From a virus, in IMG/VR virus record IMGVR_UViG_3300025108_004499: 64,000 nucleotides of DNA. One strand, written 5' to 3'. Position 1 is the stretch's first letter; each line of letters begins with the position of its first letter. Positions 1-64,000 of this stretch are shown here, in pieces. Both the position numbers and the translations under genes were made by a program. Under the pieces are notes generated by a model. That model saw only the letters and a program-made list of their open reading frames with translations, was not told where the DNA came from and did not search any database.

Positions 1-82
1 CAGGACGTTTTTTCTTGAAAGCTCGCATAATGCTTTTTTTAGCGCCATTGGGCGAAACAGTACGTAGTGCAGTATTTTCCAT
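1..82 (-). CDS. 5' end of a gene running off the window, possibly a MoxR/AAA-type ATPase
   Basis: ATG at 82 with GAGGAA SD; reads MENTALRTVSPNGAKKSIMRAFKKKRP, resembling the segment before Walker A in phage MoxR-like ATPases; Walker A itself is outside the window. Confidence 0.45.
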   Translation of the reverse strand, partial: MENTALRTVSPNGAKKSIMRAFKKKRP

Positions 83-138
83 ATTATATTCCTCTTCTAT
101 TGTTATCAGTGCCATACTTTATTTCTAAGTATGTATAT

Positions 139-167
139 ATAATACACTAAGTTATGCCAGAAGTCAA
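139..167 (-). promoter_or_regulatory. sigma70-type promoter
   Basis: TTGACT-17 nt-TATTAT on minus strand upstream of the gene starting at 82. Confidence 0.8.
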
Positions 168-200
168 CCACTTTTGGACGTTTTTTACAATTTATTTTTT

Positions 201-345
201 TCGTACCATTTAATAGAACCTATGCGACAGACACCTTAAATGTACGATTTTCACGTCTAAATGGCTCTTAAACTGCGTTTAACGTTTTTCTGGGGTGTTT
301 GTATGTATTAGACTATAAGACCGTTATAAGAGCATTTAATGACGT
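201..345. repeat. two imperfect inverted repeats in the intergenic region
   Basis: TCGTACCATTTAA(201-213)/TTAAATGTACGA(236-247); ACGTCTAAATGGCTCTTAAAC(253-273)/GTTATAAGAGCATTTAATGACGT(323-345). Confidence 0.6.
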
Positions 346-346
346 T

Positions 347-727
347 TTATTCGTGCCGTTTCATGGCCTTTGTAAGTCCGTACTTGCGTAAGTCACCACT
401 AAAAAGATGTAATTCCATGCTCTTTTTTTCGTCTGTAACCCATATACTGTATGTGGTTAGATAGTAAGGGCATGTAATAAATTGGTCTAAAAATATGTAA
501 GTTTGTGTCGTAAATTTGAAATCCCTAGGAAAAGGAATTTCATACATCTGTATATCTAATTTTTCTTGTAAAAAATCAAAGCCGTCTTCAGTAAGTCTTA
601 GTCCGCCTGTTACTTTACCTCTGGTGTTTTGCCACCAGTCTGACATATACTGTTTAACATTGGCATCGCTAATAGCAATGTCTGATTGCTTTAGAAAGAC
701 TTTAGTATATGTTTCTTTCCAGTTCAT
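347..727 (-). CDS. hypothetical phage protein
   Basis: 126 aa ORF, ATGA-coupled to the upstream gene. Confidence 0.8.
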   Translation of the reverse strand: MNWKETYTKVFLKQSDIAISDANVKQYMSDWWQNTRGKVTGGLRLTEDGFDFLQEKLDIQMYEIPFPRDFKFTTQTYIFLDQFITCPYYLTTYSIWVTDEKKSMELHLFSGDLRKYGLTKAMKRHE

Positions 728-1014
728 TCATCTGTAACCAGTTCACCTGAGGTAAGTTTATATACTGCGAAGTCTTCACTTCTAAATAAATCGTTTAATT
801 TTTTTGCTAGATTGTGTGCATGTCCTGGATTACTAAAGGATACTTTTTTATACTTTGGTCCAGGATAGTTTGTTATTGCGTTTGATGTCTTTAGATTAAA
901 CGGAGCACCTTTAAAAAACACAGCCCAAATAGCTTCAGCCTGTAAAACTTGCTCGCACTTATAAGATGCTTTGTCAACATTTTCTAAAATAATCGTTGGT
1001 TTTGGTCTACTCAT
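724..1014 (-). CDS. hypothetical phage protein
   Basis: 96 aa ORF with AAGGA SD and upstream late-promoter motif. Confidence 0.8.
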   Translation of the reverse strand: MSRPKPTIILENVDKASYKCEQVLQAEAIWAVFFKGAPFNLKTSNAITNYPGPKYKKVSFSNPGHAHNLAKKLNDLFRSEDFAVYKLTSGELVTDE

Positions 1015-1050
1015 ATGCGTATCCTTTTAATTAACTACGCATATATTTAT
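1013..1050 (-). promoter_or_regulatory. late promoter (ATAAATA) overlapping a hairpin that covers the start codon
   Basis: perfect 9-bp inverted repeat ATATGCGTA(1013-1021)/TACGCATAT(1036-1044); ATAAATA at 1050-1044. Confidence 0.6.
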
Positions 1051-1079
1051 CTTTTTTTATTAGAAAACTACCACTATAA

Positions 1080-1322
1080 TTAGACGTCTTGTGTATTTCT
1101 ATATTCTAATAGTATCTTTAATTGATTTTTATCAATACAAAATACGTGTTCAATTTTTTCCATTCGACCTTCGTAGTCTTGTATTAGTTTTTCAACTAGA
1201 GTTGGATAAAATTGAGGATCTGTTATACTACCTATACATTGATCTTCTGAATCAAATGTAGGTTTTGTAAAAATATACGGATCACCTTGATTAAAAAATA
1301 ATACTAATATGAACCACTTCAT
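1080..1322 (-). CDS. hypothetical protein with hydrophobic N-terminus
   Basis: 80 aa ORF, MKWFILVLFF start, two Cys. Confidence 0.7.
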   Translation of the reverse strand: MKWFILVLFFNQGDPYIFTKPTFDSEDQCIGSITDPQFYPTLVEKLIQDYEGRMEKIEHVFCIDKNQLKILLEYRNTQDV

Positions 1323-1567
1323 TTCCAGTCTCCACCGCCGTCCATAGTAACTGTTACAGGTTCATCATCTGCACTAGATTTATTATCAATAATAAGTTTT
1401 TCTAGTCTTCCTTGATGATTTGCCATTACAGTTCCTAGGGCGTATACAAGTGCTTTGGCTTGTGCTAGTGGAATTCTGATTTCTTTTTGGTTAGTAGTTT
1501 CAGCAGTCTTTACAATTTGTATAAACTGTTGAATTGGTATAGTATTAATTGGTTCGTTTGTTTGCAT
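1319..1567 (-). CDS. hypothetical protein
   Basis: 82 aa ORF overlapping both neighbours. Confidence 0.7.
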   Translation of the reverse strand: MQTNEPINTIPIQQFIQIVKTAETTNQKEIRIPLAQAKALVYALGTVMANHQGRLEKLIIDNKSSADDEPVTVTMDGGGDWK

Positions 1568-2024
1568 CTGAAAGTTCCTGCCTCATTGTAAATTCAGTTT
1601 TGAAAGGACCTCTGTAATCATACTTTTCAAGTGTGACTAGTTTAGGACAAAAACTTCGGACCCAACCCTTGTCAAAGTGAATAATGTAATATCCTGCCGC
1701 ATACAAACTCTTAGACTTTTTACTTTTAGTAAAGAGCGGTAATTTCTTTTGTACATTATACATTACATTGTAAGGTGTACTAGACGTTGAAAAACCGTGT
1801 ATTTCTTTAGTAGCAGAACTACCGTCTGATATAGTTGCTTTATCGTAACTAATACCGCCAATAAAACTATTAAAAGATTTAATATCAGTAAAGTAATCTG
1901 TTCCAGATGAACAACTATACATATATCTTTTGTCTTCTTGTTTTGATAGTGTACCAATACGTTCACCATCTTTTTCTACAATCCAAAATTTGTTCTTTAG
2001 GATTGGTTTTGCCTTAAGTGTCAT
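1545..2024 (-). CDS. hypothetical phage protein
   Basis: start moved to ATG at 2024 (GGAGG SD 5 nt upstream). Confidence 0.75.
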   Translation of the reverse strand: MTLKAKPILKNKFWIVEKDGERIGTLSKQEDKRYMYSCSSGTDYFTDIKSFNSFIGGISYDKATISDGSSATKEIHGFSTSSTPYNVMYNVQKKLPLFTKSKKSKSLYAAGYYIIHFDKGWVRSFCPKLVTLEKYDYRGPFKTEFTMRQELSDANKRTN

Positions 2025-2037
2025 TTTTGCCTCCATG

Positions 2038-3021
2038 TTATGAATACCTCGCATTGAGTGGATCAGCATATAACTGAACATTGTCTGCAATACGTTGCAT
2101 ATCGTGTTTAGCACAAAATTTCATTAAACGCATACCTACCTGTGTAACTTCTTTTGCAACCATGTTGTCTTCTATTACATCGTTAATAATACTTCTAATG
2201 TCGCCGGGTTGTGCAGTTAAATCACAAAGGACAACGTTACGTTGATAGTCATCAAGTACACGATGTTCTACACCTTCATGATCAGTCCAGCGTTGTAGCA
2301 TCATGTTGTTCCAGTTGTAACCTTTGTTGTCTTTATCTTCAAATGCTTCAATAAGACCAACTTTGTTCTTAGTACCTTTTGTACGTACACCAGGGTAAGC
2401 ACTGAACACATTATCACTTGTGTCACCACGCATACACTTTTCAAACAACATAAATTCTGGATTAGGAGCAGGCTTCGCCTCTTTAGTTTTCTTGTCAATA
2501 ACAGGTTGCTTCTTCTTATCATCAAAGTAACCTTCATGTGAAATAATTGTATTACTAACACCATTGTACTGTGTTACATTAGGTGCAATAAGTTGTGCAA
2601 AGTCACCGTCAGTACTAATAATAACATGATTATCATTAGGATGTGCTTGTACCCAACCTGCAATAAGATCATCTGCTTCTAGTTGTGGATGTTGCATTAC
2701 AGTACAGTTAGTCTTTGTACTTACAAAGTCTTTGAACTCATCAAACATCTCCCAAAACACTTTATCTTCTTCAGCCTGCGATTCAGTAAGTGCATCACGT
2801 GCAACCTTTCTGTTACGCTTGTAAGGCTCGTAAAAGTCCTTACGCCAGCTACGTCCTTCTAAACAGAACACAACATGACTGCCGTCAAAGTCAGCCCATG
2901 CTTTCTTAATACTGCTTAGTGTAATATGAAAAGCCATGCCTATCTTTGTATCAAGATCACCACGTATAACGTGTCTTGCACGGAAAAATGTATTAGCTGT
3001 GTCTACTAGAATGTATGTCAT
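2038..3021 (-). CDS. rnh: RNase H / 5'-3' flap exonuclease (T4 Rnh-like)
   Basis: YILVD, WRK..Y..YK.NR, EADD, STDGDF.QL and GDTSDNV motifs of the 5'-nuclease family. Confidence 0.9.
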   Translation of the reverse strand: MTYILVDTANTFFRARHVIRGDLDTKIGMAFHITLSSIKKAWADFDGSHVVFCLEGRSWRKDFYEPYKRNRKVARDALTESQAEEDKVFWEMFDEFKDFVSTKTNCTVMQHPQLEADDLIAGWVQAHPNDNHVIISTDGDFAQLIAPNVTQYNGVSNTIISHEGYFDDKKKQPVIDKKTKEAKPAPNPEFMLFEKCMRGDTSDNVFSAYPGVRTKGTKNKVGLIEAFEDKDNKGYNWNNMMLQRWTDHEGVEHRVLDDYQRNVVLCDLTAQPGDIRSIINDVIEDNMVAKEVTQVGMRLMKFCAKHDMQRIADNVQLYADPLNARYS

Positions 3022-3050
3022 TAGTTTGCCTTTGTAATTATTATAGTAGT

Positions 3051-3079
3051 ATTATAGCACCAGATCTGGCTTTTGTCAA
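3051..3079 (-). promoter_or_regulatory. sigma70 consensus promoter with extended -10
   Basis: TTGACA-17 nt-TATAAT preceded by TG. Confidence 0.9.
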
Positions 3080-3082
3080 GCA

Positions 3083-3466
3083 TTATTTAACTTCAGCTTT
3101 ACCATTATCGTCTGCTTTACTAGTATTGATATACCCCATACCGCGATTAGGTTCTTGACCTTCTTCATCTAAAACTTGTGTAGCAATAGTTCTAAACCAT
3201 TGATCTATAATCTGTTCTGGTTCTTCACCTTGATATCCTGCATCAATAAGTTGTTCAATAAACTCGTTATTCCAATCGAGCTCAAAGAACCCGTTCTTAA
3301 TGTTATCTGGATTCACTTGTGTATCTAGTACTGCTACCCAAGGCTTTTTATCTTTAGTTGCTTGTGCTTTTTCTTTTTCAAGAATAGCTCTGCGTTCTTC
3401 TTCTGCAGAAAGTACTTTTACTTTTTCGGGTTTCATACCCAATGCTTTTTTTACTTTATCTAACAT
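3083..3466 (-). CDS. hypothetical phage protein
   Basis: 127 aa ORF (GFFELDWN.EF). Confidence 0.75.
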   Translation of the reverse strand: MLDKVKKALGMKPEKVKVLSAEEERRAILEKEKAQATKDKKPWVAVLDTQVNPDNIKNGFFELDWNNEFIEQLIDAGYQGEEPEQIIDQWFRTIATQVLDEEGQEPNRGMGYINTSKADDNGKAEVK

Positions 3467-3551
3467 ATATCACCATCCTGCCTTTCTTATTTTATCTTCG
3501 TTAATAGGCGCCTTCATCGCCCTTTCGTGTTGCTTGTTCTTGTATTTTGCA

Positions 3552-4460
3552 TCAAGTGCCCCACGCATTTCCGAAGAGTGAAATGTGTAGTCTGGGGGTA
3601 AATCTCCACCCTTCGGCCATACACGCTTCAGCCACGTCTTTAACGTTGAGGGCATATTCTTCACTGCGTCCGCCCAACGGCATAAGATATACTGGACATT
3701 CCAACCCGGCACCTCTGTAAGCTTCAACAGCTCTTTTGACTTCATCAAAGTCACCTTGAGTAGCGACAACAAACTTAAGATACATGTCGCTGTCAGTAAC
3801 AAGCTGATACTCACTAGCCACGTCAGGCTTAATAGCAGTATCCCAAGGTTCTCCGCTAACGCTAAGTTTCGGGGAACAAGACCAAGTGACTTGGATTCTA
3901 TCTTGATCATTAAGATAGTTAAAGAAATCTTCGTGTAAATGTTGTGTAGTGTTTGTTTCAAATGTAACATTTTTTAAATCCTTCATACGTGGATGTTCAA
4001 ATAAATCAATGTAGAGCCTTTGCCACGCTAATAACGGCTCACCACCTGTTAAGATAAGGTGAACATCTTGTCCATTATCTTGTACCCATTTACCATTAGG
4101 AGTAAGTGATAGTAAATGTTCAACAACAGCATCAACACCTGCTAGTTTATTAAAATGTTTAAACTCTGGATAGATACTTGCATATGTATCACAGCCTGTA
4201 TGTATGATAGGCAAGTCGTTAAACTCTTTTGTAGTTTCGTGTACACCTTGGTTAATAAGTTCCATTACTTCTGCGTTATGTTTCTTACCTGCTTTATGTT
4301 GTTCCCAACGGTCACGTTTTTCATCTGTACCAAAGTTCATGCAACGAAAGTTACAACCAAATGTACGTAAGAATACACTAGGTACTCCTACAAATTTGCC
4401 TTCACCTTGTACACTATAAAATGCTTCTGAATATCTTAATTGTTTTTCTTTACTTTCCAC
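3552..4460 (-). CDS. queE: 7-carboxy-7-deazaguanine synthase (radical SAM)
   Basis: EAFYSVQGEG, FLRTFGCNFRC...GCDT with insertion, LTGGEP, ETN, SPKL, RLH motifs; start set at GTG 4460 with GGAG SD. Confidence 0.93.
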   Translation of the reverse strand: MESKEKQLRYSEAFYSVQGEGKFVGVPSVFLRTFGCNFRCMNFGTDEKRDRWEQHKAGKKHNAEVMELINQGVHETTKEFNDLPIIHTGCDTYASIYPEFKHFNKLAGVDAVVEHLLSLTPNGKWVQDNGQDVHLILTGGEPLLAWQRLYIDLFEHPRMKDLKNVTFETNTTQHLHEDFFNYLNDQDRIQVTWSCSPKLSVSGEPWDTAIKPDVASEYQLVTDSDMYLKFVVATQGDFDEVKRAVEAYRGAGLECPVYLMPLGGRSEEYALNVKDVAEACMAEGWRFTPRLHISLFGNAWGT

Positions 4461-5139
4461 AAGCAAACTCCTGTTGCAGTTTAATGTTATCCATAAACTC
4501 TTTTTTAGTACCTGCGTCATCTTTAAACGCACCTTTGAGTACAGTTGTTTGTGTAAGACTACTATGTGCCTTAACACCTCTGTTCTCTACACAACCATGC
4601 GTTGCTTGTACATAAACACCTAAGTGTTCTGCATCTGTTGCTTTTTGTATTTCGCGAGCAATATCATTTGCAAGTTCTTCTTGCAATGTACCACGTTCAG
4701 CACACCATTGTGCAATACGGGTGTATTTACTTAGTCCAATTAATTTGTCTGCGGCAATAATACCAATGTATGCAACACCTTTTACAATCTGATGATGATG
4801 CGAACACATACTTGTAAGTTCACTTCTAACAACTAACATACCTTCATAACGATCCATACTGTCATTTGGAAATGCTGTCGCTTTTGGAATTGGATCATAA
4901 CGTCCTGCCATTAATTCATTAATATACATCTTTGCTAGACGTTTACCAGTTCCCATACTATTAGGATCATTATGCCTGTCAATTACGAGTGAGTCTAGTA
5001 CACTCTCAAAGGCTACAGTTGCTTCGTCAATTAGTGCTTCTTTGTCGCCTTCTAATAAAACGTCACTGATGTTGTCACCAGCCCAAGATCTAATGCCAGC
5101 CTCTTCTAACCTTGCTTTAATTTCTTCACTTTTGTTCAT
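4450..5139 (-). CDS. folE: GTP cyclohydrolase I
   Basis: SMCSHH, GLSK..R, LQEE, H.C...RGV motifs. Confidence 0.95.
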   Translation of the reverse strand: MNKSEEIKARLEEAGIRSWAGDNISDVLLEGDKEALIDEATVAFESVLDSLVIDRHNDPNSMGTGKRLAKMYINELMAGRYDPIPKATAFPNDSMDRYEGMLVVRSELTSMCSHHHQIVKGVAYIGIIAADKLIGLSKYTRIAQWCAERGTLQEELANDIAREIQKATDAEHLGVYVQATHGCVENRGVKAHSSLTQTTVLKGAFKDDAGTKKEFMDNIKLQQEFACGK

Positions 5140-5184
5140 TTAGTTCTCCGATGTTAAGGCAGTGGATTGCCTGTAATAGTTTAT

Positions 5185-5213
5185 ATTATACAATATATTT
5201 AGGTCTGTGTCAA
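5185..5213 (-). promoter_or_regulatory. sigma70 consensus promoter of folE-queE
   Basis: TTGACA-17 nt-TATAAT; CTAAATA late-like motif within the spacer. Confidence 0.85.
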
Positions 5214-6022
5214 CCTTTTTTAACATAATTTAAGTAGTCTTTAGCAATTAATTCATGTATATGCTTAGTATAATGCTCGCCGTCGACTCTATGTTCGTCC
5301 GTTTCTATGTTAATGGCTTTTGCTAATTGCAAATAACCTTCTGCGGACGATGATGCTTTTGTACCTGCTTGCCAATCTCCGTAAAGCTCAACATTGTCAG
5401 GAACAAATACTCTATTGTTAATCGTCCATTGATACCATTTAATATCTCGTCTAGCACACATAGTATCAATTGCTAATAAGTCTAAACAATAGTCTTTGTA
5501 TTGTAAAGGTGTTACTAGCTCGTGCCAAAGTTTTGTGTAGATATATTTTTCATGAAAGGGTTTAAAGTCTGCTTGTACTTTCATATCGTCAAAAAAGAAA
5601 CCTTTAAATTCTTCGTAGTTTTCTTTTCTAACTTGATCAATCATTTCAATGTAATTTTCAGTTACACGATGATCTGTATATCTTTTTATCTTTTCGTCTT
5701 TTGGTTGATTGTCATCTAAGAACAAATCTACATTTGTATTTTCACCAACATCTAAGTTACGTGAACATGCAAGTAAGAATCTATTCCAATATGTACTTTG
5801 CACAAATACTTCATCAATGTCATCATAACGATCAAGCATTGATTTAACCCAAGCAGGATATTTTCTGTTACATCCACCTGGTTGACTATAGATAATAACT
5901 TCTTTATTATTTTCTTCGGCATATATCTCAGCATAGTTATTATCTTGCCATGCTGAGATTGTATCACCGATTTCAGAGTATCCGTGTGCGTGACTATCGC
6001 CGATGAATAGTGTTTTAGTCAT
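5210..6022 (-). CDS. SGNH/GDSL-like hydrolase or acyltransferase-fold protein
   Basis: N-terminal FIGDS and C-terminal DGEH (DxxH) motifs. Confidence 0.55.
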   Translation of the reverse strand: MTKTLFIGDSHAHGYSEIGDTISAWQDNNYAEIYAEENNKEVIIYSQPGGCNRKYPAWVKSMLDRYDDIDEVFVQSTYWNRFLLACSRNLDVGENTNVDLFLDDNQPKDEKIKRYTDHRVTENYIEMIDQVRKENYEEFKGFFFDDMKVQADFKPFHEKYIYTKLWHELVTPLQYKDYCLDLLAIDTMCARRDIKWYQWTINNRVFVPDNVELYGDWQAGTKASSSAEGYLQLAKAINIETDEHRVDGEHYTKHIHELIAKDYLNYVKKG

Positions 6023-6221
6023 TAAAATACTTGTTCAACATTTCTAGTCTATCATCAGCAGTTGCCATAGCATCTAATTCTTTTTGAATTGTTTCGATGA
6101 TGTCTGAATGTTCGCCAATGCCTACAACCTTTTCCATATACACATTAATATTAGTTTTGTGTAATAGGACTTCTGCTTCGGCATGTTTTCTTGCCGCTTC
6201 AATCATTTGCTGTTTCAACAT
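6015..6221 (-). CDS. small hypothetical coiled-coil protein
   Basis: 68 aa, VGIGEHSDI motif, overlaps neighbours. Confidence 0.7.
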   Translation of the reverse strand: MLKQQMIEAARKHAEAEVLLHKTNINVYMEKVVGIGEHSDIIETIQKELDAMATADDRLEMLNKYFND

Positions 6222-6567
6222 AAGTTCCTTTCCTGTAGTTTCCTTGTTTAGGTATTACGTGTCGTACGCCGCCGCGTGGATCATCCATATCGCCTTTGCG
6301 CCTAGGAATTAAGTGAACGTGTGGATAGTTAACAGTTTGTCCTGCCGCTTCTCCAACGTTTTGTCCGATGTTGAACGCATCACAGTATCCACGTTCAACC
6401 CAATCATAGCCCCATTTATATGCGGCCTCCATACATTTTGTTAGTCCTCTCCAGTCTTCTTGTTTAGGCACAAAAAGAATGTGTCCTTCAGTAACCGGAT
6501 AGCCATCTTTGTATACTGTAAAGTCTTTTGACTCAATTAGTACATCTGTCCAAGGTTTAGAATCCAT
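6199..6567 (-). CDS. HIT-family nucleotide hydrolase
   Basis: D.YPV..GH.L, G..AGQTV..PHVHLIPR; the first His position of the HxHxH triad reads Pro. Confidence 0.85.
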   Translation of the reverse strand: MDSKPWTDVLIESKDFTVYKDGYPVTEGHILFVPKQEDWRGLTKCMEAAYKWGYDWVERGYCDAFNIGQNVGEAAGQTVNYPHVHLIPRRKGDMDDPRGGVRHVIPKQGNYRKGTYVETAND

Positions 6568-7138
6568 AATTAAATGCCACCATTATACGTTCTTTATCTG
6601 TAAGTTGTTGTTCAACTTTATGATGCAAATGACTTGGAAAGATAATTAAACTTCCTGTCATTGCCGCACAAGTTACATTAGGAGAGTTTGCTTCATTTAG
6701 TTCTGAAACATTTACTCTCGGCCAGTTAGCTTTCATATTAGGATTAACAAGTGTTAGTCCTGGATGATCTTGATCTGCTTGAATATAGTATACTCCACTC
6801 CATGTGTCTGGAAGATGATTATGTTCTTCGTGGTAAGTGTACTTACGATTAATACTAAACCAACTGCTCTTAAGTGAAGGCGTATGTTGTAGTTTAGTTT
6901 CTTTATGACACTCTTTTACACTTGCATCAATAAAGTTTTTTAAATCTTCAAACAACGGATGTTCTAAAATACTTTCACTGCCGTATGATGTATATCCGTT
7001 AGCAGTATATCTTATAGGAGATTTATCTGTTTTTTCTTTTGCTAAAAGCTCTTTAACTACAGACTTTTGTAGCTCTTGAGCTTTGTCGTATACAGCTCTA
7101 AATACTTGTGTTGGAAATATAAACTGCTTCTCAATCAT
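6557..7138 (-). CDS. 2OG-Fe(II) oxygenase-like protein
   Basis: W...N....HxH....SGVYY, IFPS.L.H.V, R...AFN; start at ATG 7138 (TAATG overlap). Confidence 0.8.
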   Translation of the reverse strand: MIEKQFIFPTQVFRAVYDKAQELQKSVVKELLAKEKTDKSPIRYTANGYTSYGSESILEHPLFEDLKNFIDASVKECHKETKLQHTPSLKSSWFSINRKYTYHEEHNHLPDTWSGVYYIQADQDHPGLTLVNPNMKANWPRVNVSELNEANSPNVTCAAMTGSLIIFPSHLHHKVEQQLTDKERIMVAFNYGF

Positions 7139-7683
7139 TAATATTCTCCAACGTGTTCCCAAGGATAAACTAACCAAACATCTTCTTCTGCTTTATTTAC
7201 TTCGTGGCAACTATAGGATATTGTACTATTGAAATCACTTGCTAAATTATCGGTTAGTGTAGCAAAGCGAACATTGTTACCAAACACATTATTCCATTTA
7301 GGATCATCAGGCAAACACCCTTGTTTCCAGTCTTGCATAATCCAATTAAACGTAGCACCAGTATCGTTAATATCATCTACAATAAGAATTTTCTTTTCTA
7401 ATGGCCCTGCTGTTACTTTTGTACCATCGTTGTATCCATATGCATCTTCTGCCATCCATAACATACTATCGCCAGTCTTACCTGACTCTCCATCACGTAA
7501 ACTTACTTTAAGTGCTTCACAACGTATACCTGTGATGTTACTAATAATAGTAGCAGGTACATTACCACCACGTGTAATACCTACAATGTAATCAGGCTTC
7601 CAATTGTCAGCGTACATTTGATTTACAATACTAACGCACATACGTTCTACGTCTTGCCAGTTGTAATAGTGTTTTTTAATCAT
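7138..7683 (-). CDS. type I phosphoribosyltransferase (Gpt/purine PRTase-like)
   Basis: IVGITRGG.VPA, PRPP loop ILIVDDINDTGAT, C-terminal W.VYPWE. Confidence 0.88.
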   Translation of the reverse strand: MIKKHYYNWQDVERMCVSIVNQMYADNWKPDYIVGITRGGNVPATIISNITGIRCEALKVSLRDGESGKTGDSMLWMAEDAYGYNDGTKVTAGPLEKKILIVDDINDTGATFNWIMQDWKQGCLPDDPKWNNVFGNNVRFATLTDNLASDFNSTISYSCHEVNKAEEDVWLVYPWEHVGEY

Positions 7684-7858
7684 GATATCCATCATCCTCA
7701 TCTAATATTTTAATAGTTGGTTTATTAATAAACCAGTTTGGAACCTCTGGACAAGCATCTTTAATTTCTTGACTAGTATATGATTCAGGTTGTCTAATAC
7801 CATATTTGTTCATTTGGTCTAAAGCCCAATCTGTAACATCTTGCTTGTTCTTAAACAT
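7676..7858 (-). CDS. hypothetical protein
   Basis: 60 aa ORF coupled to both neighbours. Confidence 0.6.
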   Translation of the reverse strand: MFKNKQDVTDWALDQMNKYGIRQPESYTSQEIKDACPEVPNWFINKPTIKILDEDDGYHD

Positions 7859-8267
7859 TCTTTAAATAATCCTTGTTGTCGATCCATTTACCATTTTTTA
7901 CAAAGCCCCAGCTTTGTGCTTTTCTACCCATGAAGAATAAACTCCAACATGGAATGTTATTTCCATCTTTGTCCTTTGCAAGCTCTAACCAATGTAGATC
8001 TTTTGCTGAACGAAAACGTATGCTACCTGGACCACGCCAAAACTTGCCTTGTGGTGTATGTTCCCAATAGCCGCCTTTAATAATAAATGCTCCCCAACTC
8101 CAAGGATGATCATGTAGTGTAGGCTCATCACTTACTAAAACTTTATGTAGTGTGATGTTAAAAGGAAAGTTTTTTCTTTCTTTTAAAAACAAATAATATC
8201 TTACTAGGTAAGGTACTTTACCGCTTCTATCTGTAATTACACGTTTACGGTTTTTAAAAAAGTTCAT
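7851..8267 (-). CDS. cupin-fold protein
   Basis: LHDHPW...GGYWE...H metal-binding cupin pattern. Confidence 0.65.
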   Translation of the reverse strand: MNFFKNRKRVITDRSGKVPYLVRYYLFLKERKNFPFNITLHKVLVSDEPTLHDHPWSWGAFIIKGGYWEHTPQGKFWRGPGSIRFRSAKDLHWLELAKDKDGNNIPCWSLFFMGRKAQSWGFVKNGKWIDNKDYLKNV

Positions 8268-8601
8268 CTTTTATTTCCCCTGATTCTTTTTTACCTTTGT
8301 AATCTTGCTTAACCATATTATATACACTTTCAAAGTTGCGCCAAACTTTTACAAGTGCAGGATATTCTTTACACATGTTTTCTACTTCGTCTGGATCAAT
8401 CATGGTATCTAAAATATTATAATAACCACCTGTACTACCTGCACTATCAAATGTAATATTTGGACCTGCACTATTTGTATTGATAATGTATTCACCACCA
8501 GTATCATTTACACCATCAATGGTAATTGTTACATCACTAAGACCATAATCCATACTTGGTGAATCTGTTGTAATATAACCTGTATCGTAATCATCACCCA
8601 T
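8254..8601 (-). CDS. hypothetical acidic protein
   Basis: 115 aa, low-complexity N-terminus, YPAL...W..F..VY C-terminus. Confidence 0.7.
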   Translation of the reverse strand: MGDDYDTGYITTDSPSMDYGLSDVTITIDGVNDTGGEYIINTNSAGPNITFDSAGSTGGYYNILDTMIDPDEVENMCKEYPALVKVWRNFESVYNMVKQDYKGKKESGEIKDELF

Positions 8602-9673
8602 TGCTTACCTCCTTGTATAATGCTTCGCCACTAAAGAAAGATCTTTTTAAGTTGTATAATTGTTTATTCATAGGACCTTTATAACTATCATAGTTTTCCA
8701 TATAATCAATTACTTTGTCAACAAGTTGCGGTCTAAATTTTTTGTATTGCTCAAAGTTCTTAGTCCAAATACTTGGATACTTGAAAGGCTGATCTGCCAT
8801 TTCACTATAACTAAGTCTATCAGGAACCATAGGAATAGTATCAACTAATAAACCTTCGTACCAACTAATACCTAGTGTTTCTTGTAGATTAGCACTAAAC
8901 ACAAGTTTAGCTTTACCTAACAAATTATGGTAGTCATTTTTTGATAGTTGTTTTTCTTGACACACAATAAATTCATATTGCGGTAATTGTTCTTTTAAAT
9001 CTCTAAAGATTTCAACTTGTTTTTCTGGAGCAACTCTGTGCGGAAACAAAATTATATCTTCTTTAGGCATGCTTTTATAACTATCTAAACTAGTAGCCAA
9101 GTACTCCATAGGCCATCCAACACGTTTAATTTTATCTTCGTTAACGTGCCTATTATCTAAAATAGGATCACCTTTGTTTTTAAATGTTTGTAAAAATAAG
9201 TCTATATGAAACTGTGTAGCAAAAAAGTTATGATCATAACAATCAAACATACTACGTTCTGCATTCCTTACCCAAGGTTTATTACCTATAAGTCTACCTA
9301 AAAAATCTTGCGGATCATAACTACCTGCATGCCACAAACCACCAATGCGAATATCAACACCCAATAGCTCTGCCATATAGCGTAATTGAATAACTGTAGG
9401 ATTCCAGGCATCGGTATAGATAAAATAATCATCATCTTTAATTTCACCACTTGCAAACATCCTGCTAATCTCTAACATCTGTTGAGATTTGTAATTGTTA
9501 GTTCCGGCAAAGTTAAGAAATGCCCCAGGCGTTGTAGCCTGAGGTACTTCTCCACCACTAATAACAATAACTTCTTCATTCGTAGATCGTTGCAGTTGCT
9601 TTGGAAGATATTCTTTCCACTGCTTAGTATACCTAGTATCTACTGCTTCAATGTCTACGATAAAGATTGTCAT
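8594..9673 (-). CDS. GT-B fold glycosyltransferase (GT4-like)
   Basis: HRVAPEK and ETLGISWYEG (E-x7-E) donor-binding motifs. Confidence 0.75.
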   Translation of the reverse strand: MTIFIVDIEAVDTRYTKQWKEYLPKQLQRSTNEEVIVISGGEVPQATTPGAFLNFAGTNNYKSQQMLEISRMFASGEIKDDDYFIYTDAWNPTVIQLRYMAELLGVDIRIGGLWHAGSYDPQDFLGRLIGNKPWVRNAERSMFDCYDHNFFATQFHIDLFLQTFKNKGDPILDNRHVNEDKIKRVGWPMEYLATSLDSYKSMPKEDIILFPHRVAPEKQVEIFRDLKEQLPQYEFIVCQEKQLSKNDYHNLLGKAKLVFSANLQETLGISWYEGLLVDTIPMVPDRLSYSEMADQPFKYPSIWTKNFEQYKKFRPQLVDKVIDYMENYDSYKGPMNKQLYNLKRSFFSGEALYKEVSNG

Positions 9674-9939
9674 TAGTGTCTCCTATTACTCTGATAACGA
9701 CCTTGATTATTACGATCATTACGATGGTTATTAAATTTACGTTTGCCGCCTGAACGGAATCTGCTATAAGCCTGCCAAGCACGACTTTTATTATTATACA
9801 GATTTCTTTCGTCCCAAGTATAGCCATCATGACCAAACAAGTACGCGGTCCTGCAGAACGCTTTGAAACGTTCCATATCGTCAAAGATTTTTACAATCTC
9901 TGGGTTTTTAGCAAAGTATTCACCCTGGTTGTAAGCCAT
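9673..9939 (-). CDS. hypothetical protein with R/N-rich tail
   Basis: 88 aa ORF with AGGAG SD, TAATG-coupled to the glycosyltransferase. Confidence 0.7.
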   Translation of the reverse strand: MAYNQGEYFAKNPEIVKIFDDMERFKAFCRTAYLFGHDGYTWDERNLYNNKSRAWQAYSRFRSGGKRKFNNHRNDRNNQGRYQSNRRH

Positions 9940-9951
9940 TTATTATCTCCT

Positions 9952-10413
9952 TTAATAGCTAGGGTATGTAATTTGTGCACCGTTCTCTCCGTCTTCGGAA
10001 ATCTCGATGTGGACCTCACGTCCAGTATATTTTGTTGTAATCTGCTCATACAAATCATCTGACATCATTTCACATGACTTATAATCTAGTTCAAGTGTTT
10101 TTTCTGCGTAAAGTTTCTCCATCCATCTTTTAAATTGAATAAACTCGATATCTCTGTCATTATGTGTAACAGTAATACCTACTCTAAAATGAAATATGTG
10201 TCTATGGGGATATCCCAAAAAACTAACATCATATTCATCACCTGTTGCAAGACTAGGATCATCTAGTGCCGCAGGATACTTATGGATACCTTCTTTCTTA
10301 AAGGTTACCCAAATCATACGTTTTGCTTCTTTCATTGCTTTGTCTTTAGCATCAATCATATCTTGTTCTCTCATTCTACGCATCATATAGTCATAATGTC
10401 GTTCTTGTTGCAT
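9952..10413 (-). CDS. dpdL: QueD-like T-fold protein of DpdL type (predicted CDG decarboxylase)
   Basis: LGYPHRHIF = LxxxHRHxF rather than QueD CxxxHGH; IEFIQFK, SCEM, EDGENGA; true start may be a later Met. Confidence 0.7.
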   Translation of the reverse strand: MQQERHYDYMMRRMREQDMIDAKDKAMKEAKRMIWVTFKKEGIHKYPAALDDPSLATGDEYDVSFLGYPHRHIFHFRVGITVTHNDRDIEFIQFKRWMEKLYAEKTLELDYKSCEMMSDDLYEQITTKYTGREVHIEISEDGENGAQITYPSY

Positions 10414-10415
10414 TT

Positions 10416-10444
10416 ATTATACTACCTTTACTCATTGTTGTCAA
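10416..10444 (-). promoter_or_regulatory. sigma70 consensus promoter for dpdL and downstream genes
   Basis: TTGACA-17 nt-TATAAT overlapping the 3' end of the upstream gene. Confidence 0.8.
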
Positions 10445-10973
10445 TAGATATTGGTGAATCATTTTCGTATTTTTCCCAAGATGTAAACTTATCTCTTGAC
10501 TGCAAATCTCTAGCATAATGTACCCAAACACCTGCATTTGATGCTTTAAAGTCTTTATCATCAATTTTAATACATGCATTGTAGTTAAGTTGATCAATAT
10601 AAGGTAGTTTTACGCTAATCATACTAATAAACTTTTTATGTTCATTATACCCAGATTCTAACACCCAACTATGAAACTTAACATCATAGTCTAGTGTAAC
10701 CCAAAAGCCAGCTTTACATAATCCATCAACTAATAGATCCCATGCTGTATTTTGTTCGTTCTTACCGTATGGCAATTCAATGTCAAAACTTTGATTGGCG
10801 CCTAAGTAAATGTGTTCGACTGATTCCGCTTTTGCTCTTTCAATCACGTCATCAACATCTTGTGGTCCTACAACAAACAATGTATGTTCATTGTGAACTG
10901 GTGTATGCTCTACTTCATAACCTGTAAAATATACAACGTCATCTTTGACGCCATCATCGTAATCTCTATTCAT
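10428..10973 (-). CDS. hypothetical protein between dpdA and dpdL
   Basis: 181 aa, FTGYEVEHTP, HIYLGAN, IKIDD.DF..SN.GVW. Confidence 0.75.
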   Translation of the reverse strand: MNRDYDDGVKDDVVYFTGYEVEHTPVHNEHTLFVVGPQDVDDVIERAKAESVEHIYLGANQSFDIELPYGKNEQNTAWDLLVDGLCKAGFWVTLDYDVKFHSWVLESGYNEHKKFISMISVKLPYIDQLNYNACIKIDDKDFKASNAGVWVHYARDLQSRDKFTSWEKYENDSPISIDNNE

Positions 10974-11151
10974 CTTTTGCTAACTGATCCTTTATTGCAA
11001 GTTTTTCTTTTTTTAGATTAATAAGGTGTGATTTGTGATTATATGATCTATCACCTTCACGTTCTTTTTCTATTGCTTCAACTTTGTTGTGTAAGTAGTC
11101 GTGCATATTTTGTAACTTTTTTGCACTTTTACTTTTTCTTCCTGTCGCCAT
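10966..11151 (-). CDS. small coiled-coil protein (DUF465-like)
   Basis: H..L...V...E...LKKEKLAIKDQL pattern. Confidence 0.6.
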   Translation of the reverse strand: MATGRKSKSAKKLQNMHDYLHNKVEAIEKEREGDRSYNHKSHLINLKKEKLAIKDQLAKDE

Positions 11152-11153
11152 CT

Positions 11154-12686
11154 TTATACCTCCGTAAATAAATTTGAAAAGCCTGTATTTGCATTTACAG
11201 TCTTTTTACCTACTGCTCCTCTAGTGCCAATAATTGACATCCAGAATTTACTATATTCTTCTATGATTGCTTCTGCTTCGTCTCTGTTTGAAGTTGCAAA
11301 TATTGCTTCCACAACATCTTTAAAATATAGCCTGTCGAATTGTTCCTCCACAAGCATTGCCGGAACATTTCCATTGTCGTATTGTCTGTTTGCTTCTTGT
11401 ACTGCATTAACATGACTCCATACGTTGTGACCCATTTGTATAGCATAACTAAAACTATCCCAACTAGTTGAGTCACGTTTACGAATAATTTGATTACCGT
11501 CTTCGTCTAGTATAGGATTACCATGTTTGTCTCTATCAATTTCTCCTGCTAAAATTTTAGGACCACCAACTTTGTTAGTGTCACCAGGAGCATATATACA
11601 AACATCGTTTACTTTAATATTTTTAGTCAAAGGACTATCAGTAAAGTTTTTAAATATTCCATCTGCTAGTACACCATCTCTAAAGTTACGTGTATCAGTT
11701 GCGTACTTTAATTCATCAATACTTGGAACCATTCTGTAGACCCATTTAGTTCTATCTTCAGTTTCAGTTTGAATGTAAATTTGTCCATTTGCTGTAGCAA
11801 GGAAAGGAGAAGCACAATCAAATGTAATTGTAAAGTTTGGATTATGATACTTACGTACTGCTCTTTGTATATCAGTTAGTAGTGTAGCCCATTCTAGTTT
11901 GCTTGTTCCTAGAAAGTGCATAAAGTCATGTTTACCTTGTTCAAGTAATCCATCAAAACGTAATGCTACAATACGTTTAAGAACTAAGTGTATATCACAC
12001 ATGTTCTGTCCACCCATCGACCATCCGTTAAAGTGATTCTCATACTTTGCAGGATCACAATAGTCTTTCATCTGTTGATACCAATCTTCAGCATCAGCAT
12101 GATTCTCACCTTGTAATACATTTAAGAACTTACAAGCACCTGTTCTGTGTTTCATAAAGTAGTCGTTGTTAATACGTGTAGCATTAACAGCCTCTTGATA
12201 TGTACTAATACCTGTTGCTTTTGCACCAGCAGGTGAACGTGCCACCCAAGCCGGAATATCAAGTATCATACCATAGTCCATATAAGCATCCATCCACGCA
12301 AGTACTTGCTCACGTTTCTTTTGTGCTTTAGGACAATTAGGATCTTTCCAATCGCCTTCCCAAACACCTTTACCAATTTGGAAGCCACCTGAGTCACCTA
12401 ACAACCAACTGTTCTCACGATCACGTTCTCTAACCATAAGTTCTTTTGGAGCATCTTTATTGATATCTAATTCAGCATGTCCTGCTGAGTACAGAGTCCA
12501 ATGATAGTTAAACATTCCTTCTTTTTTGTTTAACCAATTCATACTTTCCATACTAGGATAAGGAATACGACTTTCTTCAACATATTCTTCACGCCTTTGC
12601 TTACCTACAAATGTTGCGTAGAATCCACTTAGAGCTGGAAGAAATATTGCATAGTCTTTTTGTGCTGTTGTTAAGTCAGTATTCAA
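11154..12686 (-). CDS. dpdA: DNA guanine transglycosylase (TGT superfamily, DpdA-type)
   Basis: DSGGFQ, ILDIP, VLQG, GWSMGG, HFLG, TFDCASP, HN motifs; no CxCxxC Zn site of bacterial tRNA TGT; start set at TTG 12686 with AGGAG SD. Confidence 0.85.
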   Translation of the reverse strand: MNTDLTTAQKDYAIFLPALSGFYATFVGKQRREEYVEESRIPYPSMESMNWLNKKEGMFNYHWTLYSAGHAELDINKDAPKELMVRERDRENSWLLGDSGGFQIGKGVWEGDWKDPNCPKAQKKREQVLAWMDAYMDYGMILDIPAWVARSPAGAKATGISTYQEAVNATRINNDYFMKHRTGACKFLNVLQGENHADAEDWYQQMKDYCDPAKYENHFNGWSMGGQNMCDIHLVLKRIVALRFDGLLEQGKHDFMHFLGTSKLEWATLLTDIQRAVRKYHNPNFTITFDCASPFLATANGQIYIQTETEDRTKWVYRMVPSIDELKYATDTRNFRDGVLADGIFKNFTDSPLTKNIKVNDVCIYAPGDTNKVGGPKILAGEIDRDKHGNPILDEDGNQIIRKRDSTSWDSFSYAIQMGHNVWSHVNAVQEANRQYDNGNVPAMLVEEQFDRLYFKDVVEAIFATSNRDEAEAIIEEYSKFWMSIIGTRGAVGKKTVNANTGFSNLFTEV

Positions 12687-12696
12687 CTTGTTTCTC

Positions 12697-13443
12697 CTAC
12701 TTAGATTGTGCTGGCAAAATGTAATTGTATGTTCCCATACCACTATCAACTGTAATTTGCATTGCACCTTGATCACTTAGACTCATTGTTGCTTGTCCGT
12801 CCAAGTTTAAGATTGCTTGTACTTGTGCTACAGGATATGTCCATGCATGCTTTAATGTACCTTCAACACCTGTTTGGAATACAAACTTACCTGCGTGTGT
12901 ATTTGCATCACCAAAGTAAAACATTACATCAGTAACACCACTAGTTTCTTCAACTTTAATTGTAAAAGTTGTTTCTTCTGAATGTGCCGCACTTTGCAAT
13001 TTCATTCTAGTAATTGCCGCTAACGATGGAGTAAATGATACATCCCATGTTGCACCTTTAAACTTAACACTTTTAAGTTTTTCATTAATAATCTCTGTTG
13101 ACATAAAACGGAAATCGTTTTGGAAATCACCTGCTTCATTCTCAAAGTGAATACCAGTTGGAATAACTGTACCATTACGATCTTGTTCGGTAATTGTAAG
13201 TTTGCTATTCTTTTGATACTCTGGATTCTTTAAATGCAATGCAAGTTTATCTAAGTTAGGCATACCAAAAATGTTTGCGCCAAATTCAGCTACCTTTTCT
13301 TTTGTGTTTGCTGACAGAATTACACTGCGATCTTCTGCCATTGATTCAACAGTAGTACTACTGTCGTCTCCTGTTACTTTCACTAAGCTCAAAAAGCCTA
13401 AAGAATGTGTCTTTGCTACTACGTCTTGTAAAATATCTTTCAT
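12697..13443 (-). CDS. putative DNA polymerase sliding clamp (gp45/PCNA-like)
   Basis: 248 aa, alternating helix/strand pattern ending YNYILPA, near polB; clamp loader present in window. Confidence 0.5.
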   Translation of the reverse strand: MKDILQDVVAKTHSLGFLSLVKVTGDDSSTTVESMAEDRSVILSANTKEKVAEFGANIFGMPNLDKLALHLKNPEYQKNSKLTITEQDRNGTVIPTGIHFENEAGDFQNDFRFMSTEIINEKLKSVKFKGATWDVSFTPSLAAITRMKLQSAAHSEETTFTIKVEETSGVTDVMFYFGDANTHAGKFVFQTGVEGTLKHAWTYPVAQVQAILNLDGQATMSLSDQGAMQITVDSGMGTYNYILPAQSK

Positions 13444-13466
13444 AATACTTCTCCTATGTTCCTTTT

Positions 13467-13495
13467 ATTATACGACATTTTGTTGATAAAGTCAA
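13467..13495 (-). promoter_or_regulatory. sigma70 promoter for clamp-dpdA
   Basis: TTGACT-17 nt-TATAAT. Confidence 0.85.
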
Positions 13496-13899
13496 CAACT
13501 TTTTACTCTATTTCGGAGATCACTGCTCGAAAAACGGTGCTCTCTTTTGTTAAAAAACAGTTCGATTCCTCGTTTGGCACATATAGCCCTACCAGTAAAC
13601 TTACCATTTTTGTATTCTTCACCTAAAATCCTTACATCAATATGAAGCATATTTAGAATGTCTTCTAAGTCAGTTTCTGTTTGATATGGGATTATTTCGT
13701 CAACGTACTTGACAGCACTAAGTTGTGTATGTCTTTCTACTATAGTTTGTACGGGTGAATTTTTCTCTGGACGATCAAGACTTGGATCAATTTGTAGGCC
13801 ACAAATCAAGTAGTCACATTGTTCTTTTGCATCTCTCAGCATTTGTATATGACCTGCGTGGAGCAGATCAAATGTACTACATGTGAAGCCTATTCTCAT
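13492..13899 (-). CDS. cytidylyltransferase (TagD-like)
   Basis: TFDLLHAGH (HxGH), VKYVDEI, R...SSS.LR. Confidence 0.88.
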   Translation of the reverse strand: MRIGFTCSTFDLLHAGHIQMLRDAKEQCDYLICGLQIDPSLDRPEKNSPVQTIVERHTQLSAVKYVDEIIPYQTETDLEDILNMLHIDVRILGEEYKNGKFTGRAICAKRGIELFFNKREHRFSSSDLRNRVKSC

Positions 13900-14609
13900 T
13901 TCTTAAAGCCTTGTTCTTTTAAAAATCCATCTACTGTATATTTAGGTCTAAAGCCTAACTTATCCATCAAATGTGTATTTGCCTGTGTTTTTGTTCTTTC
14001 GCCAATAGTATTTAACTTTACTGGCAAATCAGGTCTTATGTCCTGGATCCTTACACATTCTCCAGTACCAATGTCAATATTACCTGTTAGGTCTTTGTCC
14101 ATTAATAACATAATACCATCTGTTAAATCTTCTAAATGTATAAAATCTCTTAGATGATTTGTTGTGTATTCTAATGTATTGTTAAGCAATTTATCAAAGA
14201 ACATTTTAGCTCTTGGACTTTCGCTGTACACTGTATGAAATCTCATAAACAATGCATTAGGGTGTGGAATGTTTTCAATTACATTCTTACTTGCGGCATA
14301 TGGATTAAGATGTGGTTCGTACTGTGAACTTGATCCTGCTACTAATACTCGAACATTATCGTAGAACTCAAGTATACGTTTTGTTCCTTCTACATTAGTG
14401 TCCCAATACTTTTTAGGATCAGCAAGACTTTCTCTTACGCCGCCAATGCCTGCTAAGTGTATTACAAAATCTACCTTAGGTAGTTCTGAGGTTAATATAT
14501 TAGTACCTTCTTTAATATCTATACCGACAACATCATGTCCATCTACAACTAACTTTTCTTTTAGTCTTGATCCGATGAAACCTAGATGCCCTGTAATTAG
14601 TATCTTCAT
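13896..14609 (-). CDS. NAD-dependent epimerase/dehydratase
   Basis: ITGHLGFIG Rossmann motif, YAASK, RDFIH..D. Confidence 0.9.
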   Translation of the reverse strand: MKILITGHLGFIGSRLKEKLVVDGHDVVGIDIKEGTNILTSELPKVDFVIHLAGIGGVRESLADPKKYWDTNVEGTKRILEFYDNVRVLVAGSSSQYEPHLNPYAASKNVIENIPHPNALFMRFHTVYSESPRAKMFFDKLLNNTLEYTTNHLRDFIHLEDLTDGIMLLMDKDLTGNIDIGTGECVRIQDIRPDLPVKLNTIGERTKTQANTHLMDKLGFRPKYTVDGFLKEQGFKK

Positions 14610-15361
14610 GTTTCTTTCCTTTTGTTCTTATTGCTTGTTACAGCAGTTGATAATATTGGTAGTGTGGCGCCAATTACATTTGCTGAATACAGCAATGCTT
14701 CTGTATCTTTTGGAAAGCATGCTCCTCCAAAACCTTTGTCGCCATCTGGACCTGGAACTTGCATATGACTATGTGTAATTCTTTTGTCCTCACCTACCAA
14801 TGCTTTAACTTGATTATAATCTATTCCTGCTGATTCGCATAGATCAAATACTTCGTTAAAGAAAGCAACCTTGGTTGCTAAAAAACTATTGCGTAAATAT
14901 TTTGTTAATATTAATTCTTCTACCGTAGCATAGATTGGATTGAATCCTTTACATAAAATAAACACATCATTCCAAAACTCTACATTACCTCCACCAAATA
15001 ACATTGTTGTTTGATTTTTAAAGTCTTCGTTTGCATTGGCCGCAGTTAAAAACTCAGGGCTAAATGTAATTTCTTTATTTTGTGGCTTAAGATCTTTGCG
15101 CCACCCTTCTAAACTAATTGTGCTTTTGATTAAAATAGGTTTATCACTTGGACATGCTTTAACTACAGTTTCAACAATAGTCATATTACATGCTCCTGTT
15201 ACTGTAGCAGGTGTTGGAACACAAATAACATAACCGTCGCTATCGTTATCAATAACATTATCGTTATATTCAGGATCAACAATCTTTACTTCATGATAGT
15301 CTTTGAGTACTTCGTACACAGCCTTGCCTACAAAGCCATACCCAATTAAAGTTAGTTTCAT
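14606..15361 (-). CDS. UDP-glucose/GDP-mannose dehydrogenase-like protein lacking the C-terminal domain
   Basis: IGYGFVG, CVPTP, IKST, SPEFL, GFGGACFPKD; only 251 aa. Confidence 0.88.
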   Translation of the reverse strand: MKLTLIGYGFVGKAVYEVLKDYHEVKIVDPEYNDNVIDNDSDGYVICVPTPATVTGACNMTIVETVVKACPSDKPILIKSTISLEGWRKDLKPQNKEITFSPEFLTAANANEDFKNQTTMLFGGGNVEFWNDVFILCKGFNPIYATVEELILTKYLRNSFLATKVAFFNEVFDLCESAGIDYNQVKALVGEDKRITHSHMQVPGPDGDKGFGGACFPKDTEALLYSANVIGATLPILSTAVTSNKNKRKET

Positions 15362-15573
15362 TTAGCCTCCTTCTTTGCTTGCAATTTAGGATGTGGAGTT
15401 TTATCGTTAAAGATATCTCCAGCCATTGCTTGTATTTGTTCTACTAGATGAGTAACTAACTGTTCGTCATACTTCTCACCTGGTGCCTTTTTATATTTTT
15501 CTCTATGTGCTTGAACAGCCATTCCGTGCATTGCACTAACCTTGTCCATTAGTTGTTGTATTGTATGTTGCAT
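15358..15573 (-). CDS. hypothetical protein
   Basis: 71 aa ORF, GGAGG SD, TAATG-coupled to polB. Confidence 0.7.
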   Translation of the reverse strand: MQHTIQQLMDKVSAMHGMAVQAHREKYKKAPGEKYDEQLVTHLVEQIQAMAGDIFNDKTPHPKLQAKKEAK

Positions 15574-18245
15574 TATTCACCTCCAAAGTCAAACAAACTA
15601 TTGAACGTATTGTTCTGTTTAGTGTCTTCTAAATCATAGTTTAGAACACCAATTAGGTTATCTAGTTTGTTATCAATAATAGTTGCTTCCATAGCATCGC
15701 CATCAAATGGCAGTTCTTTGAACCATTCTGGAATACGCAATTCATCTGTAGGGTATGCAACACTTGTGTAACCTAGCGGATTTTGTTTTAGTTTGCATAC
15801 AATAACTTTCATACCGTCAACAATCTCTTGCGAGTACTTGTCACCATTCATACGTTTTAGTGTATTCCAATTAATACTTGCTCTAACATGCCCAGGCATG
15901 TTTGCTTTACCTTGCTTTTCTTCAAGACGTTGATAGTGTCCTACTTTGTTTGCACGTTTAGGTGCACCTTTTTCATAACCTGGACGTAGTTTAAACTCCT
16001 TACGAAATTGTGTAATACGATCTAATACTTTTCTTTCTTCAACATCAGTAAGTACCATAAGCAATAGCTCACTTAAGAACTCCTGCATAAACACAGGTGT
16101 ATCTGATCTACGCAAGTCTAAGCCCATTGCTTTTACTTTGCCTGGTTTACCATCTTCATCTGTTCTAAAGCCTTCGTTATCAATTACTAGTGCCGCATAA
16201 CGCTTCTTAGTAATATACAATCCGCTTTTTGCAACAATTTCTCTACCTGCGGCAATAACGTCTGCACGACTCTTTGGACAATGGAATGCTTGTAGCATAA
16301 AATCTATAAATGTACTGTCAACAGCATCACTTACTTGATCATAAAGTTTGATAGCGTTCTCAGTACTCCAAGGAATGTCTCCTTTATCAATACCTTCTTT
16401 AAGCATTGGGTAAGCACTAAAGTAAACAGAGTCTGTATCACCATATATAACAGCATCACCTACGTGATCATATGTACCTGTAATAACTTTGTTTGCTTCT
16501 GCACTCATATGCTTAACAATAGTACGACCTGACAGTGTTGTTGACTGTCCAATACGTTTGTCAAAGAATCTACAACCAGGATTAAGAATAGCACCATACA
16601 AACTGTTCAAGTTAATCTTTTTAACAAGTTGTCGCTTGTCCCAGTATTCAATCTCTGTAGCATTGCCGGCATCCTTAGCCTTCTTTAACATTGCTTGTAG
16701 TTCTTTACGTTCTGAATACCAACGTTTTAGTAGTCCGGGTATAACACCTTCGTGTTCTGTTGTAAAAATAGTACCGTTTGCACTAAGCATCCAAGGTTGA
16801 TTGCTATCAAATACAAGTTTATAAATCTCTGCACCTGATAATACATCACTTTGTCCGTTCTCCCAGTCAACAGTTAGTGCAGTATCACGTTTCTGTTCCA
16901 TAACTGCTTCATATTCTTCTGTAGCAAAACGTCCTTCCCAACTGCCTGCGAAACTTTTCTTCTTAAGACCCATATCTTCTTTTACACGAGCATCTGAAAC
17001 GTCTGGACGTAGTTGTCCAACAACTGTTGCTGGATCCATATTCAATGCACGAATAACACTAGGATACAGACTGTTCAAGTCCATACTAGCAATCCATTTG
17101 TGCAAGCCTTTTTTTGGAAATGCAACATAAGCACCTGCCGCTTGTGTGTTTTCTTCATCACGGTGCGGACGATTAGGTACTTGCATACCACGTCTGTGTG
17201 CTTCATTAACAATCGCTTGTTCTGTAACTGCGACAGCACCCATAGTGGTCTGTAGCAAAACAGTGTTTGCATGTGCAAGTTCGTTACTTAGATCAATAAA
17301 TCTTAGTTTTTTGTCCAGCTTGTCCAGTAGTGCGGTATCTTGTATGTTGTATTCGATGAACTTTCTAAAGTCATTGTTGTACAACTGGTCCAAAGTGCCT
17401 TCATAAGGGACCTTGTTCTCACCAACTTCGATTTCGCCAATGGCATCAAGTCTATATGTGTGTCTTTCTTCATATGTATATTTACGATATAATTCCAAAC
17501 TATCTAAATGCACTCTGCCTATTAGGTCAAAGGTAACAGCTGATTTACCATACTTTTCATATTCACGTTTCTTAGGAAGTTGACCCCACAAGCAGAATCT
17601 ACGTGTATCATCCTTGCTTAGTACACGGGCAGTTCTGTTTACAGTATACGGAATATCATAACCTTCACTGTTCCAACCTGATAAAATATCAGCGTCTTCA
17701 ATCAGCGTTAAGAAAGTGTCAATCATTTCACTTTCTTTTTCAACTAGCATTACATTATCAATGCCTTCAATTTCTTTTTTAGCCTGCTCCATAGTAAGTG
17801 TCTTAGGCGGCACAGCAATACAGATCATTGTTTCCATCCACTGTAAGTATACAGAGATACTTGTAATAGGCATAAACGGATCTGCAGGATCAGCAAAGCC
17901 ACGCTCTGGATCAAAGTCAGTCTCAATATCAAAGAATGCAATGTTTAGTTTAGGAGCATCTTGATTGAGATAGTTTTCACTCAAACATTGGAATATAGGA
18001 TTAATATCGCTTTCAAACATCTTCTTGCCTTTGTTAATAGCAAGTTCTTTACGAAACTCCTTTGTGTTCTTACACACAATTCTACTAATTGGATCGCCGT
18101 AGATGCTTTTAAATTTACCTCTTTGATCTTCATAATAAAATGTATACTTGATTGGATATTCAGTAAACTTTCTTTTGCCGTCTTTACGTTCTACAACACG
18201 TACAATGTCACTGTCTCTATCAAATAATGCGTCTACGTAACTCAA
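15573..18245 (-). CDS. polB: family B DNA polymerase
   Basis: Exo motifs FDIET, GWNSEGYD, YNIQD; Pol motifs DLNSLYPS, KINLNSLYG, YGDTDS, KKRY; TTG start with GGGAG SD. Confidence 0.97.
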   Translation of the reverse strand: MSYVDALFDRDSDIVRVVERKDGKRKFTEYPIKYTFYYEDQRGKFKSIYGDPISRIVCKNTKEFRKELAINKGKKMFESDINPIFQCLSENYLNQDAPKLNIAFFDIETDFDPERGFADPADPFMPITSISVYLQWMETMICIAVPPKTLTMEQAKKEIEGIDNVMLVEKESEMIDTFLTLIEDADILSGWNSEGYDIPYTVNRTARVLSKDDTRRFCLWGQLPKKREYEKYGKSAVTFDLIGRVHLDSLELYRKYTYEERHTYRLDAIGEIEVGENKVPYEGTLDQLYNNDFRKFIEYNIQDTALLDKLDKKLRFIDLSNELAHANTVLLQTTMGAVAVTEQAIVNEAHRRGMQVPNRPHRDEENTQAAGAYVAFPKKGLHKWIASMDLNSLYPSVIRALNMDPATVVGQLRPDVSDARVKEDMGLKKKSFAGSWEGRFATEEYEAVMEQKRDTALTVDWENGQSDVLSGAEIYKLVFDSNQPWMLSANGTIFTTEHEGVIPGLLKRWYSERKELQAMLKKAKDAGNATEIEYWDKRQLVKKINLNSLYGAILNPGCRFFDKRIGQSTTLSGRTIVKHMSAEANKVITGTYDHVGDAVIYGDTDSVYFSAYPMLKEGIDKGDIPWSTENAIKLYDQVSDAVDSTFIDFMLQAFHCPKSRADVIAAGREIVAKSGLYITKKRYAALVIDNEGFRTDEDGKPGKVKAMGLDLRRSDTPVFMQEFLSELLLMVLTDVEERKVLDRITQFRKEFKLRPGYEKGAPKRANKVGHYQRLEEKQGKANMPGHVRASINWNTLKRMNGDKYSQEIVDGMKVIVCKLKQNPLGYTSVAYPTDELRIPEWFKELPFDGDAMEATIIDNKLDNLIGVLNYDLEDTKQNNTFNSLFDFGGE

Positions 18246-18848
18246 TTAATTCTCCCTGTAAGTAATGTCATTAATGTTTCCTGCTAAAACATATCTTGTT
18301 GTGTTTACAGGATATACTTTATGATGTATGGTACTAGGAAACATGACTACCATATCATTATACACTGGTAAGTTGACTTCGTCAACCGGAAAGATTTCGT
18401 TTTTGGACTCCTGCATTTCAACAAACGTAAGTGGATTGTTACTTTCGCCTACATCTAAGTAGTAAACCCAACTGTAACGACTTAGTGTACCGTGTTCGTG
18501 TTGTGGACAACCTTGTCCGGGTAAGCTCTCTTGGAACCATACTTCTGCATCAATGTTTAATTGACTAGTTTCATGCCAAACTTGATCAGTTATAAACTTA
18601 GGACCCCTTGGACGTACAATATTATGGCAATACCATAAATGTATTTTGTCTAGTAAAGGACTAATTATATCGTGATCAAGATGTATTTCGTGGTTAGTCT
18701 TCCATGACTCAACAGTATATTGTTCTTCCTCTTTTAATTTAAGGAAATAATCAATAATAGGTTTTGTGGTTTGTTTAGTAAAGCCAAGCGGGCCATGTCT
18801 TATGGCGGTCGGCTGAGATATGTATAGTGTACTACAACTTAACTTCAT
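18246..18848 (-). CDS. 2OG-Fe(II) oxygenase-like protein
   Basis: W.......HEH....SWVYY, FPS.I.H.V, R....GN. Confidence 0.7.
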   Translation of the reverse strand: MKLSCSTLYISQPTAIRHGPLGFTKQTTKPIIDYFLKLKEEEQYTVESWKTNHEIHLDHDIISPLLDKIHLWYCHNIVRPRGPKFITDQVWHETSQLNIDAEVWFQESLPGQGCPQHEHGTLSRYSWVYYLDVGESNNPLTFVEMQESKNEIFPVDEVNLPVYNDMVVMFPSTIHHKVYPVNTTRYVLAGNINDITYREN

Positions 18849-18922
18849 TTTTTCCTACGTTGCTTATGGCCAACTTAACCTTCTACATGCCTGGCAATTG
18901 CCTTTGGCGTTACTATTATTTA

Positions 18923-19141
18923 TTAGAACAACAAGCCCGCAACGTAAATTACGGTTAATCCTGCGTTCATAACAATTAAACTTTTTTCTTTCCATAGGAC
19001 ACCAACAAGTATCCATAGACTATTACTAATAATGAATGCCCAAATGTACAAAGGGTAAACATTAAATGCGGCCAGTGTAGCGGCTGTCAGTAAACATACT
19101 GTAGCCACCCATGCTAGCCATTGATAGGGTTTTACCACCAT
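18923..19141 (-). CDS. small membrane protein (about 3 TM)
   Basis: 72 aa, strongly hydrophobic. Confidence 0.7.
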   Translation of the reverse strand: MVVKPYQWLAWVATVCLLTAATLAAFNVYPLYIWAFIISNSLWILVGVLWKEKSLIVMNAGLTVIYVAGLLF

Positions 19142-19413
19142 CCTGCGGCCACTCCATATCCAAATGTGTTAATAACAGCAAAGTATCCTGTTAGTAACAT
19201 AACCCATGCCGCGCCTCTGCGTACAGCCGCGTAGCATTGTGTAACCGATCCTACAAAAAAGAACGGATATATAATTAGCATGTTTGGATCTTTAGCATTA
19301 AATGCCAAAGTCAAACTTGCCATAACTGTAAATACGAAACTTATTAGTTCGAATCCAAAAGCAATCTTGTCGCTTTTATAACTATTGATCCAAAAATCTT
19401 TTACTTTTTGCAT
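19132..19413 (-). CDS. small membrane protein (about 3 TM)
   Basis: 93 aa, three hydrophobic segments. Confidence 0.7.
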   Translation of the reverse strand: MQKVKDFWINSYKSDKIAFGFELISFVFTVMASLTLAFNAKDPNMLIIYPFFFVGSVTQCYAAVRRGAAWVMLLTGYFAVINTFGYGVAAGWW

Positions 19414-19676
19414 TACGGCTTGTCTTTCCCTACAGTGACAACTAGTGTTTCTAAATCGTCAAACTCGTCAGCAACCTTTTCCCAATCACCTTTATGGGCA
19501 ACTTTAATTGCTTTGTTAATTAAACTTGGCTTAATGTCAAGTTCTTCTGCTACTGCTTTCACAGTTTCTTTAAGACCTGTGCTTAGATCTTCAATTTCTC
19601 TCATAACTGTAGCGCCTTCGTTAACCAAACGTTCTAGTTTAGCCTTCTCGTCGCCACCATATACTCTGTCGCTCAT
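19413..19676 (-). CDS. dsDNA-binding protein (T4 DsbA/GapR-like)
   Basis: 87 aa helical; L..LV.E......IEDL...LKE......E.LDI....I.K.IK pattern. Confidence 0.55.
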   Translation of the reverse strand: MSDRVYGGDEKAKLERLVNEGATVMREIEDLSTGLKETVKAVAEELDIKPSLINKAIKVAHKGDWEKVADEFDDLETLVVTVGKDKP

Positions 19677-19700
19677 AAGATTCTCCTTAGTTTATGTAGT

Positions 19701-19729
19701 ATTATACTATATTTTTAGGGTGTTGTCAA
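19701..19729 (-). promoter_or_regulatory. sigma70 consensus promoter
   Basis: TTGACA-17 nt-TATAAT. Confidence 0.9.
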
Positions 19730-19744
19730 GTGTTATTTTACCAA

Positions 19745-20176
19745 TTATCTTGGAGGACAAATTTCAAAGCCGTTCATCTGCTTCTTGTATTCGTCTGCAT
19801 ATCCAACATATATGTACTTAACACCTTTGGCCTTGTAATACGCACATTCGTGGCGTAGGCTCTTTAGACCTAAGAATAACTTAGGGTTTTTGTAGTTCCA
19901 AGCAAACTGTATTGCTTCTACATTATCTGAATTATACCAATAATAGTGACTAAACGCAACTAGTTCTTTATTGCTGTAGTATCCAACTATATCACAATGC
20001 GGTGCACACAAGTCTTCGTTAAATAAAGGCATTACACTTTCAAACTGTTTGTACTTACAGTATTGATCGTATATTTCTTGTAGTTGTTCTACTGGCGGGT
20101 TATCAAACAGTACGGCTGATTTAGACATTCTATAGTTTGTTTTAGATAAATTAATTCTAGCATATATGTCACTCAC
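19745..20176 (-). CDS. GNAT-fold protein resembling the C-terminal domain of arginyl-tRNA-protein transferase (ATE1/Bpt)
   Basis: YY..KELVAFS, W.Y.NP...LG..SL..E...K..G.KY.Y.GY...YK pattern. Confidence 0.55.
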   Translation of the reverse strand: MSDIYARINLSKTNYRMSKSAVLFDNPPVEQLQEIYDQYCKYKQFESVMPLFNEDLCAPHCDIVGYYSNKELVAFSHYYWYNSDNVEAIQFAWNYKNPKLFLGLKSLRHECAYYKAKGVKYIYVGYADEYKKQMNGFEICPPR

Positions 20177-20669
20177 GATTTTGCACCTCTTGTTTGTATT
20201 CTTTAGTCCAATTCTTATAATAGTCTTTCTTTTCTAACCATTCCCTCGCTGTTTCTAGTTTTTCTTTTGGTTGCAAAAGAACAAGAGCATATGTGCCATG
20301 GTTTAATTTTATATCTTGTACTTCCTCTACTTCAAGAGGATGATCTTCAAGTGCTACATAACCTCTACGGTCAAGCATAGGCTTTGTGTCATCTATAATA
20401 TTACTTAGTTGTTCAGGAGTAATTCGGTCATAATCAAAGCCTAGTATAACTACTTCTTTACCTTTAGGCCAATGATATGTATAATTTTCTATTTCTGCTC
20501 GTACCCAGGTATTAATTTCAAATGAACCGTCGAGCCAATGTGTGTGTACAGCATTATCTTGCCATGCCTTTTTAGCATACGGACATGGAGGTAGGTTATT
20601 AAATGTTTTTGATGGTTTGCTTAATACGTTTTGTATCCAATCATCTATCGATGACTTGAAACTTTGCAT
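20169..20669 (-). CDS. DUF1415-like protein
   Basis: W.....PCPYAKKA and DHP motifs; overlaps the ATE-like gene. Confidence 0.5.
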   Translation of the reverse strand: MQSFKSSIDDWIQNVLSKPSKTFNNLPPCPYAKKAWQDNAVHTHWLDGSFEINTWVRAEIENYTYHWPKGKEVVILGFDYDRITPEQLSNIIDDTKPMLDRRGYVALEDHPLEVEEVQDIKLNHGTYALVLLQPKEKLETAREWLEKKDYYKNWTKEYKQEVQNRE

Positions 20670-20675
20670 GGCATA

Positions 20676-21692
20676 TTAGGCCTTAACGCATTTGTTAACA
20701 CGTTTGCCTGCGTTCTTACCAGTACCTTTTTGTGTTCCAGCTCTCTTATAGCCTTTCCAACATTTATCAGGACCAGCTACTTCATCTAGCTCTGCTTCTG
20801 ATAAACCTAATGTTGTGTAACTTGGGTTACCACAATCTGTACAATTAGCTTCTACAGATTCTTTTGCAGTCTTAGCCGCATTTTTCCAATCTTGTGGACT
20901 AGGTGCATCTGGATGATCTGCTGATCTGCTTGTGCCGGCTTTTTTACGTTTATTCACATAGTAGTATAAGCCTTTTTTCTTCTTTGCTTCTTCTAACTTT
21001 TGTGCTAGAGTATCTACATATGATTCATCTTTTTTTGTAGGTTGTTTTTTACCTTTATATTCGTATCTATCGTCGCCATCTTTCCAACGTTTGTATGCAG
21101 GTGTATTTGCTTTTTCGTCTGCTGGACTAATCTGCATCTTTTCTTTAGATTCTGCTTCAACAAATACTTGTACCATATCGTCGCCGTTGTTAAGGCCACC
21201 TTTTTTAACTTTTACGTTTGCTTTGCCATATTCTTTTTCAGCTTCTGCTGGAGACATACTAGTTTGCTTCCAACGTTTTTCTGCTTCTTTAATGTCTGCT
21301 TTTTTAGGCTTGTCGTGTGTCCAACCTTTTTTAGCCATGTCTTTATGATCTTGCTCTTTATTGGCTTTCTTGCCTTCACCTGTCTTAGGATCATACATCA
21401 TGTGTGGTTCAAATTTGTCAGCTTTTTTAGATTCAGATACTTCGTCAAATTTCATTTCATAATCTAAATGATGATATACACTACCTAAATAGTCTGCGGC
21501 TTTAGTAATCTTTGCTTGTACCCAGCCTTCAAGTCCTTGTTCTTCACTTACGCCTTTAAGCATTTCGTGTAGTTTAATACCGTACTTGGCAACTTTGTAT
21601 AGATCGCCTCTAGCCATTTGCACTTCGTGATCTCTTTCAACCTTGTATGCCATGTCAGCTAAACCGTTTTCTTTTAAGTCTTTTTCTCTCAT
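20676..21692 (-). CDS. modular K/E-rich protein, putative internal head polyprotein
   Basis: short basic modules separated by [LIV]xE sites. Confidence 0.6.
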   Translation of the reverse strand: MREKDLKENGLADMAYKVERDHEVQMARGDLYKVAKYGIKLHEMLKGVSEEQGLEGWVQAKITKAADYLGSVYHHLDYEMKFDEVSESKKADKFEPHMMYDPKTGEGKKANKEQDHKDMAKKGWTHDKPKKADIKEAEKRWKQTSMSPAEAEKEYGKANVKVKKGGLNNGDDMVQVFVEAESKEKMQISPADEKANTPAYKRWKDGDDRYEYKGKKQPTKKDESYVDTLAQKLEEAKKKKGLYYYVNKRKKAGTSRSADHPDAPSPQDWKNAAKTAKESVEANCTDCGNPSYTTLGLSEAELDEVAGPDKCWKGYKRAGTQKGTGKNAGKRVNKCVKA

Positions 21693-21701
21693 CGTGTTAT
21701 C

Positions 21702-22043
21702 CTATTTTTTTCTTTTGACTGTTTTACCACCAAAAACATTATCTGTAATGTCTAGTCCGTTCTTTGCAGTACCGTCTTTGTTTAGTGCTTGTTTTGCTTT
21801 TGGTACACCGTTTTTATCACGCTTTATTTTTCCGTATGCATGTGGTGGATTAGCAACAGATGCTATATTCCCTGCACTAGTAGAACCTGTTGTAGCAAAT
21901 TCTTTTATTGATTCTTTATTCTTAGAATGACAGTCGCAATGCTTACAGTCAGGACCACATGTACATTCTGTTACAGGAACCCCACAACAGTCTTTTGAGC
22001 ACATCTCTACTTTTTCTTCTCTAAATAGTTCTCTTATTAACAT
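21702..22043 (-). CDS. putative internal head protein with a Cys-rich metallothionein-like segment
   Basis: MLIRELFREE start; CSKDCCGVPVTECTCGPDCKHCDCH; IKE site; GTAAATA 5 nt upstream of ATG. Confidence 0.6.
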   Translation of the reverse strand: MLIRELFREEKVEMCSKDCCGVPVTECTCGPDCKHCDCHSKNKESIKEFATTGSTSAGNIASVANPPHAYGKIKRDKNGVPKAKQALNKDGTAKNGLDITDNVFGGKTVKRKK

Positions 22044-22069
22044 GTTAGTATTTACCTTTTTTCTACTTG

Positions 22070-23659
22070 TTATTTTTTCTTACCGGACTTCATATTTGCA
22101 CACCAATGATACATTTTAGCACGTTCACCACTTGCATTCTTTGCTTTTTTACGTAGCTCAGTTACACTACCATTGCAACTAGCACCTGACTTTTTTACTC
22201 TACCAGGTCTGCTTTTACCACTCTTCTTGCCATCTGCAAAATTTTCTAATAAGTCTAATACTTGATCAGTAGTATAAAGTCCGCTTATAAGAGCTTCTTT
22301 TGCCATTTTAGTAGCAGTTGCATACATAACAGCATCAGCATCTTTGCCGTAACGTTTTTTAAAGTCGCCTTTATTCTTCTTCATACCCTTGACGTTTTTT
22401 TCTTTTTTCTTTTCTTCGCCTTTGGTAAGTGTACGTTCTTCCATATTTTGATATTCTTTTTCTAGTTCAGCTAATTCTTTTTCTAGATTATCTAAATCAT
22501 TTTTATCAGGTTCAAAGTCATTGAATAATTTTTTCAAGTCTTTTTCATCTTTTGCTTTTACTAATTCGTCATAAAGTTTTTTCCCGCCATATAATGCAAC
22601 TGCAATAGCCACAGCAGGCATACCGTATTTTGCTAAACTTTTTACTACAGGATGATTAAAGAATTTTTCAAGCCAAGCCAGAGCATCACCGATCCATTTA
22701 AATGTTTTCCATGATACAGTTAAGAATGCTAATGCCCATTTGTTCTGCCAAAACCATTTAATTATTTTTAATATGTAACTACCATGTTTTAAAAATTTAA
22801 AGTATTGAATGTATTCATTTAATTGCGTATTTTCTGCAACAGGTTCTTTCATATGTTGTTGTATTGCTTTTGCAGTACGTTCGAACTTATGATCTTTGTG
22901 TTTAAAGCCTTCACCACCAGCCGCTTCCCAACTAGCAATGTTTTTTCCAAAGTCATCGATTAAAATGTTTGGTGTACCATCGCTGTTAACAGCATACTTA
23001 GGTTTGTCATGTGTAATGATAACATTCTCTGGTGGAAAGAAGTCTAAATTATTTTTAATCCATTCACGTTTGTGTGGTTCTGAATTAGGATCGTTTGGTA
23101 GTGGACTACTTAGAATAGTATAACTACCTTTGACTTTTTTAATAACACCTAGCAAGTTTTTTGCTTGTGGTAGTAATGGTAAGTCTAACCAAAAATTATC
23201 TTTATCTCTAATCTTTTGTAGTGCAGGTTCAATGTCTTTTACTTTACGCCAGTCACTGCCTATTAACTTTTGCCATTCTCCAAAGAAGTCTGCTAATACG
23301 CCATCCATGTCTACGTATACTTTACTTGTACTTGCTAATTCGCCCAAATTTTCTGCCATCTTACTATAGTATAGCATACTTTCATCAGTGTTGTCAACCG
23401 ATTCTGCAAGGCCTAGATTGAATAATACATTGGTTTTGGAGCCTTTTACCTTTTTTGATAGTGTAGGTGGGCGTCCATCTTTGTCTACTTTGTTACCAAA
23501 CTTAGCGGCTTGCTTCTTAATAGCATCTACACCAACATCTGCTGTAGTATTGACACCTTTTACAACACGGCCACCGTGTTCTTGTATCTGAAGGAAGTGT
23601 TTGAAACTGCCTGGCTTAGGAACTTTGTTTTCAATATCTTTTAAATTATGATACTTCAT
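22070..23659 (-). CDS. modular protein with HAD 5'(3')-nucleotidase domain, hydrophobic segment and basic modules
   Basis: VYVDMDGVLADF, ILSSP, K..W, ILIDD..KN...W..AGG. Confidence 0.75.
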   Translation of the reverse strand: MKYHNLKDIENKVPKPGSFKHFLQIQEHGGRVVKGVNTTADVGVDAIKKQAAKFGNKVDKDGRPPTLSKKVKGSKTNVLFNLGLAESVDNTDESMLYYSKMAENLGELASTSKVYVDMDGVLADFFGEWQKLIGSDWRKVKDIEPALQKIRDKDNFWLDLPLLPQAKNLLGVIKKVKGSYTILSSPLPNDPNSEPHKREWIKNNLDFFPPENVIITHDKPKYAVNSDGTPNILIDDFGKNIASWEAAGGEGFKHKDHKFERTAKAIQQHMKEPVAENTQLNEYIQYFKFLKHGSYILKIIKWFWQNKWALAFLTVSWKTFKWIGDALAWLEKFFNHPVVKSLAKYGMPAVAIAVALYGGKKLYDELVKAKDEKDLKKLFNDFEPDKNDLDNLEKELAELEKEYQNMEERTLTKGEEKKKEKNVKGMKKNKGDFKKRYGKDADAVMYATATKMAKEALISGLYTTDQVLDLLENFADGKKSGKSRPGRVKKSGASCNGSVTELRKKAKNASGERAKMYHWCANMKSGKKK

Positions 23660-23865
23660 TTTTTCCGTCCTCTAAAACCACCACCAGTCATGTGTGGTAA
23701 ACTAAACCAAAGTTTGAACCAGTCTTCGTCACCTGGTTTGATATTTTTTTTCTTCTCTATCTTACGTTTTTCACTAGCAGTCTTACTAATGTTTTCAAGA
23801 GTATATTCAGTATAACCTTTATACTCATTGACACCTGCAAGTTCTTTTAAACGTTCAATATCCAT
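23656..23865 (-). CDS. small putative head-associated protein
   Basis: MDIERLKELAG, IKPG.EDWFKLWF. Confidence 0.65.
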   Translation of the reverse strand: MDIERLKELAGVNEYKGYTEYTLENISKTASEKRKIEKKKNIKPGDEDWFKLWFSLPHMTGGGFRGRKK

Positions 23866-23866
23866 A

Positions 23867-24778
23867 TTAGTCAGCTCGCCTAATATCGTGTTTAATATCT
23901 AATTGAGTAAACAACTTTGATGTTGTTTCAATGCTTGTAAGCATTTTTTTAATTCTATCTAAATGGTCTGGGTTGTCTTCAACTTTTTGTCTAAACTTAT
24001 TAGCCGCTTCAGGTTTAATAAACAACAGTCTACCACTCCATGCCGCACCTTTTCTGTAAAAACTTAAAAAATGTTCTTTACCATCTACTCTATCTGCAAT
24101 CCAATCTAATACTTTCATTTTATTTGGATCTTGTTCTTTGATACTGCCATTGTCTGTGCTTTTAAAAAATTTATATTCGCCTAGATCTTCTTCTGATACA
24201 CTATCGTTAACAACATTAACACCCATACCTGATCTAACCTTGTTAAACATCATTTGTGCAAGTCTTTCATCACCTGCAACACCTTGTTTAAAAGTTTCAA
24301 AGTCGTCGTCAACTGCCGCGGCTTTAAGTTTACTTGCACTCATACCTTCAGCACCTTCTGCATCAGGATCACGTTCGCCTGCACTTACAACATCAATATT
24401 ATCAAACTCATAATCTTTGCCGTTATACTTATTAAGTAGTTTTGTAAATGATTCAACTCTATCACTACCTGCTATATATACAACTTCGTTATAACCTTGA
24501 GATTGTAAATGTTGCATTGCTTGAATAATTGTTTTTACATCTTTGTTGCCTACTATTATATCAGAACCAAAACTCTTTTGTGCAAAGAAAACCTTTTCTG
24601 CAAATGATAGTGGATCTGTTTTAGGCTTTTGTGTATGACTTAAAAATAAAAAATGGTCTCCAGGATATCCTGCCATCTTGTCTACAAGTTTTTTGTGTCC
24701 AATGGTTGGAGGATTCATTCTACCAAAAGCAAATACTGCTATTTTGCCGTCAGCTTCAAATAGTTCTCTGAGATGCAT
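23867..24778 (-). CDS. HxGH nucleotidyltransferase (cytidylyltransferase-like)
   Basis: FGRMNPPTIGH, DPL...K, AGSDR, RDPD....GMSASK; MHLRELFE start. Confidence 0.8.
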   Translation of the reverse strand: MHLRELFEADGKIAVFAFGRMNPPTIGHKKLVDKMAGYPGDHFLFLSHTQKPKTDPLSFAEKVFFAQKSFGSDIIVGNKDVKTIIQAMQHLQSQGYNEVVYIAGSDRVESFTKLLNKYNGKDYEFDNIDVVSAGERDPDAEGAEGMSASKLKAAAVDDDFETFKQGVAGDERLAQMMFNKVRSGMGVNVVNDSVSEEDLGEYKFFKSTDNGSIKEQDPNKMKVLDWIADRVDGKEHFLSFYRKGAAWSGRLLFIKPEAANKFRQKVEDNPDHLDRIKKMLTSIETTSKLFTQLDIKHDIRRAD

Positions 24779-25094
24779 CTAGTTCTTCCTTAGGATTTCT
24801 TTCGTGATCTAATACCATATGTGCTAAGTCTGCTTTTTCTTGTGCATTCATAAGCTCTTCAGGTAGTTTATTAAGGTCGTACTTTAAACAATAATGATTT
24901 AATGCCTTATCACACAAAGGCATAATATGTCCTTGGATTACTTTTTCGTTAGTTTCACTTTTCATTTTATCCATACATGGCATGTAATGTTTGCGATAAA
25001 ATTCTTCATCATTTATCATATGAAAATGTACATCGTCAATGACATTAAACGGCATTGAGTCTTGTTTCATATCAAATATTTCTCTTAGTAACAT
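24756..25094 (-). CDS. hypothetical protein
   Basis: MLLREIF start, ND.EFYRK.Y.P. Confidence 0.7.
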   Translation of the reverse strand: MLLREIFDMKQDSMPFNVIDDVHFHMINDEEFYRKHYMPCMDKMKSETNEKVIQGHIMPLCDKALNHYCLKYDLNKLPEELMNAQEKADLAHMVLDHERNPKEELDASQRTI

Positions 25095-25103
25095 ATTACT
25101 TCC

Positions 25104-25811
25104 TTACCATTTACGGCATGACCAATAACGTGCCTTAGTACGTGGTCCTGGATTATCACAGTTGTGTCTTGCTCTAAAGCTCTTACGTCTTGCAGGGTTA
25201 GACTTTTTAATCTTCATTGCTTTACCTTTAACACTTGATCCGCCGTGTCCAAAGTTTACTTTTTTTACATTACCTGTTTTAGGATCTTTTACGTATACTT
25301 TAAACTTCTTAACGTCACCTTGCATAGGCTTACCAAGTTTAACTTTACGCCCTTGGTACTCTGCTTCGTCCATGATTTCATCTTCATTGTACCACATTTC
25401 GCCATACGCTTCGTAGAAGTCATCATCGTCATCATATGTTTCGTCAATACTTGCACCAGCAAGTTCTTTCATTCTATCAAGTTCTTCGTTATCGGGTACA
25501 GCACTTGCCATTTCTTTACAATCTGAGCATCTGCCATGTCCTTGATAGACATCCATAATAGGTGCGCCACAGCAATTACTTACCATGCCTTCTTCATTTT
25601 CGTCGCCTGGTGAGTATGCTTCTTTTGTCTTTTCAGCTTTACTGTATTTGTCTTTGATGCGTCCTAATTCTTCTTGACTAGCACCTTCACGTCCTGCTTT
25701 AGCGGCTTTTTTCATATATTCTTTACCGTGCTTTTTCACACCAGTATAGTATTGTAAGCCTGATTCGTTTGTTTCGGCTTCTAATAAGTAGTCTTTAAAT
25801 GTTTTTGTCAT
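25104..25811 (-). CDS. modular putative internal head protein with a basic Cys/His C-terminal domain
   Basis: MTKTFKDYLLE resembles T4 capsid-targeting sequences; SNCCGA..RCSDC Zn ribbon; KKVNFG...RRKSFRARHNC..ARYWSC. Confidence 0.7.
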   Translation of the reverse strand: MTKTFKDYLLEAETNESGLQYYTGVKKHGKEYMKKAAKAGREGASQEELGRIKDKYSKAEKTKEAYSPGDENEEGMVSNCCGAPIMDVYQGHGRCSDCKEMASAVPDNEELDRMKELAGASIDETYDDDDDFYEAYGEMWYNEDEIMDEAEYQGRKVKLGKPMQGDVKKFKVYVKDPKTGNVKKVNFGHGGSSVKGKAMKIKKSNPARRKSFRARHNCDNPGPRTKARYWSCRKW

Positions 25812-25832
25812 GCGTCAACACCTTTACGTTGT

Positions 25833-25887
25833 AATATAAAGTATTTATCAATAGTAGTCAACCTCTAATGGTGCAGTGGACTAAATA
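25833..25887. promoter_or_regulatory. divergent promoter region
   Basis: minus: TTGACT-17 nt-TATATT (25861-25833) and ATAAATA (25848-25842); plus: CTAAATA (25881-25887) before speD. Confidence 0.6.
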
Positions 25888-25907
25888 GAAACCAAAAAGG
25901 AACGGCT

Positions 25908-26270
25908 ATGTTGAAGCACAAACACATGATAATTAGAGCTGAAGTAAGCAATCCACCACAATGCGAGCAAACTATAGTCGATTGGGCTGGTAATTTAATA
26001 AGAGATATAGATATGAAGATAATGATGGGGCCATATGCTAAGTATTGTGAAATGCCGGGCAATAGAGGGTTTACGTGTGTTACTATTATTGAAACAAGTC
26101 ATATAGCAATACACGTTTGGGACGAAACCAGTCCTGCACTAGTACAACTAGATGTATATACATGTGGTGAATTACATAAAGATAAAGTATTTGATGCACT
26201 AGAACGCTGGGATCCAGTTAAAGTTGAATACAAATATTTAGATAGAGAAAAAGAACTTACGTTAGTTTAA
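25908..26270 (+). CDS. speD: pyruvoyl-dependent S-adenosylmethionine decarboxylase family proenzyme
   Basis: G.T....IETSHIAIH.W.E and LDVYTCG motifs; AAGGA SD. Confidence 0.85.
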   Translation: MLKHKHMIIRAEVSNPPQCEQTIVDWAGNLIRDIDMKIMMGPYAKYCEMPGNRGFTCVTIIETSHIAIHVWDETSPALVQLDVYTCGELHKDKVFDALERWDPVKVEYKYLDREKELTLV

Positions 26271-27841
26271 GCTCTTGCGTATTGTGGAGTTGCTTTTTGT
26301 TGATCATCATTCCAAGTTATACCACCTTTGATCATAACATCACCGGCTTCAACTGCTTTTATCAACTCTGCTTGAGTACCAATTAGATAGTAATTCCTAT
26401 TCATAGAGTTTACAAACAATATGTTTTCTACTTCATCTTCTTTATTGTAACTATCATATGCTAGTGCAGAATAGTTAAGTTGAAACTTACTAACGTCGAT
26501 ACTGCCATCAGGTTCTACCATTGCAGAAATTCTTTTCTTCCAATTACTAACTTTTTTCCAACCATTAATAATACTTTTAAATGTTGCATCTAAAAGTTCT
26601 ACAGTGTCTTCAGGTTTGCCGTTTGGAATAAGAACTTCATTGTTTAAAACTTTTAACCCACTAGCATTAAAATTATACCTACTCGAAAGTTTCTTAGATA
26701 CTTTACCTTTTGAAGTCATTACGTTAAATGCACTCATGTAGCCTGGTTCTTTCATTGCACCTTTTTCGTCGTTTGGATTAATTTCTTTTATTTTAGGATT
26801 AATTCTTTTAACTTGTTTATTTAATTCTTGCCAACCAGAAGTACCAGCACCAATTCCTTTTGAATTTAACCTTGCTCCGTATAAACTACCTGGAGTCATT
26901 TGCTTACTATTGTATCCACTTCCTTTTAGTTCAAAGGCAACACCGTCTACTATTAGATCGCCTTTGTCATCTGCTTTTTTAGCAGGGTTACCTAATATTG
27001 CTAAACCTACTTCAGCAGGTCCATAATTTCCTGATGTTGTTCCGCCAGGAATAAACCCAAAGAATGCTGTTTTAATTTCTTCGTCAAATAAGTCTTTTAC
27101 GTCTTGATCTAGATTTTGATTAATATGATCATCAATCTTACCTTTCTTAGCCGCAACTAAACCTTTCATATCAATTACTTGACCTGCAATAGCATAATCT
27201 AAAAACTTATTAATTGTTTCTGGAGAAATATCTCTGTCCTCAACTGTGTTAATAATAGCTGTCATATGATTTAAAATACTTTTTTGTACAGCACTCATAT
27301 TAGTCTTATCTAATTGGCTTTCAGGAGTTAAACCTTCTGCTTTTTTAACAAGTAACTTTAATTTATTTCTTAATTCTCTTTTAAAGGTTTTTAGATCTTT
27401 TATAGTTTGCGTTCTTTCTTCGCCTCTTTCCTGTTTAATTTGTTCAGGAATTGCTTGTTCTAATGCTGAAATATCTTTTTGTAATTTCATAGCATCAGGA
27501 TTTTTACATACGTTTATTGGTTGCCCGCCACACATAGCATCAATGGTTTGCTTTATATTTGCAATAAGCATTTCTATTGGTGAAGTTGCTACAGCAACGT
27601 TTTCTTCAACAGACTCTTCTTTACCTTGATTAGCAAGAAGTTGTTTTGCTTTTTGTTGTAGTTTCTCTAACTGACTCTGAATTTTCTTATATATGCTAGG
27701 ATTTTCTTCTTTAGCATTATCTGCGGCAGTTGCAATGATGTCTAAGTTTTGATCTACATCGTCTTCAACTTTAGTAGGGCTAACAGCAGGTCTTAGAGCC
27801 TGTATTTCATCTTCACTTAATTTAAACTGACCGTAACGCAT
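26267..27841 (-). CDS. coiled-coil protein with putative PD-(D/E)XK nuclease domain
   Basis: GPAEVGLAIL...KGDLIVDGVAFELKG; MRYGQFKLSE start. Confidence 0.5.
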   Translation of the reverse strand: MRYGQFKLSEDEIQALRPAVSPTKVEDDVDQNLDIIATAADNAKEENPSIYKKIQSQLEKLQQKAKQLLANQGKEESVEENVAVATSPIEMLIANIKQTIDAMCGGQPINVCKNPDAMKLQKDISALEQAIPEQIKQERGEERTQTIKDLKTFKRELRNKLKLLVKKAEGLTPESQLDKTNMSAVQKSILNHMTAIINTVEDRDISPETINKFLDYAIAGQVIDMKGLVAAKKGKIDDHINQNLDQDVKDLFDEEIKTAFFGFIPGGTTSGNYGPAEVGLAILGNPAKKADDKGDLIVDGVAFELKGSGYNSKQMTPGSLYGARLNSKGIGAGTSGWQELNKQVKRINPKIKEINPNDEKGAMKEPGYMSAFNVMTSKGKVSKKLSSRYNFNASGLKVLNNEVLIPNGKPEDTVELLDATFKSIINGWKKVSNWKKRISAMVEPDGSIDVSKFQLNYSALAYDSYNKEDEVENILFVNSMNRNYYLIGTQAELIKAVEAGDVMIKGGITWNDDQQKATPQYARA

Positions 27842-28107
27842 TATACACTTACCTCAATATCAAAGTTATCATATCCTAAATCAAATAATTTGTTTGCTAT
27901 ATCTTCAGCAACTAAATCTGATTCTTCTTCGTCTAATTGTGCATGTGTTTCTACAGTAAGCACAGTTTTTCCATCTTCGCTTTCATTAAGACTATAATTT
28001 GTTTCACTTTCAAGCAATGCAGGTGAAGCCATAGTAGCTACTTCTGATACTACAATATCATCTAGTTCTTCTTTGTTATCAAAAATAACATTAATAAAAT
28101 TTTCCAT
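27841..28107 (-). CDS. hypothetical acidic protein
   Basis: 88 aa, TAATG-coupled to the downstream gene. Confidence 0.7.
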   Translation of the reverse strand: MENFINVIFDNKEELDDIVVSEVATMASPALLESETNYSLNESEDGKTVLTVETHAQLDEEESDLVAEDIANKLFDLGYDNFDIEVSV

Positions 28108-28115
28108 ATTACTTC

Positions 28116-28457
28116 CTAGTGATTAAGTCTAATGCTGTTTACAGTACCATCTGTGTATACTAGTTTTGCTCTAATATAAACAAAGTTACCTGTAAAGTTA
28201 GCATATTTAACGTCTGTTTGATTAGCAACGGTTACAGTATCTACGTCAAACCAGTCAGCGTCTGCTGGTGTAGTGGCTAGTGTTGCTTGTATAGTGATCG
28301 AACCTGTAAGACCTGCATAATCATACTGTACAGTATGAATACCATCTGATCTTCCATAGTATCCGTCACCCTTAAAATTACTTCCGGTTACAGTTTCAGT
28401 CGTACTGTCCCCTGGATGTGTGTTTGCTGATAAAATTATTTCGCTTGTGCTTGGCAT
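28116..28457 (-). CDS. putative virion beta-sandwich protein
   Basis: start moved to ATG 28457, 5 nt after ATAAATA; GDGYYG.SDG.HT, NFTGNFVYIRA. Confidence 0.6.
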   Translation of the reverse strand: MPSTSEIILSANTHPGDSTTETVTGSNFKGDGYYGRSDGIHTVQYDYAGLTGSITIQATLATTPADADWFDVDTVTVANQTDVKYANFTGNFVYIRAKLVYTDGTVNSIRLNH

Positions 28458-28461
28458 AATA

Positions 28462-29148
28462 CTATTTATGCAAATCGTTGCGTGAAACATATTTTATCAC
28501 ACGACGGATTTGACCTCCTAATGCTATTTTTGCTAACATAAGGTAACGTTCATTTTTAGCATAGAAGTAAAACCCTTCAGCAAAATGATTGTTACGTACA
28601 ACACGTTTAGCAACATTGCCTATTTTAAAGCCGTCTGGATTATTTTCACAGTAGTCTGCAAAATTAGGGTCAACTTTTTTACCTAGTAATGCTTTATATT
28701 GCCATACAACTTCCCCATCAACTAGTTCTGTGTTTGCATTTTGTAAAAGGTAATCAAATACATAATCATTTTCAGGCTCATACCATTGTGTAGCATCAAC
28801 TTGTTTTTGTAATTTTTCTAACCATTCAGGTTCGTTTGAATACATATCTAATGTGTATCCTTCGCAACGTACCATAGCATGTCTTTTATTTTTTTCTAGT
28901 GCATTGTATAAAACACAAGCATCCATAAATGTTTCTAATGTAACAGTTGTATTATGTTTACGCAACACATGATTAAAAGGACTTTGTATAGGTAATTCTG
29001 CTTCAGCATCTCTCTGCATAGCATCTAGTTTTGATTTAACATAACCTAAGTTAAGTCCTCGAAAGAGCGATGCAATACCGCTCTTTACACGAAGTTTGTA
29101 TAGGTACTTGTTATAGAATAACTTAGTTGTGTATAGCTTCTGTAACAT
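28462..29148 (-). CDS. hypothetical protein
   Basis: 228 aa ORF downstream of clpA. Confidence 0.7.
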   Translation of the reverse strand: MLQKLYTTKLFYNKYLYKLRVKSGIASLFRGLNLGYVKSKLDAMQRDAEAELPIQSPFNHVLRKHNTTVTLETFMDACVLYNALEKNKRHAMVRCEGYTLDMYSNEPEWLEKLQKQVDATQWYEPENDYVFDYLLQNANTELVDGEVVWQYKALLGKKVDPNFADYCENNPDGFKIGNVAKRVVRNNHFAEGFYFYAKNERYLMLAKIALGGQIRRVIKYVSRNDLHK

Positions 29149-31381
29149 CTTTTACCTTTTCTTTGATAGGTTCTAGATGCAATTTATTATCAGCAACATC
29201 AATCTTTAAAGTACCGCCATCTTTGAGATCGCCAAATAATAGCATCTTACTTAGTGGACGTTTGATTTCTTTATCAATATATCTGTGCATTGGTCTTGCA
29301 CCCATCTTACTATCAAACCCATTTTCTACAAGATGATCAAGAGCATCGTCACTAATTTGACAAACAACATTTTTATCATCAAGCATTGTTCTAAGTTCAA
29401 GTAAGAACTTACCAACAATTTTTAACATAATAGGTTTTTCTAATTTACCAAATGTAACTACACCATCAAGTCTATTTCTAAATTCTGGAGCAAAGAAACG
29501 TTTGAATTCTTCATCGCCATAGTCTCCAGCAAAGTCTTGACTAAATCCAATAGTGTTTTTCTCAGCTTGTTCTGCACCTAAGTTAGTTGTAAGGATTAAG
29601 ATACAATTACGTGCATCAGCCTCTTTACCGTCACTTCCAGTAATCTTACCATTGTCCATAATCTGTAAAAGAATTTGTGCAATGTCTGGGTGTGCTTTTT
29701 CAATCTCATCAAGCAATAGAACACAGTTAGGATGTTCTTGTAGTTGATTAATCAACTGTCCTGAATGCTCGTCGTGTCCAACGTAGCCTGGAGGAGAACC
29801 AATTAATTTACTTACACTATGCTTTTCTTGATATTCTGACATATCAAAACGTGCAAGATGTATACTTAGATTCTTTGCAAGTTGTTTAGCAAGTTCAGTC
29901 TTACCAACACCTGTTGGACCCATGAATACAAATGATCCAATTGGCTTTTCTTCTGACTTAAGGCCTGCTTGTGCAACAAGAATCTTATCAACAATTTCTT
30001 CAATAGCATCATCTTGTCCGTAAACATTAAGTTTAAGATTATGGTCAAGACTTGCTAAATTATTAGTTTCTTTTTGTTGTATTTGTTCTGGAGGAAGATT
30101 TACAAACTTAGCAAGTTCAAATTTAATCTCTTCAGGACCAACAACACGATCTCCTGTAGCATTGTTTACTTTGAAACGTGAACATGCTAGGTCAATCAAG
30201 TCAATTGCTTTGTCAGGCAATTTCTTATCAGTAATATATTTTATTGAAAGTTTAACTGCTTCGTCAATTGCTTCTTCTGTAATAATTGTTTCGTGAAATT
30301 CTTCGTAGTACTTCTTAATACCATGTAAGATATCTGTTGTTGTTTTCTTATCAGGCTCGTCAACACTTACACGTTGGAATCTACGCATCAATGCACGATC
30401 CTTTTCAAAGTATTTACGATACTCGTCCCATGTAGTTGATGCAACAACTTTAATATCGCCTTTACCTAGTGCAGGCTTTAACATATTTGCTAGATCATTA
30501 CTACTGTTTGATCCGCCAGCACCAGCACCATTCATCATGTGTGCTTCGTCAATGAATACAATCGTTTTGCCTTGACGTTTAATAGCGGCCATAACTAATT
30601 TAAAACGTTCTTCAAAGTCTCCGCGGTATTTACTACCTGCTAACATAGCACCAATGTCTAAGTTGTATACTGAATACTCCTCAAGGAACGTTGGAACATC
30701 TTTATTAACAATACGATATGCTAGTCCTTCTGCAATAGCAGTTTTACCAACACCCGGATCACCTACTAATAGTACGTTGTTCTTTCCTCGACGTCCTAAT
30801 GACAAACAAATGCTTTCAATCTCGTCTTTGCGTCCAATAACAGGATCAATCTTACCATCTACAACTTCTTGATTTAAATTTGATGTAAATGCTTTAAGAG
30901 CCCGTTGTGCATGTCCTGCCATTTCTTCATCTTCAGCAGAGCCTACAAATTCGTTGTTAATATATGTGTTAAATGCTTCTTTTTCAACACCTGCTTTTGT
31001 AAGTGTATATGTTGAAAAACTTTTCTTTTCGTTTAGTAACGAAACAAATACATCACAAATATCAATATGCTGTCTACCACTAAACAATACTTGCGTAAAT
31101 GCTCTATTCATTACACGTTCTACTGTTTGTGTTTTCTTTGGCTTATATTTTGTGCCTGCAGGAACTTTAATATCATCAAGTTTTGTTTGAAGATAAGTTA
31201 AGATATCATTCTGCAAAGGTTGAACATCAATACCAAAACCTTTTAAGATATTTGTAAAATTTTCTGTGCATAGCATTGCAAACAACAGATGTTCTAATGT
31301 AACATATTCATGTTCCAATCTTTTAGCATCTTTAATTGCTTTGTCAAATACTACCTGTAACTCTTCGCTCGGTTCAACCAT
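29123..31381 (-). CDS. clpA: ATP-dependent Clp protease ATPase subunit ClpA
   Basis: Clp N-domain (HEYVTLEHLL), two AAA modules (GDPGVGKT, GPTGVGKT), no middle domain, IGF ClpP-docking loop. Confidence 0.93.
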   Translation of the reverse strand: MVEPSEELQVVFDKAIKDAKRLEHEYVTLEHLLFAMLCTENFTNILKGFGIDVQPLQNDILTYLQTKLDDIKVPAGTKYKPKKTQTVERVMNRAFTQVLFSGRQHIDICDVFVSLLNEKKSFSTYTLTKAGVEKEAFNTYINNEFVGSAEDEEMAGHAQRALKAFTSNLNQEVVDGKIDPVIGRKDEIESICLSLGRRGKNNVLLVGDPGVGKTAIAEGLAYRIVNKDVPTFLEEYSVYNLDIGAMLAGSKYRGDFEERFKLVMAAIKRQGKTIVFIDEAHMMNGAGAGGSNSSNDLANMLKPALGKGDIKVVASTTWDEYRKYFEKDRALMRRFQRVSVDEPDKKTTTDILHGIKKYYEEFHETIITEEAIDEAVKLSIKYITDKKLPDKAIDLIDLACSRFKVNNATGDRVVGPEEIKFELAKFVNLPPEQIQQKETNNLASLDHNLKLNVYGQDDAIEEIVDKILVAQAGLKSEEKPIGSFVFMGPTGVGKTELAKQLAKNLSIHLARFDMSEYQEKHSVSKLIGSPPGYVGHDEHSGQLINQLQEHPNCVLLLDEIEKAHPDIAQILLQIMDNGKITGSDGKEADARNCILILTTNLGAEQAEKNTIGFSQDFAGDYGDEEFKRFFAPEFRNRLDGVVTFGKLEKPIMLKIVGKFLLELRTMLDDKNVVCQISDDALDHLVENGFDSKMGARPMHRYIDKEIKRPLSKMLLFGDLKDGGTLKIDVADNKLHLEPIKEKVKDVTEAIHN

Positions 31382-31414
31382 AAATCATTATTCCTTTTCT
31401 ATAACTGTATTTAC

Positions 31415-31443
31415 ATTATACGATATCATAGTATTAAAGTCAA
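31415..31443 (-). promoter_or_regulatory. sigma70 promoter of clpA with adjacent late-like GTAAATA
   Basis: TTGACT-17 nt-TATAAT; GTAAATA at 31414-31408. Confidence 0.8.
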
Positions 31444-32252
31444 CTATATTTTTTGCCAATTTGCTCAATAAGTCTCTTGTCCATTTCACTGAGCCCTGAC
31501 GGTGTTTGACCTATAATTTTAACTAAGATATTTCCTGGGTTGCCTTGTCTGTTTGGTAAGCCTTTGCCTGTAATTTTTAATATTGTGCCTGGTTGAGTTC
31601 CTCCGGGTATATTTAGATTAACTTTAGCACCACCCGGAACACTAATTGTAGTATATAAACCAGTAATTAGTTTTAAAACGTTCAATCTCTTCGTAGTAAT
31701 TAAATCTAATCCATGCACTTCAAACTCATTTGTGGATTGTACTACTACTTGTACAAATAAGTCTCCCGGCGGTACTTGCTGAATGTCTTGTTGACCCATT
31801 GCTGAGTATCTTACTTTGTCACCATTCCGCACACCTACAGGTATTTTAATATCAACAGTTTGTTCTAATCCGTTATTAAGCCTGTATGTAGCAAGAACAT
31901 TTTTACCAGTGTAAACTTCACCAATACTAATGTTACAACCTATCGTAATATCTTGATTACGCATTTGCCTACCACCAAATCCAAATTGGCCCATTAGATC
32001 ATTAATGTCAAAGCCGCCTTGAAATCCCCCTTGGTTAAAATGTTGTGAATTAAACTGTGGTTGTGGATTATCGTATGCTTGTCGTTTTTGTGGATCTTTT
32101 AGTGTGCTGTATGCTTCGTTAACTTGCTTAAACTTTTCGTCACTACCACCTGTACGATCAGGGTGGTGTTGCATACTTAATTTCTTATATGCTTGTTTAA
32201 GTTCTTTGTCCGAAGCGTTTCGATTAACACCTAATATATTGTAATAGTCCAT
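31440..32252 (-). CDS. dnaJ: DnaJ-class chaperone (CbpA-like, no Zn finger)
   Basis: J-domain with HPD, G/F-rich linker, C-terminal domain. Confidence 0.92.
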   Translation of the reverse strand: MDYYNILGVNRNASDKELKQAYKKLSMQHHPDRTGGSDEKFKQVNEAYSTLKDPQKRQAYDNPQPQFNSQHFNQGGFQGGFDINDLMGQFGFGGRQMRNQDITIGCNISIGEVYTGKNVLATYRLNNGLEQTVDIKIPVGVRNGDKVRYSAMGQQDIQQVPPGDLFVQVVVQSTNEFEVHGLDLITTKRLNVLKLITGLYTTISVPGGAKVNLNIPGGTQPGTILKITGKGLPNRQGNPGNILVKIIGQTPSGLSEMDKRLIEQIGKKYS

Positions 32253-32269
32253 ACTATTACTTATAGAAA

Positions 32270-32656
32270 CTATTTCTTAGATTTACTAGATCCGGTGTAT
32301 AGTCCAAACCATGCCGCACCGGCACCTACAACAATACTAACAAGTCCGCTTTGTTCAAAACTTGGAGCATCTAAATTCATAAACCATATTACTACTTTAT
32401 ATAATAGTACAATGTAAACAGTTAAGAATGCTCTTGGAAAAATTCTCCAAGCATCAATTGCTCTTGCTAAATGTATTAACCTAGCATATGGATTAGGACC
32501 TAAGTCTTTTACACTTGTATCTACTTCTAAGTCTAGTTTGACTTTGCGTGTTGTACTATCTTGTGTAGCAACTACTACTGCGTCTGGCTTTGTTTCTGCT
32601 ACTGGAGCAGGAGCCGCCTCTGGTTTATTCAAATCTTCTGGCTTCTTTCTTGGCAT
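32270..32656 (-). CDS. two-TM membrane protein, holin candidate
   Basis: DAWRIFPR followed by two hydrophobic helices; in lysis region. Confidence 0.5.
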   Translation of the reverse strand: MPRKKPEDLNKPEAAPAPVAETKPDAVVVATQDSTTRKVKLDLEVDTSVKDLGPNPYARLIHLARAIDAWRIFPRAFLTVYIVLLYKVVIWFMNLDAPSFEQSGLVSIVVGAGAAWFGLYTGSSKSKK

Positions 32657-32937
32657 TATCTTTTCCCCTCAAGATGTTTGATACGCTTTTCAAGCTCATC
32701 TATTTTAGATGTAATTTTTGGATATTTCACACGCCAAGCATTTGGATCATTTTGTAACCATGTCCAACCCCAACGTATTGCTAGGTATTCTAGTGTGGCA
32801 TCAAACTTTGTTACAGCCCATGTTGCCATTTTTGTATCTTTGAACCAGAATAAAAATCCTGCACCAAATACTGATCCAGCTAATGCTGTATAAATCCATA
32901 AGCGATTGCTCGCCATTTGTTCAATCATTTCCCACAT
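32656..32937 (-). CDS. membrane protein
   Basis: single TM and C-terminal coiled coil; GAGGG SD; upstream ATAAATA. Confidence 0.6.
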   Translation of the reverse strand: MWEMIEQMASNRLWIYTALAGSVFGAGFLFWFKDTKMATWAVTKFDATLEYLAIRWGWTWLQNDPNAWRVKYPKITSKIDELEKRIKHLEGKR

Positions 32938-32969
32938 AGTATTCCCTCATTATTATGTATGTATTTATG

Positions 32970-33128
32970 TCAAAAATCACAGGCTAAAGTCGCACCGGGC
33001 GTCACTTCGATATTACGTTTACCGTCTATAGTTACTTTTGGATTTGGTTTGGCTTCGCAATCCATTTGTTTTGCACATCCACTAGTCAGTATTAATGACA
33101 GTAGGGCAACAACAAATAATTTATTCAT
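32970..33128 (-). CDS. small lipoprotein, 52 aa (not in ORF track)
   Basis: MNKLFVVALLSLILTSGC lipobox; TAATG-coupled to the o-spanin candidate. Confidence 0.7.
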   Translation of the reverse strand: MNKLFVVALLSLILTSGCAKQMDCEAKPNPKVTIDGKRNIEVTPGATLACDF

Positions 33129-33604
33129 TATTTGAATGGATTGATCTTATTTAAAATAGAGTCTTCTGGAGTAGAATTTTGCTTGTCGACTTCTTCTTTA
33201 GCACCTTGGATTTCACTGTTTGCATCTTCTAGTGCCTGTTCTGATTCTTCGTAGTAATTTTGGTAAGCGGCAATGATTGCTTTTTGCTGTTGTAACAGTT
33301 TCATAATATCGCTTATGTTCATTGCAAGTATTTCGTAGCCATCATCAGTTAATCCAATTAGTACAGGATCTTTTTTATCTTTTTTTAGTCTTTCCCAAAC
33401 TTCTTGAGCATTTTCTTCGTTAATAACTACCCATTCTAAATCTTTTAAGCGTAATTCATCTGCTGGTGGTAAAACTAATTTAGGTTTTTCAATTGGCTTT
33501 GCACTTATTTCAATTTGTCTTGGAGTTGATGTACAACTAGATAAAACAAACGCCGCCAATAATATAACTAAAACTATTACACCTCTGCCTACATGTCTGT
33601 TCAT
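33128..33604 (-). CDS. outer-membrane spanin-like lipoprotein
   Basis: signal peptide with VLSSC lipobox, Pro-rich segment, coiled coil; ATGA overlap with the upstream gene. Confidence 0.65.
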   Translation of the reverse strand: MNRHVGRGVIVLVILLAAFVLSSCTSTPRQIEISAKPIEKPKLVLPPADELRLKDLEWVVINEENAQEVWERLKKDKKDPVLIGLTDDGYEILAMNISDIMKLLQQQKAIIAAYQNYYEESEQALEDANSEIQGAKEEVDKQNSTPEDSILNKINPFK

Positions 33605-34098
33605 AAGTTCTTCCTTTTCCATGCATCTGATTGTATGTTAGGATCAAAGTTTGGATTTGCTGTGCGCCAACATTCGTTGTTTATTTCACTAGGCTTAGTT
33701 GCACTAAGTTCTTTTTCAGTCAATGCACTACCACTAAAAATTTCTAAACAACGCTGTGCATTTTTAGTTGCATTGTTTAAAACCTTTTCAGTTAAACCAG
33801 GCTTAGCAACTCCACTTGCGCCAATGTCGTGTCTAGAAAGTCTATTTTCTAGTGAACGATTTCTGTTGTTTATTTCTTTAAACTGTTCTTGTAGTTTATT
33901 GTTTTCTACAACCATTGCTTCAAAAGAAGCCCTTTGCGATGCTAGAGCTTCTTCATTTGTTTGGACTGCTGTTTCTAGTTTTGCGTTATTTTCGTTTAAG
34001 ATAGCAATACGTTCTTGTGTGTCATTATAATACCAATAGGCGCCACCGCTCATGGCACACATTAAAACAAACATTACTAATGCTAACTTTGCACCCAT
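33601..34098 (-). CDS. inner-membrane spanin-like protein
   Basis: N-terminal TM and long coiled coil, directly after the endolysin. Confidence 0.65.
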   Translation of the reverse strand: MGAKLALVMFVLMCAMSGGAYWYYNDTQERIAILNENNAKLETAVQTNEEALASQRASFEAMVVENNKLQEQFKEINNRNRSLENRLSRHDIGASGVAKPGLTEKVLNNATKNAQRCLEIFSGSALTEKELSATKPSEINNECWRTANPNFDPNIQSDAWKRKNL

Positions 34099-34103
34099 AC
34101 CGC

Positions 34104-34952
34104 CTACCCTAGTAACTTTCCCAATGTTTTTGGTCCTACAATACCGTCAGCAGTAAGTCCGTTTGAACTCTGCCATTCTTTAACAATACGTGCAGTGCCT
34201 GGACCAAAGATTCCATCAGCAGGTGAAATATCAAGTTTCTCTTGTACTTCTGCTACTAGTGGACCACGTGATCCTTGCCTAATTGTTTGATTGTAATCTA
34301 CCTCTGGCTCTTCAAAGTCGCCACCTAGTACATCCATTGCATGTAGGTAATGTTTCTTGCGATCATCTAAACCAATAGTTCCGCCGTTAATACGTTTTGT
34401 TGCGCCTACAATATCCATAGCATCACAATACTTGTTTAAGTTGTTTGTATCCCAGAACCAACATGCTGAGTCTAGTGCGCCTTTCTTAGTGCGTACATAA
34501 TCAGTTGCTTCTTCCGGAGTCATTTCCATTTCTTTAGCAAACTGTGTATAATTGTAACGTCCAGTTAACTGAAGTATACCACCACCGCGAAAGCGCCAGC
34601 CGTCACCACTAGCAGTATCGCCGTTGTCCATACGTGAAGCGTAAATAACGTTTGCGATTTTTTCAGGTTGTCTATGATATTCATTTGCATCTCTATTTGC
34701 TCTCCTAAAATATTTAGGAAAAATTGTATTCAATGCTTTGGCGCTATAGTTCAAGTTTTCACTTAGTACTCTAAAGCCGCCACTCTCGTGTCCACATTGT
34801 GCTACAAACATTGCTACACGCTCTGCTGTATTCACTTCCCATAATGGTAAGATCTCGCACATTGCGTTGTACCAATCTTTCCAATCGTCTCTATGAATAA
34901 GCTCTTCAGCCATCCATTCTTCGAAATCAAATTTAAAGTGTTCTTTAGCCAT
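34104..34952 (-). CDS. GH19 endolysin with C-terminal peptidoglycan-binding domain
   Basis: AQCGHESGG, ENLNY, FRGGG.LQLTGRYNY, INGG..GL.DR; DGIFGPGT and DGIVGPKT repeats. Confidence 0.92.
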   Translation of the reverse strand: MAKEHFKFDFEEWMAEELIHRDDWKDWYNAMCEILPLWEVNTAERVAMFVAQCGHESGGFRVLSENLNYSAKALNTIFPKYFRRANRDANEYHRQPEKIANVIYASRMDNGDTASGDGWRFRGGGILQLTGRYNYTQFAKEMEMTPEEATDYVRTKKGALDSACWFWDTNNLNKYCDAMDIVGATKRINGGTIGLDDRKKHYLHAMDVLGGDFEEPEVDYNQTIRQGSRGPLVAEVQEKLDISPADGIFGPGTARIVKEWQSSNGLTADGIVGPKTLGKLLG

Positions 34953-35100
34953 TTTCTTTTGTATCCTTTATTTGGCATGCCATACATCGACATTGCTCAC
35001 ATACTTTGATATTTATAGTTTGATTGTCGCCGTCTTTATGATCTTTGAATAAACTTGTTCCACAATGTGATTCGTGTCCGCAATTTTGACAGTTATTCAT
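34945..35100 (-). CDS. small Cys/His-rich Zn-binding protein, 51 aa (not in ORF track)
   Basis: MNNCQNCGHESHCG...VCEQCRCMAC; fills the gap between neighbours. Confidence 0.7.
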   Translation of the reverse strand: MNNCQNCGHESHCGTSLFKDHKDGDNQTINIKVCEQCRCMACQIKDTKENG

Positions 35101-35799
35101 TTAGATCCTTTTTAAATGTAAACTATAACCTTCGTTAGTTAGTATAACATTTTCACCATACTTAGTAATATTATAGTCTCCTAGTACTTTAGTAAGGAAA
35201 ATAACTTCACTCATGTCTTTCATGTTAATAGTTTCATTAATTACTGTATCTTTACCAAAGTCTGTTACTTCAAATCTTAGTGGCTGTGCATAAGTGTTTT
35301 TAACAATTAGTGTTTCACCTAGCATATCAATAGATTCGGCATAACTTTTAGTAAAGAAGTTTTTATAGTTTTCATACTGTGTTTCGTTAACAGCAATATC
35401 GTAACTTTCTTTATCAACAGGTATAGTTGCTAAATTTTCTTCGTCAAGTTCTTTACTTCTAAAGTTCTTGTAATATCTAAACTTCATTTTTTCTAAATCA
35501 GCTAGTTTACTTACACCGTCAGCAATTTCTATAATTTGCATTGGTATATCTTTGTTACGTTCCATTTCAACAAATACTTTGTACGTACCATCTGACTGTT
35601 CTCCTGAAGTAACATCAGCATCAAGCACAAACGGATAACCTTTTTCAATAAAGTTTTCTAAATCTTTTGCAGGTTCTTGTCCGTGTACACTAAATGCTAG
35701 TGTAACAATATCAGAATCTTCACCCATTTTTGATTTATAAGAATCAATTTCGATAATCTTATCTACTAAATGTCCTAGATCGTTTTTAAGTAAACCCAT
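35101..35799 (-). CDS. hypothetical phage protein
   Basis: 232 aa ORF, TAATG-coupled. Confidence 0.75.
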   Translation of the reverse strand: MGLLKNDLGHLVDKIIEIDSYKSKMGEDSDIVTLAFSVHGQEPAKDLENFIEKGYPFVLDADVTSGEQSDGTYKVFVEMERNKDIPMQIIEIADGVSKLADLEKMKFRYYKNFRSKELDEENLATIPVDKESYDIAVNETQYENYKNFFTKSYAESIDMLGETLIVKNTYAQPLRFEVTDFGKDTVINETINMKDMSEVIFLTKVLGDYNITKYGENVILTNEGYSLHLKRI

Positions 35800-36335
35800 T
35801 ATACTGTCTCTAACTCTTCGCCGCCAGCATCAGCACTTGCTTGTGCTCCTAAATCAGCTTCTTGTGTTTCTGCAGGAACAGTAGGTTGTGATCCAGCATC
35901 TACTTCGTAATTTTGCATTGCTTTCATGCCACCATAAATGTCTGCAATTAATTTTTTAGGCATCATAATCTCTACGACCCAAATTGGTAATGTATCTAAC
36001 TTACCTTTTTTAGTACCAGGACGAATATCATCTGGTTTACGTATTTTACGTGGTTTTATAATTTTATCTTTTTTATAGGTAACCTTACAGTCATAGTCTA
36101 ACAAACGTTTTCCGCCCATTGGATCAGGCATTTCGTCAATTGGCCACATAAACGCACAAGTTACCCAATGTCTGCTAATTTTAGGACCGTGTACTATTTC
36201 GCCTTCAGCCCAGTTTTCATACACATATATGTCTAAATCATCTAGCACTCTTTCAAAGTCTTTTAATACAGTGAATGCTACATCGCTGTCATATATCTCT
36301 GATATGTTTTTTACTACGTCTGTGATATCTCTCAT
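35799..36335 (-). CDS. hypothetical phage protein
   Basis: 178 aa; upstream ATAAATA at 36370-36364 and AGGTG SD. Confidence 0.75.
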   Translation of the reverse strand: MRDITDVVKNISEIYDSDVAFTVLKDFERVLDDLDIYVYENWAEGEIVHGPKISRHWVTCAFMWPIDEMPDPMGGKRLLDYDCKVTYKKDKIIKPRKIRKPDDIRPGTKKGKLDTLPIWVVEIMMPKKLIADIYGGMKAMQNYEVDAGSQPTVPAETQEADLGAQASADAGGEELETV

Positions 36336-36470
36336 TATATCGCCACCTATTCTATTATATAGTTATTTATCACATAAGTTGTGTTAGCACTTAACAGTTG
36401 ACAAACCTAGATAAATATTTTTGTAAACAAAGTAAGAGTTTATAGAAGTCACATTAAAGGAGGACACTTC

Positions 36471-37193
36471 ATGAGTGCAAAGCGAGCTCGCAAGAGTAAG
36501 AACTTTCACAATAATGTTGTTCAAATTAATAACTACCTTCCTGAAAAGCACAAAAATGTTAAAATTGTGCCTCGTAATAGGGCACAGGAATCTTACATGC
36601 TAACTCTGGCTGATGCAAAGAAAGACGTTGTCTTTGGCATTGGTCCGGCTGGTACTGGTAAGACTCTGATCGCAGTTTTAACAGCAATTAAACTTTTCAA
36701 AGAAGGTGTTGTGGACAAAATTATTGTTACAAGACCGGCTGTTTCAGTTGACGAGGATCTAGGTTTTTTACCTGGCACCTTAGAACAAAAAATGGCCCCC
36801 TGGACAAGACCTATATTTGACGTATTAAGAGATTATTTTACGGCAAAAGATATCGAAGGCATGATTGCAGAAGGTGTATTAGAAATAGCACCGTTAGCAT
36901 ATATGCGTGGTCGAACGTTTAAAAAGGCATATATCATTGCTGACGAGATGCAAAACTCAACAGCTAATCAAATGAAGATGCTACTAACACGTTTAGGGGA
37001 AGGTTCCAAGATGGCCGTGACAGGAGACTTAAATCAAGCAGACAGAATGAAAGATAATGGCTTAATTGACTTTATTGATCATTTAGGTAAGTTTGGTTAT
37101 GCGTCACACCTAGCATGTATAGAATTTGGTCACCAAGACATTGAAAGGCATGAAGCAGTGAAGGAGATATTAGAAGTATACGGAGACGAATAA
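36471..37193 (+). CDS. phoH: PhoH-like ATPase
   Basis: GPAGTGKT, LGFLPG, YMRGRTF, DEMQN, TGD..Q.D; GGAGG SD; ATAAATA at 36411. Confidence 0.95.
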   Translation: MSAKRARKSKNFHNNVVQINNYLPEKHKNVKIVPRNRAQESYMLTLADAKKDVVFGIGPAGTGKTLIAVLTAIKLFKEGVVDKIIVTRPAVSVDEDLGFLPGTLEQKMAPWTRPIFDVLRDYFTAKDIEGMIAEGVLEIAPLAYMRGRTFKKAYIIADEMQNSTANQMKMLLTRLGEGSKMAVTGDLNQADRMKDNGLIDFIDHLGKFGYASHLACIEFGHQDIERHEAVKEILEVYGDE

Positions 37194-37194
37194 A

Positions 37195-37216
37195 GAAAGG
37201 GGTTTAGGCCCCTTTC
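37195..37216. terminator. hairpin terminator between convergent genes
   Basis: GAAAGGGG-TTTAGG-CCCCTTTC. Confidence 0.7.
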
Positions 37217-37428
37217 AATACTTGAATTAAATATTCATTTTCTGTGTAGGTATATTCCCAACTTGAACACTTGATAGGTGGTTTACCCATATCATCATAG
37301 TGTGTGTATTTGATATAGTAGTGTGCTAACCACACACGTTTATTACTATTGGTTACTACAGGTAGCCAAGCAAACTTCTTTACAACAGAATGTTGTTGTA
37401 CGTCACGTTGCCAGTTAGCACCCATCAT
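37204..37428 (-). CDS. hypothetical protein
   Basis: 74 aa, KFAWLPV....KRVWL..Y. Confidence 0.65.
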   Translation of the reverse strand: MMGANWQRDVQQHSVVKKFAWLPVVTNSNKRVWLAHYYIKYTHYDDMGKPPIKCSSWEYTYTENEYLIQVLKGA

Positions 37429-38090
37429 AGAGTTTTCATTAGTGGGAAAATCTCTGCAATAATTTTAGCACATTCATGAGCAATGTCCATGTGTTCTTTT
37501 TGTGTACCATTAGCACCACGTAGTTCAATGTAGTGTACCCAACTACGTAGAGTACCATTCATATACAATCTTGTTTTTGTATTACCTTCAGGTAGCACTA
37601 CACGAGCTTGCTCTTTAGCAATACCAGACTCAATAGCCCAATCATATACTTCACGAGCTTTATCGATTACTTCTTGTTGCTTAGACGCCCAAGCATAGTG
37701 AATGTCAGATTCACTGTCAACTTCTACACTGTTTTGTCTATTTGTATTATCTTGTAATCTTGCTTCTCTAGTAATAAACATTTCACCCATTTCTGCCGGA
37801 TTAGCATAACGCTGACTAAACTCTTGAAACGCAAAACTTCTGTGTCTTACAATCTGATGTGCAATATCACGTGTAGTATTAATTTCTAATACTGCATTAA
37901 CCATTTCTAAAGGTGACCAATGTTGATGTTTGATCAAATACTTAATTAAACGTTCACTTGTTTCCATATTAATTTGTGCTGTAGGATTTGATACTTTGGC
38001 ACAAAATGCAATAAGATCTTGAACGTTTTCAAGTCCTTCTTTTAAAAACTCGTCTGCTGGTTTACTATAACTTACTAATTTAACGTTCAC
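37425..38090 (-). CDS. thyX: flavin-dependent thymidylate synthase
   Basis: H.SPLE, RHRSFAFQEFSQRY, EQAR.VLP. Confidence 0.95.
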   Translation of the reverse strand: MNVKLVSYSKPADEFLKEGLENVQDLIAFCAKVSNPTAQINMETSERLIKYLIKHQHWSPLEMVNAVLEINTTRDIAHQIVRHRSFAFQEFSQRYANPAEMGEMFITREARLQDNTNRQNSVEVDSESDIHYAWASKQQEVIDKAREVYDWAIESGIAKEQARVVLPEGNTKTRLYMNGTLRSWVHYIELRGANGTQKEHMDIAHECAKIIAEIFPLMKTL

Positions 38091-38624
38091 TTAAAACTCC
38101 ATATCTGCCGCTACAATATAGCGGTCTTGTTGTGATTGTACTATGCCTGGACGATGCCATACCTTTCCAGGATATATCATCCAGTGTCCTGTTTTCCAAG
38201 GTACAAAAAAGTTACCTTCACCTTCTGGACTAATAGGTGCTAATTCTGTTCCTGCTTTTTCTAAATCTTTTACATCATCAGGTAACTGCATATAGTATAC
38301 ACCGCTTACTGTAGTTGTTTCAGGATTGTGATTGTGATGGTGCCAAAGTGTATCTCTATCCTCAGCATGTTTTAAACTTGTACGAAAACTCCAACTTTGT
38401 ACGTTTTTAATTTGTACTTCTCTTCCTAAGTATCTAAAGCAACTCCAAAGGAAACTCATCTTTAGATCTGTAAAATCTTGAAACACGTTCCAATTTGTTT
38501 GATACTTTGGACTGTTAGTCCAAAACCTACCAGAGTCTATACCTGTTGATACAGTACGACACATTCTTTGTCTGTCGTCTTCCGTAAGCAAGTTATTCCA
38601 ATCGTAATATTCATACTCAACCAT
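38091..38624 (-). CDS. 2OG-Fe(II) oxygenase-like protein
   Basis: WH.H...SGVYY, GT, IYP..VWH.P, R...A. Confidence 0.65.
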   Translation of the reverse strand: MVEYEYYDWNNLLTEDDRQRMCRTVSTGIDSGRFWTNSPKYQTNWNVFQDFTDLKMSFLWSCFRYLGREVQIKNVQSWSFRTSLKHAEDRDTLWHHHNHNPETTTVSGVYYMQLPDDVKDLEKAGTELAPISPEGEGNFFVPWKTGHWMIYPGKVWHRPGIVQSQQDRYIVAADMEF

Positions 38625-39255
38625 TCTTTATATACCTATCTTCTGTACACTGTTGATCAAAGTCAACTCTTTCATAATTATTCCTAGACATGATCCAATC
38701 TATCTTTGCTCTATTTTCTTCATTTTCATATTCTATGCTAAACATTTTAATATCATATTTAGAAAAGTCAAGGCCTGTTAAAACTTCAATTTCGCTTCCT
38801 TCAACATCAATGCTTATGTAATCAATCTTATTAGGTGCATTGTAAAGTTCTAACAAATCTGTAAGTGTAATTGTAAACACTTTATGATCGTTCATTTTAA
38901 CGGGCATATCGTTGCTTACAAGACCATCTATACCACTTCTAAGATTCCAACCATAAAACTCTGATTGATCACCTAAATATTTGAAGGGTAGTATTTTTCC
39001 TGATTCTTTATATACACACAGGTCGCTAACTATTGTATCTCTAGCACCACACATACTTTTTAATGTAACAGGATTTGGATCTACACAAATACCTTGCCAT
39101 TTATAAAACTTTTCAAGTAAGTATGTATTACTAGCAGTAACTCCGTCACTAGCACCAATGTCAACAAAGAAACCACTTCTGTAATAACTTTTTTCTAACG
39201 CCCAGAAGTCACACCCGTTTTCACTAAATTTTAAATTTGAACCTTCAGGACCCAT
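38617..39255 (-). CDS. FkbM-family methyltransferase
   Basis: FVDIGASDG...SNT..LE...W.G, IDYISIDVEGSE. Confidence 0.88.
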   Translation of the reverse strand: MGPEGSNLKFSENGCDFWALEKSYYRSGFFVDIGASDGVTASNTYLLEKFYKWQGICVDPNPVTLKSMCGARDTIVSDLCVYKESGKILPFKYLGDQSEFYGWNLRSGIDGLVSNDMPVKMNDHKVFTITLTDLLELYNAPNKIDYISIDVEGSEIEVLTGLDFSKYDIKMFSIEYENEENRAKIDWIMSRNNYERVDFDQQCTEDRYIKNG

Positions 39256-39575
39256 TAACCTTGCCTATACACAATATGTACACCCCAAGGTGATATGACT
39301 GGTGGACCAATATCGTCAACTTGAATTACTTTTACAGCATTACTAAAGTCAGGGTGCATCTTTTCTTCTTCAAACCATCCTAGCTCTCCGCCGTGTCTTG
39401 GACCACTTGCACATGCACTATGTTTTCCTGCCGCTTCGGCAAAACTAATTTTACTACTTTTAATATCTTTTATTAATTGTTCAGCATCAGCAACAGCAAC
39501 ACCTAAGGGTCTATCGTGCGAACTGTTTGGTGATTTATCAAAACTTAACAAGATATGTTTACATTTTAATTTCAT
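39255..39575 (-). CDS. parvulin-type peptidyl-prolyl isomerase
   Basis: HILL, F...A..HS.C.S...GG.LG.F, M...F, S.WG.HI. Confidence 0.9.
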   Translation of the reverse strand: MKLKCKHILLSFDKSPNSSHDRPLGVAVADAEQLIKDIKSSKISFAEAAGKHSACASGPRHGGELGWFEEEKMHPDFSNAVKVIQVDDIGPPVISPWGVHIVYRQG

Positions 39576-39917
39576 TTAATCTCCTCGTCCAGGTTTTTCT
39601 GAAAAATGCTCCATTTTATTTTCTACGCCTGCCCATTCCTCTGCATCTTTAGGAACATCCTCTTTACGCATCTGAGTAATATTAGGCCAAGTATTTGACC
39701 ATTTGTGATTAAGCTCATAAAATTTATTATCAGTATCTTGGAAGTCTGTAATAATAGCATCTACTGGACATTCAGGTTCACACACTCCACAGTCAATACA
39801 TTCGTCTGGATTAATTACAAGCATGTTTTCACCTTCGTAGAAACAATCTACAGGACAAACTTCTACGCAATCCATGTGTTTACATTTAATACAGTTGTCG
39901 TTGACTAAGTATGTCAT
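39576..39917 (-). CDS. fdxA: FdxA-type ferredoxin
   Basis: [18 protein letters not shown] and [12 protein letters not shown] motifs; WPNIT; FSEKPG.GD end. Confidence 0.93.
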
Positions 39918-40330
39918 AGATCTCCTTTATCTCGCATTTCTGCACGTATTTTTGTAGCACTAATATTATGTATCTCTTTTCCTAAGTCATGCTCTGTAAA
40001 AGTGTAACCTACACCTCTACCATAACTAATGTCTACAATATTAGGTACTTTCATAATAGTATATTCTTTTTTATAAGTATAGCCTGCTTTGTTTAGTCCT
40101 TCGATAATACCGTCCATTACATCTATATGTGTAAAAGGATTATCTGTTTGTGCTACAGTTCTTCCGGCTCCTGCATCGTCACCGACTATACCAAATACAT
40201 CACGTATTTGAATACACACTTGGCCTGTTTCTGCTAATGCACGTTTGAACAGTTCTGTATGTCCATCATGCCAAGGTTGCCATCTTCCTAGCATTTGTGT
40301 TGTAGGCTTTTGCCAATCAAAGTCCGTCAT
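39914..40330 (-). CDS. HxGH nucleotidyltransferase
   Basis: [27 protein letters not shown]. Confidence 0.8.
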
Positions 40331-40748
40331 ATTGTTTCCCCATAAATCTATTTACTACAGGCAACAATGCTGATGCAGTATCCTCAAACCATTTACCTAC
40401 ATGATAATCGCAACTAGGCGGAGTTTCAAACATTTTATTAGTATCTTCAAAACGTCCTTCTTCGATAGTATCCATCCAAACTGTATAGTCTGGTGCAAAC
40501 TCTGTACGTGCTTGTTCAGTGGGGCACACAAAGTCGGCAACTGCAATTTTGCCGGCCATGACTACTCCATCAGCTAAGTGACGCATACGTTGTGCTTGTC
40601 TAATACGTCCTTCGGGTGTAAAATCCCAATCATTGTATTGTGTACGTACTGCATCAGCATTGATATGTACTGCTCCAATTAACTCTGAAAAGGGTTTTGC
40701 AAGTGTAGTTTTCCCACTACCGGGTAGTCCAAATATTAAAATCTTCAT
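40317..40748 (-). CDS. adenylylsulfate kinase-like P-loop kinase
   Basis: GLPGSGKT, NAD.VR, DF..EGR.RQ, FE.P. Confidence 0.75.
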   Translation of the reverse strand: MKILIFGLPGSGKTTLAKPFSELIGAVHINADAVRTQYNDWDFTPEGRIRQAQRMRHLADGVVMAGKIAVADFVCPTEQARTEFAPDYTVWMDTIEEGRFEDTNKMFETPPSCDYHVGKWFEDTASALLPVVNRFMGKQYDGL

Positions 40749-41666
40749 TTACAATCTCGCTAATCTAATTAACGTTGCAGACAAGTTAATCTCTGGGTCA
40801 GAAACTAATGTATGATCTACAAGACCTTGCTTAATAATTAAAATTGCACTTTCTTGTCTTTCTTCATCTTCACCAAACAATTCAATATTGTCATACAACC
40901 ATTTATATATGTCTTCAATTTCTTCTGGTCTTACTTGACTACAGACTAGTTTACGTGCATCTCTAATCTTGCCTTGCTTAAATAGTTCAACCATTTGAAT
41001 CTTATAATCAGCATCACCTGCATCTGCTTTAGCTGGCGGAACTAATACGCCGTCAACACAATTCATTTGCACCATGTTAATACATTTACGCAAATCAGGA
41101 TACGTTGCTTTTACATAAGTGTCTAAGATATCCAAGTCTGGAGTGACACCTTCTGTAAGAACAATTTCTGCTACACGAGCAGTAAATTCTGTTTGGTCAA
41201 TACGTTCAATATGAAAGCCTTGACACCTACTATGTAATGCAGGAATAATTCTGTTTGGATAGTTACAAGTTAAAATAAATCTTGCTGTTGTATGATACTC
41301 TTCCATTACGCCACGCAACGCCGCTTGTGCGTTTGGACTTAGATAATCAGCCTCATCAAGTAGTACACATTTAAACTCACCAAATGGAATCATTTGTACA
41401 AAGTTTACAATCTTGTCACGTACATCTTCTACTGAGTTTGTACGACTAGCATTAATCTCTAGTATATCAAGGTCACCTACTTCTAGTTGATTAAGAAGAA
41501 TCTTTGCAAGTGTTGTCTTACCAATACCTGCGTTACCACTAAACAATAAATGCGGAATAGTACCATCTTTTATCCATTGGTTGACTTGTTGCTTTTGTGC
41601 ATCATCTCTAAATACATATCCATCAACTGTGCTTGGACGATATTTTTCTACCCATAATTCTTTCAT
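40749..41666 (-). CDS. clamp loader AAA+ subunit (RFC/gp44-like)
   Basis: WVEKYRP, G.AGIGKT, EINAS, LDEAD, SRC. Confidence 0.92.
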   Translation of the reverse strand: MKELWVEKYRPSTVDGYVFRDDAQKQQVNQWIKDGTIPHLLFSGNAGIGKTTLAKILLNQLEVGDLDILEINASRTNSVEDVRDKIVNFVQMIPFGEFKCVLLDEADYLSPNAQAALRGVMEEYHTTARFILTCNYPNRIIPALHSRCQGFHIERIDQTEFTARVAEIVLTEGVTPDLDILDTYVKATYPDLRKCINMVQMNCVDGVLVPPAKADAGDADYKIQMVELFKQGKIRDARKLVCSQVRPEEIEDIYKWLYDNIELFGEDEERQESAILIIKQGLVDHTLVSDPEINLSATLIRLARL

Positions 41667-42202
41667 CTAGTAACTCCAAAGTGTTTGTATGTTTGCTGTA
41701 GGCATTTTGCTTGATAATAACAATCTGCTAGAGCATTGTGTAGTTGTTCTTGTATTGCTTTACGTGGATCACTTGGCATCATTGCAAACACCGTTCTGCT
41801 ATCTCTAATTTGCCAGTAGTTCCACGGACATGGCTTGCCAATGTTCTTGTATAAGTTTTGTAATATTGCATAATCAAATAACGGACCTTGACACCATAGA
41901 TAGTCAACTCCAACACACCATTTGTTGAGTTGCTTTGTTAAGTTATCCATATTTACTCGCTCATGATCTCCAAAGGCTTCGTCTTGGATTTCTTGCTTTT
42001 GTTTGCCCCACCATTCTAGTGTGTTATTATCAATACTACGACCATACTTCTCTGATTGTTCTTCTACATCACAACGTAGGTACAATCCATGATTGGGTTC
42101 AGCATCACTGAACGGATCAAACTTAACTGCACCTAAAGTGATTATAACACTATCAGGCTCAACGCCTAGTGTTTCTAAATCAATCATTCCATGTATTGCC
42201 AT
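41663..42202 (-). CDS. DEDDh 3'-5' exonuclease
   Basis: MIDLETLG, FD..IL, RDSRT, HNALAD; start at ATG 42202. Confidence 0.88.
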   Translation of the reverse strand: MAIHGMIDLETLGVEPDSVIITLGAVKFDPFSDAEPNHGLYLRCDVEEQSEKYGRSIDNNTLEWWGKQKQEIQDEAFGDHERVNMDNLTKQLNKWCVGVDYLWCQGPLFDYAILQNLYKNIGKPCPWNYWQIRDSRTVFAMMPSDPRKAIQEQLHNALADCYYQAKCLQQTYKHFGVTR

Positions 42203-42363
42203 TAGTCTTTCCTGTTTTCTTGGCCAATACCCATTAAAATAAGCGATACATAAAGTATGGGCCAAGCCCAGCCTGTTAGTTCATTTGTAATATGAAGGTA
42301 CATAAGAGCAATGCCAGTTAAGCCTGTTGTTCCTAAACCTGTAAATTGTGTTGGTAATTTCAT
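42202..42363 (-). CDS. small membrane protein, 53 aa (not in ORF track)
   Basis: MKLPTQFTGLG...WAWPILYVSLILMGIG; GAGGA SD; TAATG-coupled. Confidence 0.7.
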   Translation of the reverse strand: MKLPTQFTGLGTTGLTGIALMYLHITNELTGWAWPILYVSLILMGIGQENRKD

Positions 42364-42383
42364 ATATAATTCCTCATTGTCTT

Positions 42384-42412
42384 ATTGTAACATTAACTAT
42401 AGTAAATGTCAA
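42384..42412 (-). promoter_or_regulatory. sigma70 promoter
   Basis: TTGACA-17 nt-TACAAT. Confidence 0.8.
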
Positions 42413-42854
42413 CCATTCCTTTGTAAAATGTATCCAATTCCATCTTAGAACCCATGTCACTTTTAAACTGATTTGCTTTACGGCTTACAATAACATAATT
42501 ACTAATTTCATCTTTTCCTCCCATAGACCTTGCTATTTTATGATCTACAGTAGGCTGAAAGAATCCGTCATAGTTATCAATGTTTGGATTTGTTACTTTA
42601 TTTTTTCCACGTCCGTAGTCTAACGGTGTACCAAAAATAGGACACAAGTCTGGAGCAATTTTTGCAAGCTCAAACGGATCGCCTTCCCACTTAACTGTGT
42701 GAGCCCAAATAAGTTTTAAAAACTGATCTTGCTTTGTAGACTTTTTAAACATTTCAAAAAATGTTGCATATGTACTAGCATCGTCTAAAGAATGAAACTT
42801 ACGTGAGGAGAGAGCCCGAAGGCCCTCTTCTCTAATTTTTATTAAGTCTGCCAT
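42393..42854 (-). CDS. HNH/His-Me endonuclease-like protein
   Basis: CPIFG, TVDHKIA...GG...SN......ANQFK. Confidence 0.7.
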   Translation of the reverse strand: MADLIKIREEGLRALSSRKFHSLDDASTYATFFEMFKKSTKQDQFLKLIWAHTVKWEGDPFELAKIAPDLCPIFGTPLDYGRGKNKVTNPNIDNYDGFFQPTVDHKIARSMGGKDEISNYVIVSRKANQFKSDMGSKMELDTFYKGMVDIYYS

Positions 42855-44309
42855 TTACATAAACTCCGCAAACTTATCATCTTCTTGCTTCTGTGCTTTA
42901 TTGTTAAAAGCATCAACATCAATGAGAGTTGAATACTCTGCAACGTTGCCGTTTGTATCTGTATATACATAAGGTACATCAATTGTAAAGTCAGAACCAC
43001 CTTTTACAACAGTAGGAATAACTAAATCATAACCTTTTTGTTTACCAGGCTGTGCTTGTATATGTTGCTCACGATTATCAATTAATGATTTAATTGCCGC
43101 GGCAATCATTAGTCCACGATTTGATCCTGATGTAAATCGATGATCTTTCCACTCTGTGTATTTGCCTGATTTTGTTTTTTCAGGATACTGTGAACGAATA
43201 CCTTTAAGTACGTCTGACCATACCTTACTACTCGAACTCCAACGTTCACTCATAACCTGTCCAATCTTAATAAGCAGATCATCAGTTACTGACTTCTTAG
43301 GCATCTGTGTAAACAGCTCTGTCAACCCCCATACTGGCGCATGATCGATTGCAGAGAAATGCCATGCATTGCGTACACATTTAAGTGCCATTTCAAATGC
43401 AAATCTATTTGAGTAATTGTCTTTACAAAACTCTTTAAAGTGTTTTTGCATATGAGCAGTATGTTTTGTTTCGCCAGCACCTGGTGTTGCACTTTCTGGC
43501 ACAGGTGTAATATTAACGTTATCAAAAACTCGCATAAGATTGTATGCTGGTTGATCTTCTAACTTTACATCAAGTCCTGCTTGAAGCATTGCTCTCGCTC
43601 TGTTGTTACGAACTTTAACAAAGTCATAGTCAGTAATAGGAACAACATCTGCGTTACAAGCCAAGAACTGATTAAAGTCAATGTATGGCATATCTTTCAT
43701 ACTAAAGCCTACAATAAGAGTCTTTACTCCGTGTAGTGCTAGTGCCATTGAACCCTGCATACCATCATTTAAAAATACACGTTCTTCGTCTGCGGCATAA
43801 CGTCCTTTAGCACCAAATACAAGACTGCTATCAAAGTTCATTGCAATCTCAAACATACGCCACAAGTAAATTACTCGTTGTGCTTTCATGTTCATAGCAA
43901 CAAGACTTTGATCAACAGCAAGTCCATTCATTACTGCTTCGTCTAAATTATATGATTGTAGTTGTACACCGTACAATACAGGCTTGCCTGTTTCAGGATC
44001 AACAACAGCATTAAGTGCATCTAGTGCCATTTTAAATGCAGTAACAAAGTCTACTGTACCCATTGACTCTAAGTTAAGGGCACCTTTGCTTACATTCAAC
44101 TTAGGCAAGTTTGCACGTTTGATTAATTGTAGTTTTCGTTGATAGTCTTCAGGTTCTAAAAATTTGATAGGTGTCCGTTCTTCTTTTGGACCAAAGAAGA
44201 TTGATAAGTCTTCTCCATAGGCAGATTGTATGCTGTCTGCATACCCGTTTACAATTGATTTCTTCCAATTGTCTACATAATTAAATAGGCTTACGTATGG
44301 CTCTTTCAT
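42855..44309 (-). CDS. large protein with a degenerate ParB/Srx (DGQHR-like) domain
   Basis: QR......I..NFD..L...FLNDGMQG pattern; GAGGAG SD. Confidence 0.45.
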   Translation of the reverse strand: MKEPYVSLFNYVDNWKKSIVNGYADSIQSAYGEDLSIFFGPKEERTPIKFLEPEDYQRKLQLIKRANLPKLNVSKGALNLESMGTVDFVTAFKMALDALNAVVDPETGKPVLYGVQLQSYNLDEAVMNGLAVDQSLVAMNMKAQRVIYLWRMFEIAMNFDSSLVFGAKGRYAADEERVFLNDGMQGSMALALHGVKTLIVGFSMKDMPYIDFNQFLACNADVVPITDYDFVKVRNNRARAMLQAGLDVKLEDQPAYNLMRVFDNVNITPVPESATPGAGETKHTAHMQKHFKEFCKDNYSNRFAFEMALKCVRNAWHFSAIDHAPVWGLTELFTQMPKKSVTDDLLIKIGQVMSERWSSSSKVWSDVLKGIRSQYPEKTKSGKYTEWKDHRFTSGSNRGLMIAAAIKSLIDNREQHIQAQPGKQKGYDLVIPTVVKGGSDFTIDVPYVYTDTNGNVAEYSTLIDVDAFNNKAQKQEDDKFAEFM

Positions 44310-44406
44310 AGTGTGTCTCCTCGACTGTTAAATTATTGGAACGTTTCTATGTTCCCTATTGTACAATAAGCTCATCATTACTGACTTTTTGCTTCATTGT
44401 CTATAC

Positions 44407-44435
44407 AGTATACTATAATATTGTTCTAATGTCAA
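44407..44435 (-). promoter_or_regulatory. sigma70 promoter of the ParB-like/HNH pair
   Basis: TTGACA-17 nt-TATACT. Confidence 0.85.
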
Positions 44436-44443
44436 CAGTTAAT

Positions 44444-45502
44444 TTAACCAAAATCAAATAAACTTGCCGCACTAGGATCTATGTTTGCTTGCGCCATAGT
44501 TCCATAATCAGTTGCTTCATGTACTTCTCGTGGTACAAACAATCTGTCCATGTACTTTTTAATTTGTCTGTGTTTCATGCCAATGTTCTTACCCCAATAC
44601 AAATCTCTTTGTTCTTTGTTCATTGGTCTGCGAACTGCACTTACACATACATAATCACGTTCTGCAAAGAAGTCATATAAGTCTTGTGGTTCGTATCCAA
44701 ACAATGTACATTGCTTAGGCACAATCTCAACTTGTACACTAGGACGACATCTATCGATTGTATCTTTTGCACCTTGCATAACTAATAGCTCACTGCCTTC
44801 AACATCAATCTTGATACAGTCTACATCTTCAAAGTTATAACTGTCAATAGTACGTGCTGGTACAGGTACTAAGTTTTGACTATCACGTAGTTTAACATTA
44901 TCACTATCTAATACAACATGATTATGCCCTCCGTGATCAGTATGATCTAAAATATCAATAGTACCTTCATTACGATTAGTTGCGGCAACTTCATGTACTG
45001 TAATGTTTGCAGTAATGTTCATACTTTGGTGTACACCTTTATGTATGTACCAACCTGCTTTTGCATATTCATCTCGCCACATATCGCCTTCTTGATCTGT
45101 ACCTTTCCAATACACTCCTTTTAGATCTTGATGCTTTGCAATATTAATATTTGCAAGTAACATTTTAAGTGTAGTTGGTGTAGGTTCAAAAGACTCTACA
45201 TTCTCTGCCCATTCTCCATAAGCAATAGTATTATTGCCTACGTTAGCACCAACGTCTATAATACGTTTTGCATTAGGATAAATTGTACGGATTAGTCTTG
45301 AGTTGTTGCCTTGATAATATACGTTGTTTCCGCTAAATCGAGGCCCTTGTAGGTTATCGTGTGCAAGTAACCAGTAACACCGTCCAAACTTGTTTACTAC
45401 AAGCCTAAACAATGGATCACTGTATAGTCCACTTGCTTCCTTAAAATTAAAATTTTCTTCAAATTGTTCTGCTGAGATTTCAGCTGTGATTTTTACTGCC
45501 AT
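44444..45502 (-). CDS. FkbM-family methyltransferase
   Basis: IIDVGANVG, SFEP, IKIDVEGSE..V.QGA..TI..CRP. Confidence 0.88.
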   Translation of the reverse strand: MAVKITAEISAEQFEENFNFKEASGLYSDPLFRLVVNKFGRCYWLLAHDNLQGPRFSGNNVYYQGNNSRLIRTIYPNAKRIIDVGANVGNNTIAYGEWAENVESFEPTPTTLKMLLANINIAKHQDLKGVYWKGTDQEGDMWRDEYAKAGWYIHKGVHQSMNITANITVHEVAATNRNEGTIDILDHTDHGGHNHVVLDSDNVKLRDSQNLVPVPARTIDSYNFEDVDCIKIDVEGSELLVMQGAKDTIDRCRPSVQVEIVPKQCTLFGYEPQDLYDFFAERDYVCVSAVRRPMNKEQRDLYWGKNIGMKHRQIKKYMDRLFVPREVHEATDYGTMAQANIDPSAASLFDFG

Positions 45503-45545
45503 CGTAACCTCCTATATTGTGTTATCTATAATAGCGTTTTGTAAT

Positions 45546-45573
45546 AGTATATATTCTTTTACTTAATTGTCAA
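45546..45573 (-). promoter_or_regulatory. sigma70 promoter
   Basis: TTGACA-16 nt-TATACT. Confidence 0.65.
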
Positions 45574-46138
45574 CCTCAATAATGATATTAAGTATATCTT
45601 CCCAAGTATCTGCTCTTAATACACCTTCATGTTCAAAATCTTTGTTGTATTCATGTGTAATTAGAATAGGTTTGTGTCCTGCATTAAGTCCTGCAATAGC
45701 ATTTTCAGGCTTATCTTCAATCCACCAATGTCCTGGTTTCCATTGTTTTAAGTGTTCGTCCTTATCAGCACCTGTAGCAATACAAGTACAGTCTACAATT
45801 ACTTCATCTCCAAACACTTGTTCTAAATTATATCTACGAATATCACCAGCACATTTATCTTCGCTTTGACTAGTAAGACATTCAAAAGTATAACCTCGTC
45901 TACCCAATCGTTGAACAGCATCAACAGCACCAGGCATGGGATCTAAATATCCCATCCAAGCACTTTCGTTAAATTGACATACTAACTTATCTGCTAGGTC
46001 TTGTTCTAGTCCGTAGCGTGTTGATTGTTTGTATACGTTTGGAGTTTTTACAGTGTAGCCTTTAGAAGCCATCCACTTACTAAAGGATGCCTCCCATACT
46101 AGAAGTACACCGTCTACGTCAGTTAATATTGGTAACAA
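45563..46138 (-). CDS. HAD-family 5'-nucleotidase-like protein
   Basis: LTDVDGVL, LTS, K, WIEDK..N motifs. Confidence 0.8.
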   Translation of the reverse strand: MLPILTDVDGVLLVWEASFSKWMASKGYTVKTPNVYKQSTRYGLEQDLADKLVCQFNESAWMGYLDPMPGAVDAVQRLGRRGYTFECLTSQSEDKCAGDIRRYNLEQVFGDEVIVDCTCIATGADKDEHLKQWKPGHWWIEDKPENAIAGLNAGHKPILITHEYNKDFEHEGVLRADTWEDILNIIIEVDN

Positions 46139-46139
46139 A

Positions 46140-46559
46140 CTAGATGTCGCCTTCTTGTCTATTTTCTGAATAGTAAGGATCGAATGATCCTCCCGGATAA
46201 CGCTTTTCTAATTTTTTAACATTCTCAGCAATAACATCATTTGGGTCAATACCTAATGCAGTACAACTATTCATCCAGTACCACATAATATCACCAAGCT
46301 CACGCATTGCATGATATTGTGTATCTTTATCCATAGGCTTACCTTGGAATACACACTTCTTAATAATTTCCATAAACTCACCACCTTCTGCACTAATGCC
46401 AATAGCACCAGTCATTAGCAATGACATGTTTACGCCCATCTTACTTTCAGTTGTTTCAATATCAACTATACGATTATACATCTGCATACTTGATAGTGAT
46501 TCACCACTAGTAACTTCTCGCACGAAATCTTTATACTTGTTTAAGTCTACGTTCTTCAA
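46140..46559 (-). CDS. MazG-like NTP pyrophosphohydrolase
   Basis: EGGEF.E..KK, ELGDIMWY, N..KL..RYP. Confidence 0.9.
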   Translation of the reverse strand: MKNVDLNKYKDFVREVTSGESLSSMQMYNRIVDIETTESKMGVNMSLLMTGAIGISAEGGEFMEIIKKCVFQGKPMDKDTQYHAMRELGDIMWYWMNSCTALGIDPNDVIAENVKKLEKRYPGGSFDPYYSENRQEGDI

Positions 46560-46573
46560 TTTATTTACTTTCT

Positions 46574-47032
46574 CTATTGATTCATTTGCCCATGGGCATT
46601 TGTAAAGTCTTCTGGTCTTGCTTGATCGCCAGTTAGATCTTGTTCTAGTCCGATACGTAAATCATTTGATGGTGCTTCTTCGCTCCATCCAATAATACTT
46701 TCAGATTCAACCATTCTAATAGTAACAGGCTCTCCTGCTAAATGAAGTTCAAGTCCTCTTGTCCAACGTCCATGTTCAACTAAGATCCAATCTCCTTCTT
46801 GGTATGGATCTTTGTTTTCTGGGCCTTTAGCATATACTTGTCCCCAACGTGGGTAAATGCCTCTAGTCTCGCCGTCGTCACTTCGAATAATAATTCCACC
46901 TTTAGTAGTTTGTTCACCAAAGTGCATATTATGTACTAGTACTCTATTCCTAATTGGGCGAATACTTTCTGCCTCAATTTTAGATTGAATACCTTTTCGG
47001 CCTTGGGCCATTGCTTGATAATCAATTGACAT
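46574..47032 (-). CDS. GroES-like co-chaperonin
   Basis: IRPIRNRVLV, TKGGIII, G.V.AKGP, GD.ILV. Confidence 0.8.
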   Translation of the reverse strand: MSIDYQAMAQGRKGIQSKIEAESIRPIRNRVLVHNMHFGEQTTKGGIIIRSDDGETRGIYPRWGQVYAKGPENKDPYQEGDWILVEHGRWTRGLELHLAGEPVTIRMVESESIIGWSEEAPSNDLRIGLEQDLTGDQARPEDFTNAHGQMNQ

Positions 47033-47427
47033 TAATCACCTCTTTTTACAAAGTTACCGTCTGCATCTTCTACCCATTCATCAGCTTCTTCTTTTGCTTC
47101 AGCTTTTGTTTGACCAGCTTTTGCTTTAGTAGAACGTGCCTTAGGTGCTTCAACTTCTGTTGCTTCAACTGCTGGCTCTTCTACTACCGGTGCTTTTTCA
47201 GATGCTTCAAACTGTGTAGGCTCAACATTATCTTCATAGAAATCACGTAAAACGTCTTCACGCTTTTTAATAATCTTTCCGCCTGGACCTAGTTCGTCGC
47301 CTCTAGCATTAACACGAACATTACCAACTGCTGGTGTTAGTTCGTTTCTTTGTCTAAGCAAATCCATATCAACAGGTTTACCCTGCATTGATCTGTATTG
47401 TTTTCGACCTGTTTGTTTTACTGCCAT
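47032..47427 (-). CDS. hypothetical protein
   Basis: G.PVDM..L, AVGN..VNARGDELG.GG; AGGAG SD. Confidence 0.75.
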   Translation of the reverse strand: MAVKQTGRKQYRSMQGKPVDMDLLRQRNELTPAVGNVRVNARGDELGPGGKIIKKREDVLRDFYEDNVEPTQFEASEKAPVVEEPAVEATEVEAPKARSTKAKAGQTKAEAKEEADEWVEDADGNFVKRGD

Positions 47428-47452
47428 CTTCTTCTCCTGGTTATATACTTAC

Positions 47453-47974
47453 TTATCTCAAGAACTCTCTCCAATCCAGGTCAAACTGGATTGAATTAAT
47501 TTTGTGTATACCTATTAAGTATAACACATATGATGCTACAGAGCTACCTCTACCTACTCCCCAAACAATATTGTTCTCACGCATGAAGTCTACAAGGTAG
47601 ATCATATACTGTAACAGTGGCATCATTCCTCTGCCTTCAAACTGTGCAAGTTCTTCTGCACATCTTGCTGTTTCGTCTTGTGTAGTACATTTTGTTAGAA
47701 TATAGTTATGTACGTTTATCTTTTTATATTCATCAGGCATAAACCATTCACCTTGACATACACCGTCAAAAGTCTTTTGATCTACATCTAAAGGAATATA
47801 TTTTTGTAGTTTATCAAAGCCTTGTTCTTCCATTGCTTTGTTAAACATATCTACATCATCAGATTCATCACACAGAACTACATGACATTTATCAGCGTGT
47901 CCGCTATAAATCATGTCGACAAGGTCTTTATTGTTAAATCTCGGAATGCCGAGTGAGTCTGTTTTCATAAGCAT
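47453..47974 (-). CDS. DNA polymerase III alpha (DnaE)-like fragment
   Basis: R..EEL, WGVGRGSSVASYVLYLIGI..I, ends at REFLR before the catalytic PDID motif. Confidence 0.8.
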   Translation of the reverse strand: MLMKTDSLGIPRFNNKDLVDMIYSGHADKCHVVLCDESDDVDMFNKAMEEQGFDKLQKYIPLDVDQKTFDGVCQGEWFMPDEYKKINVHNYILTKCTTQDETARCAEELAQFEGRGMMPLLQYMIYLVDFMRENNIVWGVGRGSSVASYVLYLIGIHKINSIQFDLDWREFLR

Positions 47975-47980
47975 ACATGT

Positions 47981-48009
47981 ATTTTAACTGATATTAATCA
48001 GTTTGTCAA
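47981..48009 (-). promoter_or_regulatory. sigma70 promoter, probably giving a leaderless mRNA
   Basis: TTGACA-17 nt-TAAAAT with the ATG 7 nt downstream. Confidence 0.7.
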
Positions 48010-48223
48010 GATCTAAATCGCCATTTTGTTGATTTTCTGCATCTTGAGTTCGGATTTTGGCTTCTTTTATAAGAGCTTCTTGCTTGTAGTATTCAATAAA
48101 CGTTGTAATTTGTTCTTGAACTTGAGGATTATTAGTTGCAAAATACTTTGAAGTTAGTTCTGCAACTTTATCGTATAATTGAGATACTGTCATATCTGAT
48201 GTATCTTCTGCAAACGGATGCAT
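47984..48223 (-). CDS. hypothetical protein
   Basis: 79 aa helical ORF. Confidence 0.7.
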   Translation of the reverse strand: MHPFAEDTSDMTVSQLYDKVAELTSKYFATNNPQVQEQITTFIEYYKQEALIKEAKIRTQDAENQQNGDLDLDKLINIS

Positions 48224-48224
48224 C

Positions 48225-48830
48225 TTACTGATATATACCTAAGTATTCAGCCCATACAGTTGCACCACTGTCGTAACTTACAAATTCAAATGCAAAGTAC
48301 TTAGATTCTTCACCAGCACCTGGAGCACCAATTACTGCTGTAAGATCACCAGTTGGCCAGTTAGCATTTTTCTTAATAGTTCCACCACCTGCATTACTTG
48401 CAAATGTAACAGTTCTATTAGTAGCACTACCTGCCGCTTGATCACTTTTAATATGCAAACGTATTTTACCTGTTCTTGCTAGTTCACTTGACCAGTTAGA
48501 CAGTGTAAGTGTAATGTCTGCACCTACTGTAAACTCTTGATATGCGCCGTTGTCGAGGTTAATGTTTTGACTAGTATTAATAGTTGCACCAGCAATATAT
48601 CCTGTTTCGGTAGTATTTTGAAAGTTTGCATTATTAATAGTATTTCCTAAGAAATTATTCTCTGCATTCTTAACTGCACCGTTAGTTTGTATTGCTTCAA
48701 TCTCTGTCTTAGCCGCTACAAAGTTTGCTTTAATTGTTGTGAAATTATCACGAAATCCTTGCGAGTCGTTATCTTGTCCCGCTATAGGAAAATCACTGTT
48801 AATTCCTGTATCACTAATATTACTTGCCAT
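48225..48830 (-). CDS. virion structural protein
   Basis: FPIAGQDNDSQGFRDNF N-terminus, beta-rich C-domain; ATAAATA at 48858-48852. Confidence 0.65.
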   Translation of the reverse strand: MASNISDTGINSDFPIAGQDNDSQGFRDNFTTIKANFVAAKTEIEAIQTNGAVKNAENNFLGNTINNANFQNTTETGYIAGATINTSQNINLDNGAYQEFTVGADITLTLSNWSSELARTGKIRLHIKSDQAAGSATNRTVTFASNAGGGTIKKNANWPTGDLTAVIGAPGAGEESKYFAFEFVSYDSGATVWAEYLGIYQ

Positions 48831-48863
48831 AGTTTATCCTCTCGTTGCTATTATTTATCAGCA

Positions 48864-51821
48864 TTATACATTGAATTGGTAATTTGCGAACGGAACATAT
48901 TGTTCGTTACTATTACCATCTGTACTGTCGATATTGTATCTTTCGATCTCAATATCTAGTTGTTTAAAGTTAAAATTACTATTGTTAATGTTAAGTATTA
49001 TACTATCAGCTTCACCTGGTTTACAGTAACATAGTGGTATTGCTAGTTTAAAGCCTAGTTCTGCTTGTCCTGCTGTTTGTGAAGTACGCATCCATAAAGG
49101 GTAAAACTCTCTAAGATTTTTACCAATAGCTCTTATTCTATCTCTCATATTAGTAATGTTACTAATATACTTTCTTTGATCATTACTATCACTAATCTTA
49201 ATTGCATCACTATCAATTTTAATTGTATTTGTTATTGGACGCAATCTTAATGGATCTGAACTAATACTATCATCAATACTTTGACTACTAATAGTTGTAC
49301 CATCTTGTAGTTCAACTGTAATACTACCGCCTGAAGCAAATGATATAGGTCCTACTCTAGTAAAGAATGAAATTGTTCCTGTATTTGCAGGACTAAGTCC
49401 GTCACCGCCACGTAGGCCTAAGTCAAAAAATCCTTGTCCTGTACCTACACCAGTATTATCATCTGTAACAGCATATTGAATTTGATCTGTTGTAATTTTA
49501 TTTTGTGTTGCAATAGTAAAGTTAGTATTTGTTTTTCCTTTACCTTCATCAGGTTCGGAAGGATCAATTACATCTACATATATTACTTCGTATACAGAAT
49601 CATTGTCTCCTGGATTTTTTGCTATTGCTTTTTTAACAGCACCTAATTTATATTGTTTACGCTTATGATTTTTAGCAACCGCCGCAACAAATTCTCCAAT
49701 AGACTTTGTTTCAATACCTGCATAAGCCAACATTTTTATTTGTGGTTGTAGACCAAACGAATCATCATTTGGTCTGTATATACTTGCTGGTGTAAAGATA
49801 GTAGGATCAGATATAAAGTTTCTAAATGTATTTCTTTGTGTTTGTTTCAACAACGGCACCATTGATATACTACTATAAAGAGTATCGTCTGGATCAGTTG
49901 TTGTAATAGTAAACGTTCTTGTTGTTGCACTAAATTGGAATTGGTCTTGTGCTTTAACTGTAAATGTATAACTTCTATCAATAGTTGTTGTAGCACCGTC
50001 AAATGTTGTTTGTGTTGTTGCTTTGTCTATTGTAGTCAATCCTGGATTACCCGGCTCACCAAATTGATTAATTTTACCTTGTAACTGTCCGTCAATAGCA
50101 AGAGTAAGTCCTGGCGGAAGTTTACCTGAATCTAATGTGTATAATACAACAGCATTAGGTACACTACTTGTAGCACTAACATTTAGTGTACTAACAAAGT
50201 TAGCTCTTAAGTTTCCTAGTGATGTTAGCGTGTTCCATGTAATAGCACTTTCAATTTCACCTAATAGTTTAACTGTAAATTGTTTGTCTTTAGATACTGT
50301 TGGATTAAATAATGATGTTGTTCTTTTATCAAAACTATAAAACGACATAGTAACAACTTTGTTTGCAACAGTTGCTCCAAATGCATCATAAGTTTTATAA
50401 CCTATGTTTGCAATAGTTCCTAAGAACGATCCTCTTAAATAGTCTACACTTCCTACTTCAATTTTTGTTACTGACTTATCAGCTGATGTAGATGTTACTC
50501 TACCATTTTCTATTGTCCAAACAGATTTATCTATAATATCGATTGCTTTATAACTTTTGTTATCACCTGAGTCTGCTTCTGTTACAGGAACTTCGTTAAA
50601 TACTATCCAACCTGTTGCTCCTAATCCGTTAAACAAACTATCAGCAAAATCAGTAAATGCTACATTATCGTCGCCACTCCAAGTTTCACCAACACCAATG
50701 TTGTTTGCAAATGGTTCTGTAGATGTAGTTTCTTTAGATCCAATTTGTCTTAGTGCTTCAATAGTAAATTTGTATTCTGTAGTAACTGCTGGTTGATAAG
50801 GAATACGTCCAGCAATCTCACCAGTTGTACTATCAATAGACATACCTGGCGGTAATGCACTTACACTACCATCTTCGTTAGAATCTTTAACTGTAAAACT
50901 AATAATACCAGTGTTGCTAGTAGGATCGTATACATCAAGGAATAATGTTACATAATTATTTGCTCTACGGTATCCTAAGTCACTTGGGGTTAACCAAACA
51001 GGAGCTCTTAAGTACGTATTGTCTGCTGTAAACAATCCAGTACCGAGTTGCATAATAGTATTATCTGTTCTTAGGAAGTCGTCACCTACAAGATAAATTT
51101 GAAATTTACGTTTTGCAATTACAACACCGTCGCTTGCACTTACTGTAAATTCGTAGTATCTATTTAATTTTTTAGGACTTTGTGTAGGAATATTATAATC
51201 ATAGAATGTTGTATCGTAGTAATAACTTTCAAAACCGTTTGCACTCTTTACACCAAAATCAAACGGAGAATTACCATATACATTACTATCAAAGAAGCCA
51301 CTGCTTGCTCTTTTTTCTAATGCTAGTATTGGTTCAACAACACCAGTAAGTTTACCAGTTGTTATACCTAGTTCAATGCCTGGAGGTAGTTCGCCATCAT
51401 TATCAGCAATAAAATATTCAATATTATCGCCTGCTGGTAAATCAGGATCTATAACTTGTAGTTGAAAGTCTACAGGACTACTATCTAGTATATAAAACTT
51501 ATTATTAGGACCAATAGGTAAAGAACCTTCTTCTGTGACCCAAACTGGAGCATCAGCTCCGTCGATAGTTAGTCTTAATGTTATATCTTCTTTGTCATTT
51601 CCTTTTACTGCACGAATAACAAATCTAAATAACTTTAGTCTTTTAACTTCGAACGGAGTACCTAATAAGTTGTCTCCTTCAATTCTTAACCCACCTGGCA
51701 ACTTTCCGCTAATAAGTGAAAGTGTACAACCAGCTACAACAGGTAATGCAATAGTCTGCGTAATACTTTCTTGGTATGTACCTAAGTTGTGTCCTGGTTT
51801 AACAGTCCATAATTGCGCCAT
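48864..51821 (-). CDS. baseplate wedge-like protein with Ig-like repeats
   Basis: four G.LP.G.....G repeats; start at ATG 51821. Confidence 0.7.
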   Translation of the reverse strand: MAQLWTVKPGHNLGTYQESITQTIALPVVAGCTLSLISGKLPGGLRIEGDNLLGTPFEVKRLKLFRFVIRAVKGNDKEDITLRLTIDGADAPVWVTEEGSLPIGPNNKFYILDSSPVDFQLQVIDPDLPAGDNIEYFIADNDGELPPGIELGITTGKLTGVVEPILALEKRASSGFFDSNVYGNSPFDFGVKSANGFESYYYDTTFYDYNIPTQSPKKLNRYYEFTVSASDGVVIAKRKFQIYLVGDDFLRTDNTIMQLGTGLFTADNTYLRAPVWLTPSDLGYRRANNYVTLFLDVYDPTSNTGIISFTVKDSNEDGSVSALPPGMSIDSTTGEIAGRIPYQPAVTTEYKFTIEALRQIGSKETTSTEPFANNIGVGETWSGDDNVAFTDFADSLFNGLGATGWIVFNEVPVTEADSGDNKSYKAIDIIDKSVWTIENGRVTSTSADKSVTKIEVGSVDYLRGSFLGTIANIGYKTYDAFGATVANKVVTMSFYSFDKRTTSLFNPTVSKDKQFTVKLLGEIESAITWNTLTSLGNLRANFVSTLNVSATSSVPNAVVLYTLDSGKLPPGLTLAIDGQLQGKINQFGEPGNPGLTTIDKATTQTTFDGATTTIDRSYTFTVKAQDQFQFSATTRTFTITTTDPDDTLYSSISMVPLLKQTQRNTFRNFISDPTIFTPASIYRPNDDSFGLQPQIKMLAYAGIETKSIGEFVAAVAKNHKRKQYKLGAVKKAIAKNPGDNDSVYEVIYVDVIDPSEPDEGKGKTNTNFTIATQNKITTDQIQYAVTDDNTGVGTGQGFFDLGLRGGDGLSPANTGTISFFTRVGPISFASGGSITVELQDGTTISSQSIDDSISSDPLRLRPITNTIKIDSDAIKISDSNDQRKYISNITNMRDRIRAIGKNLREFYPLWMRTSQTAGQAELGFKLAIPLCYCKPGEADSIILNINNSNFNFKQLDIEIERYNIDSTDGNSNEQYVPFANYQFNV

Positions 51822-51831
51822 GCAAAACTCC

Positions 51832-52521
51832 CTATAGCGTTCCCATATCTGCTTCAACTGCTGTTGACCCTGTGAACGTTTCAGTTCCGTTATCATAGTC
51901 AACTGTTAAATTATGTGCTAGATATTCTAATGTACTAGTAAACACTGTGGGAACTGCTTCGCCCATATCTAGTGTTAGATATTGTTGTAGTCCGTCAAAC
52001 GTTCTAATATCTAATCCATGTACATTACCAGTCATGTTACCTACGTTAGTAATGTCATTAGTTTGTGCGTTTAGTGTTGCTGTAAGTTTAGGATCTGTAT
52101 CAGTCTGTACAGAAGTTACACTACTAATTGTAAGTGTATTTCCACTTAAATTTGTTGTAGTAGTTCCACCGCCTGCAAGTGTTAAAGAATTACCGTTAGA
52201 ATCTAATGTAATATTATTGTTATCTGCAAATACTTGTACGCTAGGAAGTCCTGTTGCTGTGCTATTAATTGTAATAGCGTTAGCATCAGCCGCTAGTGAT
52301 ATTGCTGTACCTGCTACAATCTTTTTAAACTGTAGGTCAGTTCCACTTATTTGACCAAACACACCTTCACCTGCACTACCTAAGTTAGATACAGTAGTTG
52401 ATTCTGTACTTCTAGCATTTAGTTCTGCAAAGTTATTGTTTACTTTTACAAATGCTTCACGTAGATCATCACCTGTGCCGTCGTTTGCAATATTACCTAT
52501 ATTTACTATTTGAATTGCCAT
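51832..52521 (-). CDS. baseplate/tail-fibre-associated protein
   Basis: NIG..ANDGTGDDLREAF.KVN.NF.EL N-terminal motif. Confidence 0.7.
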   Translation of the reverse strand: MAIQIVNIGNIANDGTGDDLREAFVKVNNNFAELNARSTESTTVSNLGSAGEGVFGQISGTDLQFKKIVAGTAISLAADANAITINSTATGLPSVQVFADNNNITLDSNGNSLTLAGGGTTTTNLSGNTLTISSVTSVQTDTDPKLTATLNAQTNDITNVGNMTGNVHGLDIRTFDGLQQYLTLDMGEAVPTVFTSTLEYLAHNLTVDYDNGTETFTGSTAVEADMGTL

Positions 52522-54093
52522 CTATATTCCCCTGTTACTGTATTTACCTGATATAGATGATGAGTAAGGTATACGCTTATTGTATCTAGATACCATTACT
52601 CTGCGTGGGCCACCCATAGCATCATCTGTGTCACCATATCCTGTAAGTGTTCCTGCTTCTAAAGTTTCACTTGAATCTTTGTGCATCATATCTTTTAGTT
52701 GTGCTGGTGTAAGCATAGGATTTGCTTGTAGGTATAATGCTCCTACACCACATGCTTGCGGACTAGCCATACTAGTACCACTAATGTTACACTGTCTAAA
52801 GCCACCACCATCATAATATGCGGCATCTCCAAATTTATTTGTAGTACTTGTACAACTAACAATATTATGTCCTGCGGCGTATATATCAACACCTGGTCCT
52901 GTTGTACTAAATCCTACTTTATTATCTTGTGTGTTTGACTGAGCATTTAGGCATCCAACCATAAACGCATTTACGCTATACGGAGAACTGCCTCGGTGAT
53001 AGTAATTACTACCGCCTCCACCGAAAAGTATATTATTATAATCATCTCCGCCATCTACATCTACTTTAAAACTATTATTACCTGCGGCAATACATACATG
53101 TACACCTTCATCAATTAATTCTTCTACATCTGCATCAACTGATGCTATTCGTACTGGAGCTCTATATCCACTAAAAGTATTGTATGGATAAAGTCCGTAA
53201 GTATCTCTTAGATGTGTTCTTGAAGAAAAACTAGGATCATTACTACTACTATATGTTGTACCTCGATATACAATACTTGTAGCAGTTCCGTATCCCGAAC
53301 TGTAGCCCCAACTCATGTTTACTATAGTTGGACGTTTACGTCCTGTAGTTGGATCAATTGGTTTATTTCTGTGCCATAATTTTATAACATCAAAACAATT
53401 ACTAATACTAATACCACTACCACTATCGCCTGTGCCTTCTAGTCCGCTAACTTTAACACTATACACTCTTGCATTTTTAGCCCAACCAAAATGTTTACCT
53501 GCGGCTGTACCTGCAACGTGTGTTCCATGTCCGTCATAGTCTCTATAATGATTAGAACTTTGCGATCCGCTTAATCCACTTTCAGTATACCAATTAATCT
53601 GTTGTACTCTTGATACTCCGTTAGCATCTTGGAATTCTGGATGATCAACTTGTAGGCCGCTGTCTTGTATAACAACATCTACACCTGTACCATCTAACGC
53701 ATAATTATATGAGCTATCTAAGTTTGTTGACCAAGTTGTATCTTCAGTAACTACACTGTGGCGTCTTTTACCCCAGTCGATATTTTTACTGCTAAGTTCT
53801 GAAGTTCCTTTATAAAAGTTACCTTGATATGTTGTTGTTAAACCAATTTCTAAGTTTTCATCTTGATCCGGTGGAATAGCAACATCAACAACTCTATCGT
53901 CTTTTCTAAGTTCTGTTGCTTCTTCATATGTAAGAGCATAATGTGTATTGCGTTGAGATCCAGGTCTTGCATCCGCGACTGTTGCTGATCTACTTGGAAT
54001 ATTACCAGCGCCAGTTTCTTCAATCATTTCTTGATTAAATGATTCGTAGTCTACACCTTTTTTTAGTGTAACGATATATTCTCGTTCGCTCAT
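52522..54093 (-). CDS. subtilisin-like serine protease (S8) with N-terminal prodomain
   Basis: DVVIQDSG, HGTHVAGT, AAGN, GTSMASP. Confidence 0.93.
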   Translation of the reverse strand: MSEREYIVTLKKGVDYESFNQEMIEETGAGNIPSRSATVADARPGSQRNTHYALTYEEATELRKDDRVVDVAIPPDQDENLEIGLTTTYQGNFYKGTSELSSKNIDWGKRRHSVVTEDTTWSTNLDSSYNYALDGTGVDVVIQDSGLQVDHPEFQDANGVSRVQQINWYTESGLSGSQSSNHYRDYDGHGTHVAGTAAGKHFGWAKNARVYSVKVSGLEGTGDSGSGISISNCFDVIKLWHRNKPIDPTTGRKRPTIVNMSWGYSSGYGTATSIVYRGTTYSSSNDPSFSSRTHLRDTYGLYPYNTFSGYRAPVRIASVDADVEELIDEGVHVCIAAGNNSFKVDVDGGDDYNNILFGGGGSNYYHRGSSPYSVNAFMVGCLNAQSNTQDNKVGFSTTGPGVDIYAAGHNIVSCTSTTNKFGDAAYYDGGGFRQCNISGTSMASPQACGVGALYLQANPMLTPAQLKDMMHKDSSETLEAGTLTGYGDTDDAMGGPRRVMVSRYNKRIPYSSSISGKYSNRGI

Positions 54094-54101
54094 TTAAACT
54101 C

Positions 54102-56015
54102 CTAGTGTAAATCGACCCAAGCACCATTAGCATAGCCTTGGAATTTATTTGTAGTAGTATTGTAGATCATGTCACCATTAGTTGCTGTTAAATTATTACG
54201 ATCATTAGTTGTAAAACTTGCTAAGTTAATAGGACTTTGTGTAACTGTAACTCTATCCGAAGCTGATAAATTAATACTAGACGCACTTTCAATAGTTGGC
54301 ACACCTGTACCTGTACTAACAATACTATCTGCTGTAATACTACCTTGTACTACTAAGTCGTTCTGTACTGTAAGATCACTGCTTGTTGTTACTGCTGGAG
54401 TAATTGTAATACCACTTGAATCGTCTGTGTCAATAATACCAGAACTAAATGTAAAGTTACCAACTGACTCACCGCCAGCGGCGTTAGTCCAAATGCCACC
54501 TACATATTTTATAACTTGGCTTTCTTGTGGACTGTTGATACTTACATCTGATAGTGTAGTAATACTAGTTGTTGATAGGTTTGCTAGATATCCTGCACCG
54601 TTTGTAAGTTGATTATTATTTGTTGGAATAGTAGGCTTGTTAGTAATTGTACTACCTGTGTAATCAATACTAACACTTGTTAATGAACTAAACGGAATGT
54701 TTGTTAAGTTAGCACCGCTTCCATGAAAGTTAGTTGCATATACATTAGAATAAACATTGTTACTTGCACCTAAGTTATATGTTGCAGTAGTGTAAGGTGT
54801 TACATTACCAAAACTAACACTGTCACTTACTTCTGACCCGCCTGCTAGTATTTGGCTAAGTGTTATTCCTGTTAGGCTTGCACCACTACCAATAAACGAA
54901 GTAGCATTTACATCGCCTGCTACTGTAAGTTTGTGTGATGGATTACTATCAAATATACCAACACGCTTTGTACCTGTGTCAATTTTTATTGCTGTTTCAA
55001 CACCTGTTATTGGTTTTACTTTAATATCTAAATCTTGTTCATCTACTGTGCTTTCAATAATTACAGCATTGTCTACACGTAACTTAATATTATTATTCGT
55101 ACCAACTGTAATTCCTGCATCACTATTAAATGTTACACTACCGTTTTGTGTATAACTTTGGTTTGCACTAATAGAATCAGTAATTCCGTAACCTGATAGT
55201 GTAGTTGGTAATCCAACTATTGAAGTAAAGTTACCGTCAAACAAAGTAGGTCTATTGGTTAAGTTATTATAATCTAAAAAGTAAGGACTATCAAATCCAT
55301 CAAGTGTATCAGCGTTTAGTCCGCCACCACCTGATGTTGCATCATTTGCAGGAGCCCATTTAAGTCCGTCCCACTTTAATACTTGTCCTGGAGTTGGTGG
55401 TGTACCTTGTGTATCAACATCTGATAAATCACTAATGTCGTTGACTAAGTCTGGTTTGTTAGCTAAGTTATTGTAACTGCCAGTTGTTGCTACTGCGGCT
55501 AAACTAGGTGTACCAACAATTTCACTATAGTTAATAAAACTGTTTACCCATGCTCCATTATTATCTTGGCCTGCTGTTGTGTTCCATTTTAATACGTTAC
55601 TTGATGCTAGTCCTGTTAGGTCAGTAACAAGTCCACTACCTCCGGCGCCACCGCCGCCACCACCTGTTGCGGCAATAGTAATAGTTCCGTTTAAGTCATC
55701 GTATGTAATATCAATTCCGCTACCTTCTCTAAGGATAGCATTTACTCTGTCATCAACTCTTTCGTTTGTAAAGTATTGATTAGTACCTTCTGTTAATTCT
55801 GTTGTAGTTGCGGCTACAGTAGGTTTATCTGCTAAGTCATTCCAACTGCCACTAAATGGATTATAGTTAACTCCAGCAAGTGTAAGTCCTGTTGCAGAAA
55901 TCATTCCTGCTCCAGTAATACCTGATCCTGTTAAGTCTAAATTATCACCTATTGGCAATTCTTTAAGTTTGTTGCTATCGTCTCTGTCAACTATGAGTGG
56001 TATTCTATTTGCCAT
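54102..56015 (-). CDS. tail fibre-like structural protein
   Basis: G/T/S-rich; Y.DL.NKP and LSDV...P..GQVLKW repeats; GDMIYN...KFQGY C-terminus. Confidence 0.7.
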   Translation of the reverse strand: MANRIPLIVDRDDSNKLKELPIGDNLDLTGSGITGAGMISATGLTLAGVNYNPFSGSWNDLADKPTVAATTTELTEGTNQYFTNERVDDRVNAILREGSGIDITYDDLNGTITIAATGGGGGGAGGSGLVTDLTGLASSNVLKWNTTAGQDNNGAWVNSFINYSEIVGTPSLAAVATTGSYNNLANKPDLVNDISDLSDVDTQGTPPTPGQVLKWDGLKWAPANDATSGGGGLNADTLDGFDSPYFLDYNNLTNRPTLFDGNFTSIVGLPTTLSGYGITDSISANQSYTQNGSVTFNSDAGITVGTNNNIKLRVDNAVIIESTVDEQDLDIKVKPITGVETAIKIDTGTKRVGIFDSNPSHKLTVAGDVNATSFIGSGASLTGITLSQILAGGSEVSDSVSFGNVTPYTTATYNLGASNNVYSNVYATNFHGSGANLTNIPFSSLTSVSIDYTGSTITNKPTIPTNNNQLTNGAGYLANLSTTSITTLSDVSINSPQESQVIKYVGGIWTNAAGGESVGNFTFSSGIIDTDDSSGITITPAVTTSSDLTVQNDLVVQGSITADSIVSTGTGVPTIESASSINLSASDRVTVTQSPINLASFTTNDRNNLTATNGDMIYNTTTNKFQGYANGAWVDLH

Positions 56016-56025
56016 ATTCTTTTCC

Positions 56026-56481
56026 TTATAATGCCGCTATTCTAGTTTGGAAGTCTGCAAAGTCAGCACTTGCCGCTACTTCTGCTTTTAATGTTGTTAG
56101 TGTAATTGTCTCTGCTTGTAACGCACTTGCCGCCAATGCACCTTGTGCAGACGTTGCCGCATCTGTGATTCCATAACCTGCTAATGTAGTTGGCTTACTT
56201 GTAAGTGAAGCAAACGTCTGTGCCGGGATAGTTAAGTTTGTTAATGCTGATCCATTTAATGCTGGAAGTGTACCAACTAATACTGCCGCTGTAATTGTTC
56301 CGTTAACAGCATCAACTAGTAACGTACTATCGTCAGCAAATACAGATCCGTTAATATCTCTGTTTTTGTTTGTTACATCTAATTCAGCAAAGTTATCATT
56401 TATCTTTTTAAAAGCTGTTCTTAATGGATCGCCATCACCTTTGTTTACACTAGACCCAATGTTAATTATTTGTATAGCCAT
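56026..56481 (-). CDS. short fibre/structural protein
   Basis: NKGDGDPLRTAF.KIN.NF.EL motif; KPTTLAGYGITDA. Confidence 0.7.
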   Translation of the reverse strand: MAIQIINIGSSVNKGDGDPLRTAFKKINDNFAELDVTNKNRDINGSVFADDSTLLVDAVNGTITAAVLVGTLPALNGSALTNLTIPAQTFASLTSKPTTLAGYGITDAATSAQGALAASALQAETITLTTLKAEVAASADFADFQTRIAAL

Positions 56482-59400
56482 TATACTCTCCCTACCACAA
56501 CTTCAACGAACCCTGGTTCATCTCCGTCTTTAGTTCCAACTGCTTTACCAATAACAGTTCCTACTAGTGGATCGTTCTGTACCATACCATAACCTGGAAT
56601 TGCACTAGATACAATTATGTCACCTTTCTCAACAACACCAATTACTTTACAAGGTACTCTACCCTGTAGTGCTAATGCTGTAACATAGTCTCCATGTAAA
56701 TCACTATTCATTAAATGTGCTGGGTTAGTTGAAACAACGCCAGCAACTTTTCTATCGCCTTTGTACATAGTAGTTGTTATTTCATTCTCGCCGCCGAACA
56801 CTAAAACAGTTCCTGCTTCATACTCTGCATCAGCTAAGTAATTCTCAGCCAAGTCAGCATATTGTGCCGCTGTAGCAGTTCCGTAGAATGTACCAAAACT
56901 TAATGAACCTGTACCTATATCGTATCCGCCGTTAGTTGCAGGAGTCATAGCCGCTTGTTTAAATACTACTGCCGCTGTATTATTGTTAGCAACAATAGCA
57001 ACTTCACCTGCACTACTAAATCCTGTACCAGCACCTATACCAATACCTGTACTTGATGTACTCTTTTCTCCTGGTGCTTCAATAAATGAACTATACATCC
57101 AGTCTGACGCAATACGTGAACTATTTTGTGTAGCATCACTTGGATCACCGTAACTACTGTTCTGTTGGAAGAACGAGGCTGTAACACTTGTACTACCTAT
57201 TTGTAATGAACCTGGTAATGTTGTAGTAGTGTTACTTGGAACTGTACCAACTGTATCAAACACTGTTGCACCACCCGGTGTTTTCATTGTCATTGTTAAG
57301 TTAGTTTGATCTAAGATATCATAGTTATCTAATTTAAATTTCTGTCCATCAATACTTCCATCTGCACCTGTTTTAACAATTCTATCAGCAACACCTGTTG
57401 TAGTAAATGAACCACCAGTTTCAACAATGTCTGCAAATGTTACTGCACTTGCATCACCTGTGCCTGTAGCACTTCTAGCAAATACTGTGTTTTGTGCAAT
57501 GTCTGGTAAGTCAGCAAAGTCAACACTACTTGCTTTTAGTGTTACCCAACCATCTGTTACTGTAAAGTCATCTGCATCAAATGCTGAAAGTCCTAAATCT
57601 GATTGTGCAATACCTGTTGCGTCAGCTCTTGTAGTTGCGGCTTGCATTGCAAGTTTACTTTGTAGTATTCCTGCTGTAGGACTTACATCACCATTTACAA
57701 TTACTTCTGAACTAATTGCCGCTGTTGCAACATTACTACCGTTACTTGTAAACACAACATCACCTGTAACAGTATGATTATCATAAAGTCCTCCATGGAA
57801 CATTAAGATATCATTGTTTACTCTGTTACCAATGTCTGCACCAATTGCTTCTGTATCAAATGGTGTTCTAGCATCCACATATGATTTTGTAGTTACATCT
57901 TGTGGGTTAGTTGGATCACTGTGGTTATAAATTTTATTACTACCAGCGTTGATATCACCTGTAATACTTGTAGTACCATCTCTAGCAATAGCACCTGGAC
58001 CAATAGTACCAGTTGCAATAATTACACCGTCTCTATCAAAGTGTAATCTCTTTTCAATAAATTTCTCTGTAGCAAATTCTGTAGGTACTGCCGCCGGATC
58101 ACCATCTGCCATAGTATCATCATTACTAAATTCTTGAATTCTAACACCTTGTCTAAATCCTAATCCGTCTAAGTTACTAATAGCAATTGAAGCCGCAAAT
58201 GTAACTGTACCTGTTCCTTGGTCTACACTAAAGAACTTACCAACACGGAAGAATCCATCTTGGTCTGTACTTGCAAAGAACACTCTACCTTTACCACGTT
58301 CGTTAACTTCTGCATCTTGGTTTGCACTTATAGTTGGCTCACCGTAAATAATACTTGGATAGTTAGTAGTATTAAATCCACCAGTACCAATTTTATCAAA
58401 GTCATGTCCGTTAGCTCTTAGTGTTGAAATACCAACTGTAATTGTACCAGCTTCGTTGTCTTGTAATGATAATGGAATAGTTCTTGTTGCCGCAGGACTA
58501 AATCTTACATCTGCCGCAATACCTGAACCAGTATATAGTCCATTGTTACTGTTAATGTTTGAAGCCGCTAGATCGTTAAGTTCAACAGTAGCATAGGAGC
58601 CTCTGTCAGTGTAGTTTGCAACAATATGAGTCTTACCTGCAAAACTAAAGAGCATATCATTATTATCAATACGAGCTTGTTGTGTTGATGTTAGTTTTTC
58701 AATAGCAAGTACTACGTCACCTGCTGTAGCACCCATTGTAGTACCAGTGCCTGCATATGTATTCAATGCCGCTTCTGTATTTCTAAGTGTTAAGTTTAAG
58801 TGACTAAATGCTGAGTCCATTACAACTTGGAATCTATCACTTGCTAATGAAGTACCATCTGCGTCTTGATTGTTGAAACTAATTGTTCTATAAACCTGAC
58901 TTGGATTTTCAGCATATATTAATGCTGTTGAAGGCCTTGTTGCTGTAACACCACTCAAGTCATCTAACAAGTGGTTCTTGTTCATTCTAATTACTGCGTA
59001 TGCACTTGTGTCATTTGATGCTGTAGGATTGTGTGCGCCTGTAATTGCTGTTTCTAATCCAGTACTACCTGAAACACTTAATCTATATATAGGTCTATTT
59101 GCGCCTTTACGTCCTGTAGGACCAGTAGCACCTGTATAGCCTCCAATGTTACTTGTTGGTACTGTAACAATACTTGTAGCTGTTACTTCGTATGTAGTTA
59201 CACCTGTTGTTGTATAAATGTCAACTAAACTATTTGGATACGGCATGTAATCACAGTCATATACAAATATACTAAATGATCCTGCTGTGTGTGCAAATGT
59301 GCCAAAGCCATAAACGTTTGTTTCGTCATTGAAAACCTTAGCAGGCTGTTGCATGTTTCTTAATGTTGTAATTGTATCAACAGTTTCGTTTGGATCTGAT

Positions 59401-62400
59401 CCTGCCGCAACTAAACCAAAGTTACCATTTGCGTTAGAACAGTTAAGGGCTCTAATCTCTGAACCGTTGTTACTAAAGAACGCTGTGTGGTTGTAGTAAG
59501 TAAATGTCGAAACTTGCTCTGAAAGTGCCGCGTTGTTACAGAACAATCCGTAACCTAAATCGTTAACCTGAGTATAGTCGTTTGCCAACATACTTCTGTT
59601 ACCAGCAGTTTGAACATATATCTGTTGTGGGAATGTAGTATCAGTATAACCATTACCTTCGTTTGAAAGTTTGTTAATTAATAGTTTTGCTGTACCTGTT
59701 CCGCCATCGTATTCTGAAACAGCATCAACTTGATAACGTACACCGTTAATAAAGAACGGAGCAGGTGTCTGTGGTTTTCTAATTCTTAAACCTGTGCCTG
59801 CATCTGATTGTACATTAAGTGTATAGTTGTCGTCTTTGCTTGTAATCTTAGTTTCTAAGTTACCTGAGAAACCGTCAATATACATACCACCTCTAAAGGC
59901 TTGCTTGTTAACACTGCCTGAGAAACTACCACAAACCTGTGTGTATGGTGATTTAACTAATACTTGTCCTGCTGGATCTAGTACCTGTGCAAATCCTCCA
60001 TGTCCTTGGAATGACATATTTGCTAGTCTAGTAGCATCGTTCATTAAGAACACATCCATTTGGTTGTTTAGTTTAGGTGTACTTGCAGAATTACTTGGAT
60101 CAGTTAAGTAGTGATAACCATAATTTACTGTTTGTTTAATATGCCATTCACCACTTGAAATACCACTTAGGTTTGGTAGTATATCAGTAGTTAGTGTAAC
60201 GTCAAAATCACTTCCGCCATCAGCATTACTAATAAGTCCAACAGCACCACTGTCTGTATAGAACCAAGCACCATCCCATGATGTAGGTGCAATATTATCT
60301 GCTGGTGTTACAGTAATAACGCCGCCTGCTTGATTACTACCTGATATTGTAATTGCTTGTGGTGTCGCTAAGTCTGCACCTGTGTAGTCTGTAATTTTAA
60401 GATTGTCTAGTAACTTGTCTCTGTAGAAATAAGTGTTAACCCAAGGTGATTGTGAAATTCTTGGAGCTGGTCTAATTTGACAACGTCTAAAGTCTGAACC
60501 TTTAATTGAAACGTTAGCAGGGACTTTCAATGGATAATCTTCGTAGTAAATACCTGTTTCAACGTGTACAGTAATTTGTTTTTCTTTAGTTCCATTACCG
60601 TATTCTAATTCTTCACCAATTCTAAAATCTCTTGGTTCAACTAGTACAACTTCACATCTATCATATGCTACGCCGCCTAAGTCTATGCCGCTTGTATATT
60701 TTACAATACGTCCTCTAGCACCTGATGTCTTACCAACAATAATTTTACCTGGAAGTATATCAACGTTAGTATTAATACCTTGGTCAGTACTGTCGTTACC
60801 TGCTCCGTTACCAAAGTCAATTGTGTATGTACTACCTTCAACTAGTGTGTAATTATTTCTTGCTTGGAATCCGTTTTCTAAAATATCAAGTATAATATCA
60901 AATTTAGCATTAAGAGCATCTTTAACTTGTGTGCTTACATCATTAATATTAGAATCAAACCATTGCGGAATAAGAGTTGTATAATCTGTAGGATAAAGTT
61001 TAGTACCTTCATAACCTGTACATTCAAATGTAATTGCATCAAGTACTACAACATCTCCTGCACCTAACCCGTGTGCAGATGTAGTTGTAATAATACCTTT
61101 ACCAGTTACATTGTCATAATTAAATCCGCTAATGTTATATGTATTACCGCCAAATGTAACTGTACCACCACTTATATATGTGTGTACTACTGTAGACGTA
61201 CCTACATCTACTTGGAATATGTTTGTTGCTAAATTATCTGATTCAACTGCAAATCGTTTACTCTGTGTTAACAAATCAATATTTTGTACTACACTATTAA
61301 CAATAGCCTTAGCCTTTGTCATAGCCGCTCTAGTTTCTTGTCCTTGACTAATACGTGCTCTAGCACCTGAACTTGTACTAAAGTAACGTGTAGCCGCTTG
61401 TATAGCGTTGTAGTTACTGTTTGTACCATTACCAATATCAATAATCATTCCATCGATAATAAGCCCAACGTCACGTTCACAAGTGTTGTCAACTATAGCT
61501 GGTTTCTCTGGTGCTACCAAAGAAGTAAGTCCGTTGGATATTACATCTGTAATAACACTTGTTAGTGTGCTTGCTCTGTTTGCAACATCATTAACACCTG
61601 TACCTGATTCACATGCAAGTGATGTAACAACTTGTGGTAAACTTTCTGGATATACTTTTGCTACTGTAGATCCTTCAAATGTACAAGTAACATTAATACC
61701 TGCTATTGTAACAACATCTGTTGCACTTAGTCCGTGATTACCGACTGTTGTAATACTAGCAATACCTGTTGCTTCATCGTAAGCAAATACACTTACTGGT
61801 AATACTGTAGTATCTGCTTTAGTTACTGTACCGCCGTTTACATAAGTGTTTGCGTAGCTACTTCTACCAATATAGAATTGAAAACTGTTTGCTGATAGGT
61901 TTTGATCATCTACAACAAATGTTCCTTGTTTGGATGCATATGCTGAGTTAGATAATACATTGTTTACAACAAGGTCTCTTGCAAATTCAATTGCCGCATT
62001 TGTTTGTGCTATTTGATCTACTGTACCTAATCCTGCAGATCCAACAGCATTTGTCATACCTGCTAAGTAACTTGAAGCCATTCTACGTGTTTCAATATTA
62101 CCGCCTCTTGATAAGTCATTAATCCATGCATCAACAATATAACCTACGTCACGTTTACATTTCGCACTACTGTAATCAAAGTTGTTCCATATACCAGCAC
62201 CGCCAGCATTTCCAACATTGTGGTTAATCCAGTATGTAACTTCTTCTTGAATAAACTTTTTATTCTGTGCTAGAATTGCTTCTGCATTTGGATTTGAAAC
62301 ACTTGTTGAATTATATGATAGATTTGGAAATGTATCGTTTACATAATCAAGTACTGCTTTTTGAATAAATCTTTTGTTTTCTCTTAGGTAAGTTTGTGCA

Positions 62401-63683
62401 TGGTATGCTGATGTATTTTGTGTTGTTGGTCCTACACCAGTAACAAGCGAGATGTTCTTACCGTTATTGTATGTAATTGTTTGTCTATAAGCACCTGGTT
62501 CAATTGGAGCACTTTCAATAACTTCTTCAGCTTTTAATAGTGCGGCTTTTAAACTGCCGTATGCATAACCTAGTCCACGTCCTTCAAGTCCTACTGGAGT
62601 ACGTGCTTGTGTGTCGTCACCTTGTTTAGTTACAAAGATATCTTCTGTTGAACTGTAACTATTGTTGTCGACATATAATTTTGTTGCCGCTTGTTTATCT
62701 TTAACATCACCTGTATCAATACCTGATAAGTCACCTGGATGATCATGCAAGTACAATGCACCTGTCATATCATCACCTTGGCGTCTTACTGTTGCACTTC
62801 TTGGTAGTGTTTCATCTGTTTTGTAGAAGCCGTAATATGAATCATCGTATGCTGTGTCTCTTACAACATCAACACCCGATACTGATGTTTGTGTACCTAG
62901 TGCAATGTTTATCTTAACACGAGTAGTATCGTTATTGTTTTGTGCTTCTGCTTTAGATGCATGTAGACTTAGTTGATCTTCGTTTACCCATCTTACATAG
63001 TAATCTGTATTAGTTGTTAAACCGTTTGGTGCTGAACCTGTAGTTGAGTATTTCCATTTGGTTCCGTTAATACTCCAGTCAAACCCGTGATCACTAACTA
63101 CAATATTACCTGCTCTATATTCTGCAATAGTTTTTGTATATTCGTTTGCGTTTGCAGGTTCTGCTCTAGCATAAACAGGCTTGGTTGGTTCAAATGTTGT
63201 GTTTGGTGCATAGTATTGATCTTGGAATTTTTTATCTGTAACAATATCATTAATTGTAATAGCACTACCATGTGTAGTATTAAATTCTGCAATAGCTTGA
63301 GGTGATGTAGCAATTTTACCAATTGGATAAACTTGGTTACCGCTTAAAGGTCCACCTAGTATCGGACTTGTATCAGCGTTAATATTAGCACCTGTGTTAG
63401 TAATTGTAATATTAGTTGCACTTGAGTTGTCAATACTAATACCTGTTCCTGCCGAAAGCGTTTTAGCTAGGATTTCAGTACCTGTTGTATTACCAATTAA
63501 TACGCCGCCTGGTGTAATGCCTGCTGGTGTGTCATTGAGTGCTGTGAAACTAATTGTTCCGCCTTGCCCAAATACAGCATATAGTTCTGTGAAGTTCTCA
63601 TTTGCTTTACGGAACGCTTCACGTATACTATCACCTGTACCGTCGTTACCTTCTACACCTAAATAAATATCTTGTTTTGCCAT
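56481..63683 (-). CDS. giant (2400 aa) tail fibre/spike with C-terminal intramolecular chaperone-like domain
   Basis: NDGTGDSIREAF N-terminus; internal repeats; YADLAENY...ALQGRVPCKV...IGKA C-terminus. Confidence 0.75.
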   Translation of the reverse strand: MAKQDIYLGVEGNDGTGDSIREAFRKANENFTELYAVFGQGGTISFTALNDTPAGITPGGVLIGNTTGTEILAKTLSAGTGISIDNSSATNITITNTGANINADTSPILGGPLSGNQVYPIGKIATSPQAIAEFNTTHGSAITINDIVTDKKFQDQYYAPNTTFEPTKPVYARAEPANANEYTKTIAEYRAGNIVVSDHGFDWSINGTKWKYSTTGSAPNGLTTNTDYYVRWVNEDQLSLHASKAEAQNNNDTTRVKINIALGTQTSVSGVDVVRDTAYDDSYYGFYKTDETLPRSATVRRQGDDMTGALYLHDHPGDLSGIDTGDVKDKQAATKLYVDNNSYSSTEDIFVTKQGDDTQARTPVGLEGRGLGYAYGSLKAALLKAEEVIESAPIEPGAYRQTITYNNGKNISLVTGVGPTTQNTSAYHAQTYLRENKRFIQKAVLDYVNDTFPNLSYNSTSVSNPNAEAILAQNKKFIQEEVTYWINHNVGNAGGAGIWNNFDYSSAKCKRDVGYIVDAWINDLSRGGNIETRRMASSYLAGMTNAVGSAGLGTVDQIAQTNAAIEFARDLVVNNVLSNSAYASKQGTFVVDDQNLSANSFQFYIGRSSYANTYVNGGTVTKADTTVLPVSVFAYDEATGIASITTVGNHGLSATDVVTIAGINVTCTFEGSTVAKVYPESLPQVVTSLACESGTGVNDVANRASTLTSVITDVISNGLTSLVAPEKPAIVDNTCERDVGLIIDGMIIDIGNGTNSNYNAIQAATRYFSTSSGARARISQGQETRAAMTKAKAIVNSVVQNIDLLTQSKRFAVESDNLATNIFQVDVGTSTVVHTYISGGTVTFGGNTYNISGFNYDNVTGKGIITTTSAHGLGAGDVVVLDAITFECTGYEGTKLYPTDYTTLIPQWFDSNINDVSTQVKDALNAKFDIILDILENGFQARNNYTLVEGSTYTIDFGNGAGNDSTDQGINTNVDILPGKIIVGKTSGARGRIVKYTSGIDLGGVAYDRCEVVLVEPRDFRIGEELEYGNGTKEKQITVHVETGIYYEDYPLKVPANVSIKGSDFRRCQIRPAPRISQSPWVNTYFYRDKLLDNLKITDYTGADLATPQAITISGSNQAGGVITVTPADNIAPTSWDGAWFYTDSGAVGLISNADGGSDFDVTLTTDILPNLSGISSGEWHIKQTVNYGYHYLTDPSNSASTPKLNNQMDVFLMNDATRLANMSFQGHGGFAQVLDPAGQVLVKSPYTQVCGSFSGSVNKQAFRGGMYIDGFSGNLETKITSKDDNYTLNVQSDAGTGLRIRKPQTPAPFFINGVRYQVDAVSEYDGGTGTAKLLINKLSNEGNGYTDTTFPQQIYVQTAGNRSMLANDYTQVNDLGYGLFCNNAALSEQVSTFTYYNHTAFFSNNGSEIRALNCSNANGNFGLVAAGSDPNETVDTITTLRNMQQPAKVFNDETNVYGFGTFAHTAGSFSIFVYDCDYMPYPNSLVDIYTTTGVTTYEVTATSIVTVPTSNIGGYTGATGPTGRKGANRPIYRLSVSGSTGLETAITGAHNPTASNDTSAYAVIRMNKNHLLDDLSGVTATRPSTALIYAENPSQVYRTISFNNQDADGTSLASDRFQVVMDSAFSHLNLTLRNTEAALNTYAGTGTTMGATAGDVVLAIEKLTSTQQARIDNNDMLFSFAGKTHIVANYTDRGSYATVELNDLAASNINSNNGLYTGSGIAADVRFSPAATRTIPLSLQDNEAGTITVGISTLRANGHDFDKIGTGGFNTTNYPSIIYGEPTISANQDAEVNERGKGRVFFASTDQDGFFRVGKFFSVDQGTGTVTFAASIAISNLDGLGFRQGVRIQEFSNDDTMADGDPAAVPTEFATEKFIEKRLHFDRDGVIIATGTIGPGAIARDGTTSITGDINAGSNKIYNHSDPTNPQDVTTKSYVDARTPFDTEAIGADIGNRVNNDILMFHGGLYDNHTVTGDVVFTSNGSNVATAAISSEVIVNGDVSPTAGILQSKLAMQAATTRADATGIAQSDLGLSAFDADDFTVTDGWVTLKASSVDFADLPDIAQNTVFARSATGTGDASAVTFADIVETGGSFTTTGVADRIVKTGADGSIDGQKFKLDNYDILDQTNLTMTMKTPGGATVFDTVGTVPSNTTTTLPGSLQIGSTSVTASFFQQNSSYGDPSDATQNSSRIASDWMYSSFIEAPGEKSTSSTGIGIGAGTGFSSAGEVAIVANNNTAAVVFKQAAMTPATNGGYDIGTGSLSFGTFYGTATAAQYADLAENYLADAEYEAGTVLVFGGENEITTTMYKGDRKVAGVVSTNPAHLMNSDLHGDYVTALALQGRVPCKVIGVVEKGDIIVSSAIPGYGMVQNDPLVGTVIGKAVGTKDGDEPGFVEVVVGRV

Positions 63684-63686
63684 CTT

Positions 63687-64000
63687 TTAAAATCCTACGC
63701 TTTCACCGCAACCACAGCTACTTGTGCTTGCAGGGTTTCTAATATCAAAGTATGAACCGAATAGTTCTTTTTTGTAGTCTATAGTAGACCCTAATAGGTA
63801 CATTACACTCATACTATCTATAATAAACTTACCATTTAGTAAGTCTATAACTTCATCGCCTTCTTCTGCACCATCTGTCATTACCCAATCATACTTAAAT
63901 CCTGCACATCCACCACCTTGCATTTGTAGTTTAATTGCTGTTTTGTCGTTATCTTTGAGTAAATGTGTCATTTGTTCTTTAGCTGAATCAGTTAAAAATA
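63687..64000 (-). CDS. HesB/IscA A-type Fe-S carrier (start probably just outside the window)
   Basis: GGGCAGF.Y, G.TIDY, NP....CGCGES; frame open to the window edge (IFLTDSAKEQ). Confidence 0.92.
   Translation of the reverse strand, partial: FLTDSAKEQMTHLLKDNDKTAIKLQMQGGGCAGFKYDWVMTDGAEEGDEVIDLLNGKFIIDSMSVMYLLGSTIDYKKELFGSYFDIRNPASTSSCGCGESVGF

Follow-up and report, generated by a model that had tools for sequence, protein, structure and literature searches.

Lineage-specific avoidance of the restriction site GCWGC in a clade of roughly 350-kb marine jumbo phages

The 64,000-nt viral sequence that we analyzed (IMG/VR record IMGVR_UViG_3300025108_004499; hereafter, the window) does not contain the restriction site GCWGC on either strand. 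The window is part of an abundant, uncultured clade of marine jumbo phages with genomes of about 335–360 kb, and the loss of GCWGC is a case of lineage-specific restriction-site avoidance within this clade. The best-supported reading is that restriction selected against a site that would lie outside the reach of the phage's guanine modification.

A preliminary description of the window had proposed that GCWGC was purged, and the counts bear this out: there are 0 sites, as compared to 72.2 ± 8.6 in dinucleotide shuffles, 74.2 under a maximal-order Markov model (z = −8.6), and 69.5 ± 3.7 (minimum 61) if synonymous codons are shuffled within the 84 ORFs. By these three null models, the under-representation of GCWGC exceeds what base, dinucleotide, or codon composition would give. 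The recoding can be seen in the choice of alanine codons, which depends on the next codon, as the preliminary description had claimed. Where the next codon begins with GC, Ala is written GCC (27 times) or GCG (47 times) in all 74 cases, with no GCA or GCT. At all other positions, Ala is encoded by GCA 791 times, GCT 446 times, GCC 56 times, and GCG 47 times, so that GCC and GCG together account for 8% of these codons. The individual examples also hold up: the Ala-Ala pairs of the example gene in Table 1 are as first stated, and both KAAAV (at about 24325) and IAAAI (at about 43106) are encoded by GCC-GCG-GCA. The other two reading frames are free of GCWGC as well, with no AGC or TGC after NGC and no CAG or CTG in a G_C context. 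GCSGC (GCCGC or GCGGC), which had been called common, is 3–4 times over-represented, an excess that the recoding itself creates. Among the other sites that had been called common, GATC, GANTC, and CCWGG are at expectation, but GGCC is mildly low (about 0.7).

Table 1. Coordinates of the window and of the main features discussed in the text.
Feature	Position	Strand	Basis
GCWGC-free stretch; also without unflanked GCGC, GGTACC, and unflanked GTGCAC; unshielded AGCT about 7-fold depleted	1..64000	.	
QueE-like radical SAM protein	3552..4577	-	weak matches, far below curated cut-offs
GTP cyclohydrolase I (FolE), first step of preQ0 synthesis	4450..5139	-	PF01227, E = 4.5e-37
Candidate TGT-fold, DpdA-like transglycosylase, 510 aa	11154..12686	-	predicted fold and motif
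Family B DNA polymerase (PolB)	15573..18245	-	relatives' marker
Example gene; each of its five Ala-Ala pairs is GCG-GCA	56026..56481	-	

Megablast of the window against cultured phages gave no matches. Relatives were collected with PolB as the marker, and ClpB-centered relatives were compared as well. Across these relatives, the GCWGC purge is complete, flank-conditional, or absent: GCWGC is purged from 39 of the 114 relatives' loci and is normal in the others. A complete 357-kb relative has an observed/expected (O/E) ratio of about 1.0, and relatives that are about 86–88% identical to the window in PolB protein are also near 1. At orthologous Ala-Ala columns of PolB, unpurged relatives use GCA or GCT while purged relatives use GCG or GCC, and both of these codons are found among purged relatives at identical columns. 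GCWGC was removed by synonymous changes that differ between related lineages. Other lineages have purged AGCT, CTAG, or GCGC in various combinations. For instance, L032 has no CTAG (0 of 48 expected), L114–L121 have no AGCT, and L009 and L010 have purged GCGC but not GCWGC. Purges can also be graded and partial, as for AGCT (O/E of 0.14–0.6). The PolB tree overstates the number of independent purges: the purged relative G001, which is syntenic across the entire window, is closer to it than other long relatives are in many genes outside PolB.

What is new here is the dependence of the purges on the flanking base. GCGC is present in the window only as GGCGC or GCGCC (24 observed versus 24.9 expected), and unflanked GCGC is missing (0 versus 19.8). 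For AGCT in the window, there are 48 sites with G at −1, which places that G in a GA context (50.0 expected); 27 sites with G at +1 and then a purine (42.9 expected); and 13 sites that lack such a G within 2 nt (92.7 expected), which is a sevenfold depletion. On the 3' side, GA or GGC after AGCT spares the site more than GGD or GY does. In 52 loci that are depleted in GCWGC, all 37 unique leftover sites are GGCWGC or GCWGCC (background of 25.8%, P = 2e-22). Similarly, the genome of a 335-kb relative contains 0 of 325 expected unflanked GCWGC sites and 33 of 99 expected flanked ones. In the window itself, GGCWGC and GCWGCC are also missing (0 versus 11–12 expected), and no GGC shield is visible for GCWGC here. 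We considered a broader rule, in which G before any purine is shielded, and dropped it in favor of GA and GGC: GGT flanks fail to rescue GTGCAC (O/E of 0.1–0.17 in large genomes) and GGD protects AGCT poorly. The purges of CTAG in relatives are total, and CTAGA is not spared despite having a G in a GA context. Among palindromes in the 114 loci, 9 of the 20 well-sampled ones in which every G precedes a pyrimidine have been purged by some lineage, versus none of the 13 that contain a G before a purine (GATC, TCGA, GGCC, GANTC, etc.).

A candidate enzyme for modifying guanine is encoded by the TGT-like gene of the window. Its AF2 model (pLDDT of 91.3) is similar to the TGT of Z. mobilis (Foldseek probability 1.0, E = 3e-7, TM 0.5). 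In an alignment of 56 diverse homologues, residues D98, S99, and G101 of the motif D98-S99-G100-G101-x-Q103 are invariant, and G100 and Q103 are each conserved in at least 90%. By its model and its motif, the protein has the fold of a TGT and the catalytic Asp that goes with it. The gene is present in all five of the large relatives that we checked. The protein has no match in Pfam, PHROG, or NCBIfam and no sequence match in PDB, even by profile, and it belongs neither to a described DpdA subfamily nor to the Pfam TGT family. Its family has more than 7,000 metagenomic members; in cultured phages, tblastn found only "hypothetical" proteins, from the PA5oct group, Phosso, and a Vibrio phage. (In Pseudomonas phage PA5oct, which carries a homologue, the 50 kb that we examined shows no strong purge and is uninformative.) FolE and the QueE-like gene lie near the TGT-like gene in the window. 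Two ORFs that might encode QueD (3083–3466 and 3470–3970) matched no family, and QueC was not found within the window. We found no C5 DNA methylase in five large relatives, including a complete unpurged genome, so we rejected the idea that unpurged relatives instead methylate their own DNA.

We propose, with somewhat better than even confidence, that host Type II restriction erases GCWGC, which the phage's modification of guanine in GA and GGC would leave unshielded. In this proposal we infer a restriction enzyme, its host, a chemical modification, and the modification's motif. The hosts would carry Type II enzymes that cut GCWGC (of the TseI/ApeKI type) or GCAGC (of the BbvI type). A phage genome with any site would be cut, so selection would have removed every GCWGC, nearly always by synonymous changes such as GCA or GCT to GCG or GCC before Ala. 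Meanwhile, the TGT-fold, DpdA-like enzyme would insert a 7-deazaguanine derivative into the DNA, apparently with the G's of GA and GGC as its sole targets. Because GCWGC contains neither GA nor GGC, this defense would not reach it, which is why the purge would be needed. In GCWGC, GCGC, AGCT, GTGCAC, and GGTACC, every G would be unshielded; where a shielded G abuts the site (GAGCT, GGCGC, or GGCWGC), the site would be fully or partly tolerated. A one-sided shield of GCWGC would be partial, with O/E of about 0.33 in relatives, and the window's lineage has none of these sites left.

The contexts that we derived from sequence patterns match those of a characterized system. The measured target of DpdA from phage CAjan is GA and GGC, which it modifies with dPreQ0; in CAjan, restriction enzymes fail at sites with GA or GGC, and the sites of HaeIII and EcoRV are protected, but GC, GT, and GGT sites do get cut (PMC7544227). 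As in CAjan, the contexts that seem to be protective here are GA and GGC and not GGT or GY. In phage iggy, DpdA places dPreQ0 at GA only (PMC10484667). As in DpdA systems, the TGT-fold enzyme is found near FolE and a QueE-like gene, but unlike the enzymes of CAjan and iggy, it belongs to a divergent TGT-like family that has no Pfam or NCBIfam match. Site avoidance is mentioned in neither the CAjan paper (PMC7544227) nor the iggy paper (PMC10484667).

The purges also resemble those in a survey of the avoidance of short palindromes by non-temperate dsDNA phages (Rusinov et al. 2018, PMC6286503). There too, orthodox Type II palindromes (with GCWGC among the sites discussed) were lost completely or nearly so, by synonymous changes, and the losses varied between related phages; no avoidance was seen where cytosines are hydroxymethylated. 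Unlike in that survey, the purge here would coexist with a putative partial base modification, to which it appears to be complementary. The flank-conditional survival of sites (GGCGC, GAGCT, and GGCWGC) was not described there.

GCWGC is the recognition word of known Type II enzymes: TseI and ApeKI recognize GCWGC, and BbvI recognizes GCAGC. On both strands, avoidance of GCAGC is identical to avoidance of GCWGC, and the avoided word is the same as in these systems. For ApeKI and GCWGC methylases, see PMC10734518 and PMC8557920; the former lists several m5C methylases of GCWGC. Unlike in the TseI, ApeKI, or BbvI restriction-modification systems, the phage has no matching methylase (in five large relatives), and we did not locate such a system in candidate hosts. 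In the literature, we found only one case of marine GCWGC methylation, in a Chloroflexi MAG (PMC8919816). Our attempt to infer the host from genome contigs turned up only mis-binned phage contigs: one of 335 kb, binned into a Ca. Neomarinimicrobiota MAG, and one of 5 kb, binned into a Crocinitomicaceae MAG. We take these bins as hints only, and as binning artefacts rather than as evidence for a host. The preliminary description's suggestion of selection by host restriction stands in part: the recoding and the lineage-specific combinations of purges support it, as do the flank rules, which match a GA/GGC-specific deazaguanine shield, but the agent is one that we infer, with no GCWGC restriction-modification system located.

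The preliminary description had also suggested that the phage avoids the site of its own nuclease, encoded at 26267–27841 or 42393–42854. Such a nuclease would cut GCWGC (to shred host DNA, for example) and would need no partner methylase, as the phage would be safe by lacking sites. The PD-(D/E)xK-like gene at 26267–27841 (with invariant E277, D295, E304, and K306 in an alignment of four sequences) does have homologues among purged contigs (G001, L101, L102, and L107). But it also occurs in unpurged relatives (L103/L109, L108, and the complete genome G006), and the purged 335-kb genome lacks it, as do at least 15 purged loci with an empty slot of 19–375 bp in its place. (L110, the contig most closely related to the window, has a slot of about 2.4 kb, and the gene was not detected in that contig either.) As judged from presence and absence, which do not track the purge, this gene is neither necessary nor sufficient for it, and we rejected it as the cause. 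The HNH gene at 42393–42854 fares no better: along with a 484-aa ORF and an FkbM methylase, it forms an island that is missing from purged G001, the sole purged relative checked. Another nuclease could be encoded elsewhere, as the window is only about 18% of a genome of roughly 350 kb, and the complete unpurged genome lacks homologues of 152 genes from the purged 335-kb relative, whose specific ORFs include 72 larger ones. However, the graded purges of AGCT and the differing sets of motifs in close relatives are a better fit to intermittent pressure from hosts, and we consider self-avoidance to be quite improbable. Apart from the nucleases, a 2OG-Fe(II) oxygenase (18246–18848), which adjoins PolB, was found only in purged loci (14 loci, versus 0 of 38 normal ones). 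It is missing from many purged loci, so we rejected it as the cause; it is one of a set of accessory genes common to genome-wide close relatives such as G001, and we read its distribution as shared ancestry or a shared gene pool.

It is also conceivable, though unlikely, that host restriction drives the purges while the flank rule reflects the extended specificity of the enzymes (HGCGCD or HGCWGCD) or a shield other than deazaguanine, such as a different base modification or overlapping methylation. In support, the flank rule is known as a sequence pattern only, the TGT-like protein is not a recognized DpdA, and CTAGA is not spared. But the unrelated words GCGC, GCWGC, and AGCT obey one rule, no C5 methylase was found in the five large relatives, and to our knowledge, no restriction enzyme discriminates against G at −1. 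Furthermore, the rule separates GGC from GGT, and 3' GA or GGC from GGD or GY, as with CAjan DpdA (PMC7544227). We give hardly any credence to explanations that lack a nuclease, namely mutational decay (methylation of GCWGC followed by deamination) or reservation of the motif for a single functional signal elsewhere. Nothing specific favors them, although the window covers part of the genome and a rare functional copy could exist. Deamination would yield GTWGC or GCWAC (changing Ala to Val in frame 1), but the replacements are synonymous GCG and GCC. Bias cannot give 0 sites instead of 70 while relatives with about 86–88% identical PolB remain near expectation, and in the 335-kb relative, the leftover sites are set by the flank alone, with 0 of 325 unflanked sites remaining genome-wide.

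Restriction-site avoidance in phages is textbook knowledge, and the bare purge of GCWGC is ordinary, though unusually clean. The wider interest is in the exceptions, as three restriction words are tolerated where they touch a G of a GA or GGC context. The escaped sites may be the footprint of GA/GGC guanine modification, written by an unannotated TGT-like (DpdA-like) family that is conserved in this clade and also occurs in PA5oct-type Pseudomonas jumbo phages. Partial modification and purging would then complement each other within a single anti-restriction strategy, and genome sequence alone would reveal the modification motifs of uncultured phages; we regard the chances of this interpretation as evenly balanced. 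If it is true, it would explain the need to purge sites even in a phage with modified DNA, and it would provide a function and a target motif for a large unannotated protein family. It would also mean that the DNA-modification motifs of uncultured viruses can be inferred from sequence alone, and it would reveal the restriction specificities (GCWGC, GCGC, AGCT, CTAG, and GTGCAC) that are at work between a dominant marine virus and its host.

GCWGC does not occur on either strand of the 64,000 bases. Dinucleotide-preserving shuffles of the window predict 72.2 ± 8.6 sites, a maximal-order Markov model predicts 74.2 (z = -8.6), and permuting synonymous codons inside each ORF (84 ORFs, 94% of the window) predicts 69.5 ± 3.7, with a minimum of 61. 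The absence noticed in a preliminary description of this DNA thus holds, at 0 against about 70 expected, under three independent null models. The alanine codon pattern is stronger than was stated there: none of the 74 alanine codons that precede a GC-initial codon is GCA or GCT (27 are GCC and 47 are GCG), and these two codons make up 1,237 of the remaining 1,340. The individual Ala-Ala examples were all correct on inspection. The other two reading frames are also free of GCWGC: NGC is never followed by AGC or TGC, and CAG or CTG never stands between a G-ending and a C-starting codon. GCSGC is 3–4 times over-represented, because the recoding yields it as a by-product.

Almost every gene in the window is on the minus strand. 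The products include a family B DNA polymerase, a clamp loader, PhoH, DnaJ, and a ClpB-like ATPase, as well as ThyX, MazG, FolE, a QueE-like protein, and several 2OG-Fe(II) oxygenases. The window has no DNA-level match to cultured phages, and its polymerase shares 42–50% identity with polymerases of jumbo phages, Phosso and Atu_ph07 among them. Over 590 contigs in IMG/VR match the polymerase; the best 80 are 86–98% identical. Among the related records are a complete genome (357.6 kb) and a contig of 335 kb, the latter binned into a MAG. Given these sizes, the window represents roughly one fifth of a jumbo phage genome; the phage is marine, abundant, and uncultured. The contig (PBPT01000016.1; 335,231 bp; L190 / L192–L208 among our related loci) is a near-complete genome of the clade inside a 'Candidatus Neomarinimicrobiota' MAG. 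Its placement there is probably a binning artefact, and as a hint about the host it is weak at best.

The loss of GCWGC (the purge) is labile and lineage-specific. In the 80 loci centred on the polymerase, counts of GCWGC run from 0 (22–26 expected) up to the expected number, and the purged loci are dispersed over the polymerase tree. The 80 loci centred on ClpB show an equal spread, from purged through normal. Of the 114 loci that are 12 kb or longer, 39 have an observed/expected ratio (O/E) no higher than 0.15. At genome scale, the 335-kb relative has 33 sites versus about 424 expected, and the complete 357.6-kb relative is at expectation. Comparison with related phages finds complete loss in some and near-normal ratios in others. 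Where the aligned polymerases have orthologous Ala-Ala pairs, unpurged phages have GCA or GCT before GCN, and purged phages have GCG or GCC, with both variants occurring. The polymerase tree overstates the number of independent purges, because G001, a 97.7-kb relative with synteny over the whole window, is closer to the window than other long relatives are in many non-polymerase genes.

Other words are lost as well. GCGC is purged while GCWGC is normal in L009, L010, and L017, and the opposite holds in L069 and L008. AGCT is absent from about ten loci. This mosaic among close relatives is the pattern that varying host restriction repertoires would produce. CTAG is absent from L032 (0 versus 48 expected), L112, L114, L117, L118, and L121; there, its total loss is stacked upon purges of GCWGC, GCGC, and AGCT. 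GTGCAC and GGTACC are low clade-wide, including in genomes with normal GCWGC. Relatives have no unflanked GTGCAC over most of their roughly 2.8 Mb; the window has three GTGCAC sites, all GGTGCAC/GTGCACC, and no GGTACC. We also noticed that TCTAGA, which is CTAG preceded by T on each strand, occurs 5 times in the window (21.6 expected), with CTAG overall at expectation; this deficit may be XbaI-type avoidance. Over the 114 loci, lineage purges affect 9 of the 20 well-sampled palindromes in which every G precedes a pyrimidine, and none of the 13 that hold a G before a purine (for example GATC, TCGA, GGCC, and GANTC forms).

Which sites survive depends on the flanking bases. In 52 depleted loci, all 37 unique residual GCWGC sites are GGCWGC or GCWGCC; in unpurged loci, these forms make up a background share of 25.8% (P = 2e-22). 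The 335-kb genome has no unflanked GCWGC (325 expected) and 33 flanked sites (99 expected). Similarly, the window has about as many GCGC sites with a G on the 5' side or a C on the 3' side as expected (24 versus 24.9), while unflanked GCGC is at 0 versus 19.8; the flank is present on all 26 sites (GGCGC/GCGCC). AGCT is halved in the window (103 versus 204), with the loss limited to sites that lack an adjacent G in a GA or GGC context: WAGCTW is at 13 versus 80, and GAGCT/AGCTC is at 49 versus 49. Counts of AGCT were 48 (50.0 expected) with G at -1, which places that G in a GA context; 27 (42.9) with G at +1 and then a purine; 5 (21.8) with such a G at -2 only; and 13 (92.7) with no such G within 2 nt. 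The effect on the 3' side had been predicted from the shield model described below, ahead of counting. By 3' context, O/E for AGCT in the window is 0.77 for GA and 0.85 for GGC, versus 0.38 for GGD and 0.17 for GY. In two relatives combined (G002 and G003), AGCT is at 12 versus 9.6 expected before GGC, and at 11 versus 50.3 before GGD. GTGCAC gains no protection from a GGT flank (O/E of 0.10–0.17 in the large genomes), and GGTACC, which contains GGT and neither GA nor GGC, is depleted.

The DpdA of phage CAjan, which inserts preQ0, has a measured motif of GA and GGC (PMC7544227), the same as the protective contexts that the spared sites indicate for this clade. In CAjan DNA, a GA or GGC within the site confers resistance to cleavage; sites of the GC, GT, and GGT kind are cleaved (PMC7544227). 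Phage iggy modifies GA alone (PMC10484667). From these sequence patterns, we propose that the clade modifies G in GA and GGC contexts. Restriction words that contain or abut a modified G would be shielded, and words with only unshielded G's would have to be erased whenever the host has the cognate enzyme. A GGC flank on one side would protect GCGC fully and GCWGC partially (O/E about 0.33). Partial protection would explain why even GGCWGC/GCWGCC was lost in the window's lineage (0 versus 11–12 expected). Our proposal agrees with the earlier suggestion of host restriction that is not blocked by deazaguanine, in that GCWGC contains neither GA nor GGC and the flank rules fit. CTAGA, whose G is in a GA context, is never spared in CTAG-purged relatives, contrary to what the GA shield predicts.

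The modifying enzyme might be a TGT-like protein encoded near the polymerase. It has no match in Pfam, PHROG, NCBIfam, or PDB sequences, and it is not a recognised DpdA. Its AlphaFold model (pLDDT 91.3) matches tRNA-guanine transglycosylase (TGT) with probability 1.0. In a 56-member alignment, a D-S-G-G-x-Q motif has three invariant residues (D98, S99, and G101) and two with conservation of at least 90% (G100 and Q103). The family accounts for 7,385 of 8,000 scored candidates in a word-indexed search of metagenomic proteins, and for 962 clusters at 50% identity in an exhaustive search. All five large relatives tested have the gene, purged and unpurged alike. FolE and the QueE-like gene are nearby; two candidate ORFs for QueD had no match to any family, and the window yielded no QueC.

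Features of the window and of a cultured phage discussed in the text
Feature	Coordinates	Strand	Remarks
TGT-like protein, 510 aa	11154-12686	-	2.9 kb from polymerase
2OG-Fe(II) oxygenase, 200 aa	18246-18848	-	inserted between PolB and DUF6552 gene
Second oxygenase	6557-7177		
UDP-glucose dehydrogenase	14606-15361		
Fast-evolving protein, 524 aa	26267-27841	-	coiled N-half; conserved C-half with PD-(D/E)xK-like core (GP.E...GDL...E.K)
Island	42393-45502	-	HNH endonuclease, 484-aa ORF (no known family), FkbM-type methyltransferase
HNH endonuclease	42393-42854		within island
PA5oct homologue of TGT-like protein	222985-224607 (L227)		34% identical to window protein

We also considered that the phage might be avoiding its own GCWGC nuclease; the preliminary description had pointed to the 524-aa protein and the HNH endonuclease. 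The 524-aa protein is found in several purged contigs, and E277, D295, E304, and K306 of its nuclease-like core are invariant among four homologues. However, its distribution is not tied to the purge. It is also encoded by unpurged loci (L103/L109 and L108) and by the complete unpurged genome, while at least 15 purged loci have an empty slot in its place, the purged 335-kb genome lacks it, and it is undetected in L110, the contig most closely related to the window. Its homologues (28–54% identical) are scattered over the clade. The island of the HNH gene, probably a mobile insertion, is missing from purged and otherwise syntenic G001, the one purged relative checked for it. These tests cover two genes of the window, and a nuclease could also be encoded elsewhere in the genome; the purged 335-kb genome has 152 genes without a homologue in the unpurged genome. 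We consider self-avoidance improbable. Nor are the unpurged lineages protecting themselves by methylation, since none of five large relatives has a C5 methylase. The 200-aa oxygenase is found in 14 loci, all of them GCWGC-purged, and in 0 of 38 normal loci. It travels with the UDP-glucose dehydrogenase and the second oxygenase, and we read its link to the purge as a shared accessory pool.

We favor, with moderate confidence in the joint claim, host restriction combined with a GA/GGC shield. Avoidance of restriction sites is well established (PMC6286503). The papers on the DpdA motifs of CAjan and iggy (PMC7544227, PMC10484667) do not mention it, and among the matches listed in a full-text literature search for deazaguanine and site avoidance, there were only general surveys, as judged by title. 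What is new is the GA rule at AGCT, the contrast between GGC and GGT, the distance-graded and 3'-side protection, the agreement of the flank rules with the published DpdA motif, and the TGT fold that structure prediction assigns to a conserved but unannotated gene. In cultured phages, homologues of this gene are found in the PA5oct group, where they are annotated as hypothetical and sit amid polymerase, QueE-like, and exonuclease genes, which is the same neighbourhood as in the window. This suggests that PA5oct, a jumbo phage of Pseudomonas, and its relatives carry an unrecognised guanine-modification module.
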